From the IMG/VR virus record IMGVR_UViG_3300021138_002011, positions 32,001 through 96,000 of that record: a DNA stretch of 64,000 nt; one strand, 5' to 3'. The notes under the pieces were generated by a model. The model saw only the letters and a program-made list of their open reading frames with translations. It was not told the origin of the DNA and did no database searches. The position numbers and the translations under genes were made by a program. The number at the start of each line of letters is the position of its first letter. Positions within the stretch are counted from its first letter, which is position 1. Positions 1 to 64,000 of the stretch are shown piece after piece. This stretch comes from a virus.

Positions 1-545
1 GGATCCTCAACCCCTACCACATGGTTCTCTTCTGCCCAAAGCTCAATTTGAGACCTAGGCACGTCTAACATAGGCCGAATAACTGCGATGTTGGTATCGT
101 ACCAACACGGCGAGTTAGCAACCATGCTTTTAAGCCCACGAATACCACTGCCTCGAAAAAGTTTAAGAAAGAAATTTTCACATTGATCATTTGCATGATG
201 CGCTAAAATAATGCTGTCTGCATTGCTTTCGCAAAAAGCTTTATATCTTGCTTTTCGCGCTGCATACTCAAGATTGTTACCAAGCCCGTCGAGACTAACT
301 TTAACAACAGTGCATTGAAATCCCAACGCTTTGCACTCTTTTTTTACAAACTCGGCCCATTTATCACTGTCTTGATGAATACCATGGTCGATATGCATAG
401 CTGTTAATTCGCATTGCAATAGCTTGCGATTGGCTGCAAACCAATGCAACATAGTGATGCTATCTATGCCACCGCTTACCCCGATTACAGCTTTTTTGCA
501 GTTAGCCAGCAACGCAGACACATGGGTAATATCTAACAGGTCCAT
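1..545 (-). CDS. tilS: tRNA(Ile)-lysidine synthase, 5' part (runs off the window edge)
   Basis: Manual translation from ATG at 545 (RBS AGGAGG) gives VIGVSGGIDS (PP-loop), HIDHG, EYAARKARY, LAHHANDQCENFFLKLFRGSG and IRPML. Not in the ORF track because it is truncated. Confidence 0.92.
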   Translation of the reverse strand, partial: MDLLDITHVSALLANCKKAVIGVSGGIDSITMLHWFAANRKLLQCELTAMHIDHGIHQDSDKWAEFVKKECKALGFQCTVVKVSLDGLGNNLEYAARKARYKAFCESNADSIILAHHANDQCENFFLKLFRGSGIRGLKSMVANSPCWYDTNIAVIRPMLDVPRSQIELWAEENHVVGVED

Positions 546-562
546 TTAGTCCTCCTGTTTAT

Positions 563-591
563 AATTTAGCATTAATTTGTTAAAGTGTCAA
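563..591 (-). promoter_or_regulatory. sigma70-like promoter upstream of tilS
   Basis: TTGACA-17 nt-TAAATT on the minus strand. Confidence 0.55.
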
Positions 592-619
592 CAGTTGATG
601 TACATAACCGCAAATTGCT

Positions 620-1090
620 TTAGTGTCTGTTTCTGTGTATATCTTTTTGTTCTTCCACAAACTTCTTAAGCAGTTCTGCGGACAAATCGTGGTTGATTAG
701 CTGCTCAACACCCCAGTGCAGCGGTGAAGGGAGATTTGACAAATCGCACCAAGTATAATTTGAACTTTCGTAATTTAACTGTGGTTTAAATTCGTGTTTT
801 ACAGTACAAGCAAATGTGTAAAATTTAAAGCGAGGGGCATGCATCTCGTTTGTATAGATAAGTTTGAAAGGATTATCGCCTACATCAAACCCTATTTCTT
901 CGTGAATCTCTCTGCGCGCTGCTTCTTCTGGTGTTTCTCCGTAATCAACTCCGCCGCCAGGCAAACTCCACGTAAGTGGCACTGGTACGTATTCGCTGCG
1001 CTCGATTAATAAAAATCGATCAGTCTCTCGGCAGAATATAAGACACCCTGCTCCTTCTTTTTTTTGGGTTCGTAAATCTTTAGCTTTCAT
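620..1090 (-). CDS. NUDIX hydrolase
   Basis: Nudix box GGGVDYGETPEEAARREIHEEIG. Confidence 0.92.
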   Translation of the reverse strand: MKAKDLRTQKKEGAGCLIFCRETDRFLLIERSEYVPVPLTWSLPGGGVDYGETPEEAARREIHEEIGFDVGDNPFKLIYTNEMHAPRFKFYTFACTVKHEFKPQLNYESSNYTWCDLSNLPSPLHWGVEQLINHDLSAELLKKFVEEQKDIHRNRH

Positions 1091-1098
1091 ATTAATAT

Positions 1099-2457
1099 TT
1101 ACCGCTCGACGTTGTGAAGCTTTTTGAGTGCAGAAACTTCTTGTCGATATATTGCACGCATTTTAGCAGGATCGTCTAGTATTGCTTGATAATCTTTTAT
1201 TGTAGAACTAAGTTCTGCAATGGTTGACAGTACATCATTGTATGCATCTTGTGCCCACCGATAGCTAGGTAGTGCAGCAAGCCTGTCTTGTTGATGTTCG
1301 TCGATTACAATTTTAGCTGTTATCTCTTTTATTTTAGTAATGATTTCAGCTCGATTTTTTGCCTTAGGAAGGAATGCTGGCAATCCTTTATCATAGCACA
1401 ACTTTAGTGCTTGATTCCAGTTTAATTGGTATGTTGCGTCGGCTATTAGCTTTTTATAACGAACTGCATAAAATGACACACGCCATTCTACAAAGTCTCG
1501 TACCAACTTTTCTACACTGTCGTATTGCTTGATGTTGTTGCCATCCCAATCGAGCACAACTATTCGTTCTGTTTTTTTGCTACGTAGTTTGAGAAACTCG
1601 ATCGCCTTGCTTTCAGTCCACCCGTTGATCATTCCACGTTTAAACCGCACTTCAATTTTAATATCTTTGGTGCTGCGATCTACATAGGTTTGTATCAGTT
1701 CCTCATCTTCCATTTTATTCAATCGATCTTTGAATTTTTCAAGAGAAAGATCTGGTGGCAACTCGTGTACAATTACACTGCTGCCGTCAACTACAACCTT
1801 ACCAACAAACTCGTATGCATTATCACCTATACCTCTTACATTACAGCTAAGGTAGTCATAGTTAGGCAATATATCGGGGAATTTCTTCTTATTATCAATT
1901 GCAGCTAGTGTTGCTTCAATTAAATCGGACATGCTACGCGGCAGTATTTCAGTACTCCACCCAACTGCAATGCCGCTTACACCATTTAACAGCACAAGCG
2001 GAATTAGCGGGAGAAAATGTTTTGGTTCGAGTACCGATCCGTCGTAGTTTTCCTTAAGTGGGATAATATCGTAATCCTGATAAATCAATGCTTCGGTATG
2101 CGCGTTCTTTTTGACATATGTATAGCGAGGAGCACCCCAATCACTTGGACCAACTCTTGTACCAAACGCACCAATACCGCTTAACAACGGAACGTTGTTG
2201 CAATATGGTGCAGCCATGAGAGAAATGGTATCGCATGCGGCCGCGTCGCCGTGCAGGTAGATGTTCTCGCTTATAAGACGGCCTGCCAGTGAGATTGTTT
2301 TAAGTTTTTCATTTTGGGTTTTCATCACAAATAGTGCTTTACGCTGGGCATCTTTAAGTCCATCGCTAACGGATGGAATTCCCCGGCTTTGACAGACATA
2401 GATTGAGTATTCTCTACTGGTGTCTTTGATAAAGGTGGTTGTGTCTGCATAAGTCAT
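1099..2457 (-). CDS. gp52: DNA topoisomerase II medium subunit (T4 gp52/GyrA-like)
   Basis: RGIPSVSDGLKDAQRK, YLHGD, GAPRYT (catalytic Tyr), LLNGVSGIAVGWST. Confidence 0.93.
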   Translation of the reverse strand: MTYADTTTFIKDTSREYSIYVCQSRGIPSVSDGLKDAQRKALFVMKTQNEKLKTISLAGRLISENIYLHGDAAACDTISLMAAPYCNNVPLLSGIGAFGTRVGPSDWGAPRYTYVKKNAHTEALIYQDYDIIPLKENYDGSVLEPKHFLPLIPLVLLNGVSGIAVGWSTEILPRSMSDLIEATLAAIDNKKKFPDILPNYDYLSCNVRGIGDNAYEFVGKVVVDGSSVIVHELPPDLSLEKFKDRLNKMEDEELIQTYVDRSTKDIKIEVRFKRGMINGWTESKAIEFLKLRSKKTERIVVLDWDGNNIKQYDSVEKLVRDFVEWRVSFYAVRYKKLIADATYQLNWNQALKLCYDKGLPAFLPKAKNRAEIITKIKEITAKIVIDEHQQDRLAALPSYRWAQDAYNDVLSTIAELSSTIKDYQAILDDPAKMRAIYRQEVSALKKLHNVER

Positions 2458-2548
2458 AATTCGTTCCTTAAAATTTCTTCATTGCACATAATAAAATGCA
2501 CCATTGCGTCTTGTGTTTGAAACACAGCATAACAGGTTACACATGTTG

Positions 2549-2602
2549 TCAGCCATTCAATGCAACCCAGATCTTCCTGTCATCTGCTCGCGATCCATTA
2601 AA
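2549..2602 (-). pseudogene. Orphan duplicate of the topoisomerase II large-subunit C-terminus
   Basis: Reads FNGSRADDRKIWVALNG*, colinear and equal in length to FNHNKADERKEWIKLHK* that ends ORF 3547-4275. Confidence 0.75.
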
Positions 2603-2618
2603 ACAACTAAATAAAAAT

Positions 2619-3563
2619 ATGAAAGAATTATCCAACTGTTTATCTTCTAATGATCAATACAATGAGCGTACTCGCATCTTCATTGAAAAAGCAATAGAGG
2701 TCCATCAAAATCTTTATTCATATGACACTACAGTTTATGTCCATAGTCATAAGAAGGTTGAAATAACCTGTCGTATCCATGGGGTATTTTCGCAAGTAGC
2801 GTCTAATCATATACAAGGGTTCGGTTGCCGAATGTGTCAATATGCTGCAAAAAGAATGAACTATACCAAATATAGAACTATAGATGAGATAAAATCTGTA
2901 ATCAACAAAAAGTTTCCAATCTTTTTAATTTTGGATATACAAGGTATCAATTTCAAATCAAAGGTGCATCTAGAATGTCCGCATCATGGAAAGTTTCAGT
3001 GCACAGTTTCTGCGATCCATCATAGCTCACGATTTTTGTGCAAACGATGTTCTCATGAATATGCGAGCAAAAACGCAACTATGAAGCAGGATGAGTTTAT
3101 TAAAAGATGTGTTGAGAAACATGGCGATACGTATGATTACTCAAAAACGGTATATCGCCATTCTCATAAAAAAGTCATTTTCATTTGTAGAAAACACGGT
3201 GAGTTTGAGCAATATGTTAGCGCCCATTTGACTGGGTCAGGCTGTCCTCAGTGTCGATACCGGGTTTCAAAGAACTCTACAAAATGGTTAGACAGCTTGA
3301 ACAATCAGAATATCAAATGTGAACAACACGTTGAAGGTAAATTTGTGGATGGACTTGACCCATCCACGAATACGATATACGAATTTTATGGTGATTACTG
3401 GCACGGAAATCCAAAAGTGTTTGATACTCAACTCTACAATAAAAGAACCAAATGTACGATGGGAGAACTCTACCAAAGAACTGTTGATCGTAGATCGTAC
3501 CTGGAATCAAAAGGATACACTGTGATAGAGATATGGGAATCTGACTTCATTTGTGTAACTTGA
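2619..3563 (+). CDS. Free-standing homing endonuclease: zinc-ribbon repeats plus a Vsr-like nuclease domain
   Basis: Repeated YDYSKTVY..SHKKV.I.C..HG.F.Q...H..G.GC..C units and C-terminal FVDG..YEFYGDYWHG..IEIWE. Start moved to ATG 2619, just after TAAATA at 2608-2613. Confidence 0.8.
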   Translation: MKELSNCLSSNDQYNERTRIFIEKAIEVHQNLYSYDTTVYVHSHKKVEITCRIHGVFSQVASNHIQGFGCRMCQYAAKRMNYTKYRTIDEIKSVINKKFPIFLILDIQGINFKSKVHLECPHHGKFQCTVSAIHHSSRFLCKRCSHEYASKNATMKQDEFIKRCVEKHGDTYDYSKTVYRHSHKKVIFICRKHGEFEQYVSAHLTGSGCPQCRYRVSKNSTKWLDSLNNQNIKCEQHVEGKFVDGLDPSTNTIYEFYGDYWHGNPKVFDTQLYNKRTKCTMGELYQRTVDRRSYLESKGYTVIEIWESDFICVT

Positions 3564-4275
3564 TCCACTCTTTTCTCTCATCAGCTTTGTTGTGATTAAA
3601 AATAAGGTCTAGCGCCTCTGACAATTTCCCATCATCCAACAAGGGCACTAGTTTTGGATTGGCAAGGCTATGTATCCAATCAGTTTCCTCAAGGCTACCA
3701 AGTCCTTTGGCACGTGTTGGTTTTGGTGCACCTTTCCAATCATCTGCATTATAAGTTTGATAGTCATCTGCATACCAATAATAACGCTTTTTACCTTTTT
3801 CTTGGATGATAAATGGAGTTTGAAAGACATAGAATACTGGAGGTAGTTTAGGATCGAACAGCTCGGGCCAATGAAGATAGAAAAAGTTTACCAGCAGTGC
3901 TGTAATGTTTGCGCCATCGGGATCTTGGTCTGCAGCTAGATATACATTGCCATAGCGCATGTCTTTTCGATTGGCTTTTTGTCCTAGACCTACTCCTACA
4001 GCAGTCATAATGTCTGCAATAATTTGATTATCAATGACAGTCTTGGGCAATTCTCCTCTAACATTAAGGATTTTACCTCGCAAAGGTAGTGCTCCGTGAA
4101 TTTCCGGATTTCTTACCGCAGCTACCATGCTCTTAGCACTATTGTGACTGAGTAGACCATTTGATAACACAAACGTTTCGTCATCTAATACTTGTATGTC
4201 GTACATGTTTGTTTTTCCTATCGGAGAGATATCTGCAATGTCTTCCATTAAAAACAAACTTTCATTAACATTCAT
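3547..4275 (-). CDS. Topoisomerase II large subunit, C-terminal fragment, with N-terminal split-intein IntC (45 aa, 4141-4275)
   Basis: MYDIQV..ETFVLSNGLLSHN|SAKS, then PLRGKILNV, DQDPDG (TOPRIM) and KGLGS. Confidence 0.92.
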   Translation of the reverse strand: MNVNESLFLMEDIADISPIGKTNMYDIQVLDDETFVLSNGLLSHNSAKSMVAAVRNPEIHGALPLRGKILNVRGELPKTVIDNQIIADIMTAVGVGLGQKANRKDMRYGNVYLAADQDPDGANITALLVNFFYLHWPELFDPKLPPVFYVFQTPFIIQEKGKKRYYWYADDYQTYNADDWKGAPKPTRAKGLGSLEETDWIHSLANPKLVPLLDDGKLSEALDLIFNHNKADERKEWIKLHK

Positions 4276-5573
4276 TTTTGTATAGCTCCGTTTATAATAT
4301 CAGTTATTGTTTTTTTATAGTCTTTTGGATCAAGTATTATTGATCCAAATGTATGTTCTTTTTTCTTCATATGATCTTTGTATTCTTGCGAATCGCCGCC
4401 GGCAATTTCAATATAAATATTCTGCGATACCATCCATATATCATAAAATAAGCTACTATTTGGATATTTTCCATTAATCATAAAATCATCAAATTCCGTT
4501 AACCCTAGAGAACATAAATAATCATAGATTCTAATCTCATTAAAACTCTTGAGAATCGTTCCTTTATCTGTGTATGAATAGCAGCTATAATTATTATGAA
4601 ATATTTTACGAAGATTTTTTCTATAATCTGGCAGTATTTCTCTAATATTGTTTTCAATTTCAACTACAGACACTCCAAAAAAATCTTTTGCAACTTCGTA
4701 AAATTTATAGAATTTCAATTCTTTTTCTAAATTGAACATATGATATTGATACGTTTGACAGTCCTCAACTATGTTAGCAACTCGTTCGATGAATGTATCA
4801 AACAATTCGATATTATATTCATAATCATCTCTTTTAATATGTGCTCGTAAGTAATACTCAGTTCCTTTAATTTTTCCGTATTTTTTGATATAAGAAATAA
4901 GGCTGATATTTGTGCCGTCTTTCCATTTGTTATATTTTAGTAACCCTTCTTGTGCTCCATATTTTTTTATGAAATTGTCTAAAGTGATCGCCTTTCTTTG
5001 CTGAACAGCATTCCACATCGATTCTCTGTTGCTATCGATATATCCTTGATAGCTACGAGAATAATTGGCTTTATTAATCCACGCATTACGATCTTTATCA
5101 TTCTCTTCGAACCATTTCTTTGAACGACTTTGCGATTTCTTATAATCATTTATATTTTGATGATTTTCTTTATAGAATGGGCTGCTATTTCGACCATGAA
5201 TTTTTTCTAATGCTGCTGTTTCATTGATTCCATATGCTTTTCTTACAAATTCTATACTGTTTTTGTTTAATTTCTTACTTTCACAATTGTTTTTTGCAAA
5301 ACAAAGGAACTGCGCAGTGTGTCTGCGTCTCACTCCAGTTGGTATGATACAACCGTTGTTCACATAATGATTTATACCGATAATATCATGATTAAAATCA
5401 CCGCACCATGCACATCTTAATTCATGATGTTTTATATCCCATATCTTAAGATAACTGAATATTGATATATTTTTTCTTGTCAATGTTGCTCGTAACCGAA
5501 TACTTCTATCATGTTCAGTATTCTTTGATCGAAAACTGATATTCAATTTTTCACATGTAAATTCACATAACAT
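4272..5573 (-). CDS. Putative homing endonuclease (PD-(D/E)xK-like C-terminus) in the topoisomerase split-intein gap
   Basis: AT-rich; KKYG repeats; C-terminal KSFNEIRIYDYL..FYDIW..IYIEIAG; stop overlaps the IntC start (ATGA). Confidence 0.7.
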   Translation of the reverse strand: MLCEFTCEKLNISFRSKNTEHDRSIRLRATLTRKNISIFSYLKIWDIKHHELRCAWCGDFNHDIIGINHYVNNGCIIPTGVRRRHTAQFLCFAKNNCESKKLNKNSIEFVRKAYGINETAALEKIHGRNSSPFYKENHQNINDYKKSQSRSKKWFEENDKDRNAWINKANYSRSYQGYIDSNRESMWNAVQQRKAITLDNFIKKYGAQEGLLKYNKWKDGTNISLISYIKKYGKIKGTEYYLRAHIKRDDYEYNIELFDTFIERVANIVEDCQTYQYHMFNLEKELKFYKFYEVAKDFFGVSVVEIENNIREILPDYRKNLRKIFHNNYSCYSYTDKGTILKSFNEIRIYDYLCSLGLTEFDDFMINGKYPNSSLFYDIWMVSQNIYIEIAGGDSQEYKDHMKKKEHTFGSIILDPKDYKKTITDIINGAIQK

Positions 5574-5582
5574 GGTATTATA

Positions 5583-5622
5583 TCGCCCTCTGTCATTATT
5601 GTTTATTTAGTATAGAGGGTGA
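5583..5622 (-). promoter_or_regulatory. TAAATA late-type promoter inside a hairpin that sequesters the endonuclease RBS
   Basis: Minus strand reads TCACCCTCT..CTAAATAAAC..AGAGGGCGA..ATG. Confidence 0.65.
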
Positions 5623-5625
5623 CAA

Positions 5626-7443
5626 TTATGATAAATTATGCGCTATTAATAAATGAATTTCAGAATCTAGATATTTGGTAGGAATTTTTTCAATAATACC
5701 AGAAGAAATATTTAACACTGAAAATAAATGGTTTTCAGAAATTATACATGTTTGATTGATTATACCATTCGTAAATGATACAGATTTATTAAACTTTTCA
5801 TCATCAAAGTCATCTACCCTTACAATTTCAAAAAACGAAGATTCCATGTTAATGATAGATGAGAGTAATTTATGTTGAGTTTTAACAATATCTTTGGCTT
5901 TCACCACTTCATACATATTGTTTTCAACATTGAAAACAGGCATTTTGTGATCTGTGCTTATTTTTATAACTTTACCAGTTGATGTTGTTATCGACACACC
6001 ATCAGTAATTTTTGCCTGCTTGTTACATATTGGTTTGATCGCGCCTGTGTGCGTTAAAACAAGATCTCCAAGATTTACGTCTTTTACTTTTTTATTGATA
6101 AATTCACCATCTTCGAAAATTGCGATTTGTGTGTCTTCAGCTATGCAGTCGCCTTCACAGATTAGAAGAATGCACTTGCTGCGATCCTTGCCGTTTGCAT
6201 CCAGCAGCTTTGGAACCTTATTTCTCATAAGTTTGCGATTGGCTTTGGCTATATCCGCATCGTCGCGTTTTTGGGTACGAGCTGCACAACGTTTGTATAT
6301 TGCGTCAACCCATGTCTTGTGTGTGCGAAGTATGCTCTTAAATGTAATTTCGTTTTCAAGGCTTGTTTTGATGTAGCGATCAACTTCGTCGTTGATCAAC
6401 CGAGTTTTGCTTTGGCTATCAAAGTTAGGCGCATGCATTGTGGTTGTATTATAAATTAATAATCCGTCGGCAATGTCGCTGCGATTGGGGGCTAACCCTC
6501 TGCGCTTGCTTTCTCGTTCCATAGCTTTAAGCATGCCGCTAAAGAATAATCTTTTAAACGTGTCAATGTGTTGACCTCCGTTAAAAGCTGGGATGTCATT
6601 TACAGTACTGTGTACAAACTCGCCTTCGATTCCAAATTCAGGAACCAAATAATATGTGCTGGCAAACTTATCTTCGTTAATGCTGATAATTACAGGATCA
6701 CTATCGGCAAACATGGTTTTGTCAATGCTTTTACCTACAGTGACCTTTTCGCCGTTGAATGTAAATCGAATTTTAGGATGGTTGGCGGCTACCTCAAATA
6801 TACGAGATTTGACAAAAGATAAAGGAATCTTTGCGTTTGGAAATACAGTTGGGCTAAGTGAAAAATTGATTTCTGTACCGGATTTCATTGCGCTGGAAAA
6901 AATGCGTGGTTCACTGATATCCAAATCGGGCATCAGTTCAGACCCTTCTTTAAAGGTCTGTTGAAATCGTTTGCCAGCTCTCTTGATATCAATGACGAAT
7001 TCTTTTGAGCAACTTACTACAACTGATGCTCCAATACCATTTGTTCCGCGTACTTCTTCCCTCTCACCAAAATTGCGACCAGCACGAGCTTGGGTAAGTG
7101 CCATAGTTGCTTTGTGCATTTTTTCATTTTCGTCCCAGTCAATTGGAATGCCTCGGCCATCGTCGGCAACACTAAAGGTTAATGTTTTTGGATCGTATGT
7201 TACATCAATTTTACTACCATGTCCGTGGCCTACAACTTCGTCAAGACTGTTATCAAATATTTCTCTAAAAGCACAGTATGCAGCAGGCGTCCATGCAACG
7301 TTTTCGGCTACTAGTTTCTTTCCGTCCCAATTAATTACAGTCTGTGTATGTAAATTACGGCTGCCAAGATACATTTCGGTACGCAGGCGATGATGCTGGG
7401 TATCGGTTAGTTTGACAATTTCTTCGCTTGATTTTTTAGCCAT
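5626..7443 (-). CDS. Topoisomerase II large subunit (gp39/GyrB-like), N-terminal fragment ending in split-intein IntN (from C1 at 6147)
   Basis: GHKL motifs EIFDNSLDE, DDGRGIP, GTNGIGAS and FDSQSK, then LICEGD|CIAEDTQI..V.LGDLVLTH..ISTDHKMPV. Confidence 0.93.
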   Translation of the reverse strand: MAKKSSEEIVKLTDTQHHRLRTEMYLGSRNLHTQTVINWDGKKLVAENVAWTPAAYCAFREIFDNSLDEVVGHGHGSKIDVTYDPKTLTFSVADDGRGIPIDWDENEKMHKATMALTQARAGRNFGEREEVRGTNGIGASVVVSCSKEFVIDIKRAGKRFQQTFKEGSELMPDLDISEPRIFSSAMKSGTEINFSLSPTVFPNAKIPLSFVKSRIFEVAANHPKIRFTFNGEKVTVGKSIDKTMFADSDPVIISINEDKFASTYYLVPEFGIEGEFVHSTVNDIPAFNGGQHIDTFKRLFFSGMLKAMERESKRRGLAPNRSDIADGLLIYNTTTMHAPNFDSQSKTRLINDEVDRYIKTSLENEITFKSILRTHKTWVDAIYKRCAARTQKRDDADIAKANRKLMRNKVPKLLDANGKDRSKCILLICEGDCIAEDTQIAIFEDGEFINKKVKDVNLGDLVLTHTGAIKPICNKQAKITDGVSITTSTGKVIKISTDHKMPVFNVENNMYEVVKAKDIVKTQHKLLSSIINMESSFFEIVRVDDFDDEKFNKSVSFTNGIINQTCIISENHLFSVLNISSGIIEKIPTKYLDSEIHLLIAHNLS

Positions 7444-7473
7444 TATAATTCCTGATTGTATAACATAATGATA

Positions 7474-7501
7474 AGCATACGTGAATACGCGGCGATGTCA
7501 A
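7474..7501 (-). promoter_or_regulatory. sigma70-like promoter of the topoisomerase operon
   Basis: TTGACA-16 nt-TATGCT. Confidence 0.5.
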
Positions 7502-7508
7502 CCTTGAC

Positions 7509-7541
7509 AAAAAAACGGAAGATGTTGCCACCTTCCGTTTT
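7509..7541 (-). terminator. Rho-independent terminator
   Basis: AAAACGGAAG/CTTCCGTTTT stem followed by a T-run on the minus strand. Confidence 0.7.
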
Positions 7542-7722
7542 ATTAGTATTTTGCAATTAATTGTTAGCACATTAATTTGATTATTCCAGTAATTCTAGCA
7601 CACAAGGTGGTGATACTGGAGTAGTTAGATAACAGTTTTCATTTATAGACAAGTTATTTATCAGTATTGATTTTTATTTGTACGATATTACGAAGATGAG
7701 AGCATATGCTCTCATCTTCTAT

Positions 7723-7962
7723 TTATGCTCTTTTACTCACAAATTCGTTCAGTTTACTAGCAAGTTCCGTAATGTCAACACTCGAAGGAACAGCCGGCAG
7801 TGCAGGATATTCTATAACTTCTTGGTTGTATTCCTGAGTCATGGCAATGTCACGTGTCTGGAAGTAGACAAGTTCCAGTGCTTGACGTTGGCAATTCCAA
7901 TCTTCCATAAGGATATCTTTAGCCATCTTCAGTAGTTCTAGTCTAATTTCATACGCGTCCAT
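7723..7962 (-). CDS. Small hypothetical phage protein
   Basis: 79 aa, RBS AAGGAG, MDAYEIRLELLKMAKD. Confidence 0.75.
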   Translation of the reverse strand: MDAYEIRLELLKMAKDILMEDWNCQRQALELVYFQTRDIAMTQEYNQEVIEYPALPAVPSSVDITELASKLNEFVSKRA

Positions 7963-7994
7963 TTTTAGTCTCCTTGTGTGTGTGTAGTGTTAAA

Positions 7995-8333
7995 TGGACC
8001 CGTTATTTAACAGGGTGGAGCCCATACCCTGGACGCTAAACCTCAGGCAGCAATTTTCATTGCTTCAACAGGTGTATTGTCGTTAGCTGCGTGAAATACG
8101 TCAACTATGTTTTTTGAACTAATTATGGGTCGTATCTTACCCAACACCTACTTCAACCCTTACTGCTATCAGTCTATCCTATTTCACCCCCACAAGTAAG
8201 CCTACCCATCTCAACCTGTCTTTGCAGTACAGGGTGCCGATTGGTTACGGCTGAGAGTAGGCTTACTGGTGGAGGTGCGGTGGTGCTGCCCCTCCGGTCC
8301 TGCCTAACTTATTTAATTGCTATCAACAGTGTC
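7995..8333 (-). ncRNA. ssrA: Two-piece (circularly permuted) tmRNA
   Basis: The acceptor piece ends CACCTCC-A-CCA at 8267. An intervening hairpin (GTAAGCCTAC..GTAGGCTTAC) follows. The coding piece starts GGGGGTGAAATAGGATAGAC at 8191, giving a 7-bp acceptor stem with G3:U70. The tag frame reads ..AANDNTPVEAMKIAA* (stop 8043-8045). Outer ends are approximate. Confidence 0.93.
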
Positions 8334-8338
8334 AACCG

Positions 8339-8346
8339 TATTTATA
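8339..8346 (-). promoter_or_regulatory. T4-type late promoter TATAAATA upstream of the tmRNA
   Basis: Exact TATAAATA just upstream of the acceptor piece. Confidence 0.65.
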
Positions 8347-8365
8347 AACTATGAAACAGGCAATG

Positions 8366-8563
8366 TCAAGCATATGTTGATGTAGGTTTGCTGTGACTAC
8401 TGTGTTTTAATCCATCGTTGTGATCAAAAATTTTGAAATTATCGCAATCGTATGCATTAGCAAACTCTAATGCATCTTCAAATGTAGTGAATATATGATC
8501 GATGTATTTTAATGCACCGTTTAACCAACGATGTGTTCGAACTCTGTGAAACTCGTCTGCCAT
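8366..8563 (-). CDS. Small hypothetical protein
   Basis: 65 aa, RBS AAGGAG, TAAATA upstream. Confidence 0.7.
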   Translation of the reverse strand: MADEFHRVRTHRWLNGALKYIDHIFTTFEDALEFANAYDCDNFKIFDHNDGLKHSSHSKPTSTYA

Positions 8564-8631
8564 GATGTTAGCTCCTTATAACCTATTTATTTTTCGCGTG
8601 TAAGACCAACACAGCTTGCTGCGTGGGTAAT

Positions 8632-9681
8632 TCACTTAAAATAATCTAACCAGTACTTACGAGTAGTACTAGTGTAAGATGTTAGCATCAGTTGATTTAT
8701 TTTTACATTTAGCTGCGGAAAATGCCAAGTTCTGCGTAGCTTTTTGCACATATCGTCACTGCTAACTGGATCGGCACAAAACCATTCCATAGCCCATGGT
8801 ATTTCTTTACTGCCAACAATAGGTACACCTTGACTAATGTGGTCAGCTCCTACTATGTTAAATGTTTCGGTAAAACTTACCTGCATTGCAATATCAATAG
8901 TGGAACATGTTGTGAGAAATTCTTCTCTCGGACTCCATTCATGATTTATCAGTTCATGACCTTTGTCTGCCATATGTTGAAACAAACCTGTAAGATTGTT
9001 CAGCACCGGCTCGCCTTTCATTTCTATTCGGCCAGAATTTACATGGAAACGTAATTTTCTTCCTATAGAGTTGGCAAATTTAATAGCTGCAAGTGCTTGT
9101 AATAAATGATTCTTAAGAGGTCTAATGGCACCGAAACAGGAAACATTAATTACTTCACTTGAAGGATCGAACTTTTTTGTTTTGTATTCTTGAGGATAGA
9201 AGTTTGGCATATAGATTATGCGCTTATTTGCTTCAGTATCTGACCAATTGTGCATATGCTGTAGATAAAACCGTGTTTCATCCATCATTCTTGGCGCATT
9301 AACTCCAAATACAATGTTAGGAAACCTAGCGTAATCACCGATCCAGTCCATTGCAATACCTTCGCTAGCAATAAATGGCATTTCACTGTGTAGACGTATA
9401 ATCCATGTAACAGTCGGGTGTAATCTACTTAAAACATCAAATTTTGTTGGTACTACCCATAGTGCTTCAATTATAACATGCGTAGGCTTGAAGGCAGTAA
9501 CTTCGCGATCAATGCAGTTGTTATCAATAGCTACTACGAGCTTACTTTCAACTCCGGCATCTTGCAGCATTTGATACATAAAACTAGCACTGTTATAAAG
9601 GCCTGTACTTAATCCTATTTTGTTGTGTATGGTTTGATTGTAATCTGGTCTACGCTTTAAAATGAATAGAACTCTTGACAT
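8632..9681 (-). CDS. Putative glycosyltransferase (GT-B/GT4-like)
   Basis: FGAIRPLKN and QVSFTETFNIVGADHISQGVPIVGS. Confidence 0.7.
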   Translation of the reverse strand: MSRVLFILKRRPDYNQTIHNKIGLSTGLYNSASFMYQMLQDAGVESKLVVAIDNNCIDREVTAFKPTHVIIEALWVVPTKFDVLSRLHPTVTWIIRLHSEMPFIASEGIAMDWIGDYARFPNIVFGVNAPRMMDETRFYLQHMHNWSDTEANKRIIYMPNFYPQEYKTKKFDPSSEVINVSCFGAIRPLKNHLLQALAAIKFANSIGRKLRFHVNSGRIEMKGEPVLNNLTGLFQHMADKGHELINHEWSPREEFLTTCSTIDIAMQVSFTETFNIVGADHISQGVPIVGSKEIPWAMEWFCADPVSSDDMCKKLRRTWHFPQLNVKINQLMLTSYTSTTRKYWLDYFK

Positions 9682-9760
9682 GGTAATCCTTGAGGAATAA
9701 TATGCGTATTTAATTCAATAAACTGAGTGAGAATTACTAATTATTTGTTACATTCAAATA

Positions 9761-10666
9761 TTAATGACACGTTGTCTGAGCAATGTTCATGGAAAGGTAT
9801 TGCCATACAAATGTTGCAGCAGCAAGCGATGTAATTTGAGATTGGTCATACGCCGGATTCACTTCTACACAGTCCATACCGATCCAGTTGATATGCTGTA
9901 ATTCGTCTATTAATTCACTTAGCCACATTGTCGATAGCCCACCGATTTCCGGAGTGCCTGTGCCCGGTGCATACGCAGGATCCAGACAATCTATGTCAAG
10001 GCTAAGATATGTCGGAAGATTACCTACTTTTGTTTTAATAATAGAGGCCATTGCACTAGGACCATATTTAACTGCTTGTCTTGCCGATATGGTAGTACCG
10101 CCATTAACCTCTAAAAAATTTCTAGCAGCAGCGTCAGCAGGACTGCGTATACCAACGCTAATTACATGCGATGCGTCTACAACGTTCTCGTCTATTGCAT
10201 CAAACAGCCATGTACCATGCCCGTGCAATTCATCAAAATGATTTGGCCAGGTGTCGCAATGTGCATCAAAATGCACAACCGCTATTTGTTTATGCTTGCT
10301 AGCATGTGCCCGCAATATTCCTGTTGTGATGCTGTGATCGCCTCCTAATGTGACAATATTTGCATCACTATAACGTCTAACAGTTGATTCTACCATTTGC
10401 AACATTGCGGACGTATTTCCACTGGGCAATGGCATGTCACCAGCATCACCTACATGTTGTTGTATATCAACTGGATACAGCGGATGAACTCCGTCTGTGA
10501 GCATCATGCTTGCATCTCTAATGGCATTTGGAGCCATTCTAGCGCCGCTGCGAAATGTTGTAGCACAATCCACAGGAGCACCTAGAATTAAAAATGAATG
10601 ATTAGCATAATTTGGTATACCGCAAAAATTACGTGTAAAGGCGTACTGATACGGAAGATGGCTCAC
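9761..10666 (-). CDS. speB: Agmatinase (ureohydrolase family)
   Basis: GGDHSIT, HFDAHCD, HGT and SLDIDCLDPAYAPGTGTPEIGG. Confidence 0.9.
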   Translation of the reverse strand: MSHLPYQYAFTRNFCGIPNYANHSFLILGAPVDCATTFRSGARMAPNAIRDASMMLTDGVHPLYPVDIQQHVGDAGDMPLPSGNTSAMLQMVESTVRRYSDANIVTLGGDHSITTGILRAHASKHKQIAVVHFDAHCDTWPNHFDELHGHGTWLFDAIDENVVDASHVISVGIRSPADAAARNFLEVNGGTTISARQAVKYGPSAMASIIKTKVGNLPTYLSLDIDCLDPAYAPGTGTPEIGGLSTMWLSELIDELQHINWIGMDCVEVNPAYDQSQITSLAAATFVWQYLSMNIAQTTCH

Positions 10667-10998
10667 AATATCAAACCTGCTCCTGTGCTAGGCATTGCCA
10701 GCCCTGTTGTTTGAGATATGTAGCTACTAGCAGCGTCCGTGTTTGATTTGGTAACAACTATAACGTGAGACCGATTGATAGCATACTTTGATGAAGGATC
10801 GCTACCCATCATCCAAAATGGTGCCATTTGTACTCCTGGCTGGCCAGTGCGCGGATCTTGACTGAGTACCATTAGCAATGGTTTTGTTACAGTAATTTTG
10901 CTTTCGGTTATTTCAGCTAACTTGGCAATTATTTCGTCACCGTTGCTTAACTTAATTGACACGATGTCGTTTTCAGTGATTGGCTTGTCTATTAACAT
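10663..10998 (-). CDS. Hypothetical protein, Sm-like beta fold typical of T4-like phages
   Basis: IVSIKLSNGDEIIAK..KPL..MAPF pattern. Confidence 0.6.
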   Translation of the reverse strand: MLIDKPITENDIVSIKLSNGDEIIAKLAEITESKITVTKPLLMVLSQDPRTGQPGVQMAPFWMMGSDPSSKYAINRSHVIVVTKSNTDAASSYISQTTGLAMPSTGAGLIL

Positions 10999-11050
10999 TG
11001 TTGTTCTCCTGCTTTGAACAGCTTACTAGATGACTAAATCGGTTGCAATA

Positions 11051-11932
11051 TCAGTCAGATATCGATGGTAACGGACGGCCGGTGTCTGGCCATGCACGGC
11101 CTACATATAGAAACGAGGTAAGTTGATACCCACTAATCTTTACATCTCCTGGCGTGTCACCTTGATTGCCACCAAGACACCGATACCAGCCGCCGTGCGG
11201 TGCGCCGTAGATAAATGTCACATGTGTTCCCGAACTTGTATTTCCGATAGAGCTAACAACTGCAACATCGCCTTGTCGCCATAAATTTGGTTGCCGCAGA
11301 TCGATAGCTTGACCATATCGTGTGTAGTCTGCTGCAGAAGCTGTAACAAATCCGCTTTTAGCACCAACAAGATATTGCAACCCGCTTATTTTTAGCATCC
11401 ACCCCATAAATGCTGCACACCAGTAACTGTGACCTCTAGGAAAAACGCTACCAGAACTTATACCTACTGTAGCTAACATACTCTGTATATTCGTGTTGCT
11501 TGCACCGCCGGCCCAGTCGCCGCGCTTGCCTTCTTGTAGTACTTTGGCAAGGTTGCCAATAAATGCTTGATAGCCGCCTTGGCCTACAGCCGCTGCATCT
11601 GTTACTCCAGTAATTTGGCCAGACATCTGCCCAGGTGCAGAATCTGGGCTAGGGGCAGTTCCTTCAGAGCTAGCACCAGGAGTTCCTGGTGGTACTGATA
11701 TTACGTTGCCAGCTGCATCTGTAATATACCACTCGGTATTTTGTGCAGAGGTGGCAGCTGAAATTTGCTCTTGTGTGAGACTGTATTGAGGCGACGGTAT
11801 AGCCGGAAGCGAGTGTAACGCCGATGGTTGCGGAAGTGCAGGCTGCCATAATGCAGCCTGCACTTGATTTATATAAACATTTGGACTATACCAAACATCG
11901 GATCCTTGATACGATGGGGGGTTAAGTGGCAC
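11051..11932 (-). CDS. Putative virion-associated peptidoglycan hydrolase (TIGR02594/CHAP-like C-terminus)
   Basis: YWCAAFMGWML, GDVAV, HVTF and LGGNQ. Confidence 0.7.
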   Translation of the reverse strand: MPLNPPSYQGSDVWYSPNVYINQVQAALWQPALPQPSALHSLPAIPSPQYSLTQEQISAATSAQNTEWYITDAAGNVISVPPGTPGASSEGTAPSPDSAPGQMSGQITGVTDAAAVGQGGYQAFIGNLAKVLQEGKRGDWAGGASNTNIQSMLATVGISSGSVFPRGHSYWCAAFMGWMLKISGLQYLVGAKSGFVTASAADYTRYGQAIDLRQPNLWRQGDVAVVSSIGNTSSGTHVTFIYGAPHGGWYRCLGGNQGDTPGDVKISGYQLTSFLYVGRAWPDTGRPLPSISD

Positions 11933-12065
11933 TTTATATCTCCTTTAAATTCAGTGGATTGAGATTATCACGTGTCCATCTATTACTACGCTTATAATGA
12001 TCGATTAACTTAATTACACAATCCTGTTCTACCCAAGGTTTATCAAAACTTATTATATTTATGGG

Positions 12066-12329
12066 TTACTTTGCCGCGAAATGTGCCGCCAGCTCCGTAT
12101 AACCACCAATATGCTTTCCGTCCAACCAGATCTGCGGAACCGTTTTAGCAGTCGGATACTTTTCCAATAGGTCAGCTTTTGTCACATATTGCTGGTTGGC
12201 AGCAGCCTGCTTTTCTCCTAGACCTGTGCTGACGATGTATTCACGATAGGGAATACCTTTTTCAGTTAGCAACGCTTTTGCCTTGACACAGTAAGGACAG
12301 TCCAATTTAGAGTAGATTTCTGCTTGCAT
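12066..12329 (-). CDS. nrdC: Glutaredoxin
   Basis: CPYC and TVPQIWLDGKHIGGYTEL; located next to nrdAB. Confidence 0.9.
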   Translation of the reverse strand: MQAEIYSKLDCPYCVKAKALLTEKGIPYREYIVSTGLGEKQAAANQQYVTKADLLEKYPTAKTVPQIWLDGKHIGGYTELAAHFAAK

Positions 12330-12339
12330 TTTTGCTCCT

Positions 12340-13029
12340 TTATCTATCGATGTGCTTGGTTTGTATCAACCTTCCGTCAATGGTTTTGGCAATCCAAACA
12401 CTGTTAGGTGGTGGAACTGCGCCTGCATGTTCGTAATGCCACGCCCATTGAGAATGGTAGTTCACGGTTGGTGTTTTTATATGTAATCGAGATACGCTTG
12501 GAATAGCAATCGATGCCCAAAAATGCCTGTCGCTCCACAGCCTATGTTCCGGTGCTGTTATCCAATTGGTCAACTGATGGAGGATTGATTTCGTGATGAA
12601 CAGACAATTTGTGTCACAAAACGTGCTACCGTCGCTTTCAAAATCATCCACGTACAAAAATCGTCCTGCTGTGGTGCAAATATTGCGGGTGGCCGTAACA
12701 ACATCGTGCGTCCCAATGGCTGCTGCCATTGTTTCAAGATGATTTGCAAGATAGGTGTTATCGGCATCCAAGAATGCTACTGCATCAAAATTCCTGCTGA
12801 ACGCGGATATTGCCGCCAGCGCCCTAGGTGTTGCTCCAGCGTCATCATGACACCTTGGCAGCACCATGTGTTCGACATCGGGCAATGTTCTAACCATAGG
12901 ATGCGGCTCGCCGTCGGCTATCATCATATGCACATGATTCTTGTAGGTTTGACCCTGTACAGAGTTGTGACACCTTTTCAGGGTATCGGCGCTTTCTCTA
13001 TGGTATGGTGTGATAACTGCTATTTTCAT
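12340..13029 (-). CDS. Glycosyltransferase family 2-like protein
   Basis: IAVITPY, IADG and FLDADN (DxD). Confidence 0.8.
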   Translation of the reverse strand: MKIAVITPYHRESADTLKRCHNSVQGQTYKNHVHMMIADGEPHPMVRTLPDVEHMVLPRCHDDAGATPRALAAISAFSRNFDAVAFLDADNTYLANHLETMAAAIGTHDVVTATRNICTTAGRFLYVDDFESDGSTFCDTNCLFITKSILHQLTNWITAPEHRLWSDRHFWASIAIPSVSRLHIKTPTVNYHSQWAWHYEHAGAVPPPNSVWIAKTIDGRLIQTKHIDR

Positions 13030-14129
13030 CAGATCTGTGGTAGCTCGGAATAATCTATTACCTCCGACATAATTCCTATTACATAGTTAGTGCTTTCGGT
13101 TTCCTGGAGAGCTGATTGCTTGTTGCTGGTGTTGCTGTGCTTATTGAACCAAGGTATTGGTGTGGTCTTTGGAGCAGGCAATGTGTACTTTATACCGATT
13201 TCCTTTAGTGCAGCAGCAGCAGTAAAATCCATAAAGTCCTTGAGTATTTGAGAATTAAGTCCGATTACAGGACCAAATTTGAACAAATAATCTGCCCAGT
13301 CTTTTTCTTCTTGTATAACATCCATGTAGATTTGATAAACTTCGGCTGTGCATTCTTGTTTGATTTCTGCAAAACGCGAGTCATCTTTTGCACACTGATT
13401 AATGAGGTATGCAGTCCAGTCTCTATGCAACAGCTCGTCTTGCAAAATAAGACTGATGATGTTACCGTTGCCAATGAAAATTTTGTTCTCTACCATTGCA
13501 AGACTGGTTGCAAACGATACCATAAATCGCAGTGCTTCGAGTGCATAGCTAGTATGTAATGCTAACCATATCGACTTAACATGGTCCTTTTCATCAACGT
13601 CAACGCCAAGTTCTTTTTTGCAATTAATGACGTGCAGGTCGTCGTAGTATTTGCCAATCTGTGCAGCCATTTCAATGATTGGTGCTGTCTCGTGAATTTT
13701 ATTAAATTCATCCTTTGGTACATTATAGATGTTTCTAATGATATGACTATAGCTTTTTGAATGTAGATTTGTTTCAAAGAAGCTCCAGTTGCTAACCAAC
13801 GACTCAAGTTCTGGAATTGAAATAACAGGACTAAATATCTGTGCCGGTGCACGACCTTGCAAACTGTCTAATGCTGTTTGTCGAAGTAGATTGCTGGTAA
13901 AAATATGTCTAACAGTTTCGCTGGCATTTTTGAAATCGCCAGCGTCTTTGGTTAGGCTGATTTCTTCAGGAATCCAAAAAAATCCTCTTGCGTTCTCTTC
14001 GAACCTGGCTATCTTTGGATATCTAAATTCTTCAAATCGTTGAACTGTAACTGGCCCGGCAGGATCTAAAAACATTTTACGGGCGAGATAGTCTGTTTTT
14101 TTAGATAAATCGTATTGTGCGATCGCCAT
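13029..14129 (-). CDS. nrdB: Class Ia ribonucleotide reductase beta subunit
   Basis: FFWIPEEISL, LDSLQGR, ETNLHSKSY, EALRFMVSF, DELLH and QETESTNY. Confidence 0.95.
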   Translation of the reverse strand: MAIAQYDLSKKTDYLARKMFLDPAGPVTVQRFEEFRYPKIARFEENARGFFWIPEEISLTKDAGDFKNASETVRHIFTSNLLRQTALDSLQGRAPAQIFSPVISIPELESLVSNWSFFETNLHSKSYSHIIRNIYNVPKDEFNKIHETAPIIEMAAQIGKYYDDLHVINCKKELGVDVDEKDHVKSIWLALHTSYALEALRFMVSFATSLAMVENKIFIGNGNIISLILQDELLHRDWTAYLINQCAKDDSRFAEIKQECTAEVYQIYMDVIQEEKDWADYLFKFGPVIGLNSQILKDFMDFTAAAALKEIGIKYTLPAPKTTPIPWFNKHSNTSNKQSALQETESTNYVIGIMSEVIDYSELPQI

Positions 14130-14168
14130 GATTATATCTCTTTCTTAACTGTTATTTTGTTATTATTA

Positions 14169-15257
14169 TTATAAAACGCAAGATTCGCAATGCTCTTCGT
14201 CATCGTAATTGATAGATTCAATCATAGCTGGAGTATTTTCTGCATCCATTTTGCTACCTTGTTTTTCAACAAGTGAGTAATATATGGTTTTCAATCCCCA
14301 TACGTGTGCCTGCATTAGGTTCTTCGCAATTAATGTAGTCGGCACTTTACGATCTGGAAAGTGTTTTGGTGAATAGAAGGTATTGGTACTGATAGATTGA
14401 TCTATATACGCTGCTAATACAGCAGCAGTTTTTAAGTAGCTATCACAGTTTTTTTGATCCCACAGCAATTGATACTTACTTTTTAGCTTTTGATATTCTG
14501 GCACAACTTGTATAAATGACCCAGCTTTTGATTCTTTAACACTAATCAAACTCATCGGTATTTCAATTCCGTTTGTTGAGTTAATGACAACACTTGAACT
14601 TTCAACTGGTGCGATTGCCATTAGTGTTGAATTACGAACACCATATTGTTTCATATTAGCACGAAGATTTTCCCAATCTAACTCTGGTGTAAAATCTGCA
14701 AGTTCATTAACACCAGTTGCACGCAATTCCCAAGGGAACACTCCTTGTCCGTAACGTGTTTGACCACTATGCAAACATGCGCCGCGTTCTTTTGCTAATT
14801 CGACGGTGGCTTCTGTAAGATAGAATGCTTGATGTTCCATCCAAGATTTAACTTCTTGTAGAGCGTCTTTTTCACCATATTTGAAGTTGCGTTTTGCATG
14901 CCAATATGCAAGGTTTGTGACACCAATTCCAAGTGGTTGAATCTCATCATTACTAAGCTTGCTTTGTATGCTTAGGAAATCTTGATAATCAAGTATATTG
15001 CATAAGCTACGTTGTAGAATTCTGCAAGCACGTCGCATGTCTTCTGGGTTTCTAAATGCGCCCCAATTGATCGACCCCAGAGTACACAACGATATGCGAC
15101 CGGTATCATCGTCAAGTCGCTTAAATGATTTGGTCGGCAAAAGTATCTCGCAATTATGGACTAATATATTATTAGCAAAAAAGGAGTGTGTTCTATCTAC
15201 TGTGATATCATATACCGCTTCTGGTTTCGATATTTTTATTTTTCTAATTTTAATCAT
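14169..15257 (-). CDS. nrdA: NrdA fragment 3 (C-terminal) with split-intein IntC (35 aa, 15153-15257)
   Basis: VYDITV..HSFFANNILVHN|CEILLP, ISLCTL, APVESSS, DQSISTN, KTIYY and terminal CESCVL. Confidence 0.93.
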   Translation of the reverse strand: MIKIRKIKISKPEAVYDITVDRTHSFFANNILVHNCEILLPTKSFKRLDDDTGRISLCTLGSINWGAFRNPEDMRRACRILQRSLCNILDYQDFLSIQSKLSNDEIQPLGIGVTNLAYWHAKRNFKYGEKDALQEVKSWMEHQAFYLTEATVELAKERGACLHSGQTRYGQGVFPWELRATGVNELADFTPELDWENLRANMKQYGVRNSTLMAIAPVESSSVVINSTNGIEIPMSLISVKESKAGSFIQVVPEYQKLKSKYQLLWDQKNCDSYLKTAAVLAAYIDQSISTNTFYSPKHFPDRKVPTTLIAKNLMQAHVWGLKTIYYSLVEKQGSKMDAENTPAMIESINYDDEEHCESCVL

Positions 15258-16222
15258 AATATACGTCCATGTTTATATGTTATATTTTCTTTCAAGAATT
15301 GATCTAATTGGTCTGCATTAAGTCTAACATTCTTAACTCCGTTTGTTACCCATCTATATATCGATGATGCAGATGACAGCTTCTTCTTTTGCTCATCACC
15401 CCTATAGTAAGGATTATAACTTACTACTGCTAATCCTGCATTAATAAGTGTATTATTCACTTCTGATACTAGTTCTTCACGACCATTAGTAAATCTATTT
15501 TTTATAATCGTAACACTAACATTCAACACATTCTTCAATGCATCATCCATCTCTTTACGAAGTATATAATTACCATACCTGTTATTTGTAATCACATAGT
15601 TTACAATAACATCTATAACCATCTGCCTAGTAATATCAGGTTTAGCATTTGAGTTATTCACACCAATTGATCTTGCCGACTGTAACTTAGACTGCTCTTT
15701 AGTATTCTTACGACCCGCGTTCCAATGTACCCATTCCTTTGATATTACTTTCTCGTGATTTGTTGGTACCCTGCCTATCTTCTCACCAGTGATAGAATCT
15801 TTTACCAACATAGTATTGACCATAGACTCGCGAATACCTTCTATAGCTAACTTACGATATTTCTCATATTTTTTTGAGCGTGATAAGTTATACCATTCTT
15901 CCCGCGGATGCGATGACTTGTCTAATAACGTAAAGAACCATACTAACGATTTTTTCGCTGACTGTTCATATCGTGTCCCACTGTAAATTTTTGTTAATAG
16001 CAAATGCGACAAGAAATGCTCGCGAATTGTTAATAATACCAAATTGTTCTTATCATTACAATCCCCATCTAAGTTTCCGATTGGGCCTGTTCTACCTCTG
16101 CGATTTTTAAACATAAAGGTAGGGATGATATGATGCAACTCATAATAAATCTTTCCACCTTTCACTCTATTTTCTTCTTTAGCACGATTTATAATATTTT
16201 GATAAATTTTTCTATAGTTCAT
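15254..16222 (-). CDS. HNH homing endonuclease in the second nrdA gap
   Basis: MNYRKIY..YYELHHIIP..NLVLLTIREHFLSHLLL. Confidence 0.85.
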   Translation of the reverse strand: MNYRKIYQNIINRAKEENRVKGGKIYYELHHIIPTFMFKNRRGRTGPIGNLDGDCNDKNNLVLLTIREHFLSHLLLTKIYSGTRYEQSAKKSLVWFFTLLDKSSHPREEWYNLSRSKKYEKYRKLAIEGIRESMVNTMLVKDSITGEKIGRVPTNHEKVISKEWVHWNAGRKNTKEQSKLQSARSIGVNNSNAKPDITRQMVIDVIVNYVITNNRYGNYILRKEMDDALKNVLNVSVTIIKNRFTNGREELVSEVNNTLINAGLAVVSYNPYYRGDEQKKKLSSASSIYRWVTNGVKNVRLNADQLDQFLKENITYKHGRIL

Positions 16223-16279
16223 AGTGTTATTTCCTTTCTATTATTTATGTAAGTAATAGTATTTCTGTAAATAACGCTA
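16222..16279 (-). promoter_or_regulatory. TAAATA promoter within an inverted repeat that covers the HNH start region
   Basis: TAGCGTTATTT/AAATAACACTA arms with CATAAATA between them. Confidence 0.55.
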
Positions 16280-17422
16280 CTATTTTATCAGTAACTCGTC
16301 AGTCTCCTCTAAATCTTGTGCTTCTACCCATCCTCTGTTAGTGGTGAATATCTTGTGATCAACCGTGCAACGTATGATTTGCCCCGATTCTGTTTCAATC
16401 TCTACTAATTCATCTACCTTTTTGGTTAGTATAGCATTTGAAATATTCTCCCATACTATTTTTTTGCCGTCCCACGACTTCGCTAATACAGTATCGTCAT
16501 AATACCCGTTAGTCCAGCTTTCTGTGAAGGTAGCAATATTTGTCTTAAGAATTTGTCCTGCATACTGTATCTCTATTTCTGTCTCACCTGTTAAACAACA
16601 AAGATTGCTTTGATATATGGTATGATATTCTGGATCAAACGGGCCTTGATTCTGAACGTTGTCAATAAACACAAGATAGATACGTCCAGTATCTGTGCGT
16701 TCTTTAAGTATGCCACCTTTGAACACTTCTTCTGCACTCATAGTTTTTGTTCTTAGGTCTGTGCGTTTTTCATATTGAACATACAGTTCTTCAAACAGTG
16801 CAGTGTTTTTATAAAACGCTTCATAGAGATCTGGAACTTCGTTTGGATCAAAGAATGTAATGTTTTCTTGGTTCTTAAATCTACGCCAGAAAAATGCATT
16901 TAGAACTACACCATAGTCCATGTGACGAACTCTAGTCTCTTCTGTACCTTGGTTATTTTTCAACACAATTAGATCATCAAACTGGTGATGCCATAATGGG
17001 TAGAACACTGTTGCACTATTGTGGGCCAATAATAATTTGTCTGGTTCCATCCCTGCATAATAATTTTCATGTTCATCAATGCTAAAATCGGCATATTGAG
17101 TTGATACGTTAGGAGAAGTTACTTCTTTAACTTTATCTTTTTTGTTGATAACAGACACTACATAATCTCCTGTAGTAATATCACCACCCTTTACATATTT
17201 GATTTTTCCAAATTCATTGATTGCAGTAGGATGTGTGTCGCTCGTAATTAATTTAGCATCCGATGTTGATGTAATTTTTACTTGGTGTTCATGTGGAACT
17301 ATCGGTCTCATGACATTTAATACTTTACGATATACATCCGTTTGTGTTTCAATATCACAAGATAGTACCAAATCTCCCAATTTTACTTCATCAATTTTAA
17401 CTCTGTTCGATAAAAATTTCAT
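16280..17422 (-). CDS. nrdA: NrdA fragment 2 (middle): long IntC (135 aa, 17018-17422), extein, then IntN (105 aa, from 16597)
   Basis: VKIDEVKLGDLVLS..TSDTHP..LLAHN|SATVFYPLWH..ERTDTGRIY..QSNLC|CLTGET..CTVDHKIFT. Confidence 0.92.
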   Translation of the reverse strand: MKFLSNRVKIDEVKLGDLVLSCDIETQTDVYRKVLNVMRPIVPHEHQVKITSTSDAKLITSDTHPTAINEFGKIKYVKGGDITTGDYVVSVINKKDKVKEVTSPNVSTQYADFSIDEHENYYAGMEPDKLLLAHNSATVFYPLWHHQFDDLIVLKNNQGTEETRVRHMDYGVVLNAFFWRRFKNQENITFFDPNEVPDLYEAFYKNTALFEELYVQYEKRTDLRTKTMSAEEVFKGGILKERTDTGRIYLVFIDNVQNQGPFDPEYHTIYQSNLCCLTGETEIEIQYAGQILKTNIATFTESWTNGYYDDTVLAKSWDGKKIVWENISNAILTKKVDELVEIETESGQIIRCTVDHKIFTTNRGWVEAQDLEETDELLIK

Positions 17423-18326
17423 TTATTCTGTCCTTCAAGTCGGATGATATTTCTTTGTCGTCTAATATTGTTTTATAACCAAGAACCTCTTCGATTGCAA
17501 CAATACAATATTGACCTTTTCTGCAATTTTCTTTTTTTGGTATTAGTTGTAAATTTTGATAACTTCCTATAATTAATGGATGTATCTTGTTGACAAATCC
17601 GCCATATTTGGAAAATTTGTGATCAACAGCGTATCCATTCTTACCATAAATTATACCTAATTTGTTTTTTTCCGGATCGATGATATTTCCATATACAGCA
17701 ATCGATATTTTGGTAGCTGTTCTTACTGCATCACAATAACTGTCGTAATTATCATAACTAAATTTCTTCAAAACAGGCCCGTGTTCTGTCCGACTATTTT
17801 TAAACCAACGAATTAATTTTGCCTCGTGTTTAACAGTAGATGCCCGCGATAAAAAAGTTTCTTGACGATTTTTAATTTTAGATTGGTATTCATTCCATTT
17901 GTCTTTGCCGATTGTTTCTCCAAACCTCGTTATATATGATTCCAATGAAGGGAGACGACCTATATCAGACCTATATTGTTGTGCTCGTATTTCAGCATCT
18001 TCTAACGAATACCCTTTAGATACCCAGTGATTTGAATTTGACGGGGTTGTTTTTTGTTTTTTTCGTGTTTTTCGTTTTTCATTAATTAAAAGAACTGCTT
18101 CTTCTTCAGTTTTACCCCGAGATATATAATATTCAATTGACCACGGGCTATTTTTTGCCCTATCTTTTCGAAGGTTTTTGTCGATTTTGTTAAACTCTTC
18201 GCCACACTTGAATTCTTTGAGATACTCATTTAAATTCATTCTGTTATGTCTCATAGTCAGATGTCGTTGTAACTGGCTCACGTTAGCCGAGCAAATTTTG
18301 CAAATATGCATCTCTTTCATCATCAC
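17397..18326 (-). CDS. Putative HNH-type homing endonuclease in the first nrdA gap
   Basis: N-terminal CKIC..HLTMRH finger, YITRFG repeat, and AVDHKFS..NLQLIPKKENCRKG. Confidence 0.75.
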   Translation of the reverse strand: MMMKEMHICKICSANVSQLQRHLTMRHNRMNLNEYLKEFKCGEEFNKIDKNLRKDRAKNSPWSIEYYISRGKTEEEAVLLINEKRKTRKKQKTTPSNSNHWVSKGYSLEDAEIRAQQYRSDIGRLPSLESYITRFGETIGKDKWNEYQSKIKNRQETFLSRASTVKHEAKLIRWFKNSRTEHGPVLKKFSYDNYDSYCDAVRTATKISIAVYGNIIDPEKNKLGIIYGKNGYAVDHKFSKYGGFVNKIHPLIIGSYQNLQLIPKKENCRKGQYCIVAIEEVLGYKTILDDKEISSDLKDRINEIFIEQS

Positions 18327-19401
18327 TTCCCATATAGGCTAAAATAGTTAGCACATCAGTTATATTTATCACTTTGTCATCTTTTTTAATTATGTCACCT
18401 TGATAATAATTTTTGCCGTTAAATTCAAATCCAGTTAATTTGTCTACATATGAGTCTATGTGTACACATGCGTTCCTGATTCCGCCCTGACTGCATGATC
18501 TTAGATCGCCAAACCATTTCTTTAAAAATGGAATCATACCAGTGTGCATGATTTCACCGCCTCTGATAGGACTTCCCAATGGTCGCAATCTGCCAATTTC
18601 CAACCCAATGCCAGCACGTTTGCTAGCATATTTTGCCATCATTTCTCCTGATGCAAAGATACTGTCTAGGTCATCGTCACTACGTATAAGCACACACGAA
18701 CTAAACTGTTTGGTTGGTGTCCCTAGTCCTGCTAATACAGGCGTGGCAAGAGTAAACAAGCCCTCTGAAGCAGACTGATAGTATTCTTTGATGTATCGCA
18801 TACGAGCATTATTTGGTTCCTCTTTATGAAAAACCGTAGCCGCAGCTATCATATACCGTATTTGTGGTGTTTCATAAATATTTTTCGTTGCACGATTTCG
18901 AACTAGATACTTTTCGATCAACTGCTCAATTGCTGCGTAACTATACTGTTCATCTTTTTCATGATCCAGCATTTCATTCATTTTGTTCCAGTCATCTTCA
19001 GTATACCAATCAAGAAGATCTGCAGTGTATAATCCCGTATCTACATTTTTTTTAACAACTGAATATAGATGAGGAACTTCATACGTACCGTATACGTCTT
19101 TTCGTAGCATACTTAAACGTTGCTTTCCTGCAACGTACTGATAGTTGGTATGCCCAATTCCTGGGTTGATGTCTACGTCAATTAAATCAACTATAGCTCG
19201 CAGTGTTATACCATCAATTTCAACAGTTGATATTCCGTTATAAAAATGCGGCTGCGCTTTGATTTCGATCATTGATTGGCTAACGTCTGCTATGTTTTTG
19301 CAAACTTTGGCAATTTGTGCTTGCCATTTACCAATGTTAAGTAACTCTCGGTGTCCGTCGCGCTTGGTGACGTAAATTTCTCCCTGTCTTTGGGCGGCCA
19401 T
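18283..19401 (-). CDS. nrdA: NrdA fragment 1 (ATP cone to GGIRNA) ending in a short IntN (C1 at 18468)
   Basis: VTKRDG ATP cone, ETPQ, LATP, QFSSCVLI and CSQGGIRNA|CVHIDSYV. Confidence 0.92.
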   Translation of the reverse strand: MAAQRQGEIYVTKRDGHRELLNIGKWQAQIAKVCKNIADVSQSMIEIKAQPHFYNGISTVEIDGITLRAIVDLIDVDINPGIGHTNYQYVAGKQRLSMLRKDVYGTYEVPHLYSVVKKNVDTGLYTADLLDWYTEDDWNKMNEMLDHEKDEQYSYAAIEQLIEKYLVRNRATKNIYETPQIRYMIAAATVFHKEEPNNARMRYIKEYYQSASEGLFTLATPVLAGLGTPTKQFSSCVLIRSDDDLDSIFASGEMMAKYASKRAGIGLEIGRLRPLGSPIRGGEIMHTGMIPFLKKWFGDLRSCSQGGIRNACVHIDSYVDKLTGFEFNGKNYYQGDIIKKDDKVINITDVLTILAYMGSDDERDAYLQNLLG

Positions 19402-19487
19402 GTTTTGTCCTCTTTCAAATATTTTGATAACTGTTATGAGCAGCTAAGCTCGAGAGCTGAGTATTTACGCGTCATAAAGTCGCATCG

Positions 19488-20012
19488 TTATTTTTTTATT
19501 ATATTACCAACCGATGCAATAGTCCTAGATTTTAATAGGAAATGATGGTTGTCTTGGTAATCATATATCTGCTGTATGTTGTATGTTTTTGTAACTGTTT
19601 GATTATCAATTACTTTTTGATACTCTAAATTTAATAACCATCTGTTATCAACACTCAAAATAATTCTCTGTATTGCGCGAATTTGATCGCTTACAAGAAT
19701 AAGTTGTAGTCTATTGCCGATCCATCTAGCATCTTGTGACAACAGCAACGTATAAAACATTCCTACTGCAACGGCACTTTCGTCAAATATGTTATTGTGT
19801 ATAAAAGTCCAAGGATCGGGCCAAGATTTCGGCTCATCCCAGTCAAGTGTTCTCACTGATATTGGAGCATTACTCCAAAACTGTGTAACTAATTCCAAAT
19901 GTTGTTTATCCGACAAACCATCTGTTAAATTTTTGCGTAATTCTTTCCAACAACTCATAAAAGATTTAGAATTATCATTCATAAACTTAATATGTTCCAG
20001 AAAATCTTCCAT
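19488..20012 (-). CDS. Hypothetical protein
   Basis: 174-aa ORF with RBS. Confidence 0.7.
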   Translation of the reverse strand: MEDFLEHIKFMNDNSKSFMSCWKELRKNLTDGLSDKQHLELVTQFWSNAPISVRTLDWDEPKSWPDPWTFIHNNIFDESAVAVGMFYTLLLSQDARWIGNRLQLILVSDQIRAIQRIILSVDNRWLLNLEYQKVIDNQTVTKTYNIQQIYDYQDNHHFLLKSRTIASVGNIIKK

Positions 20013-20158
20013 ATGTCACCTATTGTATAGTAATAACTTAATGCACTATTTTTATGAGTGAATCAATTAATTGTTAGTGGTTGGATTCTAAACGACTTTA
20101 GACCAGGATCTACAGTTTTTGACAGCATTGACAACAATTTATAGATGTGAAAAAGGTG

Positions 20159-22756
20159 TCATGTTACGTTTACCAACGATGTTGCATCGGCTGTAGGAGT
20201 ATCTATACCGTTGCCTGTATGCGAACCTACGGTACCGATGATCAACGACAACTGGACAGAGTCGTAACTATAGGTTGTGTTATTGGTTGATACAGCACCA
20301 TTTGCGTTTAGTACAGCGCTGCCTTTGGCCAAATAACCAGATCCGGTTGAATGGTCACTTTCTGCCAAGTAGCAGTTAAGATATCCTTTGTTTGTTGACG
20401 CATAATTTGCAGTCTCTGTGGTTGTGCCATTATACGACCCGGTGGAGGATGTAGCATCTACAGAACCGCCATTTAATGCCAAATAGCCATATTGCAAGTT
20501 GTGAGAACCATTTGTGTTCATGGCCCACATACTGCCGTTAGTCTCGGCTGCAAACCCCGCTATATAGTTGTAAATGGCAAATCCATTGTTGGCAACTATG
20601 CTGCCCATTTCTGCCAAAAATCCATATCCAAGATTTTGTGAACTATCTCCACAATAGGCAGCATGAGCGTATCTTGCTTCAATTGCACCGCCGTTAAATG
20701 CGTGGAAACCTACGTCGCCTGCATCTGCAACATATGGTCCAGTTGATCCGTTATTTTGGCAATAGATATGACCACCAAGTTCTGCGCGCATACCGTAATA
20801 AAATTTATTGATATAAATGTTAGCCCCTACAACAATATTGCCACCTGCGTAGGCCCAGATTCCAAAACCATATGGATTTATTCCAGCATTCCAGGTATAA
20901 GTCCCTGTCCATCCATCTAGTGCGTTTATTGTAAAGCCATCTAGCAATCCAAGACTTTTGTCGTTTTTAATCAAGAATGCTGGGCTATAGTTGGCCTGAT
21001 AAAACTGAAGAACCACGTTTGCCGGCGTGGTTGTGTTGCCAATAATTTGTATTTGCGCACCTTGAGGATGTGTTATTTCAATTGGAACAGGCGATCCCGA
21101 GCTACCATATGTATATGTTCCATCTGCTACTTGTATTGTAACAACAGCACCGTTGTTAATCACTCTGTCATTTAGGTAATTAAGAGCTACTTTTATATCA
21201 GAAAACTGTGCAGGTACATGTAGTGTGCATGATGCACTTACATCGCCTATAGGTATTAGGCCACCGGCATAGCTAAAACTGCCAGGTCCATATAGCTGTG
21301 TTCCATAACTTAATGCGGAACTTGTTACAAGATATATAGTCTGTGGCGCATAAACTAGCGACCCGGTAGCTGCTGCTGCAACAAATGCCGCAGTATCGTC
21401 AGTGGTGCCGTCTCCAACAGCTCCGTAATCTTTAACATTTACAACATCGGCAAATCTGTTGGCCAGGGTTCTGGCCACAGCGGTACCTGTAGTAATAACA
21501 GTTGCAGAACTGGCATTACTGGAGGAATTGAATACTCCACTGTAACCTGAATATCCACTTGTACCCGATACACCCGTTAAATTAGTTTGCTGCGCGTCAA
21601 CAATTATATTTGTTGTTCCACTATCTATCACGCCTGGTGCAGTAGAAAATACGTCGCCCATACTGCCATTGAGTACAGATGCTGTGCCCCAATAAATGCT
21701 TTTAACGGATGTTGGTGTTCCTACGCTTTTAAATGTGTTGCCAATGCTTGTAACGCCCGGATTACTGCTGGCATCGCCTACATAAATTCCGTAATTGCTA
21801 ATGCTATAAAATTTTGTTTGTGTAACAGTTGTGTACTCAGGTCCGTTGTGTACAGGTGTTAAGCCAGCTACAATGCCTCTATACAGTTGATGTAGCGTAC
21901 AACGACTTAGGGTTGTGTATGCAACAGGGTCATTCATTAAAACGGCATTGGTAAACCCTTGTATATCACAATCTACAAGCTGCAAATCATGAGTGAATAC
22001 TGCATTGCCTATGCTGCTGCAGGTAAACGCAGAATCTGTTCCGGCAGAATTGCCGGCTACCCATCCACCTATTGCATTTACTCTCTCGTATCTAATGTGC
22101 GAGTATCTGGTTGAGTGCACCGCGCTAATTTGTTGTGAATTTGTACTGATAGTGATGTCACGTATGTGTATCTTGGTCGGAAGAACTGCGCCATTTAAAC
22201 CGATATTGGCTCCAGTTTGTCCGAGGCTGTCTACTGTTTCTAGCATATATTGCATAGATGTATCTGCCGCAGCAAGAATTGTTGTTCCGTTGTTGCCGTC
22301 ACCTATTATGCTCAAATACGGATACAGCAACAGTGTACTGTTTATTAGATAAGTACCTGCTGGAAAAAAGATCGAAACCGCAGTGTTGTTGGAAGCAGGG
22401 TATCCTTTAAGAAGTTCTGAAATGGCAGCATTAATCGCAGGGGCGTCGTCTGTTATGCCGTCGCCTGTTGCACCAAAGTCTTTAATGCTAGCAATATCGT
22501 CTAATTTTGCATGCAGCGTGCGCGAGATAGCAGATGAAAGATTTATGCCATTAGCACTATAAATTGTAGTTATCAATTCGTCGTTTTGGCTGTAGGCAGT
22601 TAACACCTCGGTGTTTGCTCCATACCCATTAGAATTGCCTATAAACAACTGCCGCGTATCAAGGCACCAACCAAACTCGCCTTCTGCTAGAGAAGCTGGT
22701 AAATCAGCATATAAACCTCTACGGTTTTGTAGTCTTGCAATTGTTTGGATGGCCAT
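20159..22756 (-). CDS. Virion fibre/tailspike-like protein with two pectate-lyase-type beta-helix modules
   Basis: N-terminal RRG..LPASLAEGEFGW..LFIGN; IKDFGATGDGITDD and VKDYGAVGDGTTDD; G/N/Y/A-rich beta-helix repeats. Confidence 0.75.
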   Translation of the reverse strand: MAIQTIARLQNRRGLYADLPASLAEGEFGWCLDTRQLFIGNSNGYGANTEVLTAYSQNDELITTIYSANGINLSSAISRTLHAKLDDIASIKDFGATGDGITDDAPAINAAISELLKGYPASNNTAVSIFFPAGTYLINSTLLLYPYLSIIGDGNNGTTILAAADTSMQYMLETVDSLGQTGANIGLNGAVLPTKIHIRDITISTNSQQISAVHSTRYSHIRYERVNAIGGWVAGNSAGTDSAFTCSSIGNAVFTHDLQLVDCDIQGFTNAVLMNDPVAYTTLSRCTLHQLYRGIVAGLTPVHNGPEYTTVTQTKFYSISNYGIYVGDASSNPGVTSIGNTFKSVGTPTSVKSIYWGTASVLNGSMGDVFSTAPGVIDSGTTNIIVDAQQTNLTGVSGTSGYSGYSGVFNSSSNASSATVITTGTAVARTLANRFADVVNVKDYGAVGDGTTDDTAAFVAAAATGSLVYAPQTIYLVTSSALSYGTQLYGPGSFSYAGGLIPIGDVSASCTLHVPAQFSDIKVALNYLNDRVINNGAVVTIQVADGTYTYGSSGSPVPIEITHPQGAQIQIIGNTTTPANVVLQFYQANYSPAFLIKNDKSLGLLDGFTINALDGWTGTYTWNAGINPYGFGIWAYAGGNIVVGANIYINKFYYGMRAELGGHIYCQNNGSTGPYVADAGDVGFHAFNGGAIEARYAHAAYCGDSSQNLGYGFLAEMGSIVANNGFAIYNYIAGFAAETNGSMWAMNTNGSHNLQYGYLALNGGSVDATSSTGSYNGTTTETANYASTNKGYLNCYLAESDHSTGSGYLAKGSAVLNANGAVSTNNTTYSYDSVQLSLIIGTVGSHTGNGIDTPTADATSLVNVT

Positions 22757-22840
22757 GTTGATTTACGCTCCGATATGTAGAATATTTACCTGCAAAATCT
22801 TTATACTTGACTTGAATGTTAAACTTGTTATAAAACAACT

Positions 22841-24007
22841 ATGCCATGTGAACCCGCAACACATACCGTAGATATAAGCAATCTGACTAATGCAGAACTG
22901 GTCGGTCTACATACATTGTTTGTGGATAAAGGATTTGATATCCGGTTCGTAGGTGGGTGTGTTAGAGATTTTCTTGTAGGACACACACCCAATGACATCG
23001 ATCTCTGCACAGATGCCAATCCGACAGAACAAATTGAAATTTATCAAGCTGCGAATATTCGTTATATTACAACAGGATTGCAACACGGCACTGTTTCTGT
23101 TGTGTTGAATAACATAACTTATGAAATTACCAGCTTGCGTCGAGATGAGAAAACTGATGGACGACATGCCACTGTGGCGTATACCCGCGATTGGTACACA
23201 GATTCAGAGAGGAGAGACTTTACTATCAATGCTATGAGCTTGACATTTAATGGCAAGCTAATTGACTACTTTAATGGTCTCGACGACCTGCACAATGGCC
23301 TTGTTGTATTCGTAGGCAATGCCGAGCAACGCATCCAGGAAGACTATCTTCGTATATTGAGGTGGTTTCGCTTCAGGGGGCGTTTTGGTATGAGCATGAG
23401 TTATTCTGCAAGGCGTGCTGTTGAAAAACACGCATCAGGTCTTGCATCCATTAGTCGCGAACGTGTATGGAGCGAGATTAGCAGTATTTTGTCCGGCAAT
23501 GACGGTCCCTACATTGTGATTGAAATGAAATCTCTTGGGATTTATCCACATATAAACCTAGGCGACATGCATGGCGACATTCTAGTATCGCAAAAAACAC
23601 ATGCCATTACCAGGAATCCTGTCACTCTCATGGTAAGCTTGTTCCACGACCAAGCATACAGAGTACTTGAAAATTGGAAAGCCAGCCGAGACGATCAGGA
23701 CTTGGCAAGATGGTTAGCTCTTGAAGAATGGTCTAACATCTCTCCATACAACTGGATGGCAGTTTCGGGTATTAGTAGAGAATGGGCAATGGAACTTGCT
23801 GCGCTTAGAGAGATGGATGCGTTTGATAGAGCTGTATTAGCAGAATGGGAGGTCCCAACGTTTCCTGTGTCTGGCAATGATATTATTGCTCTAGGAGTAG
23901 CTCAGGGTCCAGAAGTTGGTAAAATTCTAAGTGCTCTTAAATTATTATGGTCACAAAACAACTACGTACCAACGAAGCAGGAATTGCTCGATACTGTTAA
24001 TATCTAG
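22841..24007 (+). CDS. cca: CCA tRNA nucleotidyltransferase (class II)
   Basis: VGGCVRD, DIDL, EITSLR, RRDFTINAM and EDYLRILR. Confidence 0.88.
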   Translation: MPCEPATHTVDISNLTNAELVGLHTLFVDKGFDIRFVGGCVRDFLVGHTPNDIDLCTDANPTEQIEIYQAANIRYITTGLQHGTVSVVLNNITYEITSLRRDEKTDGRHATVAYTRDWYTDSERRDFTINAMSLTFNGKLIDYFNGLDDLHNGLVVFVGNAEQRIQEDYLRILRWFRFRGRFGMSMSYSARRAVEKHASGLASISRERVWSEISSILSGNDGPYIVIEMKSLGIYPHINLGDMHGDILVSQKTHAITRNPVTLMVSLFHDQAYRVLENWKASRDDQDLARWLALEEWSNISPYNWMAVSGISREWAMELAALREMDAFDRAVLAEWEVPTFPVSGNDIIALGVAQGPEVGKILSALKLLWSQNNYVPTKQELLDTVNI

Positions 24008-24342
24008 TTGATTTAACAGACTTTTAATATTGTAATCCAGCAATTATTGAGTACATGCTGCTATACAGTTAAACCGTCTCATTCAATACTATGTGCCCAT
24101 GCAGCAATTAACAGAGGATCTTCACGGTCCTGTGTTTTGTGCTGTATTTGATTCTAGACAGTTGGCAGAGTCTGTGCAACATCTATACGCTGTTATACGG
24201 AAATTAAAGTTGTCAAACAAAGGTGACAAAAATTAGATGACGTACCAAAGTCGATAGTCGGCTGGGCGTCATATATTGCAAACAAGCCAGTATCTATAAA
24301 CGATGTTAACGAAACATTAGATACGTTTGAAGATTGGTTAGA

Positions 24343-25029
24343 TCATAATAAATTGTAATACTGCGCCACTCGCTGCCACCAACGAGCAGTAAATTCTTCA
24401 AACTCGGCACCGTGTAACACCCAATGTTGAGGAGCATAGTCTTTTGAACACATTAGAATTACCCCCTGTTTAATATCTGTTCCGTATATTGCATTGTGCG
24501 CTGCGGCATAGGCTACTAACTGTGTTTTATAGTCAACTACTCGGTCATCTGTTTTAGGCCGATTAGTTTGTTTAAAATCAACAATGCTGGGCACACCTTT
24601 ATACACACCAAGCACGTCGGTAGTTCCTGCATACAACTCTGGATAGTAAAGATTAACTTCTAGACCCCACACTTCGTCTAGACACGGCCTAAGATAGTTT
24701 TCCAATATGACTTCTGCCATTTTAGAACTCTGCTTGTGATAAAAATTTGTACCAGGCTTAGGATTTTCGCCCTTTAGGTATCTTTCTAAAAACGAATGCA
24801 TAAGTGTGCCTCGAAATGCAGCTTCCTTGGTAATTTCGTCTGCCTTTTTTTCACCTATGCTGCGTCGCCACGCATCGAGTGCTTTTTTAGACTCTTCTGA
24901 TTTTGTTTTATCTAAAATAGTTGTAACCGACGGCAGTTTGCTTCCATGTGGGTCTACATACTTGCGACCGTCTTGACCACCGTCTTCTCTAACAAGTGGA
25001 GTATACTGGAATTTGTTTGATAGTATCAT
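24343..25029 (-). CDS. PD-(D/E)xK exonuclease (Cas4/lambda exonuclease-like)
   Basis: LPSVTTIL, RGTLMH, YAGTTD, IVDFKQ and QLVAYA. Confidence 0.85.
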   Translation of the reverse strand: MILSNKFQYTPLVREDGGQDGRKYVDPHGSKLPSVTTILDKTKSEESKKALDAWRRSIGEKKADEITKEAAFRGTLMHSFLERYLKGENPKPGTNFYHKQSSKMAEVILENYLRPCLDEVWGLEVNLYYPELYAGTTDVLGVYKGVPSIVDFKQTNRPKTDDRVVDYKTQLVAYAAAHNAIYGTDIKQGVILMCSKDYAPQHWVLHGAEFEEFTARWWQRVAQYYNLL

Positions 25030-25062
25030 GTTTCTAATATTGTTGGTGTACCTGTCGAATAA

Positions 25063-25566
25063 CTATATTGTTTTCCCTAGTTTGTTAAGCCGTTCATGTT
25101 CTAATTTGTGCAAATCTGCAACAGTACCATCTGTAACATACACGCTGCACGCAATCATTTTTTTGTCAATGTCTCCTGTTACTTTTAACAGATTATTGCT
25201 TATTAAAATTTTGTTGTTGTACAGGTGCGCCCAGTACCAGCCGCACCTGGCGTTTAGCTCAGTGCTGCCTACCGGAATCCAAAAATCGTCTGTTGAAATT
25301 GTATAAATTTTACAAGGCACGTCTAGCCCGCTGTTAGTTGTCTTGCTAACAGCTTCCATTTTATCTGCTATTTTTTCAGCTATGGTAACTTTCTTTTGCT
25401 CAGCACCAAACTGATTGATCAAAAGTAGCCCGCGAATTACGTCAGGCTTTTCGTTTAATAGTTTAATCTCATCTTCGGTCATATATACCGATTTTGCAAC
25501 AAGTTCCTTTATTCTAGGTTTTTTGCTAGCCAGCAGCAGGGTGTCAGGGCTGTACATGCTTCTCAT
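25063..25566 (-). CDS. Hypothetical protein
   Basis: 167-aa ORF within the operon. Confidence 0.65.
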   Translation of the reverse strand: MRSMYSPDTLLLASKKPRIKELVAKSVYMTEDEIKLLNEKPDVIRGLLLINQFGAEQKKVTIAEKIADKMEAVSKTTNSGLDVPCKIYTISTDDFWIPVGSTELNARCGWYWAHLYNNKILISNNLLKVTGDIDKKMIACSVYVTDGTVADLHKLEHERLNKLGKTI

Positions 25567-25576
25567 ATAATATATT

Positions 25577-26260
25577 TCACCATTGTAGAACCCAAGTGAA
25601 AGTATTGCCAGTACTGGTGTTGACTATACGATTGACAATATAACCCATTGATGCAAAATAGTTAATTACAGCGTTCATTTGGGTATTGTACGGAGGCGAC
25701 AACAACGGATTACTCATATTTGTTCCTTGCCATGCACCATAGTAATCTTGACTAGGATAGTATGCGTAAACGTAAAATGTTCCCGAGCCGACAGTAGTTA
25801 ATGTAATTGCAATTGGTCTTGGTTGAATTGCATTAGCATAGCTGGATGCTAGCATAATGGTATTTGTGTCTACGTAGATAACATAGTAGTATGTTGCCTG
25901 AGCTAGTGGAGACGGCAAACTGACTGTGCTGCTAACTGTGACAATATCCCCTGTGTTAAAAGGATGGTTAGTAATAGTCAGCATATTACCCGAAACAGTC
26001 CAGGTAAGTGGCGTAAACGGAGTGCTATAAGTCATAAGTGTGCCGTTTGACACCTGAGTCTGATACACCCCTTGCCCTATTGCAGCAAACACAGCTTGTT
26101 GAAGAGCATTGGTCTCCTTATTAATTGCTTCCTCTCCAGGCAGCGAACTTCTGGCGTCTATTGCATTATAAAATACCGGACTTGGCGGCGGGGATGGGTT
26201 ATATGCATAGTTATAGTAAAAACTAGTTTGATAATTGGCATTATTAAGCGCGCAAGACAT
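25577..26260 (-). CDS. Putative virion structural protein
   Basis: T/S/N/Y-rich; NHPFNTGDIV..LPSPL..YYVIYVD module typical of phage structural proteins. Confidence 0.6.
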   Translation of the reverse strand: MSCALNNANYQTSFYYNYAYNPSPPPSPVFYNAIDARSSLPGEEAINKETNALQQAVFAAIGQGVYQTQVSNGTLMTYSTPFTPLTWTVSGNMLTITNHPFNTGDIVTVSSTVSLPSPLAQATYYYVIYVDTNTIMLASSYANAIQPRPIAITLTTVGSGTFYVYAYYPSQDYYGAWQGTNMSNPLLSPPYNTQMNAVINYFASMGYIVNRIVNTSTGNTFTWVLQW

Positions 26261-26295
26261 TTTATTCGGTCCTCATAATATGGTTACAATTGTTT

Positions 26296-26661
26296 TTACA
26301 ACGACAGTTCACCGGATTTCACTGCTTTGTCTGCTGCTTTTTCTGCAGTCTTATCAATCTTTTGTTGTTCCTTTTCCTCAGCTTTGTCGCTTAAAGGATC
26401 GGGAATGGTAGTTTTGAGCTTGATATGCTCAGGCCCACTTCGTTCTACTACGTCGATAAAAGGTGGTTTTGACAACACATTCATCAAGTTGTCGGCATCA
26501 ACGTCGTGATCTAAGCTGCGCATATATCTAACCGCGCCGTTGGGCCCGCTCATAGGAGCCCAAGGACTGTTTTTGTTGCGATACATAACAATGAAATCCA
26601 TAAGATCATTGTTGATATCTTGTATAACTGCACTTTCAAAAAGTATTTCTTTAATTAACAC
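26296..26661 (-). CDS. Hypothetical protein, probably head-associated
   Basis: N-terminus MLIKEILFE. Confidence 0.6.
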   Translation of the reverse strand: MLIKEILFESAVIQDINNDLMDFIVMYRNKNSPWAPMSGPNGAVRYMRSLDHDVDADNLMNVLSKPPFIDVVERSGPEHIKLKTTIPDPLSDKAEEKEQQKIDKTAEKAADKAVKSGELSL

Positions 26662-26664
26662 GTA

Positions 26665-29430
26665 TCAAGCCTTTAACTTTTTGTTTATAGCAGCGTCAAA
26701 TGTTTCAGGTTCGACTAAACGAATATTTGAAATTTTGATACCATGCAGATCTAACCAATAGCTTCGTGTTGCAGCATTTTCAAACATTTTTTTAGCTTTA
26801 CGTCCAGATTTTGTTTCGTATATAATGCCATAAGGTGTTTGATTTTTGACTGTAGTCAAATCTTTGGCTTTGTTAAGCATTTCTATGCTCTTCAACATTC
26901 CAATTACACCTTCTTGCATGAGTTGACGCACAACGCTGGTTTGCTCGGTTATTTTCTTTTGTGCAGCAATCATTTGTTGACGAATTGCCTCACCTTCTAA
27001 GCCATAACCTACATTCAACGGATCAGTTGTTTTGCCTTCTGCAATCATCTTTTTAAAATTAGTTTTGTGTGCAGCCATGCTATCTGACAGCGCACTAAAA
27101 ACCTGCTTGGCTTCACTTAATGCTGCAACAGCCTGGCTATAGCCTTCTTTTTTTGGTCCAAATTCTTTCCATGCTGTAGCATAAAGGACTTTTTCCCAGT
27201 TTTTGCCATAGCGTTTTTTAAAAGCAGCCTTTTGATCACGTATAAACTTTTCGGCGGTTTTACCTGGAGGAGCTACTTCTTCTATAGTATTCTCAACAAC
27301 TGGAGCATCGCTGTAAATTTTTGTTATGTCTTCCCACTTCTTATCAGCATCGCTTGGCTTAGCCTTTTGATTTGCCATGTTCTTTTTGTATCCTGGCCAT
27401 GTTTCAGATACTTGCTGGTCTTTTATCTTTCCCCACGAGTCTTTTTGTTTTGCACGAATAGCAAAATTCAGTTGTTTAACTGTTTTTTGTTCAGCGGCAC
27501 TACGTTCTTCTTTTTTCATAAGTTTAGCTTTTTTAGCTTTTAGTTCAGCTATGGTATAGCCATCCCATTTTCCCATATCTTTCTTAGCAGTGTGCATTTC
27601 TGTGCCCCAAGCCTCTTGCATTATTTGCATAGTAGCACCGCACTCATTGCAACACATCTTGCCGTTAGATGCTTCCATGTATGTACCTACTCCACATTCG
27701 TTGCAGGTCATCTTGCCTTCGGATACTGGCTTTTTAGCCCGGCCTAATGCAGCCTCGGGAGCAACTGGCTCTTCCTCTGTGTTTTTTGGACCTAGTGCAG
27801 ACATGTCTGCACTTATATCTGTATCATCTGGCGGAGACTCTGGAGAACCTGCTTGCTCTATATCTGATTTTTCAGCTGGTACGCCTCCACCTTGTAAGGT
27901 GGTTATGGCAGCATCAATAGTTTCTTTGGTGTCAGTTGTTACACTGAGCAAGTTGTCAAGTGCTGCTTTTACAGTATCATTAAAACCCGACGCAGCCTCA
28001 ACACCAAACTGTGTACGCATGCTGTCAACTAACGGCATTAGTTCGTTTACTCCAAGTTTAGCTGTATCTTCGGCCATATCTTGAACTTTGCCTGCCATAG
28101 TTTTGGCATTGATTATCAGCGTAGCCTTGGCCAGCTCTTCGTTATTTGGATCAGCATCTTCTACCAACTGCGATTCGGCTATGGCATTTCTTTTGGCACG
28201 GCGTGCTTCAGTAAAATGATCATCTAGTGCATGTTGTTCAAATTGAACGTAATCCATGTAATGCTTGCTGCTACTGATACATTCACTTGCAGTGGTGAGT
28301 TTCATTGCTACCCACCCTTCGAGTTTGTCGCCGGGCTGAATAAGATTAAACAGCTTTGTGCTATATTCAACTATAAGCATTAGGTTTTCTCTGGCAATAC
28401 TGCCACTGGTCTCTCCTAATTCTACATCGTTGTCAATGTCTTCTGGTAACTGATCAGGTTCAAATTTTTTGTAGTAGTCTAGATAATGGTATACTTTATC
28501 TAACATGTTTGCAGATTTTGTAAGGCACGCAGCAATCCATGGTTGAATTTCAGCATTAGGATCAACTTGCTTCAACATGCTCATTGCATATTTTGCATTT
28601 CGGTAAAGTTCGCTTCTAGCCATGCTAGCTTGATATTCGTAATGATGTGCCTGACTAAATGTTGCGTTTCCCGGCATGACCGGTGTGTCAATTACCTGCG
28701 GCTCTAATGTATTGCGTTCGTTTAGTTGCTCGTGAACGTTGTCCATACCTGGGTTAGCGGTTTTGCTTGGTTTGGCTGTCATTATTGACAGTGTTTCATC
28801 TGTGTCAACCGTTGGCAGCGTAGCAACATGTGCCATTCTTTTTGTTAACAAATTTTGGCCAAATTGTTTGATACCATCATTTATCATGTTAGTAACATTG
28901 ATTGGACGAGTAAGCCCTTTGATCCACAGCATGATATCCTTTTCGTCTGGAGTTAGGTCACTTACTCCAGAGGCAAATGGTGTTCCTTTGCTGGATAACT
29001 TATCTGCAATACTAGACAGTGCATTTGAAAATGCAGTTGCAGCGTGGGTTGTCTGTGGTATTTTAGCTGATATATCTGCTAACTGGGTTGAAATTGTTGG
29101 TTTACCTTGCATGGATTCTTCCGTTGTGGATTCGTTCATCTTTAACTTACGTCTACGTTTTGGCCCAATCTCTGTGAGCATAATTTTCATAGCTTCCAAT
29201 ATCAACATTGCCTTTGTATATTGTGGATTTTGTTGATATGAATTAAAGCTGCTTTCGGAAACAATCTTGTTTCTAGTTGATTCCCATGCTGACTGGCATT
29301 CTTTAATTGCAAATTCTGCTGTTGGGCTGCCAAGATCTATTTTAATATGGACACCATGAACATCCTTCAGAGTTGCCAGGACTTGTTGCAGTCTTACCTG
29401 GGATGTGGATTCAAACTGATTTAGATACAT
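26665..29430 (-). CDS. Large acidic helical protein, probable prohead core/internal head protein
   Basis: 921 aa; duplicated module (MARSELY..WIAACLTKS..YLDY and IARENL..WVAMKLTTA..YMDY); many hydrophobic-X-E sites; CNECG pair. Confidence 0.6.
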   Translation of the reverse strand: MYLNQFESTSQVRLQQVLATLKDVHGVHIKIDLGSPTAEFAIKECQSAWESTRNKIVSESSFNSYQQNPQYTKAMLILEAMKIMLTEIGPKRRRKLKMNESTTEESMQGKPTISTQLADISAKIPQTTHAATAFSNALSSIADKLSSKGTPFASGVSDLTPDEKDIMLWIKGLTRPINVTNMINDGIKQFGQNLLTKRMAHVATLPTVDTDETLSIMTAKPSKTANPGMDNVHEQLNERNTLEPQVIDTPVMPGNATFSQAHHYEYQASMARSELYRNAKYAMSMLKQVDPNAEIQPWIAACLTKSANMLDKVYHYLDYYKKFEPDQLPEDIDNDVELGETSGSIARENLMLIVEYSTKLFNLIQPGDKLEGWVAMKLTTASECISSSKHYMDYVQFEQHALDDHFTEARRAKRNAIAESQLVEDADPNNEELAKATLIINAKTMAGKVQDMAEDTAKLGVNELMPLVDSMRTQFGVEAASGFNDTVKAALDNLLSVTTDTKETIDAAITTLQGGGVPAEKSDIEQAGSPESPPDDTDISADMSALGPKNTEEEPVAPEAALGRAKKPVSEGKMTCNECGVGTYMEASNGKMCCNECGATMQIMQEAWGTEMHTAKKDMGKWDGYTIAELKAKKAKLMKKEERSAAEQKTVKQLNFAIRAKQKDSWGKIKDQQVSETWPGYKKNMANQKAKPSDADKKWEDITKIYSDAPVVENTIEEVAPPGKTAEKFIRDQKAAFKKRYGKNWEKVLYATAWKEFGPKKEGYSQAVAALSEAKQVFSALSDSMAAHKTNFKKMIAEGKTTDPLNVGYGLEGEAIRQQMIAAQKKITEQTSVVRQLMQEGVIGMLKSIEMLNKAKDLTTVKNQTPYGIIYETKSGRKAKKMFENAATRSYWLDLHGIKISNIRLVEPETFDAAINKKLKA

Positions 29431-29499
29431 GTGATTAGATCTCCTGGCCGCGCGGGCCTTCCGCTGTTTGGTTATTTATGTCAAACAGCTATAGAGTAA

Positions 29500-29850
29500 C
29501 TAGATTGAAAATGAAGTTCCACATCCGCAGGTGCTAATTGCACTAGGGATATCTACAGTAAAGTAAGATCCGCTGAGATTATTTTTGTAATCTATAACAG
29601 CGTCATCTATAATATCGAGACTAACAGGGTCAACAACTAATTTACCCACACCCATTTCCAAAATTATGTCATCGTCTGCTATATCGGTTGTTAGATCCCA
29701 CGATTTTGAAAAACCCTGGCAGCCGCCGCTGTTAATTGCTAAACGTACTGCACTGCCAGTGGTTTCACATAACGTGTTTATCTGTTTAATAGCAGACTCT
29801 GTTACTTTAACGGGCATTTCCGGCCAACATTTTAATTGACTTTTTGGCAA
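29500..29850 (-). CDS. A-type Fe-S carrier (IscA/HesB family)
   Basis: SGGCQGFS and CGCGTSF. Confidence 0.9.
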   Translation of the reverse strand: MPKSQLKCWPEMPVKVTESAIKQINTLCETTGSAVRLAINSGGCQGFSKSWDLTTDIADDDIILEMGVGKLVVDPVSLDIIDDAVIDYKNNLSGSYFTVDIPSAISTCGCGTSFSI

Positions 29851-30490
29851 TCATGCAACGATCCATACTTGCTTGTAATCGACTTTCATAAATGTCTCTT
29901 TTTGAAGCATCTTTAACTGTAAGCAGTCGACGTTTGTATGTAATTGCATCAACCTTGTGGCTTGTATATGTAGTGTCAGCTTCAAATAGTTTTCTTACAG
30001 CAATGTCATTTGTAAACTTACCTGAGTTGAGTAGTCTTATTACAGCAAGCGCAGTTTCATACAAACTTATGTCGTCGGCTATAGTATCATTTGTCAGGCT
30101 GTTATAAATGCTGTAAAACTGTTTGCCGGCAATACGAGTTGTATCTTCTTTTATTAAAATTTGATAGCGTCCGACTTTAACACCGTTGGTTAACCGTTCA
30201 GTGGTTAATGCTTCTGCAACATCGTTACGCTGGGTTGATTCAGTTATCATATCGTCTACAACATGATTACTTAGATTGTTCAGTCGAGATAATACAGATG
30301 CCATTGCAGTAACATCTGCAGATGTAACTTGTCCTGGCCCTGCTAACTCAACAGAACTGTATGTTTCTGTAATCTGAGTTGAATTGCGAGAAGGTGGTAG
30401 AGGGTTGCCTTCCATAATGCTTTTAAGCCGCTGCATTGCGTCTCGGTCTTCCTGTGTTACTGCCATATTAGCTCTCCCATAGATCCTCAA
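29807..30490 (-). CDS. Hypothetical protein
   Basis: Long ORF in the operon; the real start is probably at MAVTQ. Confidence 0.7.
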   Translation of the reverse strand: MRIYGRANMAVTQEDRDAMQRLKSIMEGNPLPPSRNSTQITETYSSVELAGPGQVTSADVTAMASVLSRLNNLSNHVVDDMITESTQRNDVAEALTTERLTNGVKVGRYQILIKEDTTRIAGKQFYSIYNSLTNDTIADDISLYETALAVIRLLNSGKFTNDIAVRKLFEADTTYTSHKVDAITYKRRLLTVKDASKRDIYESRLQASMDRCMIAKKSIKMLAGNAR

Positions 30491-30698
30491 GATCGTTTAC
30501 TACAAAACATAGATTACCTTCGTAAACGAGTCTGGTCAATAAACCTCTTTTTACAAGATTCCTTGCAAGCTCTTGCTCGCGTTCATCTAGTATTGCTTTA
30601 GGAAGTGGACCATCATACCCTCTAACTCGTTCTACAATAACGTTTTCTTCATTGCTCACAGGTTGTAAAAAGCCACCTCGCACTTCAATAAATTTCAA
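30468..30698 (-). CDS. Small hypothetical protein
   Basis: TTG start with GGAG RBS. Confidence 0.65.
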   Translation of the reverse strand: MKFIEVRGGFLQPVSNEENVIVERVRGYDGPLPKAILDEREQELARNLVKRGLLTRLVYEGNLCFVVNDLEDLWES

Positions 30699-30711
30699 GT
30701 GGTATTCTCCG

Positions 30712-31395
30712 TTACTTGGCTTGAGTCATGCTTTTAGCAGCAGTCATTAGTGCTGCTCCTAATCCAACTGCCATATTAATTTTGTTTTCAAGATCAGATG
30801 TAACCTTGCCGCGTAATGGTTCGACTTGACTTTCGAGCCCTACCATAATTTGGCCAATAGTTGCAAGACGAGCTGCATCTGGATTGTTGCGATACTCGCC
30901 GTTTAAGTTTGCGTTAAATAGTTGCTGAAACATGTTTGTAGAGTCTGCTTCTTCTATTTCTTCAGTTTCAACTACAGGTTCTACAATGGTTGGTGTGCCG
31001 ATTCCAGCAAGCTGCATTATTCTGTTAATTGGATTAAGCGGTTGCATACCACCTAACACACCCTCATCAAGACGTTCTAGTCTAGATACTAACACCATTT
31101 TTGTACGCCCTTCAAATAGTATGCCAATGGTTCCGTTTGGTCCTTTTGGTACTGTAACTTCAACTGCATGAGATTCGTAAACAGCGATGTCGCCCTTTTC
31201 CCAGGTTATGCATTGTTCGGTATCTACTTCGTTTATGCGTAATTGGTGTTTGGCCTTACGACTCCAACGATCGTTTTCTGTATTCCATAAAACTAAATCT
31301 TCGTTGGTTTGTTCAGCTACTATTTTCATAGGTTTCATGTCAGTGTCCTCCGTTGTTCCACGCACTTGTGCAATGTAATCTAAAAATGTCTTCAT
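30712..31395 (-). CDS. Probable internal head protein
   Basis: MKTFLDYIA N-terminus; RIMQLAGI motif. Confidence 0.55.
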   Translation of the reverse strand: MKTFLDYIAQVRGTTEDTDMKPMKIVAEQTNEDLVLWNTENDRWSRKAKHQLRINEVDTEQCITWEKGDIAVYESHAVEVTVPKGPNGTIGILFEGRTKMVLVSRLERLDEGVLGGMQPLNPINRIMQLAGIGTPTIVEPVVETEEIEEADSTNMFQQLFNANLNGEYRNNPDAARLATIGQIMVGLESQVEPLRGKVTSDLENKINMAVGLGAALMTAAKSMTQAK

Positions 31396-31578
31396 GATCG
31401 GTCCTTGCTTATTGGAAACATTGGTTTTTCAGACTGATCGTTGTCGGTAGTCTGCATAAGTTCACGCGCAACATGAATAAGCTTACCATCCTTGCGAAGG
31501 ATAGCTATTTCTGTTGGTATATTTGATTTGAAAAAATGATCTAATAACATGATTCGATATTTATTACTATATCACAAA

Positions 31579-31602
31579 GAAAGGCGCATTGCTGCGCCTT
31601 TC
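31579..31602 (-). terminator. Terminator hairpin downstream of ORF 31631-32434
   Basis: GAAAGGCGCA/TGCGCCTTTC stem. Confidence 0.7.
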
Positions 31603-31630
31603 CTGAATAATATGTGCGTTAAAGGCAATA

Positions 31631-32434
31631 TTACGGAGTTGGTAGTGCGTTCTGATTTGGAACGTTTGGTGACCCAGCGTTTGCCAATGTTGCAACATAG
31701 GCAACTGTGTTGATGATTGTCTGAGAAGAACCATTAACAGTTGCTGGATTAACAATGAACGAGTTTGTGTTAACGTTCACAGTCTGTCCGCTTAGCGATG
31801 TTACTGTACCTGTTGTTGTTGACAGGTCAAGAACTTCACTTTGTAAGTCAAATACTGGTACGCCAGCTGCTGTAGCACTGTTCAATGCATCTAGGAACTG
31901 ATAGCCAGTTGTGTTGCTGTCCCAGCTTGCGCTGTCAACAGTTGATCCACTTACATACCAATAACCAGTGCGCTCAGTGATAAATTTGATGTAATAAACA
32001 GTTTGTGAGCTGCCGTAATAGGCACCAAAGTTATTGCTGTAGCTGAAGTTTGTGCTAGCGTTTAGCTGTGTAGCAGTTAGGTTGACAGCACTTGGGTTGC
32101 TAGATGTAGCATAGTTTACACTAACAGCCACTGGGTTAACATTCTGGGCAAAAAGCTGAGTTAGAATGTTAAGGTTGGTCTGCTTTGTGTACGCATCTTG
32201 GTATTGACCTGCGGTGCTGTATGTTTGCGCAGTGCCTGTTCCGTCTACAACGGTAATTGGCTGCCAAGTGCTGTAACCTTGCTGTGTATACAGAAGGTTA
32301 ATTGGGGTGTCGACGTTGGTTTGGAAGCATGGTACCAATGTAGCAATGGTGAAAAAGTCCATGCTGCCAGTGAGGAAGTTACCCCCAAGAGCGCCGCCGT
32401 TAACCCGGTTGTAAGTGCCTGAATTATAGGCCAT
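31631..32434 (-). CDS. Putative abundant virion structural protein
   Basis: Strong RBS, own TAAATA promoter and terminator; T/N/S-rich. Confidence 0.6.
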   Translation of the reverse strand: MAYNSGTYNRVNGGALGGNFLTGSMDFFTIATLVPCFQTNVDTPINLLYTQQGYSTWQPITVVDGTGTAQTYSTAGQYQDAYTKQTNLNILTQLFAQNVNPVAVSVNYATSSNPSAVNLTATQLNASTNFSYSNNFGAYYGSSQTVYYIKFITERTGYWYVSGSTVDSASWDSNTTGYQFLDALNSATAAGVPVFDLQSEVLDLSTTTGTVTSLSGQTVNVNTNSFIVNPATVNGSSQTIINTVAYVATLANAGSPNVPNQNALPTP

Positions 32435-32497
32435 TGTTTGTTCTCCTTGTTAAGTGCAAACTTTGTTTTGCAGAGTTATTTATGTTAATTTGTATTT

Positions 32498-34843
32498 TTA
32501 GCTCTTTTTGCGCTGCTTCTTAGTGATCTTTGATTTTTTTGGTGGCAAGGTTCCTGCCGGTCCAAAAAAGCTTTGTCCCGCTGGCATTCTACGTATCATA
32601 GGCATAAGTGGCCCACCTGCGCCTGGTAGATTAGCAACACTGCCAGCAGAAGTGCTGCCGCCGGATGCATATTCAGCAATAAGTATAACTTTTTTGCTGT
32701 TATTTTCTTTTATCACCGAGACATATCCAAGTTCCGACCAACTTACATTGTGCTCTTTTAGCATCTTATCTACCATGTCAAAAGCAGATTCTTCTACTAT
32801 TTTTGCATTAGGTAACAACGCTAATATTTCATTTTTCTTGTTATTTGATATTCGTTTATTAGCTGCTAAAGCTGTTTGCACTTGATGAAGACCTGCGTTG
32901 GTTAGGCTTTTAGGTTGTATTAGTTGTTTAATTTTTTCAACATTTCTACCTTTTACAGCGGCTAAAAGTGCGTCTTCGGGGTTGCTAGCAGGAACAGAAG
33001 ATGACGCAGGTTGTGTTGCTGCCGGTTGTGTTGCTGCCGGTTGTGTAAACTTAGCCACCTCGTCAGCAGATTTTTTCAATAACGCCATTGCTTTTGTTTT
33101 TGCGTCCGGGTCATTGCTTTTTAGTAAAGCTTCTACCTGTGCTTTTACTTTGGTTAAAATATTGTTAGCACCTTCATTACCTAAATCAACTGAAAGGTTG
33201 CTAACAATTGTGTCAACTAAGCTTGTATCGGTGTCTGGTGGCATCATAGCAGGAGTTTGATCCTCGAGACCAGCGTCTTTAAAAATGGTTGTTATTGCGT
33301 TGTTATCAAATCCTTGTGCTGCCAGTATTTTTGCAATAGCAGCGCTGTCAGTCGGTCTGTTTGCGTTTTCCCATGCTGCACGTAGTTTCTTTTGTGTAAC
33401 TTGGTTGGTATATTCGCTTGCAACTTGGCCAAGTTTTGCGGATGCGGTAGTTGCTAGTTTCGTTGCCAATCCTTTTGTTTTATCCCATGCTCCCTTAAAA
33501 TCTACTTCGTTTAATGCTTCTGTATTTTTTCTTTCGGTACCTGCAAATCCTGCTGCACCTGCGTTGGCTGCTGCTGCCAGCCCTTGAGATAGGGTTCGCA
33601 CATGAGATTCAAAATCACTTGCAACTTTCATTATGGCACTAGATGCAGCGCTTTCATCCGACAACTCTTTACCAAAAAATGTAGACATAAGGTTTGTCAA
33701 CACTTTACCGCCTTTTTCAGAACGAGTAAATTGTTTAACTAACTCTTGTGGATACGGAGTACGATCGGCCAAATTTTGCAAAAGTTTGCTAGCATCATCT
33801 AGTTTTCCGTCATTTACCAACTGCTGAGACTTGTCAATTATATTTTGTATAGCTGCTATTTCTTTAGGTGTTCCTAGGAAGTTTAGGTAAGCTGATTTAA
33901 CATTGCCTTGACCATCAACAATATTAATTGTTGTTTGGTAGCTTGAAATGTTTACACCTGGGTCAGCTGCTGTTTGCGTGGTATAGACATTTCTAATCAT
34001 AGGATCACCAATTAGGTGTTGAAGTTCGTCTACTCCCATATGTGCAATAGCACCAACCATTGCACCCCATAATCCTTTGCCGGCGGCTGTGCTGAGTTTC
34101 TCGCCTTTTACAAGTTCCATTGCAAATCTCAAAAAATACCCAATTATAGCCGATTTACTGACTCCTGCTACTGCTAGCATAGGTGCAACTGTTACTCCAC
34201 CGGTACCTAGGGTCACAGTTGCCAACAGTGTAAGAACTGAAACAATTCCTGCGCCATACATAGGATGTTTTCTTAACCATGCACCTAGCTCCTTTGTAAG
34301 TTTGCTGAGCTCGCTGTCTGGGCCGCCAACTGCTGCTTCAAGTTTTGCAACGGCCTTATCATACAATGCGTCTATATTTTTAACAGTTTTTGTGTTTTGT
34401 AATAGCTCACCTATTTTGTTTTTTATCTTGTTTTGTAAAACGACTGCTTGAGCAAGTTTTTTACCGCCTACTTTGGCCACATCAACTGCTTTACCAGCTA
34501 CGTTTTTACCAATATCGGCTGCTTTCCCTACAGCTGTTCTATTTTTCCCACTAGCATTAGCATGATCTACTGCTTTTCCAAACAGTTGCGAAATTTGGTT
34601 AGGCTCCAATTCTGCTTCGGCTACAAATGTTAAAAATTCGAGCAAGAGAGGTAACGCATCTTGTTCCCATTTACTGAAATATCGTGCTTCATCAATAGAA
34701 ACACTTTCAAATATTCCCAAATGTGAAAATGGTATACTACTAGTAGTGCTTGATAACGTTGCGCGGTTAGATGCTGTTTCAAAAAGAATATTGATTTGTA
34801 ACTGTGTTAACTTTGTCGAGTCAACTATATCGGTAATTTTCAT
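32498..34843 (-). CDS. Large Ala/Lys-rich protein with a hydrophobic segment (possible internal or ejection protein)
   Basis: 781 aa; hydrophobic YGAGIVSVLTLLATVTLG..MLAVAGV; PAATQ repeat. Confidence 0.6.
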   Translation of the reverse strand: MKITDIVDSTKLTQLQINILFETASNRATLSSTTSSIPFSHLGIFESVSIDEARYFSKWEQDALPLLLEFLTFVAEAELEPNQISQLFGKAVDHANASGKNRTAVGKAADIGKNVAGKAVDVAKVGGKKLAQAVVLQNKIKNKIGELLQNTKTVKNIDALYDKAVAKLEAAVGGPDSELSKLTKELGAWLRKHPMYGAGIVSVLTLLATVTLGTGGVTVAPMLAVAGVSKSAIIGYFLRFAMELVKGEKLSTAAGKGLWGAMVGAIAHMGVDELQHLIGDPMIRNVYTTQTAADPGVNISSYQTTINIVDGQGNVKSAYLNFLGTPKEIAAIQNIIDKSQQLVNDGKLDDASKLLQNLADRTPYPQELVKQFTRSEKGGKVLTNLMSTFFGKELSDESAASSAIMKVASDFESHVRTLSQGLAAAANAGAAGFAGTERKNTEALNEVDFKGAWDKTKGLATKLATTASAKLGQVASEYTNQVTQKKLRAAWENANRPTDSAAIAKILAAQGFDNNAITTIFKDAGLEDQTPAMMPPDTDTSLVDTIVSNLSVDLGNEGANNILTKVKAQVEALLKSNDPDAKTKAMALLKKSADEVAKFTQPAATQPAATQPASSSVPASNPEDALLAAVKGRNVEKIKQLIQPKSLTNAGLHQVQTALAANKRISNNKKNEILALLPNAKIVEESAFDMVDKMLKEHNVSWSELGYVSVIKENNSKKVILIAEYASGGSTSAGSVANLPGAGGPLMPMIRRMPAGQSFFGPAGTLPPKKSKITKKQRKKS
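33009..33046. repeat. 15-bp tandem repeat (about 2.5 copies) encoding TQPAA
   Basis: ggttgtgttgctgcc twice plus a partial copy. Confidence 0.85.
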
Positions 34844-35607
34844 GGGTTGGCTCCGGCTAAGTTGTGCATAGCAAGTTGCAGTTGATATAATATGTTTGCC
34901 GCATTGTCAGCTTGTTGGTTACCTGTTGTAACGGGCTTCTGCGGAGCTACTGCAGGATTATATGCAGAGGCAGTTGGCGCTGGTTGGGCAGTTGCTGTAG
35001 TAGGGGCTGTAGTAGGGGCTGTAGTAGGGGCTGTGGTAGGGGCAGTAGCAGTGGGCGTACCGGTTCCAGGCGGGCCTGCTAAACCAGCTGTATTTTGAGA
35101 TGTGCCACCGGCTGCATCTTCTAAATGCTTAATAGCTGCCAGCTCTAAAATGTAGGTTATAATCGCTTGCCCAGTTTTCATGCTGTTAGGATTGGCAGGA
35201 TCGCCACTAACGGCGCTGTCTGGGTGTCCCCAGTTAGTAGATGAAGGCATTGTAAGTTTGCTTGCGTTAAGTATTTTGTTTACACCAGTTTTGGTATCGG
35301 TAGACATTAACAATTGTTTCGCATCGGCAGGGCTAATACCTAGTTGGTTTTTTATAGTCAGATATTTAAACAATGAATTCCATGTTACATTACTAAAATC
35401 TTTCTTAAGCCTTCCCATGTATTGTGCAAACCTGTTAAGAGAAAGTTTTGTAAGATCGCTTACTTCCCGTTGACCGTGTTTTCTTGCCCGAGCAACGGGA
35501 TCTAGTACAGGTGCAACCTTTTTAAGAAAATCAAGAATGCCTTCATCTACTTCAAGGCTGTTTTTGTTTTCTACAATCTGGATGAGATTGCGCATACTAT
35601 CGCTCAT
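34840..35607 (-). CDS. Hypothetical protein, probably head-associated, with a Thr/Pro linker
   Basis: VDEGILDFLKK and TAPT repeats. Confidence 0.65.
   Translation of the reverse strand: MSDSMRNLIQIVENKNSLEVDEGILDFLKKVAPVLDPVARARKHGQREVSDLTKLSLNRFAQYMGRLKKDFSNVTWNSLFKYLTIKNQLGISPADAKQLLMSTDTKTGVNKILNASKLTMPSSTNWGHPDSAVSGDPANPNSMKTGQAIITYILELAAIKHLEDAAGGTSQNTAGLAGPPGTGTPTATAPTTAPTTAPTTAPTTATAQPAPTASAYNPAVAPQKPVTTGNQQADNAANILYQLQLAMHNLAGANP
34994..35043. repeat. 12-bp tandem repeat (4 copies) encoding TAPT
   Basis: gctgtagtaggg four times, one copy variant. Confidence 0.9.
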
Positions 35608-35849
35608 CTTTCTTTCCTTATTTCTTTAATTTTGCGCGTGAACTTTTTGTCGTCTTCGCTCATTATGCTACGATGCAATCGTTTAACAAGATCTTCGGCT
35701 TGTTCGTCTGGGTAGCTTTCTCTTATTAATCTCACCAGATTAATTGCACTAGCTATTAGATGTGTAGCCCGGCTTTCTATAACGGTATGTTTACTTTTTG
35801 CAGGAACTATTGCATCAAGCTCGTCTATAATGTTTTTTAATGCGTCCAC
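35604..35849 (-). CDS. Small hypothetical protein
   Basis: 81 aa, GTG start with AAGGA. Confidence 0.7.
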   Translation of the reverse strand: MDALKNIIDELDAIVPAKSKHTVIESRATHLIASAINLVRLIRESYPDEQAEDLVKRLHRSIMSEDDKKFTRKIKEIRKER

Positions 35850-35874
35850 GTGAAGGTTCCTTATAATCGTCTGA

Positions 35875-35906
35875 TATTTATGTTCGTTTGGTGCTGTATA
35901 TAAATA
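35875..35906. promoter_or_regulatory. Divergent pair of late-type promoters
   Basis: TAAATA on the minus strand (35875-35880) and TATAAATA on the plus strand (35899-35906). Confidence 0.6.
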
Positions 35907-35928
35907 GCATTACATTTTGGAGACATTC

Positions 35929-36663
35929 ATGACACAGTTTACCGCAGAAAATTTTAGAGTTATAGTTGACAAACTAAACGAATACATGTTTGCGGTTACA
36001 GAAGACGACTCTGTGCCTAGCAACACAAGTCAGCCTGTGTCTACGATGTTGACAACGCCTGCCGAAATTAAAAAAATTTCCGGAAGCCTTAATGCTGACG
36101 CACTTATATCAATACTTGAGATTCCATCCGATATGCAATCCAATTTTAAAAGCGCACTAACTGCGCTGCAGGAAGACAATCCAACATTGAATCCCAATCA
36201 AGCATTGGCATTAGCCACTGCATTTGATCATTTGTTAAGTTTGCCATCTATGCAAAAAGCACAAACAATGGGCCAGCTCAAAACAGTAGGCCCGGATAAC
36301 GTAACCGAGACACAAGAAGATACCAGCAACCATGTAACAATAGATGATGTTGTTAAATGTGTACAATCTGCTAGCGAAGCTAGTCCTGTAGCAAAGTTGC
36401 AAACAACAAAGTTAGTTACATATCTTAGTAATGGTATTAAAAATCGCAATGTTGATGGTGGTATGCGCCATGTAATGTCGGGTATTGTTGACGCAATAAA
36501 TGCTGCACAAAGTGACAAAGAAACCGATGCATTAAAACACATATCAAGTATGGTAAATCATGTCGAAGGCGACAAACATGCCTTCGACAGTGAAATATTT
36601 CCTAATCTAATTGTAAGTTTAATGCTGCTGGTAGGTGATATTCTACAACATAGTGCAAAGTAG
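35929..36663 (+). CDS. Hypothetical protein
   Basis: ATG at 35929 preceded by GGAG. Confidence 0.7.
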   Translation: MTQFTAENFRVIVDKLNEYMFAVTEDDSVPSNTSQPVSTMLTTPAEIKKISGSLNADALISILEIPSDMQSNFKSALTALQEDNPTLNPNQALALATAFDHLLSLPSMQKAQTMGQLKTVGPDNVTETQEDTSNHVTIDDVVKCVQSASEASPVAKLQTTKLVTYLSNGIKNRNVDGGMRHVMSGIVDAINAAQSDKETDALKHISSMVNHVEGDKHAFDSEIFPNLIVSLMLLVGDILQHSAK

Positions 36664-36665
36664 AA

Positions 36666-37175
36666 TTATCTTCTTACCAACGATGTTAATGCACTGAGAT
36701 CTTTGATGCTTTTATTTGCATCATTTTGTTTTTTGTCAGAATCGTCTTTCTTTGCTGCTGCCGAATTTTTTCTGCGTAAATCTGCAAACTTGTCAGCCGT
36801 ACTAGCTATAACTGGTGTTTGACCATCGTCGTCGGTGTTGAAAATACGTAGTGTATTTTGGTCAAAACCGAGATGTACCTTACTTCCTACACCACTAGAC
36901 GAACGTGTTTTCAAAAACTGCACTTGATATTGTCCACGTTCTTTCATAGCTGTAGATGCAAAAATTGAAATCACATTATCAGCCGTTTGTATTTTTGAGA
37001 TACCACCGGATATATGGCTATGATCGTGTTCTTGTTCTTGAACTGACGAGTTGTGAGTTAATATGTTGTTAGCATAAAATAAATGGTTGCCAGTAACTGA
37101 TATATCTAGTGTATCTTGGATACCGATATATTCTATAGATTCAATTTCATCTAGCTCTGTAAAAAGTTGATACAT
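36666..37175 (-). CDS. gp41: gp41/DnaB helicase C-terminal fragment with IntC (42 aa, 37050-37175)
   Basis: TLDISVTGNHLFYANNILTHN|SSVQE..HISGGISKIQTAD..KTRSS. Confidence 0.92.
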   Translation of the reverse strand: MYQLFTELDEIESIEYIGIQDTLDISVTGNHLFYANNILTHNSSVQEQEHDHSHISGGISKIQTADNVISIFASTAMKERGQYQVQFLKTRSSSGVGSKVHLGFDQNTLRIFNTDDDGQTPVIASTADKFADLRRKNSAAAKKDDSDKKQNDANKSIKDLSALTSLVRR

Positions 37176-37930
37176 TCTTCAAATGTCCTTTGTGGATTGT
37201 TAACATAATCATATTCCCATACTGTCAATGTTTGGTAATTCTTGCTTTGATAGTACGCAATTCGGTTGGCATCTTTGTCCCATATATCTTTTGCTGACCA
37301 CATCGGCCGATATGGGTGCGGCGTGTCAGTAGATTCAAACAATGTCGGATTAGCATGTATACAGTCTCCATTAAACTCTATTATACGACCTTTGTAAAAT
37401 AAATCTGGACAAATACACCGAGTACCAATAATCGTTTGCCATTTAGCCGGAAGCTGCCATACCATTTCGTTTATACCATAGTAATATAAATCCGGTATAA
37501 TCTTTAAACAAGACATTATTACCTCCAATGACCACTTACTTGCTGTAAATTTATTAGGCAATGTCTTATTTCTGTACGCATTATATTTGGTTGTTCCTAG
37601 ATCGTTGCCGTATCTACTAACAAAATATTCTAAAGATTTTGATTTAGCTACTTTACATCGCAGTCGACCTTCTTCTTCTCCATATTTTTCAATATATCCG
37701 GCTAAACTAACCTTATATCCTTGTGCCCTTCGCTTTTTGTCCCAGATCTGATAACCAAGTTCCTCGCCATGCTTCTCTACAAACCATGCTAAATTTCTCT
37801 TGGCATATTTCCCTCTATTAGATTTGTAAGTTTCTGACCTCTTTTTGCAATACAAATTCCATTTAACTATACCATCTTCTTGTCCATATCTAGCAATATA
37901 GTTCTCCAGCGATGCTCCAAGTTTAGACAA
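37151..37930 (-). CDS. Homing endonuclease (Vsr-like C-terminus), probably truncated at the 5' end
   Basis: Four YG..G repeats; PDLFY..IIEFNGDCIHANP..TVWEYD; TTG start without a clear RBS. Confidence 0.7.
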   Translation of the reverse strand: MSKLGASLENYIARYGQEDGIVKWNLYCKKRSETYKSNRGKYAKRNLAWFVEKHGEELGYQIWDKKRRAQGYKVSLAGYIEKYGEEEGRLRCKVAKSKSLEYFVSRYGNDLGTTKYNAYRNKTLPNKFTASKWSLEVIMSCLKIIPDLYYYGINEMVWQLPAKWQTIIGTRCICPDLFYKGRIIEFNGDCIHANPTLFESTDTPHPYRPMWSAKDIWDKDANRIAYYQSKNYQTLTVWEYDYVNNPQRTFEECINFLQS

Positions 37931-38171
37931 CCGCGCAACTGCCTTGATAATTTATACCTGCAAACGGTCCAACAGCGGTTGAAAAAGCACCTTGATTTAT
38001 AGCACCTGCACATATGCCTATTGCTACTGAATATTCATTTTGACAAACTGAACCAGCACTTTGCAAATATAATGTGTTGGTAGCAGCTACGGTATCTGTT
38101 AAATTTGTAAACAGCATATTACTATCGTAACCTGCATACCTATATTTCCTTTTGTTCACTATGGTCAACAC
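37923..38171 (-). pseudogene. Fragment of an adhesin/fibre-like repeat protein
   Basis: SVAIGICAGAINQGAFSTAVGPFAGINYQGSCAV repeats that end abruptly at the endonuclease. Confidence 0.45.
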
Positions 38172-38364
38172 ACGCTGGTCAACTCTCTCAGATTAACCTC
38201 TAGACGGGGCAGACGTTCTAATATTAAACTACACACAGTTGGTTATATGGTTTTAATTATGACAATTGCTTATTGAAGTTAAGCTAGCATCTTATTTTAT
38301 ATTATTGCAAATACTGTAAACCAATATCAACTAAATATAGTTTTATATTTTGATTGGAGAGTTT

Positions 38365-39528
38365 ATGGCTGGATCATTATGTCTTAGATTATGGACACAT
38401 TTATATATCGCACCTACAGGTAACGTAAAACCGTGCTGTTTATGGTCAGCTACTAATACATCAGTTGGTAATATAAACAAAAACAGTATACAAGATATAG
38501 CTAATTCTGAGCCTATGAATCAAATTCGAGCAAAAATGCTAGCTAATGAATCAGTATCAGAATGCTGGATGTGTAATACTGATAACGCAACAGATAATAT
38601 AAAAAGATGGATTGATAAACGTTATGCAGCAGATTCGACTAGACTTTTAAAAAATACAAATAGTTTGGGACAATTAACTGCTCCTTTTGAAATGTTAGAA
38701 ATGGATATTCGTTTTAGTAATTTGTGTAATTTTGCCTGTAGGAGTTGTGGCGGATCTTGCAGCAGCACAATTGCATATGAAACCGGTGACAGTAATCCTG
38801 TAAAAAAAATAACAGACTCTGTACCAGATTATGTAGAGCAAATACACGGTAACTTACAAACAGTAAGACGATTGTATATTGCAGGTGGTGAGAGTGTGTT
38901 AATTGACGAGAACTGGCAACTACTAGACAAATTGATAGAATTAAATAGAACTGACGTCATAATTACGTATGTTACTAATTTAAGTAAATTGGTTTACAAA
39001 AATTATAGCTTGGTAGAGTATGCTCGAAAGTTTAGTAATTTTACCATTTATGCTAGTATAGACGCATCGTTTGAGCGTGCCAAGTTATATAGACACGGTA
39101 CCGATTGGAACAAAATTGAAGAAAACTTACAAACTATACGCGAGGCAGGATTAAAATTAATAGTTAGTCCTACAGTTGGTGCAGTTAATGTATGGCATTT
39201 ACCAGACTTACACAGGTATCTTCTAGAAGAAAATTTGATATCAAATAACGCTTTTATGCTAAACATTTTAACAAATCCGTCTGATATGAGTACCAAAGTA
39301 TTGCCAATGGATTTTAAAAAAATAGTTAGCGAAAAAATTGATAATCATATACAGTGGCTTACTCAGAATTCATATGGAACATATAACTGGCATAATTTAC
39401 AAGGTTTTATGAATTCACAAGATCATAGTCATATGATTAGTGCCTTACGAGCGCGTATGTTTCGTTTAGATAAATTACGAAATGAAAATACTTTAGAAGT
39501 ATTTCCAGAATTAACTGGAATTTTATAA
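38365..39528 (+). CDS. Radical SAM protein with an N-terminal SPASM/twitch-like domain
   Basis: CNFACRSC (CxxxCxxC), IAGGES, N-terminal C..W..GNVKPCC..CWMC; TAAATA upstream. Confidence 0.9.
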   Translation: MAGSLCLRLWTHLYIAPTGNVKPCCLWSATNTSVGNINKNSIQDIANSEPMNQIRAKMLANESVSECWMCNTDNATDNIKRWIDKRYAADSTRLLKNTNSLGQLTAPFEMLEMDIRFSNLCNFACRSCGGSCSSTIAYETGDSNPVKKITDSVPDYVEQIHGNLQTVRRLYIAGGESVLIDENWQLLDKLIELNRTDVIITYVTNLSKLVYKNYSLVEYARKFSNFTIYASIDASFERAKLYRHGTDWNKIEENLQTIREAGLKLIVSPTVGAVNVWHLPDLHRYLLEENLISNNAFMLNILTNPSDMSTKVLPMDFKKIVSEKIDNHIQWLTQNSYGTYNWHNLQGFMNSQDHSHMISALRARMFRLDKLRNENTLEVFPELTGIL

Positions 39529-39674
39529 AGTTTACAAGATTTACTAGTTGTCATGGCCTTCAACTATCCGCTTAACTCCTTTACAAGCTTTCGGGTCCTC
39601 GGCTCTATGCCAGATCTGGTAATTTCTTACAGAACGAGAAATATGTAGGCATAAATGTTCTCCTGTGTTGCAGT

Positions 39675-40967
39675 CTATTTATGCCGTACAATTAGTTTAT
39701 CACCAACTTTCAGTCCTGTTTCTAAACTTTTTTCTCCGTTACTTGTTGGGAACACATGATTATTACTACATGTAATAGTCTTTCCAGATTTTGTTGTGAT
39801 CTTAAACACTGGTCTAGGACTAACTTTGGTTACATCAGTTACGCTAACAGGTCCTTCATCTGAATCTAGCCAATCACCAACATTGACATCTTTGATTTGG
39901 ATAGTTTTACCATTGGCAGTTACAGTCGAGTCAAGAGTAAGGCAACGATTTAATTGTGCAGCGGTCTGCCCAATCATTTTACGTTCGACCATTAACCCTC
40001 TTAGTTCTTCGGTAACAAACTTATCCTTAACAAACAAGTTGCTTGGGTCAATTTTTTTATTGTTCGGAAACAACAAGTCAAGGTAATCAACAACTAGTGC
40101 ATCGGCTTTTTTTCCAGTTTCAATTTCATAGTTTTTGAGATATGCTTTGATATCATTTACAGTGCTACCTTGCGGCATTTGCTTAACATGCATACTACCG
40201 CTCTTGTGGCCAGCTTGTTTTACACGTATTTCAACTTCATCTAGCTTACGGAATATTTCTTTAGTTGCTACTTCACTAAGCATACTGTCCATTCTCATTG
40301 AACACAGTTCTTCACTGAGCTCTAGTGAAATATAGATAACATTAAGACCTTGTTTAGCAAAGTTAAGTGCAATATTTTGCAAAAACAATGACTTACCAAC
40401 ACCCGACCCTGCGCACCATATTGTAATCTCGCCTCTGTTTACCCCGCCATATAACTTGTCGTCTACATCGCGCCATCCAGTACTGATTTGTCCATTGTTG
40501 TCTTTAATACGAAGAAGCCTTGCACGAGGATCATGGAAGTAGTTGGTACCAATATCACTTTGCAAGCTGATTAGTATTGCTTCGCGTACACGTTTTTCAA
40601 CTTCGCCATAATTACCTTTTTCTATAAGATCCACTGCGCTTAAAACAGCGTCAGCAAGAGCTCTATTTTTACAAAACTCTTCGATTTCATCCAAAAATGC
40701 GTCTTGATGTTGTGCAGTAATGTTATCAATTTTTGCAAAATTCATCCCTGTTTCGGCATTAACCTGCTCAAACTTTGGTAATACACTATAATTCTCAGCA
40801 TGACTTAATATAAATCGCATAGCAGGACGAAGTTTATTAACAAAATATGTTGCATTGAGTATATTTTGACACCTGGCAAATATTTCGTCGCTGCTCAGCA
40901 GCACATTAATTAGCAGCTTTTGCTTGTCTTCAGTATATTCCTTTACCTCGTCTGGTTCTCTTGCCAT
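39675..40967 (-). CDS. gp41: gp41/DnaB replicative helicase N-terminal fragment ending in IntN (89 aa, from 39944)
   Basis: AGSGVGKS (Walker A), ISLELS, VVDYLDL and AAQLNR|CLTLDSTV..CSNNHVFPT. Confidence 0.93.
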   Translation of the reverse strand: MAREPDEVKEYTEDKQKLLINVLLSSDEIFARCQNILNATYFVNKLRPAMRFILSHAENYSVLPKFEQVNAETGMNFAKIDNITAQHQDAFLDEIEEFCKNRALADAVLSAVDLIEKGNYGEVEKRVREAILISLQSDIGTNYFHDPRARLLRIKDNNGQISTGWRDVDDKLYGGVNRGEITIWCAGSGVGKSLFLQNIALNFAKQGLNVIYISLELSEELCSMRMDSMLSEVATKEIFRKLDEVEIRVKQAGHKSGSMHVKQMPQGSTVNDIKAYLKNYEIETGKKADALVVDYLDLLFPNNKKIDPSNLFVKDKFVTEELRGLMVERKMIGQTAAQLNRCLTLDSTVTANGKTIQIKDVNVGDWLDSDEGPVSVTDVTKVSPRPVFKITTKSGKTITCSNNHVFPTSNGEKSLETGLKVGDKLIVRHK

Positions 40968-40968
40968 T

Positions 40969-41994
40969 TTAGCTCCTCAATGTCTTTCGTTTCATTTCTA
41001 TTTGTAACTTGCTGTGTGTTCGCGAGTTTATGATACTAGCTATTGTGTAAAGTCTTCCATAGGTTTTGCTAGCATCTGCTGCATCTTTTATGCCTTCACC
41101 CCATTCCGGAAAGCTTACCGACCATCCTTGCTCAAGTGCAACATTGATTAGATCTTGGTTATTCTGTTGTCGGTCAGGTACTATAATTTTCTCTTTGTCT
41201 GTCGAATTTAACCAAGATATTTGTTGCTTGTTCATGGTGCTGCCTAATGGTGATACACCATCTACTGCAATTGCATCAAACGGCCCTTCTGTTATCAATA
41301 CGTATTTCCGCGGTTGCAAATTTATAACATGATTATTAAACAAGTACCCTTGCGGAATATCGCTGTTAAAATACTTTGGAGTATTTTTTGGTGGTGTACC
41401 TGCATATCTTCCAGTCCACCCAATTATTTTGTTGTTGTGATAAAACGGAATTATAATGCGTTTGTTTAAATTCCATCTGGTTATAGGAGTCCAATGGTAC
41501 TGCCATCCGCTTGCAATTGCTCTACCACGAGTTGAAAGATATTCCATACAAGTTATTAGTTCTTCAGAAATTTCTTGTGATTCTGCCCACACTTCAATTG
41601 GCTGACTGTGGTTTGGCAGTTCTATTTCCTTAAAATGGTCTGTATGAAACACTTCAGGTAATACAATTGTTTCTATTTCTCCATTTAATTTTTTACTAAG
41701 AATTTCTAATTTAGCTTCTTGTATTTTGTTGTGTGGCACACCCAAATACCTAAGCCAATTTTCAAAATTACCTGTAAGGTCGCCATTGCGATATCCGGTT
41801 TTAAAGCCGCAATTGTAACAGTTAACAATCATTCCACCATCTGGAGTCAGAAGCAAATTTCCTCGAGATCTTGTATCGCGACTGTGGCCGCGGTGATGGC
41901 AACACACTGAATTAAAAACTATCCACCCTTTTGCAGTTTGCTTTCGCTTGGCTGGCAGATACTCTTCTACAAGTTGATGTACAAGTAACGTCAT
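40969..41994 (-). CDS. gp61: DNA primase
   Basis: Zn finger (CCHH..CYNC), IIIPFY, GWTGR and ITEGPFDA (TOPRIM). Confidence 0.88.
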   Translation of the reverse strand: MTLLVHQLVEEYLPAKRKQTAKGWIVFNSVCCHHRGHSRDTRSRGNLLLTPDGGMIVNCYNCGFKTGYRNGDLTGNFENWLRYLGVPHNKIQEAKLEILSKKLNGEIETIVLPEVFHTDHFKEIELPNHSQPIEVWAESQEISEELITCMEYLSTRGRAIASGWQYHWTPITRWNLNKRIIIPFYHNNKIIGWTGRYAGTPPKNTPKYFNSDIPQGYLFNNHVINLQPRKYVLITEGPFDAIAVDGVSPLGSTMNKQQISWLNSTDKEKIIVPDRQQNNQDLINVALEQGWSVSFPEWGEGIKDAADASKTYGRLYTIASIINSRTHSKLQIEMKRKTLRS

Positions 41995-42031
41995 ACTAGC
42001 ATTGTATTATACCAGTATCGGTGTCACAATA

Positions 42032-43222
42032 TCAGTTTTTATACAGTACCCCAGCAAAGTATCCGTGGTTACATGCCGGAAATCCGGGCGGACCAGGTGG
42101 TTGCGGTGGATACGGAATTGGTGGAGGAGCGGGTGGATACGGTCCGGGTGGTGGCGGATACGGAGCTGGTGGATAGGGCGGCGGCGGCACACAAGTTGGT
42201 GGTGGCCAACTTGGCGGGTTTGGTCCGCACGGCCACGGGCCGTTGGGCGGATTAAATGCGCGTCCCGATCTAGAACTACAGTTAAAGGGCAACGGCCCGC
42301 AAGGAATTGGACCGCATGATAATGCAGGCCGACTGTTGTTTGCTGCTGGCACAAACGGACTAACGCGGTAGTATTGATTGCATGTATTGCACTGCAAATA
42401 ATACGGATTTTCAAAAACAAATCTAACCCAATAATAGTTACCTGTAAAATTAAAAACTTTAATAGGCGGGCTATTAACAGGTGGAGTGTATTGATAATAA
42501 TCTGTCCCATTACCAATTGGTATATTAGACCAATCTATAGATGCAGGTGGACCAATGGTTAAGCTAACCTGTATCCAAAATTTTCCAGCATAACCATTGC
42601 CAGTATATGCAACAACTGTATGCATACCGTTACTGCGTTCTGCTTGAGCATCACCTTGTAAAGCGCCTGAGGCAAAAATATATTGGTTGGTTAAATCATC
42701 AACTGTTTCCGGAGTAAACTGATAGGCCGGTATGTTTACCGCAGGAACTAACGATGTGCTCATGCCTTCAATTAATTCAAAAGTACCATATGTACTGCGA
42801 TTCACATCCGTGTATAAAAACGATTGAACGCCTGTTACACTTGTGAGGCGGATTGTATATCTATAAAATCCTGCAAGCCAATGACCAATTTCAAGGTCGG
42901 TTAATGTTAATCTGCAAGTACCTGCAGTATCTTGTAACGTCTGTACCGGTTGTGTTAACAGTAACTCGGCTAGTGGATTGAACCCATTGCCCGGCACAGT
43001 AGTTACACTTTCTACACGTTGTATCAATGCATCTATCTGATATCCAACAAGATTAACTGGCTTACGGTCGTTGTTTCGTACGACAAAATCTATAGTGTTG
43101 GTTGCACCTTTGTAAACTGTTGTGTTATATTGTATCATAGGACCATTTATGTTAGGAGCGTTTCCGCCGGTAAACCAGAGTTGTACATATTCTCTAAAGT
43201 GAAACAAAACTTGGTCAACCAT
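42032..43222 (-). CDS. Putative virion/baseplate-associated protein with a Pro/Cys-rich insert
   Basis: VYKGATNTIDFVVRNNDRKPVNL; FNFTGNYYWVRF; poly-Pro region. Confidence 0.6.
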   Translation of the reverse strand: MVDQVLFHFREYVQLWFTGGNAPNINGPMIQYNTTVYKGATNTIDFVVRNNDRKPVNLVGYQIDALIQRVESVTTVPGNGFNPLAELLLTQPVQTLQDTAGTCRLTLTDLEIGHWLAGFYRYTIRLTSVTGVQSFLYTDVNRSTYGTFELIEGMSTSLVPAVNIPAYQFTPETVDDLTNQYIFASGALQGDAQAERSNGMHTVVAYTGNGYAGKFWIQVSLTIGPPASIDWSNIPIGNGTDYYQYTPPVNSPPIKVFNFTGNYYWVRFVFENPYYLQCNTCNQYYRVSPFVPAANNSRPALSCGPIPCGPLPFNCSSRSGRAFNPPNGPWPCGPNPPSWPPPTCVPPPPYPPAPYPPPPGPYPPAPPPIPYPPQPPGPPGFPACNHGYFAGVLYKN

Positions 43223-43311
43223 TTGCTACCATCTGCCTTTCTAGGTATTTATCTGTTTATTTCAAACCAATGTCAAACACTGATAAATACCATCACTAGA
43301 GATTGGAAAAC

Positions 43312-43686
43312 ATGACTCCCGACACACACAAGCTATTACAAGAAAAATTCCCTTTCTTAACCATAGTCACATACCTTAACAACGAATACATCGGAATCAT
43401 GCAGAATTCCGATGCTCAGTTTATTAGTATCTATGTTCTTGATGCAGTATTTACTAGCGAACATAAACGAGAATTTTTATTATGTGGCGAAACTTGGTGG
43501 TGGGAAAGCAATCGCACCATACCTATTAATTTGTTTCTTCGCGAACGCTTTAAGCCATTTAAACCATGTCTTAAAACATTCGCTAAAAAAGAAACTACAA
43601 TAATAGAAGGTCCAACTGTTAATATGATGGACCTTATGAATAAAAAACTTAAACGTCGCACTATACAACTTATTAAGGCACAGTAA
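43312..43686 (+). CDS. Conserved-looking hypothetical protein
   Basis: FPFLT..EYIGIMQN..GETWWWESNRTIPINLFL; TAAATA upstream. Confidence 0.7.
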   Translation: MTPDTHKLLQEKFPFLTIVTYLNNEYIGIMQNSDAQFISIYVLDAVFTSEHKREFLLCGETWWWESNRTIPINLFLRERFKPFKPCLKTFAKKETTIIEGPTVNMMDLMNKKLKRRTIQLIKAQ

Positions 43687-43882
43687 TTGTACGTATTTCG
43701 TCGTTTACCATAACAGCCAACGTTAATCGGTTTTTATAATCTAAGTTTTCAGGAAACAAATATTTTGCTCCTCTAAGGCTAAGATAGGCTGCAAGACTTT
43801 CTTGAGTAGACTTGTCCCATATCTGTAGTGCAACAAGCTCATGTATCCGTGTCGCTAAACTTTCCCACTCGTTATTTGTCAA
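43673..43882 (-). CDS. Small hypothetical protein
   Basis: 69 aa, overlaps the stop of the upstream gene. Confidence 0.5.
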   Translation of the reverse strand: MTNNEWESLATRIHELVALQIWDKSTQESLAAYLSLRGAKYLFPENLDYKNRLTLAVMVNDEIRTITVP

Positions 43883-44348
43883 GAGTAGTCACCGTTGTTT
43901 TCACTCGAATACGCCCGTCTTTGCCCATTTTTGCTGTGGTCTTACGAGCTTTATTATCACGCTTCTCTTGTTCTTCGTTTTCGTTACTCCATTTTTGCCA
44001 GTTGTCAACGTTACTCCATGCAAACACAGCAGCATCGCTTTTATCTTCAAATCGAGCCCACGCAGTTACAACAGAGTTGTTTTCTTTATCAGTTACAACC
44101 TTGGCTGTAATAGAAAAATTTCCATCAATGTTGTTAAGTGTTTTTAACATAGAGGACCATTGATCTGTGGCAATATCTGGGCTACGAAACAAGTATCCAG
44201 TGCTTAGTTTTGCCTTGTTGTTTTTCAACGGATTGTTTTCTAGGTATTCAGCCAATTTCACATGGTAACTACCATCGTTGCTTGAAAGTGCAATGGTAGT
44301 ACCAAGAGACGTTGTATCAGCTTTTAACTTAAGAACCTTAGACGGCAT
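43872..44348 (-). CDS. Hypothetical protein
   Basis: RBS AGGAG; consensus promoter upstream. Confidence 0.7.
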   Translation of the reverse strand: MPSKVLKLKADTTSLGTTIALSSNDGSYHVKLAEYLENNPLKNNKAKLSTGYLFRSPDIATDQWSSMLKTLNNIDGNFSITAKVVTDKENNSVVTAWARFEDKSDAAVFAWSNVDNWQKWSNENEEQEKRDNKARKTTAKMGKDGRIRVKTTVTTLDK

Positions 44349-44372
44349 GTTTATCTCCTGTACTTTACTGGT

Positions 44373-44400
44373 ATTATAGCATTTTAAGATTAGCTGTCAA
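44373..44400 (-). promoter_or_regulatory. Consensus sigma70-type promoter
   Basis: TTGACA-16 nt-TATAAT with a TG extension. Confidence 0.7.
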
Positions 44401-44995
44401 TAGTGTAGGTGGCTTGTTCTACAATAAGATTAGCATGCACTTTTACTAAAACAGCGTAACTGGTGGCATGACTTTTATGGAATGTGTATCCGCCGCTTGC
44501 AGAATTTGCCCATATCTCTTGTTTAATTGCATCAAACCCGTGTGCTTTACATTTTTCAAATAAATGTCGTTTTCCAGGACGTATCAAAGCCAGCACCATT
44601 GCTATTTCTTGAATATTGCAAGGTTTCAGGCTGGCAACCATGTCTGCATGATTTCCTAAATGTGTTAATTGTGATGTAAACTCGGGATAGGTTAATAAGT
44701 TATAATCAAGTTCTTGCGACATTAGATCTAACAAATGTTGTTCACTCTTTACTAGCTCATATACACCTACATTAAGTAAGTCGACCTTGTACCACCCTTG
44801 CTGTTCTGCTTCTTCGTAATTCAAGCTTGCTAACCCAGTAAGCGGGTCCGTAGGTACTGCGTGGAAATATACGCCTGTATTATGTTTTACTATATTATTG
44901 TTGCGTATTATTGATGCAGGTACGTAATCAAGCAATGCCAGTGCTTGATTACGATTGGCAAAATCTATATCAACATCGCCAACTAATTTACGCAT
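44390..44995 (-). CDS. Miniature DNA polymerase III alpha (DnaE)-like protein
   Basis: DVDIDF, HNTGVY, KVDLLNV, LALIRPG and YTFHKSHATSYA in only 201 aa. Confidence 0.8.
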   Translation of the reverse strand: MRKLVGDVDIDFANRNQALALLDYVPASIIRNNNIVKHNTGVYFHAVPTDPLTGLASLNYEEAEQQGWYKVDLLNVGVYELVKSEQHLLDLMSQELDYNLLTYPEFTSQLTHLGNHADMVASLKPCNIQEIAMVLALIRPGKRHLFEKCKAHGFDAIKQEIWANSASGGYTFHKSHATSYAVLVKVHANLIVEQATYTIDS

Positions 44996-45076
44996 GTATC
45001 GTCTCCATAATATTCTATAATTCTGTAGTAATAGTAATGGTTATGTCAATACATGGTGTCTATTCCTGTACTATAG

Positions 45077-45382
45077 TTAATCGTAACTAACTTTGTTGTC
45101 CAGTTCGGCATTGATTGCTTTAAAACGTCTCTCTGCGTTTGATAATCTCGTGGTTAAATTACGTATATCGTTTGTTAATTTGGCAATTATAGTTTGAAAA
45201 TTACGTAGATCACTAGTTAATTTTATAACCACTGCTGCGTCAACTACAGAAATCTTTTTGCCATCTATCTCCATTTCTTTGATCATACCTTTTTCCTGAA
45301 GGTGTATGCCCGTGTGTTGAGTTACTTGTGTAAGGGCATCATCGTTGTTGGCTTCGTACATACCGTTGTAATTGTTGTCCAT
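45077..45382 (-). CDS. Hypothetical coiled-coil protein
   Basis: 101-aa ORF. Confidence 0.65.
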   Translation of the reverse strand: MDNNYNGMYEANNDDALTQVTQHTGIHLQEKGMIKEMEIDGKKISVVDAAVVIKLTSDLRNFQTIIAKLTNDIRNLTTRLSNAERRFKAINAELDNKVSYD

Positions 45383-45384
45383 TG

Positions 45385-46089
45385 TTACATTCCGTTCTCT
45401 CTAAGTGTATTTCTTATAAAATCGCAAGTGTCTCTATTCTTATTAAATCGTATTTTCCATGGTCCGGGCGGCGCACAATTTTTGATTATTCCCAATTGTT
45501 CCGGGGTGCATCTTTCAAAAAAATCAACTGCACTGTCAACATTATATAGCACCCACGGAGATATTCTGCCGCTACGTATCCATGCAACTGCTTGATTAGG
45601 GTTTACGTTCCTAAAAAAGTTGGGCCAAGGTTCACCGCTTTGCATACTCCATTCGTTCATTAACATTACGTTACGTTCCAGGGCATCTTCGCCTGTTTCT
45701 TGTCGTGTCAATTCTCGTACATACTGTTCGTATACAAAGTCGTGTGTCCATTTATCCAATGGAAGATTATTTTTTATAACATAGTCTATGAATTTAGCAG
45801 GATCAATTGCATTCAGGTCGCGTATGTGCTTACCAAATTTGACGAATGCGATATAATATTGGCTGTCAATGAACGTGCGGTGGTTGTTTTTGAAATTCTT
45901 TGATTTGTTGTAGCTATTGAGCTCATAAAATCTACACCATGCAAGAAAGCCAAAACGTGCATGTGGTTCATCACGTTGAAACCACCGCCTCTTTTTTTCG
46001 CAACTATGATTTATAAGAGGAAGTTCATTTGAAAATTTCCGTTGGCAAAACTCGCACTGGAATTCGGTCATGCAGCTTGTTTTTTCCAT
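45385..46089 (-). CDS. Hypothetical protein with an N-terminal zinc finger
   Basis: FQCEFCQRKF..HSC. Confidence 0.7.
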   Translation of the reverse strand: MEKTSCMTEFQCEFCQRKFSNELPLINHSCEKKRRWFQRDEPHARFGFLAWCRFYELNSYNKSKNFKNNHRTFIDSQYYIAFVKFGKHIRDLNAIDPAKFIDYVIKNNLPLDKWTHDFVYEQYVRELTRQETGEDALERNVMLMNEWSMQSGEPWPNFFRNVNPNQAVAWIRSGRISPWVLYNVDSAVDFFERCTPEQLGIIKNCAPPGPWKIRFNKNRDTCDFIRNTLRENGM

Positions 46090-46562
46090 GCATCTATCAG
46101 CTCTTTTACTTCACTGTCACTTACACCGCTGGCCTTTACAAACGCCGCCCAACTTTTAGAATCGTATAGTGATTTAAGTATTTGTAGCTCGTCGTCATTT
46201 AAGCTAGGAAACTTGTCTAACAGCCACTGATCTATTTTGCTGCTTTTTTTTGAGTTTTTTGCAGATAACCAAGGACGAAATTGTTTACTACCTACGCCAG
46301 TTAAGCATAGTAACTGATGCTGTAGCTCTGGATGTTTACTAAGATTCCAAAATCCAATATTAACCAAGTCGTTTGCAGCCATTACTGCATATGCAGCATT
46401 TGGATTTTGCATATTAAGCGAACTCATATACCGCATTAAGACCAACGGAGTGTAGCCTTTTTTCTCGTCGTCTGTTAATTTGTTGTAATAGCCAAGATCG
46501 CCTCGATCAAGTGCGCTTAACACGTCGCCAAGATCTAATTTATGTTGCTTTGCTGCGGCCAT
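46068..46562 (-). CDS. Probable clamp-loader small subunit (gp62-like)
   Basis: YTPLVLMRYMS..ANDLVN..HPELQ..KQFRPWL resembles the gp62 family pattern; similarity is weak. Confidence 0.5.
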   Translation of the reverse strand: MAAAKQHKLDLGDVLSALDRGDLGYYNKLTDDEKKGYTPLVLMRYMSSLNMQNPNAAYAVMAANDLVNIGFWNLSKHPELQHQLLCLTGVGSKQFRPWLSAKNSKKSSKIDQWLLDKFPSLNDDELQILKSLYDSKSWAAFVKASGVSDSEVKELIDAWKKQAA

Positions 46563-46734
46563 TTAACATACCTCTCAATGTAGTTTTTATTGTTACTGAA
46601 TATATATGGTAACGCAAGTCTTGAAATAAATTGTAGTAGGTTTTATCAAAACATCATAAATACTTCCATCTAGCATTATGCGGTCGTCCGTCCGCGTAGC
46701 CCTAGAACGGCAGCAAATTTTAAGGAGAAACAAA

Positions 46735-47829
46735 ATGGGACGCCCGATTAATAACAGATACATTGGCAATACCAGTGGATCTGGCCAAACAATTCAAGCT
46801 ACAGCATATTTCACAGGTCTAGGCGGAACTGCAAACGCTTGGATATCTTCGCAAAAAGCAACAAATACCTATAACATGGTTTCCGCAACTGGGTTGTATG
46901 CCGATCGTGTTGAATTAACAAACGGCGGAGTAGCATTACAGCCCGGGCAGGCCAACATCACTGTACAACCATACGGTTATACAGGCAGTGGTGCAACTGC
47001 AATTGCCAATTTAGGAGTAACCGGTTATACAGTTACATCGGGCGGTACAGGAACATCTGCTGCTGGTTATATTCCAGGACAAATTCTCAGTGTAAACAGC
47101 GGAACATACAACACCAACCAGCGTGCAAATGCAGCGGTAACTAGTGTTACGTTGGGCGCAGTTGGTAACATTACCACAAATACCGGTTATACAGTCGGGG
47201 ATACATTTACATGGAATTATGCAGGGTGGTTGACACCTACTGTAGTTACAGTTGCAACAACAAGCGGCAACGGTAATATCAGTGGTGTAACAATTACATC
47301 CGCAGGTACAACAACCAATATCAGTATCAGCAACACCACAGTATACAGCAGTGCAACTACAGCTAATGCATGGGCAAACACTGCCAACTTTAATCTACGT
47401 TGGGACGTATCCGGCTTAGCCGTGTACAATCAAGGCGATTACACAACACCACCAACTAATCCAATAGCATTTACTCCTGCTAGTGGTCATGGTACAGGCG
47501 CTGCTGCAACAGCTAGTTATGGCATATCTTCCACACGTATTACCAATGGCGGGTCTGGGTATCAAGCTGTAAATGCAACAGTAAGTGGTGCTGCTGGCGC
47601 AATTGTTGCTACTACTGTAACAAGCGGTAGTGTAACCGCACTGTCTGTTATTGCTCCCGGAACTTTCGGACCAACACGTCCTACTATTGGCATTACTCCA
47701 ATTGCAAGTCTCGAATACGCCGAAGTTATTAGAAACTTAACAGTTACAACATGGTCATATAACACATATGAGTGGGTTCCAACTGGTACAGTTCCGCAAC
47801 CAGGTCAAGCTGTACTACAGACAGCTTAA
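46735..47829 (+). CDS. Virion structural protein (G/T/S-rich beta repeats)
   Basis: ATG at 46735 after AAGGAG; MGRPINNRY; ITNGGSGY-type repeats. Confidence 0.7.
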   Translation: MGRPINNRYIGNTSGSGQTIQATAYFTGLGGTANAWISSQKATNTYNMVSATGLYADRVELTNGGVALQPGQANITVQPYGYTGSGATAIANLGVTGYTVTSGGTGTSAAGYIPGQILSVNSGTYNTNQRANAAVTSVTLGAVGNITTNTGYTVGDTFTWNYAGWLTPTVVTVATTSGNGNISGVTITSAGTTTNISISNTTVYSSATTANAWANTANFNLRWDVSGLAVYNQGDYTTPPTNPIAFTPASGHGTGAAATASYGISSTRITNGGSGYQAVNATVSGAAGAIVATTVTSGSVTALSVIAPGTFGPTRPTIGITPIASLEYAEVIRNLTVTTWSYNTYEWVPTGTVPQPGQAVLQTA

Positions 47830-47855
47830 TAACTGCCCTGCAAAAGCAGGCAGAC

Positions 47856-47907
47856 TCAGCGAAACCCCGGTGATTAGCCAGAGCGAAATCACCGGGGTTT
47901 CTGCTGA
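47856..47907. terminator. Bidirectional terminator hairpin between convergent genes
   Basis: GAAACCCCGGTGATT/AATCACCGGGGTTTC, 15-bp perfect stem. Confidence 0.75.
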
Positions 47908-48408
47908 CTAAAACATTTTACGTATATCGAGGTTGTCTGGAATTTTTCCAATATCCTTTACGAAAAAAGCACACAACGGGTTCTCGCCGTCTGAAAGTGG
48001 TACCGCAAGAAGGTGACCATTTTTAAGTTTTGGAAAATACCATTTCACATCTGGCCAGGTATTGATTATTTCAAGGCGTAGAAAACTTGGCATATAACCT
48101 TTAATAGGATTAAAGCAGAAAACATCAAAATCTTTGTCCATTAGGTATACCAACGGCATAACTTCAAGGTCACCCAAGTGCATATCACCAATTATTACAC
48201 TCCAATCTAGCGGCATCTGCACATTGTATTGGCCAATTCGAATGTCAATGCACGGGCTATTAAAGCTTTCAAGGAAAATCAACGGTAAAAAATAATAATC
48301 AACATCGGCCTGGTTTGAGTAATCTAAAATGCAATAGCGTAGATCTTCAACACGATCTGGTATTTGATTAATTGCATAAGATCTGTTGTCATGGGTTAGA
48401 ATTCTAAT
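47908..48408 (-). CDS. Hypothetical protein, probably starting at a non-canonical ATT codon
   Basis: The frame stays open 42 codons above the TTG given in the track; AGGAGA-6 nt-ATT at 48408. Confidence 0.6.
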   Translation of the reverse strand: MRILTHDNRSYAINQIPDRVEDLRYCILDYSNQADVDYYFLPLIFLESFNSPCIDIRIGQYNVQMPLDWSVIIGDMHLGDLEVMPLVYLMDKDFDVFCFNPIKGYMPSFLRLEIINTWPDVKWYFPKLKNGHLLAVPLSDGENPLCAFFVKDIGKIPDNLDIRKMF

Positions 48409-48488
48409 CGTACTTCTCCTGCCGTGTAATTGACAGGTATTTACTTGGTATTCTTAACTATTGTTTAAAAAGATCAATAAGATATATT

Positions 48489-48527
48489 AAGGCAAACTAG
48501 ATAGCAGGCCAGCATCTAGTTTGCCTT
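48489..48527. terminator. Hairpin downstream of the uvsW C-fragment
   Basis: AAGGCAAACTAGAT/ATCTAGTTTGCCTT, 14-bp stem. Confidence 0.55.
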
Positions 48528-48550
48528 GCAATATGCGTGAAATTTTGCTA

Positions 48551-49390
48551 CTAATAAGTTGTTTTCTCAACTGAATAGCTGTATTGCACATCGGCATAGA
48601 ATTTTTTACGTTTTAACAAATGCCTGTTAGAAAACTTACATTTGCTAGAAATATCGTAGATTTCTACTGAGTCTTTGTCATCTGCTTTACGTAGGCCACG
48701 ACCTATGCTTTGTATTACTCTGACAAAACTTTTTCCAGGTTCTACTAGAACAAGATTAAAGATTCTGTTAATTGATATTCCGGTAGATGTTGTTCCGTAT
48801 GTTGCGATCATTATTGCGTTTTCAGCTAAATTAATTTCTTTATAATGCTCTTTACGCTTGGTGCTTTTCATTTGTCCGCTAATGAACGTGGACCCCGGCA
48901 TCAGCTCATGCAATAATTCGCCCGTTTCTATCCTGTCAATCAGCACCAATGTATTACCGGTTTTGGCAATTTCCTGGATCTTTTCGGCTAACCATTGTAT
49001 TCGGGTCCTATTGGTAACCAAAAACTTCAATTCTTCCTGATAGTTGTTGTATACAACAGACTCCTGGGTATGCAAGATGTTGACATGGCACTGGGCTAAA
49101 TGGCCTTCATCCTGTAGCTCCTTGGCGGTGAGCCGGCCAATTATTGGCCCAATTGCGCTATAAAGACTTGCTTGATTGTATTCTTCTTCCGGTATCGTAC
49201 CGGTTAATCCCCATCGAATAGGTATGTTGGCAAACGTAGTTGTAAGCAAACCATGCAAGACGTTCATGTTTTTCACACTATGACAGTTAGACACTACGGC
49301 CCGTTCTACTATATAATTGTGATCATCCTGTACATGTAGGTTGTAAACTTGATCAGGTTTACTGATTTCTCGGCGACTTAGCAGTTTCAT
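48551..49390 (-). CDS. uvsW: UvsW helicase C-terminal fragment with IntC (35 aa, 49286-49390)
   Basis: VYNLHVQDDHNYIVERAVVSN|CH..WGLTGT..STGISI..QSIGRGLR. Confidence 0.9.
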   Translation of the reverse strand: MKLLSRREISKPDQVYNLHVQDDHNYIVERAVVSNCHSVKNMNVLHGLLTTTFANIPIRWGLTGTIPEEEYNQASLYSAIGPIIGRLTAKELQDEGHLAQCHVNILHTQESVVYNNYQEELKFLVTNRTRIQWLAEKIQEIAKTGNTLVLIDRIETGELLHELMPGSTFISGQMKSTKRKEHYKEINLAENAIMIATYGTTSTGISINRIFNLVLVEPGKSFVRVIQSIGRGLRKADDKDSVEIYDISSKCKFSNRHLLKRKKFYADVQYSYSVEKTTY

Positions 49391-49648
49391 ATAGGTATCC
49401 TATCTTTCTTGCAGTTTCAGAATCAAATCTAGCTAGATCTGGCAATGGTACATTAGACGTTAGCCATTGTTGATCAATTAGCAATATTTTATAATCGTGT
49501 TGTTTTGCCCAGTCTTTAAGGACAGTATATTTTGCTTCCCATTTAGTGCCATTAAACAAGTTATAAGGTTTGACCTCAACTACAAGTTTATCAACATGAT
49601 CAATAAAATCAACGATGTACACATAATTATATTTTCATACGTTGCCAT
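49359..49648 (-). pseudogene. Internally deleted TnsA-like endonuclease remnant
   Basis: YIVDF..VVEVKP..K..WAK; the apparent original start (MATYENII, with RBS and TAAATA) is out of frame with the remaining C-terminal part. Confidence 0.65.
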
Positions 49649-49684
49649 AAAATACCTATATGTCTTTGACTGTATGTATTTATG

Positions 49685-50695
49685 TTAATAGTTGATAATG
49701 TCGTGATCAACAGTTATTTCATCAGCTCGGCACCACCCGATGGTGGTTAAAAACTTATGATTACCAGTAACCTGTATTTTTGAATGATTATCAAATTCTA
49801 ATTCATACATCTTTTCATTTGTTGAATCGGTTAGATTGCAATGTTGTTTTATTACAGTGTCAACTTTGAATTGTTGTAACTTCTCAGAATAGTTGATAAC
49901 CTGTTGCCCAGACGATATATCCTTTATTGGAATATATCCGGTAGGTGTTAAAACACGCATATCACCATTAAAACATTCATCGCATACCACTGCCACTAGA
50001 TTATCCAGGAACACGGTTAGTTGTTCATCGTCCAGCGCATCCTTATTCTTTTTATCAAGTACGTTAAGGCTTTGCCATGTACATATGGTATGTGTCCTAT
50101 CATATTCCTTACGATCTCCATAAAGCACTCCAACGTCTAGACCCACATTCCTGTAATCCTCTTCTGTTTGCAACACAAGGTTCTTATTTGGAACGATAAC
50201 TATGGTACGGCCATATTTTTCAGCCAGCTTTGATAAGCTGGCAGTGATGATCGTTTTTCCTGCCGATGTAGGAGCCACAGACACGCCCTGCAGGTTGTTG
50301 ATACATTCGTTGATTGCCTGCGCTTGATAATCCCGTAGCTGTATGGGTTGTCCGGCTGCCCTATGATCCGCCGGCCATACTATGTGGCTTAGGAAATTTT
50401 CATCAATTTCGTCAAACTCGAATGTATGATTAGCCCTTAGATCAGTTATGTCAAACTCGTATCCTGCGGCTACCAGCACAGGTAATATCTTATCAAGAAG
50501 ATTCAGATAGGTTCGACCACCTAGCGTACAAAAGCTTGTTGTACCATCCCACCTACCCAGTTTGTATGCAGGACTATATCTAGCATGCGGTAAAAAATAT
50601 TTTACCGCATTAACACATGCCCGACGTGTTACCAGGTCCAGACCTTCTATCTTAACGGTAACTTCCGATTCTATTATTATTTCAGCCATTTTCAT
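49685..50695 (-). CDS. uvsW: UvsW helicase N-terminal fragment ending in IntN (96 aa, from 49975)
   Basis: LRDYQ, APTSAGKT, TWQSL and VVCDE|CFNGDMRVLTPTG..VTGNHKFLT. Confidence 0.92.
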   Translation of the reverse strand: MKMAEIIIESEVTVKIEGLDLVTRRACVNAVKYFLPHARYSPAYKLGRWDGTTSFCTLGGRTYLNLLDKILPVLVAAGYEFDITDLRANHTFEFDEIDENFLSHIVWPADHRAAGQPIQLRDYQAQAINECINNLQGVSVAPTSAGKTIITASLSKLAEKYGRTIVIVPNKNLVLQTEEDYRNVGLDVGVLYGDRKEYDRTHTICTWQSLNVLDKKNKDALDDEQLTVFLDNLVAVVCDECFNGDMRVLTPTGYIPIKDISSGQQVINYSEKLQQFKVDTVIKQHCNLTDSTNEKMYELEFDNHSKIQVTGNHKFLTTIGWCRADEITVDHDIINY

Positions 50696-50808
50696 TTCGT
50701 CGGGTTCCTTTTTTCATTCGCGGATATAATAATTATCTCAGCAGTTTTGATCATGATTATCCATTTATTTAATATCTTCTATACCCGCCACATTTGATAT
50801 GATAAATA

Positions 50809-51660
50809 GTGTTGAAGCATTGGAGGATTAATATTTCTAATTATATAGTATATGAGTTGTGGAATCCAATAAAGGACTTACCATTTTATGTTGGATATAG
50901 TTCAAAAGATACTCGCCCATATCATCACATAGCAGAAGCGTTACAAGATAAATCAGAATGTGAGATAGGAGCCAATCCTCATAAAATTTTTACTATACGT
51001 CAAATACACAAAAGCAACCTTGCGATAGGTATAAAAATTGTATTGATAACCGATAATAAACATGACGCAATTTCAGAGGAAATCAGATTAATCAAATATT
51101 ATGGTCGAAAAGATGTCGGGACCGGTATTTTGACAAATATGACAGATGGTGGAGATGGAGCAGGTACAAGAATTATTTCTGAAAAAGAAAGAGATAGTCG
51201 TAGATCACGTCTCAAAAATAAATCTTTTGAAGAAATCTTTGGTCAAGAACGTGCTGACGAAATAAAAAAGAAAATTTCTAATAGTAGACAAGGTGTTAAA
51301 ACTGGTAAACCGGCATGGAATACTGGAAAAACCAAAGATAATGACGAAACAGTGATGAAAATGAGTAGTAGTAAAAAGGGGTCGGTACCCTATAATAAAG
51401 GCAAGAAAATGACTGATTTAATCCCGGACTACATCAATCATTTTACTGGCAAAACACACAGCGACGAATCTAAACAAAAGGTGAGCATGGCAAATAAAGG
51501 TAAATGTTCAGGAGAAAAGAATCCCATGTTTGGTAAAAGTGCTGTTAAAGGTAGGAAGTGGTATCACGATGGTGCTACTCAATTTTACCTTTTTAACGAT
51601 GACCCTAAAATTGTTAATTTGAACCTACATCTGGGCAGGCTCAAAAATAAAATCAGTTAA
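50809..51660 (+). CDS. GIY-YIG-like homing endonuclease with NUMOD3-type repeats
   Basis: YIVYEL..FYVGY..R..H, EIRLIKYYGR, LTNMTDGGDG, AWNTGK, GKTHSDESKQKVS and NPMFGK. Confidence 0.85.
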   Translation: MLKHWRINISNYIVYELWNPIKDLPFYVGYSSKDTRPYHHIAEALQDKSECEIGANPHKIFTIRQIHKSNLAIGIKIVLITDNKHDAISEEIRLIKYYGRKDVGTGILTNMTDGGDGAGTRIISEKERDSRRSRLKNKSFEEIFGQERADEIKKKISNSRQGVKTGKPAWNTGKTKDNDETVMKMSSSKKGSVPYNKGKKMTDLIPDYINHFTGKTHSDESKQKVSMANKGKCSGEKNPMFGKSAVKGRKWYHDGATQFYLFNDDPKIVNLNLHLGRLKNKIS

Positions 51661-52126
51661 TTCTGGTATTATTTTCAAGGGTTACTGATTCTAATCCGAC
51701 TACCCGCAATTTAACGATATGGCCAATTTGCCATGCCTTTATATCCAGCCCTTTCATAACGGCTAGATATTTGTTACGTATCAATCCCACTTCGTTTACG
51801 ATCATGCACATGTTGACGATATCGTCTTCGCCATCTATGTATTTTTCAATGCTGCGATCCGTGAGCTCGCGTTGATATCTTTCCAGGTATTTCCTGTAAT
51901 GATCGCTGCGCATCTTGTCATATTTAATATTTAGATGTTTAAGGATGGCTTCGATTTCCTGCAATTGGCCAAATCTATGTGATGTTATTCCTGACAGTTC
52001 TTGTGAATTTTTTTCAAGATTACCAATGATTTTGGTCTCATTTTGTGAAAGCTCAAGCTCGTTGTTGTAGTAATCTATTGCAGATGGTATTTCAGCAAGA
52101 TTCTCCACTATCCGATTGTACCACAT
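51653..52126 (-). CDS. uvsY: Recombination mediator UvsY
   Basis: Lies between uvsX and uvsW; YLERYQRELTDRSIEKYIDGE..KGLDIKAWQIGHIVKLR. Confidence 0.75.
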   Translation of the reverse strand: MWYNRIVENLAEIPSAIDYYNNELELSQNETKIIGNLEKNSQELSGITSHRFGQLQEIEAILKHLNIKYDKMRSDHYRKYLERYQRELTDRSIEKYIDGEDDIVNMCMIVNEVGLIRNKYLAVMKGLDIKAWQIGHIVKLRVVGLESVTLENNTRIN

Positions 52127-52203
52127 TTTCCCTCTTTTTTGTTATTTCTGCCCGTTTGCACAAATCGTGTCAACCGGGCAGAAATCTTATTATGCACGTT
52201 CTT

Positions 52204-52464
52204 TTATTCTTCTTCGTATTCGGCTTCGTCCTCATAACCATCGTCCAAGCTGCTTGCAAGCTCGTCCAATGCATAGTCGATGTGCTCGTCTTCCTCACGA
52301 AGATCCTCAAGCTCTTCCAGCTCAATATCTTGGTCTGTAAAAATCCGTAGATACTTTACCGCTGCATCATTCTTTTTTCCCGGGGGAATGTAATCTGTGA
52401 ATAGTTCCCAGATTTCTAAAAGGGTACGATCAGAAATTTCCATTTTACTCTCCTGTTGGTTCAT
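52204..52464 (-). CDS. Small acidic hypothetical protein
   Basis: D/E-rich C-terminal half. Confidence 0.7.
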   Translation of the reverse strand: MNQQESKMEISDRTLLEIWELFTDYIPPGKKNDAAVKYLRIFTDQDIELEELEDLREEDEHIDYALDELASSLDDGYEDEAEYEEE

Positions 52465-53521
52465 CCGTGTCGTCAGGTGCTTCTTCCTGTACGGGTGATA
52501 GTTTTGTTTCGTCCCATTCCTCCATAATCAAATCAAGAAGACTATCAGGAATGGAATTCTTGAAATACTTATGTTCTTTGCCGGATCTGTCAACATATTT
52601 TAGCTTTGTGCTGTCCTTTACAAGCGCGCCCTTCTTTTCAAACAAGTTAATTAGCCCACTGTAAGGGTCCATTCCTGAATCCCAGGGTATCTTGATCTCA
52701 ACATTTTCAAAGGGCTTATTATACCTGGTCTTCATGATCTTGCAAGCAGCACGAATACCACGAACGTCGGTTACTTTCTTTCCGTCTTCGTCTTCCTTGA
52801 GCTTGCGCTTCTGCATGGCAACCACGATCGATGATGCATAAATGAAACCCTGACCTCCAGAAATCTTATCGTCAGGATCAAACATGTCTTGGCTTGCGTA
52901 GCTATGATTGGTCACCACCATGCCCACATCATACTCACCAAACATGTTCACGCAATTTCGAACCAGAGCTGCAAGGGCCTTTGGCTTGCGGCCCATATCA
53001 CCTTTTAGGTCGCCAGATTGGAACTGATTAACGTCTGTTGGTGTAAGCAACATTCCCAAGCTATCAAGCACAAACAGTACCTTTGGGCGATCTTTTTCGT
53101 CGACATTGTCAAATCTTGTCTTATAGTCCTTCATGAAATCGCTCATTAGACGTGCAACGTCGTCAATCATTGCCATGTTGACCTTGAGCAGCTTGTCGTC
53201 GCTTGTGTCCACTCCTAGAGGTTTTAGCCAATTCTCGTCTAGTGCGTTTTCCGTGTCGATCAATACGACAAATATACCCTGCTTTTGTGCATTTCGTACC
53301 AGGTTACCAGAACAAATGTAGCTCTTGCCACTGCCACTTTGTCCTGCAAACATGGTAACCTTACCTAGAGGAATTCCTCTGAGGAAATTACCCGAGATGC
53401 CATAATTTAATGCATAATTTCCCGAATCAATCCAATGTTTTGGATCATGGAAACCTAACGAAATACCGGGAATGCTTTTCGTTAAATCCTTTCTAAACTT
53501 ACTGATGTCAAATGGCCGCAT
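52445..53521 (-). CDS. uvsX: RecA-like recombinase UvsX
   Basis: AGQSGSGKS, IDTENA, VLDSLG, TNHSY and SGG. Confidence 0.93.
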   Translation of the reverse strand: MRPFDISKFRKDLTKSIPGISLGFHDPKHWIDSGNYALNYGISGNFLRGIPLGKVTMFAGQSGSGKSYICSGNLVRNAQKQGIFVVLIDTENALDENWLKPLGVDTSDDKLLKVNMAMIDDVARLMSDFMKDYKTRFDNVDEKDRPKVLFVLDSLGMLLTPTDVNQFQSGDLKGDMGRKPKALAALVRNCVNMFGEYDVGMVVTNHSYASQDMFDPDDKISGGQGFIYASSIVVAMQKRKLKEDEDGKKVTDVRGIRAACKIMKTRYNKPFENVEIKIPWDSGMDPYSGLINLFEKKGALVKDSTKLKYVDRSGKEHKYFKNSIPDSLLDLIMEEWDETKLSPVQEEAPDDTDEPTGE

Positions 53522-53570
53522 GTTCTTATACTCCTGTCAATACAATGCTGTTGGCAGATGGTATCTGCCT

Positions 53571-53610
53571 AAAAAGACTGGGGAGGATTTTGGTCCTCCC
53601 CCTGTTTTTT
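53571..53610. terminator. Terminator downstream of the SSB gene
   Basis: GGGGAGGA/TCCTCCCC stem flanked by A and T runs. Confidence 0.65.
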
Positions 53611-53616
53611 GTCTAA

Positions 53617-54672
53617 TTACTTTTGCTGCTGACGACGACGTATTGCAGCAATAATGTCATCAGGTGACTGCATCTTCGGCTTGTCCGCTGTTACGGTTGT
53701 GGCTGCCGGGGTAGCTGGCTCATCCCACGGTGGCGAAGTTTCTTCGCTAGCCGCAGGCTTTGATGGCAACCGATTAAGGATTGAGCTTGCAGTGACCTTT
53801 GGTGCTGCAACCGTTGTAACATTGGTTGTAGCATCGCTTGAGTCGTTCTCAGATCCATTGCTATCAAGACGCATACCGTTAGGACGATAAAACTGTCCCC
53901 ACTTGTCTACGTCATACAACTCTTCATTTACGCTTGCTGTAAAAAGCTCCATGATTGCATTGAGATGTGCATCGTCTGGCTTCTTAGGAAGGAAACTAGA
54001 AAGATTCCAAAGTCCATGCTGTGCAATCGCATTGCGCTCGTCGTCAGTTAACGGACGTTCTTTCATAGCCCACTTGCTGCTGGCATAGTTTGCATAGCCG
54101 CCTTTAGTAGTTTTGAGAAGGTAGAAATCGCGTCCGTGGTCATAATCAGTAGGACTATTTTCAAGATCCTGATCCATTAGGATTGACTTAATAACATCAA
54201 ACACAGATGGATTAATGATAAATCTACGGATTGGATTGGCGGGTTCTTGATCATCCTTGTTTGGATTCGAAGTGACAAAACCTTGGAATAGATAGCTCTT
54301 TTTCTTGTAGTATTTGCGAGCCATATCTTCCAAGCTTTTGTCTTTCCACCATGGGCGAATCTCGGCTGTAATTGGGCAAGAATTAGGCTTCCACATATCG
54401 GTACATGGAACTTGTACCTCAACAGGCTTACCTGTTACGTCGCCTTTAACACCAGGGAATGGAAGTTTAATAATAAGGCGTTCGAGCCAAAAGAAGTCGT
54501 TTGTTTCGTCGCCGTCTGGAAGGAAGCGCAACGTTGCACTTGAGCCTTCAGGATTGTTCCAGAATGGATAGATAGCGTTATCGCCGCCGAAGCCGCTGCC
54601 GTTCTTGGCGCGGTCTTTGTTAGCTTGCTGTGCTAGCAGCTTAGCTTGGATTTCTTTAAATGTTAATGCCAT
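53617..54672 (-). CDS. gp32: Single-stranded DNA-binding protein (gp32-like)
   Basis: ATLRFLPDG, PC..CPI, GRDFYL.K..GGYANY..SKW; adjacent to uvsX. Confidence 0.85.
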   Translation of the reverse strand: MALTFKEIQAKLLAQQANKDRAKNGSGFGGDNAIYPFWNNPEGSSATLRFLPDGDETNDFFWLERLIIKLPFPGVKGDVTGKPVEVQVPCTDMWKPNSCPITAEIRPWWKDKSLEDMARKYYKKKSYLFQGFVTSNPNKDDQEPANPIRRFIINPSVFDVIKSILMDQDLENSPTDYDHGRDFYLLKTTKGGYANYASSKWAMKERPLTDDERNAIAQHGLWNLSSFLPKKPDDAHLNAIMELFTASVNEELYDVDKWGQFYRPNGMRLDSNGSENDSSDATTNVTTVAAPKVTASSILNRLPSKPAASEETSPPWDEPATPAATTVTADKPKMQSPDDIIAAIRRRQQQK

Positions 54673-54750
54673 TGTGTGTGCCTCCTTTGTGTGCCTAATA
54701 ATGGTCTAAGACAATAGTAGATCATCGTTCTGTTCTACTACTGACAATAG

Positions 54751-54758
54751 TATTTATA
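54751..54758 (-). promoter_or_regulatory. TATAAATA late-type promoter upstream of gp32
   Basis: Exact octamer. Confidence 0.6.
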
Positions 54759-54788
54759 CTAATCGGCTTGTGCAAATTTAAAAATGGC

Positions 54789-54816
54789 AAAAAAATCCGG
54801 TCTGTTGACCGGATTT
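54789..54816 (-). terminator. Rho-independent terminator
   Basis: AAATCCGGTC/GACCGGATTT stem plus a T-run on the minus strand. Confidence 0.8.
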
Positions 54817-54819
54817 CTA

Positions 54820-57222
54820 TTAAATTCCTGCTAAGTGTTTAATTCTTTTTATATTTTCAGACTCTGTCATATGTGAATACTTTTTAATAAACATGGCAGT
54901 TGCATGGCCCGGCGGGTCATACGGCATATTAAGATTTTCAATATGTTTAAAAGTGTCGCCAGTTTGTTGATAAACATCATACTCGTTTTTTACAGTTCGA
55001 GACTCGTACCTGTCTCTGTCCCAAACAAGATAGTAGTTACCTATTTTTAAAATTGCCTCGCCAGGCACGCCGGGAATAAATCTAATGTCCGATTCTGCTT
55101 CTTCTACACTATGGTGTCCAGCACTTGACAACCCGCTGCCGTCGCACAAACGACATGTTTTACCGCGATGTGTACCGCTGCCGTCGCATACATGACAGGG
55201 GTTGTCACTGCCAACAGAACTTTCTTCATTCATTGCAGCGTAGTCATCATAATCGATATAGAAGTCACTGTCAGGATCGTAATACTTGCCTTCTTTTGGA
55301 TCATAATAAACCACTTTACCAACCTTGGTCATGAATGGTCCTTCCAATCCAGCTCGAGATTGATATCTATCTGTGTCAATAGGTTTGGCTATTGACCAAC
55401 CTTCGTTGATATTTTCATCGGCTGTATCCTCTTCTAAATCGCTGTCAGCAGCGGTGTCGTCTTTTATAGGTTCGCCAAAGTTCCAGCGTTTTGCACGCTG
55501 CTCCTTATTGTACACAATTTCTTCTTTGCGTTCCCGGTCCTTTTGTGCAACACCATACGCATCGCCTTCGTCGACATTTTCATCATCTGTCACAAGGGTT
55601 TCATATATCATCTTAAACCCTTTGTGATTCTCGCAATGGCTGAATCCATGTTTACGTCCATTTCCATGAAATCTTTCACCACAGTTTGAGCACCATATTA
55701 TGTCATCTTTTGTAGGTTCACCATGATCTTCTTCCGCTAAGCTATCGCCAAATTGTGAAACGAATAATCTATGGTGTTCCTTTGCTAATTTTTCTTTGGC
55801 AACGGCTAGTTTCTTTCTTTCTGCTGAGATGCCAGGCGGAAGCTGTTTTTCTTTGCGCTCAATGTCAGCTATCAGTTTTTTAAGGGTTTTTAGCCTGTCA
55901 TAATTCTCAGTTATGTCTGCATTATCACCATAATCTGTGTTGGCCGGATCTTCAGCAAAAATAGCTTCTGGAGAAAATTTATTTAGAAATTCATCTAGCT
56001 CAACCTCTTCTGGAAGAACAGTTTCTTCAGACTGTACGCTGCTGCTGGCAATAGCTTCGCGAACTAAATTGAGGTCTTCGTCAGTTGGTTTAATATTAGA
56101 CGCGATCATTCCTGCAATTTCGGATAATCTTGCTGACGCACGGGGGTCGGCACATGCATCTGCAAGTTCGCGTATCTGCCAATGTAGTCGTTCAAGGACC
56201 TTGCGATTGTCAGGCACGGCGGCGATGTTAGGCTTGCGATGCCATGAGAATGTTATAGGTGTTGGTTGATTATCAACTGCTCCTAGATATTTGGCAGCAA
56301 CCCCTAGGTCTGCATAGGCAGGGTCGTGTTGCCCGCAAGAACATTCTTCTGATAATTTTTGCCATAAACTGTCTGTCGACTGTTCGTCGAGAACCATGGA
56401 CTGGCTAGCTAGTATGCTTTCTGCATTGGAATAGCCTTTTGAACCATGCAAGCTTGTAAGACGTCGATTAATTCCGTCCATGCTTTTGCGAACACCTACT
56501 GTCCATTCCGATACAACTTGATGCTGACGCATTGTATGTGCTGCTCGGCGCAAACTAATATAATCTGCGCTAAGGGATATAATGCCCTCGGCAATAGAAT
56601 CATAATTAGTGCCGCCGTTGCTAATGTGTCGTGCAAATGCTCTAGCTCCGCTCATATGTAAGTGAGGATAAGCAAATCTTTCGCCTGTTTTGTTTTCGAC
56701 AAATAAAGCACGTATATGACGTGTACGAGCACCTGTTTTTTCTTCATTTATTGCGTCTGTATGTCGTATAATCAGTTTAGCTTCGCCTATACGCTGGAAG
56801 GAGCTTTTAGTGGTACCAAACCACTTACCGACATCCTTACTTTCTTTGATGTTATTCACTGCTTCCTCCTTTGGGTCTATTTCTTTGTCAAAAACTTGCC
56901 AAACAACTTTTATACCTTCTTTCTGTCCCACCGATTTACGTATATGATTCCGTATTTGATGAACTTTTTTAAAGTCTACGTCGTCTTTTAGGTTGGGTGT
57001 TTTTATATTAATATAACTGTATTGTCCACGATCGTGTAGTGCTACAAGAATGGCAAAATTATCTAATTTAGGATTATGGCTAGCAAGTGTACCAAAAAAT
57101 CTAGTAGCATCATCTGGATCTATTGTTTCATTACCAGCTTTGTCATACATAGTCAGCTTTTTACAAGAACCTTTGACGATTCCGTAAATTTTATCTGTAA
57201 CCACCGACCAGTTGTGACCCAT
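54820..57222 (-). CDS. Large probable head-associated protein with a mosaic acidic C-terminal half
   Basis: N-domain GARTRHI..GERF..GARAFARH; Zn-finger-like inserts; ends RIKHLAGI. Confidence 0.65.
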   Translation of the reverse strand: MGHNWSVVTDKIYGIVKGSCKKLTMYDKAGNETIDPDDATRFFGTLASHNPKLDNFAILVALHDRGQYSYINIKTPNLKDDVDFKKVHQIRNHIRKSVGQKEGIKVVWQVFDKEIDPKEEAVNNIKESKDVGKWFGTTKSSFQRIGEAKLIIRHTDAINEEKTGARTRHIRALFVENKTGERFAYPHLHMSGARAFARHISNGGTNYDSIAEGIISLSADYISLRRAAHTMRQHQVVSEWTVGVRKSMDGINRRLTSLHGSKGYSNAESILASQSMVLDEQSTDSLWQKLSEECSCGQHDPAYADLGVAAKYLGAVDNQPTPITFSWHRKPNIAAVPDNRKVLERLHWQIRELADACADPRASARLSEIAGMIASNIKPTDEDLNLVREAIASSSVQSEETVLPEEVELDEFLNKFSPEAIFAEDPANTDYGDNADITENYDRLKTLKKLIADIERKEKQLPPGISAERKKLAVAKEKLAKEHHRLFVSQFGDSLAEEDHGEPTKDDIIWCSNCGERFHGNGRKHGFSHCENHKGFKMIYETLVTDDENVDEGDAYGVAQKDRERKEEIVYNKEQRAKRWNFGEPIKDDTAADSDLEEDTADENINEGWSIAKPIDTDRYQSRAGLEGPFMTKVGKVVYYDPKEGKYYDPDSDFYIDYDDYAAMNEESSVGSDNPCHVCDGSGTHRGKTCRLCDGSGLSSAGHHSVEEAESDIRFIPGVPGEAILKIGNYYLVWDRDRYESRTVKNEYDVYQQTGDTFKHIENLNMPYDPPGHATAMFIKKYSHMTESENIKRIKHLAGI

Positions 57223-57249
57223 TATAATCTCCGTTTATAGATATAGTAT

Positions 57250-58962
57250 TTAGCTGATCATTACAGAGAATGGTAACGGGTCACGCTGTTCGTTTGTATC
57301 GCCATCAAACACGTCTTTAAGAAGCTCACCTACTCTGTCGTCCCAATTTGTAACCATTTGCATCATGCGAATGCAGAGTATAGTACTCATAACGCAATCG
57401 TCGTGTTCGCCTTGTTTGGCCGCAAAACTATCGCCTTTACTTACAAAAAATTTCAGTTGTTTAACAAGAAGTTTGCTGTTAATTTTAAGTCGATTGCCTT
57501 CAAGAAGACTTTTCAGTTTCAGGCAAGCTTGTGCTTTTGAGCGTCCGTTGGTGTTAAGTCCTTTGCGATATCTAACTAACCCAGTTTTTCGAGGCTCGTT
57601 TAACAACTGTCCCATGAAATTTTCTTCGCCAATGTCATTAACAGATTGTATAGCAGCTTCTCCCAAAGTATTATTTTCAAAAGTAAAATATATGTCCGGC
57701 TCGCCTTTATAACCTTGCTTTTTAACTTCTGTATACAATGTATTAATTATAATTTGCATGGTACGTACTTGGTTCGGAATGCTTACTCTGTTGCTAGTCC
57801 ATTCAGCTACTTGAACCATGTCGGGTATGCTATACACTTGGATGCATGCAGGGTCTTTGTTTACTCCCGCACTAGGATCAAGGCTTACAATATACGTCTT
57901 ATCAAGAGATATTTTTTCATACCATCTAACTTCGGCTGTTTTGAAAAGTGGCTCTATGCCTTTTAAACGCTGTAGTGTTAGACTGTTTACCAATGTACTT
58001 TCTTCGCCTGCAAATTGGCATTCATATTCACGCTGGAAACGTTCTGCGCCAATTTTTGCCCGCTCAATTGCTGCCCACGCATCGTCTCGGCCAGGTACGT
58101 CACTGTAGCGTGCGCTAAAACCTTTAAACCCATTAATACCAACGCCGTTTGGAATCTCGTTGCCGTGTTCATCGATTGTGTTGATTGCCCCAAACCACAG
58201 CTCGGCAAAAGTGTCCTCGTCACTGGCAGGAGTAGATGTTATTATGCATTTTCCGCCTGTTGCTAATGTAGGTGCCATAGCTGTCCAGAATTCCACAGCT
58301 ACACGAGGTCGTACATAGGCAAACTCGTCTAAGTACAACAGACTAATACTCATACCACGACCGCTATCTGGTGTAGTAGTGGTAGCTACAATTCTTGAGC
58401 CGTTGTCAAACCGTATACTTGTTACGTTGTATTCTGTAACGCCTGCACGTATATGGTCTGGCATTTCTTCGTATGCGTATTTGATACGCATCATAATTTC
58501 ATTTGCTGCTTTGAATTTGTTAGCAGCAATTAACACTGTCACATCGTCATTGTACATAGCATACCACAGCAAATAACCTGCAGCAGTGGTGGTATTATGG
58601 CTAAGTATACCGTTGCTATAATACCTGTGATCAACATTATTAACCGACACATCGTACATATTTTCCATTGCGGCAGTTTGTATAACTGATCGCACCGACA
58701 CTGCCCCACAATCAGTTTGTACACGATGCTGCGGTGTAAGATCTTTAACAAAAATTTCAGCATGATTTTCATCAAATACAATATGATTATCAGCACATTG
58801 CAACCGATATCCATTGTCTAATACCATGTCATAAACTTGATATTCAACAGTTTTTGATATTTCTACACAAGGTTGCCAGCCAGAATCAGTAAGTATGTCC
58901 CAGTCATCTAACGAAATTTGATCGACAAATTTACGATCTACGTTTTCAGAAATTCTATGCAT
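57250..58962 (-). CDS. terL: Terminase large subunit C-terminal fragment with a long IntC (123 aa, 58594-58962)
   Basis: CADNH..MYDVSV..YYSNGILSHN|TTT, LYLDEFA (Walker B), ITSTP, FQREYEC, SLDPSAG and HDDCVM. Confidence 0.93.
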   Translation of the reverse strand: MHRISENVDRKFVDQISLDDWDILTDSGWQPCVEISKTVEYQVYDMVLDNGYRLQCADNHIVFDENHAEIFVKDLTPQHRVQTDCGAVSVRSVIQTAAMENMYDVSVNNVDHRYYSNGILSHNTTTAAGYLLWYAMYNDDVTVLIAANKFKAANEIMMRIKYAYEEMPDHIRAGVTEYNVTSIRFDNGSRIVATTTTPDSGRGMSISLLYLDEFAYVRPRVAVEFWTAMAPTLATGGKCIITSTPASDEDTFAELWFGAINTIDEHGNEIPNGVGINGFKGFSARYSDVPGRDDAWAAIERAKIGAERFQREYECQFAGEESTLVNSLTLQRLKGIEPLFKTAEVRWYEKISLDKTYIVSLDPSAGVNKDPACIQVYSIPDMVQVAEWTSNRVSIPNQVRTMQIIINTLYTEVKKQGYKGEPDIYFTFENNTLGEAAIQSVNDIGEENFMGQLLNEPRKTGLVRYRKGLNTNGRSKAQACLKLKSLLEGNRLKINSKLLVKQLKFFVSKGDSFAAKQGEHDDCVMSTILCIRMMQMVTNWDDRVGELLKDVFDGDTNEQRDPLPFSVMIS

Positions 58963-59200
58963 TGTTTTATGATTTTTTCAGGGTTTGATTTATAGTCCGA
59001 TTCCCAGACTATCATTACGTCGTAGCCATTTGCTATGGCTGTATTTATTTTGTTATTATCTCTATTACGTATTTCATTAAACGATAATCGTGCATATGGG
59101 CACACATATGTCTCGTCATACATAGTTGGGTTAGCATGCCAAAAATTACCATTGTATTCTATAATTTTATTACCAAAAGATATATCGTACAAATAAACAG
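58938..59200 (-). pseudogene. Vsr-like endonuclease remnant (C-terminal part only) in the terL gap
   Basis: YDISF..IIEYNGNFWHANP..GYDVMIVWESD; the upstream part of the called ORF overlaps terL-N and has no credible start. Confidence 0.7.
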
Positions 59201-59202
59201 GC

Positions 59203-59631
59203 TTAGGTTTCTTTTGGTTTTTCTGTATTTTGGGCCGGCCGGATATATTGGCTAATGTCGGGCAAGGTAGTACCTTCACGCATACAAGCTGCCCATTCGT
59301 AGTAGATTCCGATCGGTATGTCATATATGTTTCCTGTAGATTGCTGTTTAATAGTAATTATAGTAATATTTGTAAGACATTTCCCACTTTGTCTAGGAAT
59401 CATTGCTATAGTATTTCTATTTTTCCAATATGTATGAATCAATTCTCGTTGAAACTGATATGCTTCAAATTGCATTTTGCCTTTCAGTGGATGCTGTATA
59501 CACATAAAGTGTTCCATAAAATACAAAGGATTCAACTGGCAGTTAGCAAGTTCAGTAAATTGTGCTTGTGTAAGTGTTATTTTCTTACCAGCCGGCTTTA
59601 GTTTTTCAAATTCAGTCGTATTTTTACCCAT
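59203..59631 (-). CDS. terL: Terminase large subunit N-terminal fragment ending in a short IntN (C1 at 59379)
   Basis: NPLYFM..YQFQ..PRQSGK|CLTNITIITIK..IPIGIYY. Confidence 0.9.
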   Translation of the reverse strand: MGKNTTEFEKLKPAGKKITLTQAQFTELANCQLNPLYFMEHFMCIQHPLKGKMQFEAYQFQRELIHTYWKNRNTIAMIPRQSGKCLTNITIITIKQQSTGNIYDIPIGIYYEWAACMREGTTLPDISQYIRPAQNTEKPKET

Positions 59632-59786
59632 GTGTCTCTCAATTCAAGGAGATCATTACATCAGTTGATCTATACGATTTTGTATAACCTCCTGATATAC
59701 TTATGAGTACTTTTGATATCATAGCATCTATGTATGCAAATGACGGCAGGAATTTGTATGGTTTCGCACGATCTGGTATGAAGTTA

Positions 59787-59834
59787 TTAAATGATCAACC
59801 ATCCTGTAAAAACACAGGATGGTTGATCATTTAA
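59787..59834. repeat. Perfect 21-bp inverted repeat with a 6-nt loop
   Basis: TTAAATGATCAACCATCCTGT-aaaaac-ACAGGATGGTTGATCATTTAA. Confidence 0.9.
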
Positions 59835-59930
59835 CAGTGTACTTGCAATACCGTATGCTCAATCAAAGTAATAAGCATAAGTTATATCCGATGACTTACG
59901 CAATTGCGTTGTTGGACTGCCGGCTGCTTT

Positions 59931-60674
59931 TCACTTGAAAGCGTATTGCCTCACAATAGTACTCATAGGGCTATGACTGCCGTCATCCACAGGCTCTTCG
60001 TCACTAAGTGGATCCTTGTCAAAACTGGGCTTTGTTGGGTCGCTTAACGGACTCATAACGCCAGTGTCATTTTCGCGTTCTGTCTCTGCTAGATATTGTG
60101 CATAATCAGAAGCTAACTTGTTGTGTAGTTCTTGTATCAGGCCATTATCGCCCGGGCTTCCCTTAATTCTTTGAGGATTTTCAACTGCTTGCCATATAAG
60201 GTCAATTTCGTCAACTTCCTCACCTTCGTCTTTAAATTTACGATGGCCATAGTCGTATTCGGCTACGTCTTCGTCAAGAGATAGCATTTCGTCCATTTCT
60301 TGCTGCATAGTATCATCTATGTCGTTGTCAATGTTGTCGTCAATGTTATCGTCAATGTTATCGTCAGCATCCATTGCCATGTCACTTGGCACGTCTGTTA
60401 CCGGACGTGCAGGAACTGCCATTCCAGCATTCTTACGCATGACATCCATGTCTGTGTCAAATTCTGCACCTGTGTCGTTGGCTGACATTGTGTCGGCCCT
60501 TGCAACCGGTGTAGCTGAAATAGGGTTTACTGTAGCAACAACTGTGCTAGTTGGGGTGCTTGGTTCTATAATACCTGCCAGTTGAACAATACGAGCCACT
60601 TCATCTGCATTTACACTAAGAACGTTGATATCGGTTGTGTCGCTTGTAACCGAAAGTTTATATTTTCTTTCCAT
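59931..60674 (-). CDS. Acidic hypothetical protein (probably head/scaffold-associated)
   Basis: RIVQLAGI motif; DDNI tandem repeat near 60319-60366. Confidence 0.65.
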   Translation of the reverse strand: MERKYKLSVTSDTTDINVLSVNADEVARIVQLAGIIEPSTPTSTVVATVNPISATPVARADTMSANDTGAEFDTDMDVMRKNAGMAVPARPVTDVPSDMAMDADDNIDDNIDDNIDNDIDDTMQQEMDEMLSLDEDVAEYDYGHRKFKDEGEEVDEIDLIWQAVENPQRIKGSPGDNGLIQELHNKLASDYAQYLAETERENDTGVMSPLSDPTKPSFDKDPLSDEEPVDDGSHSPMSTIVRQYAFK

Positions 60675-60675
60675 G

Positions 60676-61464
60676 TTAATTTTTCTCCACTGGTTGTACC
60701 ATTTGTTTGGCTTTACCCGTCTTTGGATCCTTTACAAATTTCACTTTAGGTATGGAGTTGTCTGACATGGTGCCTTTGCTGTTTACATAGTAGTTGTCAA
60801 TAGGTTCTTTGTTGCCACCTTTTGTAACAGGCTTTGGTGTGTTAAATTGTGCATTAAAGTCGCTGGTATCTTGCATAGGTTCACCCGGTTCAATGTCTTC
60901 CATTTGTAGCCAGCTGAATAATGGAGCAGATGGATGTACTTCCATACTTGGCCGAGAATCTGCTACTCCTGCTAGATATTTGAGCAGTCCTTTGTTATAT
61001 TCATTTCCAAACAGTTGACCAGCTGGTGGTTGTTCAGCTGCGTCGTATTCTCTGTTGGTACTAAGTCTAGCTGCATGCTCGTCGCCAGAGTTTTCAGCTT
61101 CTTTGTCTGCAAGACGGTTCCATACATCGTACTCAGCATAGCGTTCTATTGGCTCGCTAGCACCGCGTACTACTATGTACTTTTCAGGTATGTTTGAGCA
61201 CAAGCGTAAATCTTGTTGCAGAATATACGAAACTGCAGGAGTTCCAATAGTAAAGGACATTTTATAAACATCTTTGTTGGGAATATCGATAAAATCTTTA
61301 TGATCGTCTACTATTTTTTCTGGAGGAGTAATTGCTCTAAGCTCATATCTTTTTAGCCATTCTCCGATTATCTGTACTTGCTCTTCAGTTGGTTGCTGAG
61401 AAAATTTAATCACATAGTTGTGATCCTTTGAACTCTCAGCAAGGTATTCCTTAAAATTCTTCAT
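60676..61464 (-). CDS. Hypothetical head-associated protein
   Basis: MKNFKEYLAE N-terminus. Confidence 0.65.
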   Translation of the reverse strand: MKNFKEYLAESSKDHNYVIKFSQQPTEEQVQIIGEWLKRYELRAITPPEKIVDDHKDFIDIPNKDVYKMSFTIGTPAVSYILQQDLRLCSNIPEKYIVVRGASEPIERYAEYDVWNRLADKEAENSGDEHAARLSTNREYDAAEQPPAGQLFGNEYNKGLLKYLAGVADSRPSMEVHPSAPLFSWLQMEDIEPGEPMQDTSDFNAQFNTPKPVTKGGNKEPIDNYYVNSKGTMSDNSIPKVKFVKDPKTGKAKQMVQPVEKN

Positions 61465-61485
61465 GTTAGGCGGCTCCTATGTTTC

Positions 61486-61950
61486 TTATTTATCATTGCC
61501 GCTCATTTGGCGTAGCTGTTTTAGTATTTCGTTACGATCGAGTGCAACAGCAGTACCATCGAGTGTTGTGTTTTCAGGTGCAGTCTGTTTATCTAGTTTC
61601 ATTTTGTCTAATTGCAAACGCAACAGTTTTAGTTTTTTCTCTACTTTATTATTTTTAGCATCCACTGCAATTTTCAGCATTTGGCTAGAACTTGAAAATA
61701 TTTCCCCGGCGTGCCGAACTTCAACATTCATACCCAGTTCTTGCAGATCTTTGTGTGCGTTTATAGCTAAATTTGCAAGCTCGTCCATTTCGCTGTCGTG
61801 CGTGTCGTAGCCGTTCATTTGATCAAATTGTTTTTCAAGATTGGTGGCTTGTTCCAACGCCTCCTGGATGTCATTGGAGGTGGTTTCCACAATTGAATCC
61901 ATGTCAGGCAAGTCAAACGCATCTTCTAGCTTATTGAATGTTTTTCCCAT
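61486..61950 (-). CDS. Probable terminase small subunit
   Basis: Helical 154-aa protein; KLEDAFDL..LQELGMNVE..DRNEILK; position near gp4 and terL. Confidence 0.55.
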   Translation of the reverse strand: MGKTFNKLEDAFDLPDMDSIVETTSNDIQEALEQATNLEKQFDQMNGYDTHDSEMDELANLAINAHKDLQELGMNVEVRHAGEIFSSSSQMLKIAVDAKNNKVEKKLKLLRLQLDKMKLDKQTAPENTTLDGTAVALDRNEILKQLRQMSGNDK

Positions 61951-61966
61951 GTGATTATTTACTAGC

Positions 61967-62954
61967 CTATTTCTTCTTTTGGTGAAAATTGTTCAGATAT
62001 AGTTCTTTTATAGGTGATATCTCATCCGCTGTTGCTGTTCGAATAAATCTCCAACCTCTATGATGATTTTTCTTTAATTTTCCTAACCGTAGCAATCGTA
62101 ACTGTTCTAAACTTAAATTATATAAGTTAGCCGTTTCAACTATTGGACAAAATAATATTTGCGCACCTTGCGGGGATTCATACCAATATCCACGTTTTAT
62201 AACAATCAATCCCTTATTTGAATTGCTGCACTTCTTTTTTGATGCATCTGTATGATTATGTCCTAACATACCGTCAGAAGTCTTTCTACCTTTCATTTTG
62301 ATTCTCCGCTTCTCGTTGGAGGAGTCGGTTTGTTTCCGAGGAACGTGGGACATCCGTCTATTTTCGGACCACGGTTTACCTTTTCTGTTTGCAGCCGCAG
62401 TTAAACAGTTCTGTAACCTTGTTTGTATTGCACGGTCTGTCCATACCTTTTCATACAATTGATAATATTGTATTGCAGCATTTTCTACTTAGATATTCAT
62501 CCGATGTTTTATCAACTTCAGAATTATATGCTGTCAATTTAATAGATTGAAGGCGGCGGCGTTCGGCAGTCCAATAGTCTTTTTTCACAGTATGTGCCAG
62601 CCTGCGTTGATAATCATACCACCTAGAATTAATAGAATATTTTGATCTATCTCCTATTTGTTTTATATGCATAAGCATAGTAAGAGCCTTGGACATTTTA
62701 TATCTATTTCTACCATATGTCATTTTTGTCAACAATAAATGACATATAAAATGTTCCTTAGGAGTTAAGTATACTAAATTACTTTTATTACTTTTATATT
62801 TTGGAAAAATAGATTTTGGTAAAATATGATGTGATTCATAATACTCCCCGTCTACCGGGACCTCGCGTTTTTTTATAGCCAACTCAATGATATTGTAGTA
62901 CCATGTTGTATATTTGTTAGTTAGAAATGCACCATTATGCTCGTAGATATTCAT
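61967..62954 (-). pseudogene. Frameshifted HNH homing endonuclease (ORFs 62451-62954 and 61967-62458)
   Basis: YYESHHILPK..NLVYLTPKEHFICHLLL; the frame switches at the AGAAAAT near 62482; the second ORF has NUMOD3-like HTDASKKKCS. Confidence 0.7.
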
Positions 62955-62957
62955 CTA

Positions 62958-63413
62958 CTAAGATCTCCTCTTCTTCTTTATATCCTTTCCTTTATTTATC
63001 CAAATATCGTTCTCAGTGAGAATTCTGAAATGCAACCCGTTCTTCTTGCAATACATCATTGCCGCACCCCATTTGGCCGTGTTTAAGAGTATCGCAGCCT
63101 TGTCCCGTTTGCTCTTGGCGTTTTCAGCTATAGCCTCCTTGGCAGGCTTGACTTCAATCAGCTCAGCACGTTGTTTTCCAAACTTGTCCTTATAAACTAT
63201 GAGGAAATCCGGAATGTACCTATGCATTTTACCATCGAGTGGACTTTTGTATGGAATAGCAATGCTTTCGCTGGCCCAGTTAATTACATTTGGGTGCTGA
63301 TCCAATAACATCATTACCCTCAATTCCCACGACGACCTATAAAAAGGTCGCGCATTGCCCACAAGTTTCTGTGGATTTTTTGGTACAAATTCATCTTGGC
63401 TATATTTTGTCAT
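62958..63413 (-). CDS. gp4: Head completion nuclease (T4 gp4-like)
   Basis: PKNPQK..YRSSWE..WASE..IPY..HRYIPDF..IEVKP..KW. Confidence 0.88.
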   Translation of the reverse strand: MTKYSQDEFVPKNPQKLVGNARPFYRSSWELRVMMLLDQHPNVINWASESIAIPYKSPLDGKMHRYIPDFLIVYKDKFGKQRAELIEVKPAKEAIAENAKSKRDKAAILLNTAKWGAAMMYCKKNGLHFRILTENDIWINKGKDIKKKRRS

Positions 63414-63943
63414 GCCGGATCCGTAAATGCTGCTGCCAGCGAGCCACGTAACGCTGGGTTACTAGGCCACAGCGGAGGTTGTACTGCAACAATGCCAATG
63501 CTGCTGCCCGGCGGCGATAATTTGTTGTATGCGTTAATAAAAGTATCGCTCACACCGTTTGGTGACAACAGGCTTCCAATTGGTATTCCTTGTGTAGCTG
63601 CCATGTAGGCTGCCACAGATGCAATACTTTGAACAAGAGATTGAGGAACACTTGGGCCGTAATATCCTTGTGCCAACGCCAACGCTTGTGCAGAAATAGC
63701 AGGATTACCACTTTGTATTGGATTGTTAAGTAATGTTGAAGAAACTGGCGGGAGGTTTAACGGCTGTCCTGTTAGCGTGTTGGTATATTGCCTGCCTCCG
63801 CCTACGGATGTAATAGCAATTTGTCCGCTTTGTTGACCTATTTGTTGTGTGATTGTTTGACTTGCAAATGTGTTTGTAGCAACTATTACAGGCGATCCTG
63901 TTCCGTAGTTTACAGTCGTTGACAGCGATGAATTAACCGCCAC
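63410..63943 (-). CDS. Hypothetical protein
   Basis: 177-aa ORF coupled to gp4. Confidence 0.6.
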   Translation of the reverse strand: MAVNSSLSTTVNYGTGSPVIVATNTFASQTITQQIGQQSGQIAITSVGGGRQYTNTLTGQPLNLPPVSSTLLNNPIQSGNPAISAQALALAQGYYGPSVPQSLVQSIASVAAYMAATQGIPIGSLLSPNGVSDTFINAYNKLSPPGSSIGIVAVQPPLWPSNPALRGSLAAAFTDPA

Positions 63944-64000
63944 CGGTATAGGAGCCGAGGCGCCCGGTGCTGAACTAATAGATGCGCTGGCTGCCGAAGC

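Follow-up and report, generated by a model that had tools for sequence, protein, structure and literature searches.

Five core genes in the window, the 64,000-nucleotide stretch analysed here (positions 32,001 to 96,000 of IMG/VR record IMGVR_UViG_3300021138_002011), occur as 11 fragments: those for the topoisomerase II large subunit (Topo), NrdA, gp41, UvsW and TerL. Judged from their sequences, six split inteins should rejoin these fragments post-translationally, and taken as a whole the window probably represents six mobile split inteins in five essential genes of a jumbo-type freshwater phage from a lake. Six split inteins in five core genes had been proposed in an earlier note on this DNA; the proposal is supported by motifs, exact extein junctions and homology to characterised inteins, and also by independently assembled copies of the loci, by purifying selection and, for the weakest case, by a modelled fold. 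All eleven fragment ORFs were found at the positions claimed there, on the minus strand, which is also the strand of the other features below unless stated otherwise. The arrangement is the known "fractured gene" layout of Dassa, London, Stoddard, Schueler-Furman and Pietrokovski 2009 (PMC2677866).

Fragments, junctions and gaps

Every host gene is cut at a conserved motif. As previously noted, the N-parts start with Cys and the C-parts end in HN (five) or SN (one), followed by S, S, C, S, C and T. With slashes marking the junctions, the termini are LICEGD/C...LLSHN/SAK (Topo), GGIRNA/C...LLAHN/SAT (NrdA-a), SNLC/C...ILVHN/CEI (NrdA-b), QLNR/C...ILTHN/SS (gp41), VCDE/C...VVSN/CH (UvsW) and RQSGK/C...ILSHN/TT (TerL). 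When the joined exteins were aligned to intact homologues, the junctions were exact at all six sites, the end of the N-extein match and the start of the C-extein match being adjacent residues. On Sinorhizobium phage Phosso these are 348 and 349 for gp41, 84 and 85 for TerL, and EGE/S for Topo (also checked against Agrobacterium phage Atu_ph07); UvsW is cut at DE/CH of Atu_ph07, and NrdA between 301 and 302 (NrdA-a) and between 441 and 442 (NrdA-b) of Stenotrophomonas phage YB07. The predicted spliced products measure 629 aa for Topo (homologues 625 and 622 aa), 778 aa for NrdA (773 aa), 468 aa for gp41 (489 and 495 aa), 484 aa for UvsW (506 aa) and 531 aa for TerL (532 aa). All exteins have 100% open frames and can be aligned to homologues over their full length, and no second copy of any extein was found in the window. 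An intervening endonuclease had been claimed as part of the layout; this is only partly right, since the Topo, NrdA-a and NrdA-b gaps have full-length ORFs of endonuclease type but the gp41, UvsW and TerL gaps hold truncated remnants.

The Topo N fragment (5626..7443, 605 aa; Pfam DNA_gyraseB and HATPase_c) comprises an extein of 432 aa (6148-7443) and an IntN of 173 aa (5629-6147) with Cys1, block B STDH and an internal repeat, which scores 51 against 24.8±5.0 for shuffles (0/1000 shuffles reach 51). This IntN is unusually long, with 172-173 aa in all four distinct homologues. The gap ORF (4272..5573, 433 aa), presumed to be a homing endonuclease, ends in a stop that overlaps the Topo-C start; it matched no family in Pfam and PHROGs and resembled none of the remaining gap ORFs. 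TAAATA occurs in this gap at 5609 and in the NrdA-b gap at 16247. In the C fragment (3547..4275, 242 aa; Pfam Toprim, 2.2e-6) an IntC of 45 aa (4141-4275) is followed by the TOPRIM extein (3550-4140). Public models give weak support for the Topo intein: the IntN matched Pfam Intein_splicing at 7.3e-3, under the cut-off, the PDB match was 0.017, and the structure model (pLDDT 55.6) was unusable. The two Topo halves carry net charges of the same sign, -5 and -7, whereas the halves of some split inteins are described as oppositely charged.

NrdA is in three pieces with two inteins. Fragment 1 (18283..19401, 372 aa; Pfam ATP-cone, Ribonuc_red_lgN and lgC) consists of a 311-aa extein (18469-19401) and IntN-a (18286-18468, 61 aa), in the latter, HINT strand 1 accounts for about 11-12 aa and is followed by a tail of some 50 aa whose conservation extends to a related locus (L055). 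The NrdA-a gap ORF (17397..18326, 309 aa) has a C-terminus that is HNH-like by eye, a repeat module in common with the gp41-gap ORF, and a sole family match to phrog_5104 (unknown function, 4.8e-7); it is conserved in related locus L039. Fragment 2 (16280..17422, 380 aa) matched Pfam PT-HINT (5.9e-9, NrdA-a) and Intein_splicing (2.4e-12, NrdA-b), both above cut-off, and is composed of IntC-a (17018-17422, 135 aa, containing block B SDTH), the middle extein (16598-17017, 140 aa) and IntN-b (16283-16597, 105 aa), which matched NrdJ-1 (8UBS) at 4.1e-10. The NrdA-b gap carries an HNH-type homing endonuclease gene (15254..16222, 322 aa; phrog_655 homing endonuclease, 2.8e-25) that is 34% identical to the free-standing ORF 62451-62954. 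Fragment 3 (14169..15257, 362 aa; Pfam Ribonuc_red_lgC 2.8e-50, Intein_splicing 6.9e-6) begins with IntC-b (15153-15257, 35 aa) and continues as a 327-aa extein (14172-15152). The sequence similarity of NrdA-a to characterised inteins is marginal (best PDB match KlbA, E 0.02). Its IntC-a gave an AlphaFold model of pLDDT 84.9, for which all 38 Foldseek matches at E<=1e-3 were inteins, BIL or Hedgehog domains; VIA alignment (Z 13-17) placed model residues 3-135 on intein residues 11-13 onward. On this model, the break in NrdA-a follows strand 1, which makes it an S1-type split.

The gp41 helicase N fragment (39675..40967, 430 aa; Pfam DnaB_C) has an extein of 341 aa (39945-40967) and an IntN of 89 aa (39678-39944) that matched the gp41-1 intein (6QAZ) at E 1.1e-10. 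Within the gap (37151..39674) lie a segment of 1673 nt (37934-39606), which carries a plus-strand radical SAM/SPASM gene (38350-39528; Pfam SPASM and Radical_SAM), and a 5'-truncated Vsr-like endonuclease ORF (37151-37930). In a related gap (G001/L119), 287 nt replaces the 1673 nt and the endonuclease ORF is full at about 371 aa; the version with the radical SAM gene had no independent copy among the related sequences compared. The C fragment (36666..37175, 169 aa) is divided into an IntC of 42 aa (37050-37175) and the C extein (36669-37049).

The UvsW N fragment (49685..50695, 336 aa; Pfam ResIII, DEAD, Intein_splicing 2e-7, Hint 7.9e-5) contains an extein of 240 aa (49976-50695) and an IntN of 96 aa (49688-49975) matching DnaB inteins at E 4e-5. 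Its gap retains an endonuclease remnant (49359..49622, 87 aa; phrog_15427 endonuclease, 1.4e-4) identical to the last 87 aa of a 315-aa stop-to-stop frame (about 303 aa from Met) in G001/L180, relative to which the window is without 619 nt. The C fragment (48551..49390, 279 aa; Pfam Helicase_C) comprises a 35-aa IntC (49286-49390) and the C extein (48554-49285).

For TerL, the N fragment (59203..59631, 142 aa) has an 84-aa extein (59380-59631) and a 58-aa IntN (59206-59379), about 45 aa of which are conserved; this IntN is conserved in related loci L013 and L014. The gap ORF (58938..59324, 128 aa) overlaps both TerL fragments and retains nothing of a Vsr-like endonuclease but its C-terminal nuclease domain (phrog_22677 positions 259-349 of 353, E 3.1e-15), 37% identical to the C-terminus of the gp41-gap ORF. 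The C fragment (57250..58962, 570 aa; Pfam Terminase_6N, 6C, Intein_splicing 3.3e-3) starts with an IntC of 123 aa (58594-58962) containing block B ADNH, followed by a 447-aa extein (57253-58593). IntC residues 16-122 matched CatC 6DSL_B (12-111) at 1.1e-4 and VidaL at 1.6e-4, and an N-module HMM built without TerL found this IntC at 1.6e-4 to 6.4e-3. The break in TerL follows the first helix, an S2-type position, and with NrdA-a TerL is one of two atypically split pairs among the six.

Conservation and expected activity of the intein modules

Intein HMMs run on the fragments gave HINT-type Pfam matches, weaker for gp41, Topo and TerL. For a leave-one-out search, a C-module HMM was built from five of the six inteins and run on 1315 six-frame pieces. 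The omitted sixth C-module was the top non-training piece in 5/6 cases, with E of 2.4e-7 (Topo), 1.4e-5 (gp41), and 7e-10 and 7.3e-6 in two others; UvsW, the fifth, was barely recovered (leave-one-out E 0.11 and 1.4), and NrdA-a was not recovered by its C-module HMM in spite of its PT-HINT match. This recovery goes beyond chance. The Topo IntN was found by the corresponding N-module search at 1.8e-3. No seventh intein module was detected in the window by these small HMMs (next best E 0.11), and within their reach the claim that the window contains no contiguous intein holds.

All six sites have Cys1, the terminal Asn and a +1 nucleophile, which every distinct homologous split locus examined retains, and all six also have the block B His. 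The dN/dS values of the intein halves are 0.08-0.25 wherever dS was estimable, ratios that are rough because dS is near 2, close to saturation. Purifying selection acts on the intein halves, whose catalytic residues are kept. Since a mere clasp would not need these residues, their retention down to 40-65% identity counts against the proposal that some or all halves are splicing-dead, non-covalent docking modules that join enzyme pieces, as in Aeromonas phage Aeh1, where, as recounted by Dassa 2009 (PMC2677866), the enzyme assembled from two NrdA pieces is active although no intein is present. Docking would fit the UvsW IntC, which is without the penultimate His in the window and has S, A or E there in 12/12 distinct homologues, the odd length of the Topo IntN, and an additional NrdA fracture without Cys1 or HN in L039 and L046. 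Against this, gp41, NrdA-b and TerL are related to structure-solved inteins that are active splicers according to the literature (PMC11766414, PMC13014065), and we consider docking unlikely.

We favour trans-splicing, which could have arisen and may operate as follows. Judged by TerL, the nearest named relatives of this freshwater jumbo-type phage are Phosso and Atu_ph07. Six unrelated mobile inteins probably invaded five of its essential genes, and each would either have been split afterwards by a free-standing homing-endonuclease gene or have been split before it was inherited. The fragments would be translated separately, the start codon of each C-fragment overlapping the end of the gap ORF. 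Cognate IntN and IntC would associate, fold as one HINT domain and perform class-1 protein trans-splicing, in which Cys1 attacks, the +1 residue (Ser, Cys or Thr) accepts the transfer, and the terminal Asn cyclises. Topoisomerase, gp41, UvsW and TerL would be made whole in this way, as would NrdA, whose three pieces need two ligations. We infer splicing by all six pairs, reliance of the phage on it, co-expression of the set and an absence of cross-reaction; the six inteins are mutually divergent (best IntN pair 28 identical of 81 aligned), which makes orthogonality plausible.

Occurrence in independent assemblies and relatives

The source is a metagenome-type assembly and three gap endonuclease genes are visibly decayed, as would be expected if the breaks were assembly or sequencing artefacts or the genome were decaying, non-viable and full of pseudogenes. 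This is very improbable, given that many independent IMG/VR loci of other records have the same interrupted states, and half or more of the words of 14000-19500, the NrdA locus, are present in 20 runs of 17 studies. The gaps of TerL and UvsW are spanned by contigs of four runs from four studies with 0-2 differences (TerL in X5, X6, X8 and X11, 0-1 differences; UvsW in X6 and X8, 1-2 differences). The purifying selection on the fragments and their open, full-length exteins also argue against decay. Removal of the gaps as RNA by group I/II introns, with coincidental intein-like ends, is the least probable explanation: group I introns are frequent in phage nucleotide-metabolism genes (PMC3653736), but Rfam at gathering thresholds found none in the window (only tmRNA and the freshwater-2 motif), at 6/6 sites the insert is bounded by intein residue 1 and by the terminal Asn, and every C-fragment has its own ATG.

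Every site is polymorphic among relatives. Empty sites were found in 19/23, 63/80, 69/80, 40/55, 59/79 and 20/37 loci at the six sites, homologous contiguous mini-inteins occur at the NrdA-b and gp41 sites, and there are splits without endonuclease in which the halves are only about 80-100 nt apart.

Comparison with known split inteins

The loci of Dassa 2009 (PMC2677866) likewise consist of a gene for the N-part with IntN, a free-standing endonuclease gene and a gene for IntC with the C-part, in one locus and on one strand; the genes affected encode phage-like enzymes of DNA synthesis and packaging, gp41, NrdA and terminase among them, and some of the loci come from freshwater sites. An endonuclease-less locus is known there (gp41-7) as here (L013, L014). 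The charge polarity agrees for gp41 (N positive, C negative) and for the RNR intein (N negative, C positive). Those data, however, are 26-27 short metagenomic loci, most without one end, and the study does not assign several of them to a single genome; the words "topoisomerase" and "UvsW" occur 0 times in the main text, and the endonucleases are GIY-YIG or Vsr-like, whereas one gap in the window has an HNH-type gene and its NrdA has two split inteins in a single gene. The canonical split position of gp41-1 (6QAZ) and NrdJ-1 (8UBS) is shared by gp41 (IntC 42 aa) and NrdA-b (35 aa), but these are distant relatives, with about one third of residues identical in alignments, and the host of NrdA-b is a class Ia NrdA instead of NrdJ.

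The atypically split inteins AceL-TerL, GOS-TerL and the consensus Cat (6DSL) share with the window the TerL host, a short IntN, a long IntC with block B and the S2-type split position (PMC11766414, PMC13014065). They differ in their nucleophiles, which are Cys1/Cys+1 in AceL and Cat and Ser1/Cys+1 in GOS, compared with Cys1/Thr+1 here (review PMC11766414), and in an IntN of 25-37 aa against the 58 aa of the window ORF (PMC11766414, PMC13014065); the similarity of the window TerL is only E 1e-4. Atu_ph07 TerL has a Ser1 allele at the same site and a gap without a gene. S1-type natural split inteins include VidaL (16-aa IntN) and PolB16 (15-aa IntN) (PMC13014065). Like VidaL (6VGV; residues 19-141, Z 13.4), the IntC-a model is a HINT fold minus the first 10-12 residues or so; NrdA-a differs from both in its host and in the extra tail of its IntN ORF. 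In Pseudomonas jumbo phage MIJ3, a putative split intein of PolB also has an HNH endonuclease gene between its halves (PMC6892783). MIJ3 belongs to the same broad TerL neighbourhood (PA5oct group, 48.5% TerL identity), but one split intein is reported, in DNA polymerase (PMC6892783), against six in 56 kb and in other genes here. What stands out against the known cases is the intein density, the three-piece NrdA and two hosts not found in print, and the window is an unusually dense natural example of an already known mechanism.

Fractured genes and extein junctions

Transcription runs almost wholly on the minus strand across the window, and translation of the main ORFs showed that five genes are carried there as eleven fragments, all on the minus strand: the topoisomerase II large subunit (Topo; 5626-7443 and 3547-4275), NrdA (18283-19401, 16280-17422 and 14169-15257), the gp41 helicase (39675-40967 and 36666-37175), UvsW (49685-50695 and 48551-49390) and TerL (59203-59631 and 57250-58962). 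With two sites in NrdA (NrdA-a and NrdA-b), six sites were considered. Each upstream fragment passes from a conserved host motif into a Cys-initial segment, and each downstream fragment opens with a segment whose last two residues are HN (SN in UvsW), followed at position +1 by Ser, Ser, Cys, Ser, Cys and Thr in Topo, NrdA-a, NrdA-b, gp41, UvsW and TerL, respectively. The layout of a fractured gene, with separate genes for the N- and C-parts at one locus and a gap gene between them, was found at 6/6 sites, and all C-fragment start codons lie 4-32 nt within the 3' end of the gap ORF.

The fragments were aligned singly to uninterrupted homologues. A megablast search of 52000-62000 against named phages gave no match, and relatives were found through protein instead; Sinorhizobium phage Phosso and Agrobacterium phage Atu_ph07, in both of which gp41, UvsW and Topo are single open frames, were used for gp41, UvsW, Topo and TerL. 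The middle NrdA fragment, used as query, had no match in Atu_ph07 or Phosso, and the NrdA of Stenotrophomonas phage YB07 was therefore taken as the NrdA reference. Adjacent residues end and open the extein matches in gp41 (348|349), TerL (84|85), UvsW (DE|CH) and Topo (EGE|S), while NrdA exteins 1-3 cover residues 4-301, 302-441 and 443-773 of the YB07 protein, residue 442 corresponding to the first residue of extein 3. Thus the host protein is uninterrupted once the insert is removed at 6/6 sites, and the predicted spliced lengths (629, 778, 468, 484 and 531 aa) are in line with those of homologues. The earlier note had held that rejoined exteins restore conserved motifs and had proposed alignment to intact homologues as a check; the junctions are adjacent at all six sites.

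The observation is real and not an artefact. The breaks were reproduced outside the window's own assembly. The same 2007-nt Topo insert was found in 5 IMG/VR loci, with IntN and IntC 99-100% identical, the same 1451-nt NrdA-a insert in one related locus (L046) and the same 690-nt UvsW insert in another (L174); at gp41, identical intein halves were present in four loci, where the insert is 1509 nt. Gap bridging was checked with assembled contigs of sequencing runs at the TerL and UvsW loci. The TerL gap is crossed by contigs of four runs (X5, X6, X8 and X11) with 0-1 differences. One X6 contig (47585-50014) spans the whole UvsW insert, and an X8 contig (47759-49827) crosses IntC and the gap and reaches into IntN; 1-2 differences were counted over the contigs of both runs. 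X6 showed one weak joint, from 49324 to 49787 (side 20). Of the words sampled from 14000-19500, half or more were recovered in each of 20 runs from 17 studies, all labelled freshwater, lake or sediment, and the fraction reached 0.90-0.93 in three runs not flagged as a possible source; no RNA run was among those listed. RNA-level splicing, which the earlier note had named as a refutation, finds no footing in Rfam, which detected no intron in the window.

Intein signatures and split positions

Cys occupies intein position 1, straight after the N-extein, at 6/6 sites, and none of the distinct homologous split loci has lost it. The terminal Asn and a +1 nucleophile were also found at 6/6 sites and the penultimate His at 5/6; the penultimate residue of the UvsW IntC is Ser, and it is S, A or E throughout the UvsW family, never His. 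Motifs read from the sequence included the block B His in 6/6 and Thr/Ser at its -3 position in 5/6, namely STDH (Topo), SDTH (NrdA-a, within IntC), TVDH (NrdA-b), SNNH (gp41), TGNH (UvsW) and ADNH (TerL, within IntC), and VidaL likewise carries Ala at block B -3 in an alignment with the TerL IntC.

Intein models were run on the fragments. Pfam matches were over the cut-off at two sites, for the NrdA-a IntC (PT-HINT, 5.9e-9) and the NrdA-b IntN (Intein_splicing, 2.4e-12), and below it for the NrdA-b IntC (6.9e-6) and TerL IntC (3.3e-3) and for the IntN of UvsW (2e-7), gp41 (1.6e-3) and Topo (7.3e-3); Pfam gave no match for the IntN of TerL and NrdA-a or the IntC of gp41, UvsW and Topo. Among PDB inteins, four sites had matches at E<=1e-4 or close to it: the gp41 IntN with the gp41-1 intein (1.1e-10), the NrdA-b IntN with NrdJ-1 (4.1e-10), the UvsW IntN with DnaB inteins (4e-5), and the TerL IntC with the engineered atypical CatC over nearly its full length (1.1e-4) and with VidaL (1.6e-4). 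The best PDB matches of the Topo IntN (0.017) and the NrdA-a IntC (0.02) were weak. When leave-one-out HMMs were built from the window's own modules, the left-out C-module was recovered in 4/6 cases at E<=1.4e-5, with UvsW at 0.11 and NrdA-a missed (outside the top 8), and the left-out N-module in 3/4 cases at E<=1.8e-3, with UvsW missed (E 1.4); for the modules that were missed, other lines of evidence apply. For Topo, where outside models gave weak support (7.3e-3 and 0.017), the leave-one-out values were 2.4e-7 and 1.8e-3. The assignment of the six inserts as predicted split class 1 inteins (HINT domain) is well supported; intein HMMs were a check proposed in the earlier note. A six-frame HMM search found no further intein module in the window. 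The six inteins have diverged from one another: the two closest IntN share 28 identical residues over 81 aligned positions and the two closest IntC 14/33. The charge polarity of gp41 is opposite to that of NrdA-b.

The NrdA-a intein appears to be split atypically. Its IntC was modelled (135 aa; alignment of 15 sequences) with a mean pLDDT of 84.9, and each of the model's 38 Foldseek matches at E<=1e-3 was to an intein, a Hedgehog autoprocessing domain or a bacterial intein-like domain. The VIA alignment (Z 11.5-17) sets the model, from its residues 1-4 up to residue 135, against complete inteins from residue 11-13 onward in 50/50 listed entries (Ssp DnaB 12-154, Npu DnaE 11-137, gp41-1 11-125), so the modelled IntC corresponds to a HINT domain lacking the first strand only. 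On this model the NrdA-a IntN contributes ~11-12 residues to the predicted fold, which places the split after the first strand (S1), as in VidaL (16 aa) and PolB16 (15 aa) (PMC13014065). A homologue with 68% identity (L055) conserves the other ~50 residues encoded by the IntN ORF. The TerL IntC (123 aa) contains block B, its residues 16-122 align to CatC 12-111, and ~45 residues of the TerL IntN are conserved; judged from the CatC alignment, TerL is predicted to be split after the first helix (S2), the type that covers AceL-TerL and GOS-TerL (PMC11766414, PMC13014065). The Topo IntN is long (173 aa), a length shared by homologues with as little as 41% identity, and its block-B half is repeated internally (score 51 versus 24.8+-5.0 for shuffled sequences, reached by 0/1000); its structural model (mean pLDDT 55.6) is too poor for shape, and the repeat is a result of the sequence test.

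The window was then compared with homologous split loci for selection, using distinct homologues per site: TerL 2, NrdA-a 2 valid, NrdA-b 4, gp41 5, UvsW 12 and Topo 4. At no site does any of them differ from the window in the kind of residue at Cys1, the terminal Asn or position +1, and dN/dS of the intein halves was 0.08-0.25 where dS could be estimated, there being no ratio in 11/34 split rows (dS saturated) or for L174 (identical to the window). The IntN values of L039, L040 and L042 and the NrdA-a site-state row of L056 were left out as invalid, since the anchor had been shifted by a further split intein lying 8 residues before the site.

Gap genes and endonucleases

The earlier note had spoken of an intervening endonuclease, which stands in part: full-length gap ORFs were found in 3/6 gaps (Topo, NrdA-a and NrdA-b) and only remnants in the other 3/6 (gp41, UvsW and TerL). 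The NrdA-b gap ORF (322 aa) matches a PHROG homing endonuclease (2.8e-25) of HNH type and that of NrdA-a (309 aa) a PHROG of unknown function. The Topo gap ORF (433 aa) has no match in Pfam, PHROGs or among the other gap ORFs and may, from its position, encode an endonuclease. At gp41, the near-identical record G001 carries an ORF of ~371 aa, whereas in the window a 1673-nt segment stands in place of 287 nt and the ORF loses ~112 N-terminal residues. A radical SAM/SPASM gene (38350-39528, plus strand), opposite in strand, is cargo of this segment within the split-intein gap, and no independent copy of the gap in this form was found among the sequences retrieved; the segment is missing from the otherwise 99.7%-identical G001. 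In the UvsW gap, 619 nt of G001 are missing and 87 aa of a ~303-aa ORF are left, and the TerL gap retains a C-terminal nuclease domain only. Remnant endonucleases in three gaps indicate that the split state outlives its endonuclease.

A profile of the putative Vsr-like nuclease domain from three window domains (A3) had I-Bth0305I (3R3P) as its top PDB match, a weak one (E 0.54), and the gp41-gap ORF as a single query matched no relevant PDB structure. Conservation of E, D, WH and D in the nuclease domains agrees with the motif described by Dassa et al. 2009 (PMC2677866).

Free-standing genes of related kinds were also observed. Beside the Topo C-fragment, a 355-aa ORF (2496-3563, plus strand) carries zinc-finger repeats and the same putative Vsr-like C-terminal domain. 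The stretch 62451-63413 (minus strand) holds an HNH-type ORF that shares 34% identity with the gap gene of NrdA-b, as well as a TnsA-like endonuclease (2.4e-23). Just upstream of the UvsW N-fragment lies a GIY-YIG/NUMOD3 endonuclease gene (50809-51660, plus strand); a high-depth X8 contig joins 50783 to 51576 without this gene, which points to a presence/absence polymorphism.

Site states among relatives and comparison with known systems

Relatives with an empty site were found for 6/6 sites. The TerL site was empty in 19 of 23 loci, with 2 homologous splits, 1 contiguous insert (an unrelated intein) and 1 other or unscorable, three loci at 25-26% identity (L036-L038) being left aside. The NrdA tallies cover the best 80 of 383 relatives: 63 empty, 8 split, 0 contiguous and 9 other or unscorable at site a, and 69 empty, 7 split, 4 contiguous (homologous mini-intein) and 0 other at site b. 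At gp41 (55 loci) the counts were 40, 10, 1 (homologous mini-intein) and 4, at UvsW (best 80, 79 distinct, of 256) 59, 18, 0 and 2, and at Topo (37 loci) 20, 12, 0 and 5, in the same order.

Several relatives show further states. Two loci (L013 and L014) have TerL split intein halves only ~80-100 nt apart. In the cultured jumbo phage Atu_ph07 (L005:674-2865), two neighbouring CDSs with 11 nt between them both bear the annotation 'terminase large subunit', and TerL has an atypically split Ser1 allele at the window's site (Ser1 ... SHN|TT), on which no publication was found in the literature searched. At the same TerL P-loop site, L033 (5227-6201) holds an in-frame contiguous 325-aa insert with Ala first and a LAGLIDADG-like motif, unrelated to the window's intein. 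In a close relative (L039:2415-9532), NrdA is interrupted more often than in the window: just 8 extein residues before site a there is another S1-type split intein, whose IntN ORF is 19 aa long and which is accompanied by a GIY-YIG-like gene, and site b is occupied by a contiguous 144-aa mini-intein. A further 1294-nt interruption was found 16-18 residues downstream of site b in L039, L040 and L046, and in L039 its ends are without Cys1 and HN. At the UvsW locus of L205, the frame from IntN extends over 419 aa, which resembles a fusion of IntN and endonuclease into one ORF. With the same Pfam model, at least 1 split pair was found in a complete 452.8-kb related record (G002) and at least 2 in the 30.4-kb G001, both counts being lower bounds since the model misses atypical halves.

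Other features of the window were recorded as well. A permuted two-piece tmRNA gene of alphaproteobacterial type lies at 7993-8373 (minus strand; Rfam tmRNA_permuted 68.3 bits, alpha_tmRNA 53.6 bits), and an alphaproteobacterial host would fit both this type and the nearest named phages. The Rfam 'freshwater-2' RNA motif (46656-46737, plus strand; 50.2 bits against a gathering score of 49.9) is at the start of a plus-strand ORF (46678-47829). A partial ORF at the window edge (3-545, minus strand) has an SGGxDS-type PP-loop motif and presumably resembles TilS-type lysidine synthase. TilS was noted in a related jumbo phage by the MIJ3 paper, which also describes a single putative split intein, located in the polymerase of a jumbo phage (PMC6892783).

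The arrangement in the window is that of the fractured genes of Dassa et al. 2009, whose hosts were gp41, IMPDH, DnaE, NrdA, NrdJ, ligase, terminase and one unknown, on short loci; topoisomerase and UvsW, both hosts in the window, are words absent from the main text of that paper (PMC2677866). The literature searched held no publication on UvsW with 'split intein', no description of several split inteins in one phage genome and none of a natural three-fragment gene joined by two split inteins. The window offers a dense and instructive case of a mechanism already known rather than of a new one.

The locus is a natural test bed, with six divergent split inteins evolved together in one cell, and such co-resident divergence is sought by engineers assembling orthogonal sets (Pinto et al. 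2020, PMC7090010); two of the six pairs carry short N-pieces, which are valued in protein semisynthesis. At the same sites, the surrounding population includes empty sites, contiguous mini-inteins, splits both with and without an endonuclease, and splits whose endonuclease has decayed, so every proposed gene-breaking stage is present and the evolutionary model of Dassa can be tested on real intermediates. We give an even chance that each of the six pairs splices and that none cross-reacts with another when all share one cytoplasm. If so, this would be the largest natural co-resident split-intein set, combining canonical, S1-type and S2-type topologies, and NrdA would be a natural three-fragment ligation in which the differing split positions of the two inteins prevent mis-joining; trans-splicing would then gate phage replication, dNTP supply, recombination and packaging.

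Follow-up and report, generated by a model that had tools for sequence, protein, structure and literature searches.

Fractured genes, in which an endonuclease gene lies between the halves of a split intein, were described by Dassa, London, Stoddard, Schueler-Furman and Pietrokovski in 2009 and include NrdA-1 to NrdA-7 and NrdJ-1/2 (PMC2677866); NrdJ-1 is also counted among the "exceptionally fast" trans-splicers (PMC7090010). The loci presented by Dassa et al. possess one split each, at the canonical site. We found no natural three-piece gene with two split inteins in the literature, and the supplements of that paper may list more loci. In the window analyzed here (the whole stretch of 64,000 nucleotides), by comparison, nrdA, the gene for the large subunit of ribonucleotide reductase, is cut by two different cassettes, and the middle open reading frame (ORF) therefore has the order IntC-extein-IntN. 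The NrdA inteins of Dassa et al. precede the thiyl Cys, whereas this NrdA carries a NrdJ-type intein after it, at the insertion point reported there for NrdJ, one residue past the thiyl Cys. The other intein is split next to block A rather than at the canonical site.

Splits directly after block A are known from the natural atypical split intein PolB16 OarG, with an IntN of 15 aa (PMC10189870), and from engineered S1 splits such as Ssp DnaB with its 11-residue IN (cited in PMC2874743). With such a split the C-fragment retains nearly all of the HINT fold, blocks B, F and G included. Intein 1 of the window shares this position and differs from these examples in its IntN of 61 residues, including an extension of about 45 residues, in its Cys1/Ser+1 residues and in its NrdA host. 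The layout of the middle ORF is that used in engineered orthogonal assemblies, where IntC-target-IntN constructs serve one-pot ligation of multiple fragments (PMC7090010). When the halves of a single intein are placed in this layout the product is cyclized (SICLOPPS, PMC3762901), whereas the window combines halves of two unrelated inteins in a natural gene. A split nrdA that functions by another route is found in Aeromonas phage Aeh1 (NrdA-a/MobE/NrdA-b), where, as in the window, a mobile endonuclease gene cuts nrdA and separately translated parts reassemble; the Aeh1 parts retain oppositely charged tails and are not spliced (PMC3045599), while the window junctions carry complete intein motifs. 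Charged tails like those of Aeh1 occur at a further nrdA break in four related loci (L005, L012, L085 and L086) and at none in the window.

Three pieces of one NrdA

Region 14169-19401 of the window, on freshwater phage DNA, contains five close-set minus-strand ORFs in the ORF listing. In order, these are NrdA part 1 with IntN1, the endonuclease-like HE1, IntC1-extein-IntN2, the HNH gene HE2, and IntC2 with NrdA part 3; downstream lie nrdB and a glutaredoxin gene, both intact. The features are as follows.

18283-19401, minus: p1, 372 aa (stop codon 18283-18285)
18469-19401, minus: NrdA extein 1, p1 residues 1-311 (Pfam and E. coli R1 alignment, E 7.9e-78)
18286-18468, minus: predicted IntN1, 61 aa, p1 residues 312-372 (block A CVHIDSYVDKLT; alignment, conservation, complex model)
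17397-18326, minus: HE1, 309 aa, free-standing endonuclease-like gene between the intein 1 halves (phrog_5104 "unknown function", E 4.8e-7)
16280-17422, minus: p2, 380 aa (stop codon 16280-16282)
17018-17422, minus: predicted IntC1, 135 aa, p2 residues 1-135 (PT-HINT; alignment with contiguous and split relatives)
16598-17017, minus: NrdA extein 2, 140 aa, p2 residues 136-275 (E. coli R1 alignment, E 3.5e-38)
16283-16597, minus: predicted IntN2, 105 aa, p2 residues 276-380 (Intein_splicing, E 2.4e-12; 8ubs match)
15254-16222, minus: HE2, 322 aa, free-standing HNH homing endonuclease gene between the intein 2 halves (phrog_655 "homing endonuclease", E 2.8e-25)
14169-15257, minus: p3, 362 aa (stop codon 14169-14171)
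15153-15257, minus: predicted IntC2, 35 aa, p3 residues 1-35 (..VYDITVDRTHSFFANNILVHN; +1 Cys; Intein_splicing)
14172-15152, minus: NrdA extein 3, p3 residues 36-362 (E. coli R1 alignment, E 1.5e-68)
13029-14129, minus: nrdB, small subunit, directly downstream (Ribonuc_red_sm, E 8.2e-41)

The original prediction of a three-piece NrdA, with a middle ORF of IntC-extein-IntN topology, is confirmed by the ORFs, the Pfam domains and the alignments to E. coli R1, and its lengths for IntC1 and IntN2 are those listed above. Extein 1 (ending ..SCSQGGIRNA) comprises the ATP-cone, the all-alpha domain and the barrel start, with Pfam matches to ATP-cone, Ribonuc_red_lgN and the first 79 positions of Ribonuc_red_lgC. 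Extein 2, running from SATVFYP.. to ..QSNLC, takes up positions 79-213 of the latter profile at p2 residues 136-276 (E 1.2e-28), and extein 3, beginning CEILLPTK.., matches the remainder (E 2.8e-50). In alignments to E. coli (Ec) R1 structures, p1 residues 9-312 correspond to Ec 5-301, p2 residues 135-276 to Ec 300-440 and p3 residues 36-341 to Ec 440-743, so that the exteins tile E. coli NrdA with no gap or overlap. All catalytic residues are present, and their equivalences follow from these alignments: p1 C236 (in QFSSC) is Cys225, p2 N273 and C275 are Asn437 and Cys439, and p3 E37 and C58 are Glu441 and Cys462, with the C-terminal CxxC in ..HCESCVL. The residue placement proposed earlier thus holds, with Cys225 in piece 1, Cys439 closing the extein of piece 2, and Glu441, Cys462 and the C-terminal Cys pair in piece 3.

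Contigs of two further runs (X4 and X5) matched the stretch in 30 of 30 bins at at least 99% likeness, and pieces of the p1, p2 and p3 types are also present in independent contigs; the layout is neither a chance finding nor an assembly artifact. Among 80 related loci, the window layout of two split inteins flanking this middle extein is present only in L010, whose contig ends inside HE1.

One could suppose that this nrdA is a dispensable gene decaying under selfish elements while the phage uses the host reductase; the nrdA genes of Campylobacter phages, with several inteins, have been read as possibly degenerating by Dwivedi et al. (PMC3653736), and the nrdA genes of relatives bear up to four or more interruptions. 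We regard decay as improbable here, as the exteins contain no frameshifts or stops, their catalytic residues are complete, the neighboring nrdB and glutaredoxin genes are intact, and the allele was found again at at least 99% likeness in further runs. The exteins are under purifying selection, as are the intein halves: compared with uninterrupted alleles, extein pN is 0.06-0.13 against a saturated pS of 0.75-0.93. For extein 2, which is 92-96% identical in amino acids to the loci that match this extein only (L023-L084), pN is 0.06 and pS 0.79-0.93.

The two split inteins

IntC1 is a near-complete HINT domain with block B (..TSDTHP..), block F (..YADFSIDEHENYYAG..) and block G (..LLLAHN), followed by Ser at +1. 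Pfam PT-HINT matches p2 residues 8-124 at profile positions 9-123 of 137 (E 5.9e-9), and from about residue 12 onward IntC1 can be aligned with relatives both contiguous and split, which puts the split immediately behind block A, at about position 12 in the contiguous relatives. Its best PDB match is the MJ0781 intein (E 0.02), and we found no close solved or tested relative of intein 1. IntN1 is not minimal, as judged from its sequence: only the first 12-16 residues are part of the HINT fold, and about 45 conserved extra residues come after them, forming a beta segment and a helix. Between the window and L021, 41 of 61 IntN1 residues are invariant and the tail is conserved; in the library search this tail was found only behind NrdA GGxRxx|. 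The dN/dS ratio is 0.15 for IntN1, 0.29 for its extension alone and 0.10-0.12 for IntC1, with synonymous sites near saturation.

Binding of the two halves is supported by a complex model of IntC1 (p2 residues 1-142) with p1 residues 305-372, which scored 0.88 in three of three runs while the best of three controls scored 0.00; 58 of 80 solved complexes attain the mark applied, as do 2 of 110 mismatched pairs. At least 93% of contacts agreed between runs, with partner pLDDT of at least 85, and the modeled contacts to IntC1 involve p1 residues 310-327 and 351-367. Resemblance to solved split-intein complexes may account for part of this result.

Intein 1 has relatives in other phage nrdA genes. 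In Acinetobacter phage KARL-1 (gp058/gp059/gp060, NC_049441), a nrdA HINT domain is split after 12 residues, with gp058 ending in CLTPDTKVEILV and a 299 aa ORF between the intein halves; identity between this intein and p2 residues 8-276 is about 34%. The KARL-1 site (..KS|CSQGG..) lies eight codons upstream of window site 1, the IntN extension is lacking, nrdA is in two pieces only, and the record annotates no intein. NrdA of Shewanella phage Thanatos-2 contains a contiguous relative. A further relative carries a contiguous intein at window site 1 itself (..RGG|C..SHN|S..); about 33 residues are inserted in it at precisely the intein 1 split point, and they show no significant similarity to the IntN1 extension (E 0.23). 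The same nrdA has a split NrdJ-1-type intein at ..TNLC|C.., with ORFs between its halves, and a third, contiguous intein further on; it is in two pieces because only the second intein is split.

Intein 2 is by sequence a canonically split intein of the NrdJ-1 type. IntN2 begins CLTGETE.., carries block B as ..CTVDHKIF.., matches Intein_splicing at p2 residues 296-378, and aligns over residues 18-104 with the NrdJ-1 intein structure 8ubs (E 4.1e-10), its C-terminal end falling at the same split position. IntC2 matches Intein_splicing at p3 residues 3-35 (profile positions 122-155 of 155, E 6.9e-6, under the curated cut-off). NrdJ-1 (8ubs/9omb) is inserted at the same point with respect to the radical Cys and has the same split end as IntN2 (105 residues), but its host is a class II NrdJ rather than a class I NrdA and the sequences are only partly alike. 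Also in distinction to NrdJ-1, the +1 residue of intein 2 is Cys, which is native in the clade (NLCCE in 65 of 80 loci). The intein is contiguous, at 144 aa, in four relatives (L005, L006, L007 and L014) and split in seven loci. These findings bear out the expectation that one intein would be atypically and the other canonically split.

Over their first 16 residues IntN1 and IntN2 have Cys1 alone in common, and IntC1 already contains blocks B, F and G while block B is also present in IntN2. The original proposal that inteins 1 and 2 must be orthogonal is reasonable, and their reactions would then proceed without interference.

Splice junctions and proposed assembly

The four boundaries are ..GGIRNA|CVHIDSYV.. 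(IntN1), ..LLLAHN|SATVFYP (IntC1), ..QSNLC|CLTGETE.. (IntN2) and ..ILVHN|CEILLPTK (IntC2). Intein 1 possesses C1, the block B TxxH (TSDTH), AHN and S+1, and intein 2 possesses C1, TVDH, VHN and C+1; these splicing residues are also kept in diverged copies (L010, L021, P0004, P0005, P0007 and P0009). The junction peptides named in the original prediction, GGIRNASATVFYP and QSNLCCEILLP, occur verbatim in uninterrupted alleles at 66 and 65 of 80 related IMG/VR loci, respectively. As the predicted ligation strings are those of native alleles, splicing would restore the native protein exactly, and we take this match as the strongest sequence-based support for the prediction.

Junction 1 might instead not be spliced, IntN1 and IntC1 merely docking two polypeptides in the manner of the Aeh1 tails while junction 2 alone is spliced. 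Split NrdA of Aeh1 is active with its tails retained (PMC3045599), intein 1 is without a tested relative and its extended 61-residue IntN is unlike tested atypical split inteins, and the conserved extension and confidently modeled interface would also be compatible with docking. We consider this unlikely, given that C1, TxxH, HN and Ser+1 all persist in copies of only 43-75% identity, that pN over the first 16 IntN1 codons is 0.026 against a pS of 0.86, and that an unspliced HINT domain totaling 196 residues would interrupt the conserved barrel stretch GGxRxxA|ATxFYP.

We therefore favor splicing at both junctions: since the ends of the pieces bear corresponding halves of two unrelated split inteins, the three translated pieces are very probably ligated into one enzyme. 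The C-terminal IntN1 of piece 1 would insert its short block-A strand into the near-complete HINT domain that opens piece 2, the extension possibly aiding this binding, and the C-terminal IntN2 of piece 2 would pair with the N-terminal IntC2 of piece 3. Trans-splicing would then proceed as two independent reactions (Cys1/Ser+1 and Cys1/Cys+1) that excise the four intein halves and join the exteins as ..GGIRNA-SATVFYP.. and ..QSNLC-CEILLP.., yielding a NrdA of 778 residues that would partner the adjacent NrdB.

Endonuclease genes and cassette mobility

Both splits are fractured-gene cassettes of the known kind; the two endonuclease genes between the intein halves were absent from the text of the original prediction. 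HE1 overlaps the end of p1 by 44 nt and the start of p2 by 26 nt, and the HE2 stop overlaps the p3 start by 4 nt (ATGA); in the genes of Dassa et al. the endonuclease 3' end overlaps the downstream intein part by 6-69 bp (PMC2677866).

Endonuclease genes of phage ribonucleotide reductases often reside within group I introns (PMC3653736). A self-splicing intron enclosing each endonuclease gene, or recoding, might accordingly connect the halves no later than during translation, and the inteins would then be contiguous and splice in cis. This is very improbable. A scan of 13900-19700 on both strands returned no Rfam family at E<=1, and hence no recognizable intron that would join the halves at the RNA level; the endonuclease ORFs overlap their flanking ORFs; and p2 and p3 have start codons of their own, p2 with an AAGGA motif 9 nt before its ATG and p3 with the ATGA overlap. 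Since IntC1 begins where block A ends, there is no missing HINT segment with which removal of HE1 could bring the IntN1 tail into frame. Taken together, the locus is likely a class Ia phage nrdA in three separately translated pieces, produced by two independent cassettes and joined by trans-splicing.

HE1 has no Pfam family at E<=0.01; it resembles HNH or Endonuclease VII clusters only weakly (scores <0.9) and, by eye, has a ..VDHKFS..N..N.. motif; its labeling as a homing endonuclease thus relies on its position, this motif and its behavior across loci. Its DNA is 99.5-99.9% identical in L005, L008, L012 and L013, and decayed in L021 and L025, where an internal deletion in HE1 leaves both intein halves intact, as expected if the phage needs the splicing and not the endonuclease. 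The endonucleases would serve cassette spread rather than the enzyme. At the DNA level, phages that share only 77-88% identity in the flanking nrdA sequence share 98-100% across the IntN1-endonuclease-IntC1 cassette, a contrast indicative of recent homing of cassette 1. The C-terminal half of HE2 (residues 168-322) recurs in L085 and L086 fused behind another N-terminal half, and this gene interrupts nrdA a few codons further downstream.

An nrdA gene in three pieces

Five ORFs occupy positions 14169-19401 of the window in a tight head-to-tail array on the minus strand, three of them encoding consecutive pieces of NrdA (p1, p2 and p3) and two (HE1 and HE2) being the endonuclease genes between the pieces.

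Features of the nrdA region
18283-19401, minus strand: p1, 372 aa
17397-18326, minus strand: HE1, 309 aa
16280-17422, minus strand: p2, 380 aa
15254-16222, minus strand: HE2, 322 aa
14169-15257, minus strand: p3, 362 aa
13029-14129: nrdB, downstream of p3
12066-12329: glutaredoxin-like ORF, with nrdB downstream of p3

In p1, Pfam places an ATP-cone, an all-alpha domain and the opening 79 positions of the RNR barrel. The p2 matches are a HINT domain over residues 8-124, then barrel positions 79-213 over 136-276, and lastly an intein splicing domain over 296-378; p3 has the last 34 positions of the intein-splicing profile (residues 3-35), followed by the remaining barrel. Residues 9-312 of p1, 135-276 of p2 and 36-341 of p3 align to 5-301, 300-440 and 440-743 of the solved E. 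coli R1, respectively, and because these ranges are consecutive the three exteins tile one NrdA with neither gap nor overlap. The boundaries (marked here by a slash) read ..GGIRNA/CVHIDSYV.. from the p1 extein into IntN1, ..LLLAHN/SATVFYP.. from IntC1 into the p2 extein, ..QSNLC/CLTGETE.. from the p2 extein into IntN2, and ..ILVHN/CEILLPTK.. from IntC2 into the p3 extein, where IntN1 and IntC1 (61 and 135 aa) are the halves of intein 1 and IntN2 and IntC2 (105 and 35 aa) those of intein 2. The predicted spliced NrdA would have 311+140+327 = 778 residues. It is of class Ia, with an ATP-cone, an adjoining NrdB, equivalents of Cys225, Asn437, Cys439, Glu441 and Cys462, and a C-terminal Cys pair.

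The original prediction, made without database searches, was right in all details that could be checked. It had read the middle piece as a 135-aa IntC, an extein and a 105-aa IntN, an arrangement borne out by the boundaries and by Pfam. The E. coli R1 alignments agree with it in placing the Cys225 equivalent in p1 and the Cys439 equivalent at the extreme end of the p2 extein, where they also put that of Asn437; the equivalents of Glu441 and Cys462 and the C-terminal CxxC (tail ..HCESCVL) are likewise in p3. Its claim that one intein is split atypically and the other canonically is upheld by the HINT alignments and by a match to the NrdJ-1 structure.

An IMG/VR scan with p2 found 383 related stretches, and junctions were counted in the best 80 of these 383 loci, most of which carry the same nrdA uninterrupted at both sites. 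At site 1 the exact string GGIRNASATVFYP is present in 66/80, the end of IntC1 stands there instead in 11, and three are left unclassified by the two strings. At site 2, QSNLCCEILLP is present in 65 of the 80, QSNLCLEILLP in two (L011 and L012), QSNLCAEIDLP in two (L021 and L025), and an intein in 11. The junction peptides forecast for the spliced product are thus the native strings of uninterrupted alleles, so that excising both inteins would yield the exact one-piece protein of sister phages; the +1 nucleophile Cys of intein 2 is itself a native residue of the clade. Class 1 inteins have Cys or Ser at position 1, TxxH in block B, a terminal His-Asn, and Cys, Ser or Thr at +1, and both sets are complete here (C312, TSDTH, AHN and S136 in intein 1; C276, TVDH, VHN and C36 in intein 2). 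The splicing residues of both inteins are retained in diverged copies.

Two trans-splicing reactions are in our judgment the best explanation of the three-piece NrdA, and very probably the correct one: excision of inteins 1 and 2 would join the three exteins into a single 778-residue protein. An essential enzyme seems to rely here on two different split inteins, both of which act on a single middle fragment. Decay of the nrdA gene is contradicted by selection data, as comparison of the exteins with uninterrupted alleles gives a pN of 0.06-0.13 at saturated synonymous sites, which argues that the gene is not decaying. Joining of the pieces at the RNA level is unlikely, given that Rfam returned no match at E<=1 on either strand and that p2 and p3 possess their own translation starts. 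There is also a slim chance that junction 1 is held together by non-covalent docking, as in the excerpted account of Aeh1 (PMC3045599), but docking would leave unexplained the retention of all catalytic residues in copies down to 43% identity. Where Aeh1-type junctions have tails that lack intein motifs and stay in the mature protein, both window junctions have full intein motifs.

The split of intein 1

Nearly all of the HINT domain lies in IntC1 (block B TSDTH, block F and ..AHN/S; Pfam PT-HINT positions 9-123 of 137). Alignment to split inteins and to the contiguous ones of Shewanella phage Thanatos-2 and Vibrio phage SUMAE puts the start of IntC1 near residue 12 of the fold, whose completion requires only CVHIDSYVDKLT of IntN1. 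The alignments, the PT-HINT match and the model contacts agree in placing block A alone in the fold part of IntN1 and blocks B, F and G in IntC1, making this an S1-type split. The N-fragments of described atypically split inteins range from ~11 to ~37 residues. IntN1, at 61 residues, is longer than this and includes, after block A, a conserved extension of ~45 residues. A reading in which IntN1 and IntC1 would each carry a copy of the same HINT strands was abandoned once they were aligned with contiguous and split relatives.

Among four copies, including that of L021, whose p1 is 49% identical overall, 41 of the 61 columns of IntN1 are invariant, and the dN/dS values, obtained at nearly saturated synonymous sites, are 0.15 for IntN1 as a whole and 0.29 for its extension by itself. 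When 1.84 billion representatives were searched, the IntN1 tail turned up in six proteins only. It follows immediately after NrdA ..SQGG[IV]Rxx in P0004, P0005, P0007 and P0009, and P0006, also matched, is a context-free fragment of 73 residues. P0008, an unrelated repeat protein matching residues 17-41 only, was rejected as a relative. A word-based search with the extension returned three clusters, every one the same tail, and a Pfam search at E<=10 gave a chance-level match only (T2SSB, E 0.014). Homology to the insert of a Campylobacter phage contiguous intein was unsupported (E 0.23), position alone agreeing.

A modeled complex of p2 residues 1-142 with p1 residues 305-372 reached 0.88 in 3/3 runs (three controls: at most 0.00), a mark attained by 58/80 solved complexes and 2/110 mismatched pairs; contact agreement between the runs was at least 93% and partner pLDDT at least 85. 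In the model, p1 310-327 pairs with IntC1 1-13 and 17-20 and adjoins 133-136 (the HN/S end), while helix residues 351-367 of p1 contact the IntC1 surface. As solved split-intein complexes exist, the model supports, without showing, likeness to them and the predicted binding of IntN1 to IntC1. We suggest only tentatively that the extension may be a dedicated specificity and affinity clamp, letting several short-N split inteins coexist in one cell without cross-reaction. If it is, it would explain the tolerance of this clade for nrdA in three to five pieces, and nature would already have mutually orthogonal block-A-split inteins suited to one-pot multi-fragment ligation.

In Acinetobacter phage KARL-1, a published T4-like phage, nrdA is interrupted by an intein split in the manner of intein 1, with a 12-residue IntN and a 299-aa ORF between the halves, at a site eight codons upstream of site 1 (L003 2210-5929). 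Its gp058 ends CLTPDTKVEILV, gp060 opens with the remaining HINT domain, and gp059 separates the two halves; the record carries no intein annotation. AceL-TerL, GOS-TerL and VidaL are further names in the intein literature. A natural block-A-proximal split with a 15-aa IntN appears in the excerpted report of PolB16 OarG (PMC10189870).

Intein 2, the endonuclease genes and mobility

IntN2 and the solved NrdJ-1 intein (8ubs) align at E 4.1e-10 up to chain position 106, with the same end. The NrdJ-1 type is split after ~105 residues with an IntC of ~35-40, and intein 2 combines sequence relation to NrdJ-1 with a split after 105 aa and a 35-aa IntC2. Carvajal-Vallejos 2012 is said to be a study of NrdJ-1. 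The insertion point lies one residue past the thiyl-radical Cys (p2 C275 = E. coli C439), with p3 C36 at the position of E. coli L440; a boundary one residue earlier would remove a residue from the conserved NLCxE spacing. According to the excerpted text of Dassa et al. (PMC2677866), the split inteins of NrdA immediately precede the thiyl Cys and those of NrdJ come one residue past it; the window intein occupies the NrdJ-type point inside an NrdA. Campylobacter phage IBB_35 has the same intein type at the same point, likewise split. Among the best 80 of 383 loci, this type is contiguous (144 aa) in L005, L006, L007 and L014 and split, in some cases together with an endonuclease gene and in others without one, in L010 and L015-L020.

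At both junctions a conserved enzyme gene is interrupted, the intein halves are fused to the flanking coding parts, and the halves are separated by a free-standing homing endonuclease gene, the evidence being weaker for HE1 than for HE2; the locus is a 'fractured gene' of the kind described by Dassa et al. 2009 (PMC2677866). HE2 belongs to PHROG phrog_655, 'homing endonuclease' (E 2.8e-25), and for HE1 there was no significant family match in Pfam, PDB sequences or the protein atlas, though the cassette containing HE1 is 98-100% identical across genomes that have diverged. The endonuclease 3' ends overlap the downstream piece at 17397-17422 (26 nt, HE1/p2) and 15254-15257 (4 nt, HE2/p3); overlaps with the downstream intein part of 6-69 bp are given in the excerpted source (PMC2677866).

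The C-terminal half of HE2 (168-322) is 62-65% identical to parts of L085 (2665-3429) and L086 (2716-3480), where it is joined to another N-terminal half and the gene interrupts nrdA a few codons farther downstream, with no intein at the break. Such a pattern is consistent with a DNA-binding module that targets this nrdA stretch and suggests that the module has been shuffled between nuclease types. By eye, the N-terminal domain of the L085/L086 endonucleases looks GIY-YIG-like. Ahead of HE2 there is an ATAAATA element, and the 57-nt spacer there (16223-16279, minus strand) contains ACATAAATAA, close to the T4-type late promoter TATAAATA, and then AAAGGAA. Such promoter-like elements before fracturing endonuclease genes are described in the excerpts of Dassa et al. 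(PMC2677866). A promoter/terminator scan found a number of sites not above that in shuffled sequences.

Cassette 1 (IntN1-HE1-IntC1, 1451 nt) has 98.3-100% DNA identity to L005, L008, L012 and L013, whereas the flanking extein DNA of the same loci is only 77-88% identical; a near-identical cassette in diverged flanks is a signature of recent lateral spread. In L021 and L025 the middle of HE1 is lost and both intein halves are intact. Contigs from two further freshwater runs, which may share their campaigns with the possible source runs, cover 30/30 bins of the stretch at >=99% likeness, and run X8 leaves bins 16794-18368 without cover. In a 2020 lake run the cassette-1 region has a 1600-nt insertion at codon 303, the site of a further split intein in L005-type loci.

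Relatives, wider comparison and other interrupted genes

No named phage genome was matched by megablast of the stretch, and the nearest genome record, G001 (a 30-kb fragment), has no RNR match. In this phage clade, nrdA is a hot spot for insertions of this kind, and L005 and L006 have NrdA divided among four pieces.

Pieces of NrdA in L005 and L006
Piece 1: N part of NrdA ending in a 19-residue IntN
Piece 2: 204-aa ORF with the IntC of piece 1's intein, SQGGIRNA and IntN1
Piece 3: IntC1, extein, contiguous intein 2 and extein, with a tail at the end
Piece 4: C part of NrdA, with another tail at the start

The second of these is an adapter that is almost all intein, its extein being just eight residues (SQGGIRNA or SQGGVRGG) between the IntC of a block-A-split intein and IntN1. 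It is present in 5/80 loci (L005, at 4526-5140, L006, L008, L009 and L013; best 80 of 383). Adapter proteins P0001, whose genomic context is known from IMG/VR loci alone, P0005 and P0007 have 204-213 aa, the latter two forming two diverged clusters. Cross-reaction of an adapter's own halves would yield a cyclic octapeptide. The exact layout of the window, a single middle extein flanked by two split inteins, recurs only in L010 among the best 80 of 383 loci, and there the window-type middle piece is accompanied by at least one further split downstream.

A further nrdA break, at ..LDDEGE/IALCTL.. or ..KKLD/..GRIALCTL.., lacks intein motifs and carries tails on either side, with an endonuclease gene separating the parts, resembling the Aeh1 genes-in-pieces arrangement; of the L085/L086 tails, one is basic and one acidic.

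Loci with the intein-free nrdA break
L005: 6001-7443 and 8567-9535
L012: 6001-7008
L085
L086

Split inteins are the main tool for scarless protein joining, and few sets free of cross-reaction exist, most of them engineered. Should the reactions proceed as predicted, the locus would offer orthogonal pairs ready for use, among them a short-N type suited to semi-synthesis, and its relatives go further, with adapters holding only eight extein residues. The homing cycle is visible at nrdA in uninterrupted genes, contiguous inteins, and inteins split with a live or a decayed endonuclease gene. Particular to this locus are the atypical split with its conserved IntN extension, junction sequences proven directly by uninterrupted alleles, and a near-identical cassette in diverged genomes. 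No natural three-piece gene joined by two different split inteins was found in the literature searched, mostly main texts outside subscription journals. Within that literature the IntC-target-IntN layout is described, in the excerpts of PMC7090010, for engineered assemblies only, whereas the window gene is natural. The same excerpts (Pinto et al., PMC7090010) report cross-reactions mostly with atypically split inteins having one short-peptide part, which makes orthogonality a real question for the window locus.

The topoisomerase II large subunit of the window phage is also in two ORFs, at 3547-7443 on the minus strand.

Features of the topoisomerase region
5626-7443, minus strand: part 1, ending ..ICEGD/CIAEDTQ.. 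plus a ~170-residue tail
4272-5573, minus strand: ORF between the parts, 433 aa
3547-4275, minus strand: part 2, ..LLSHN/SAK.., then the Toprim domain

These ORFs have Pfam GyrB, HATPase and Toprim domains and no HINT family at E<=0.001, and the break looks like a third split intein of this phage. A two-piece tmRNA has been proposed at 7995-8346; ARAGORN found zero tRNA or tmRNA genes in the whole window. Between the topoisomerase genes, on the opposite (plus) strand at 2496-3563, a 355-aa ORF with treble-clef zinc-finger matches (DUF4379, DUF723) may be another free-standing endonuclease.
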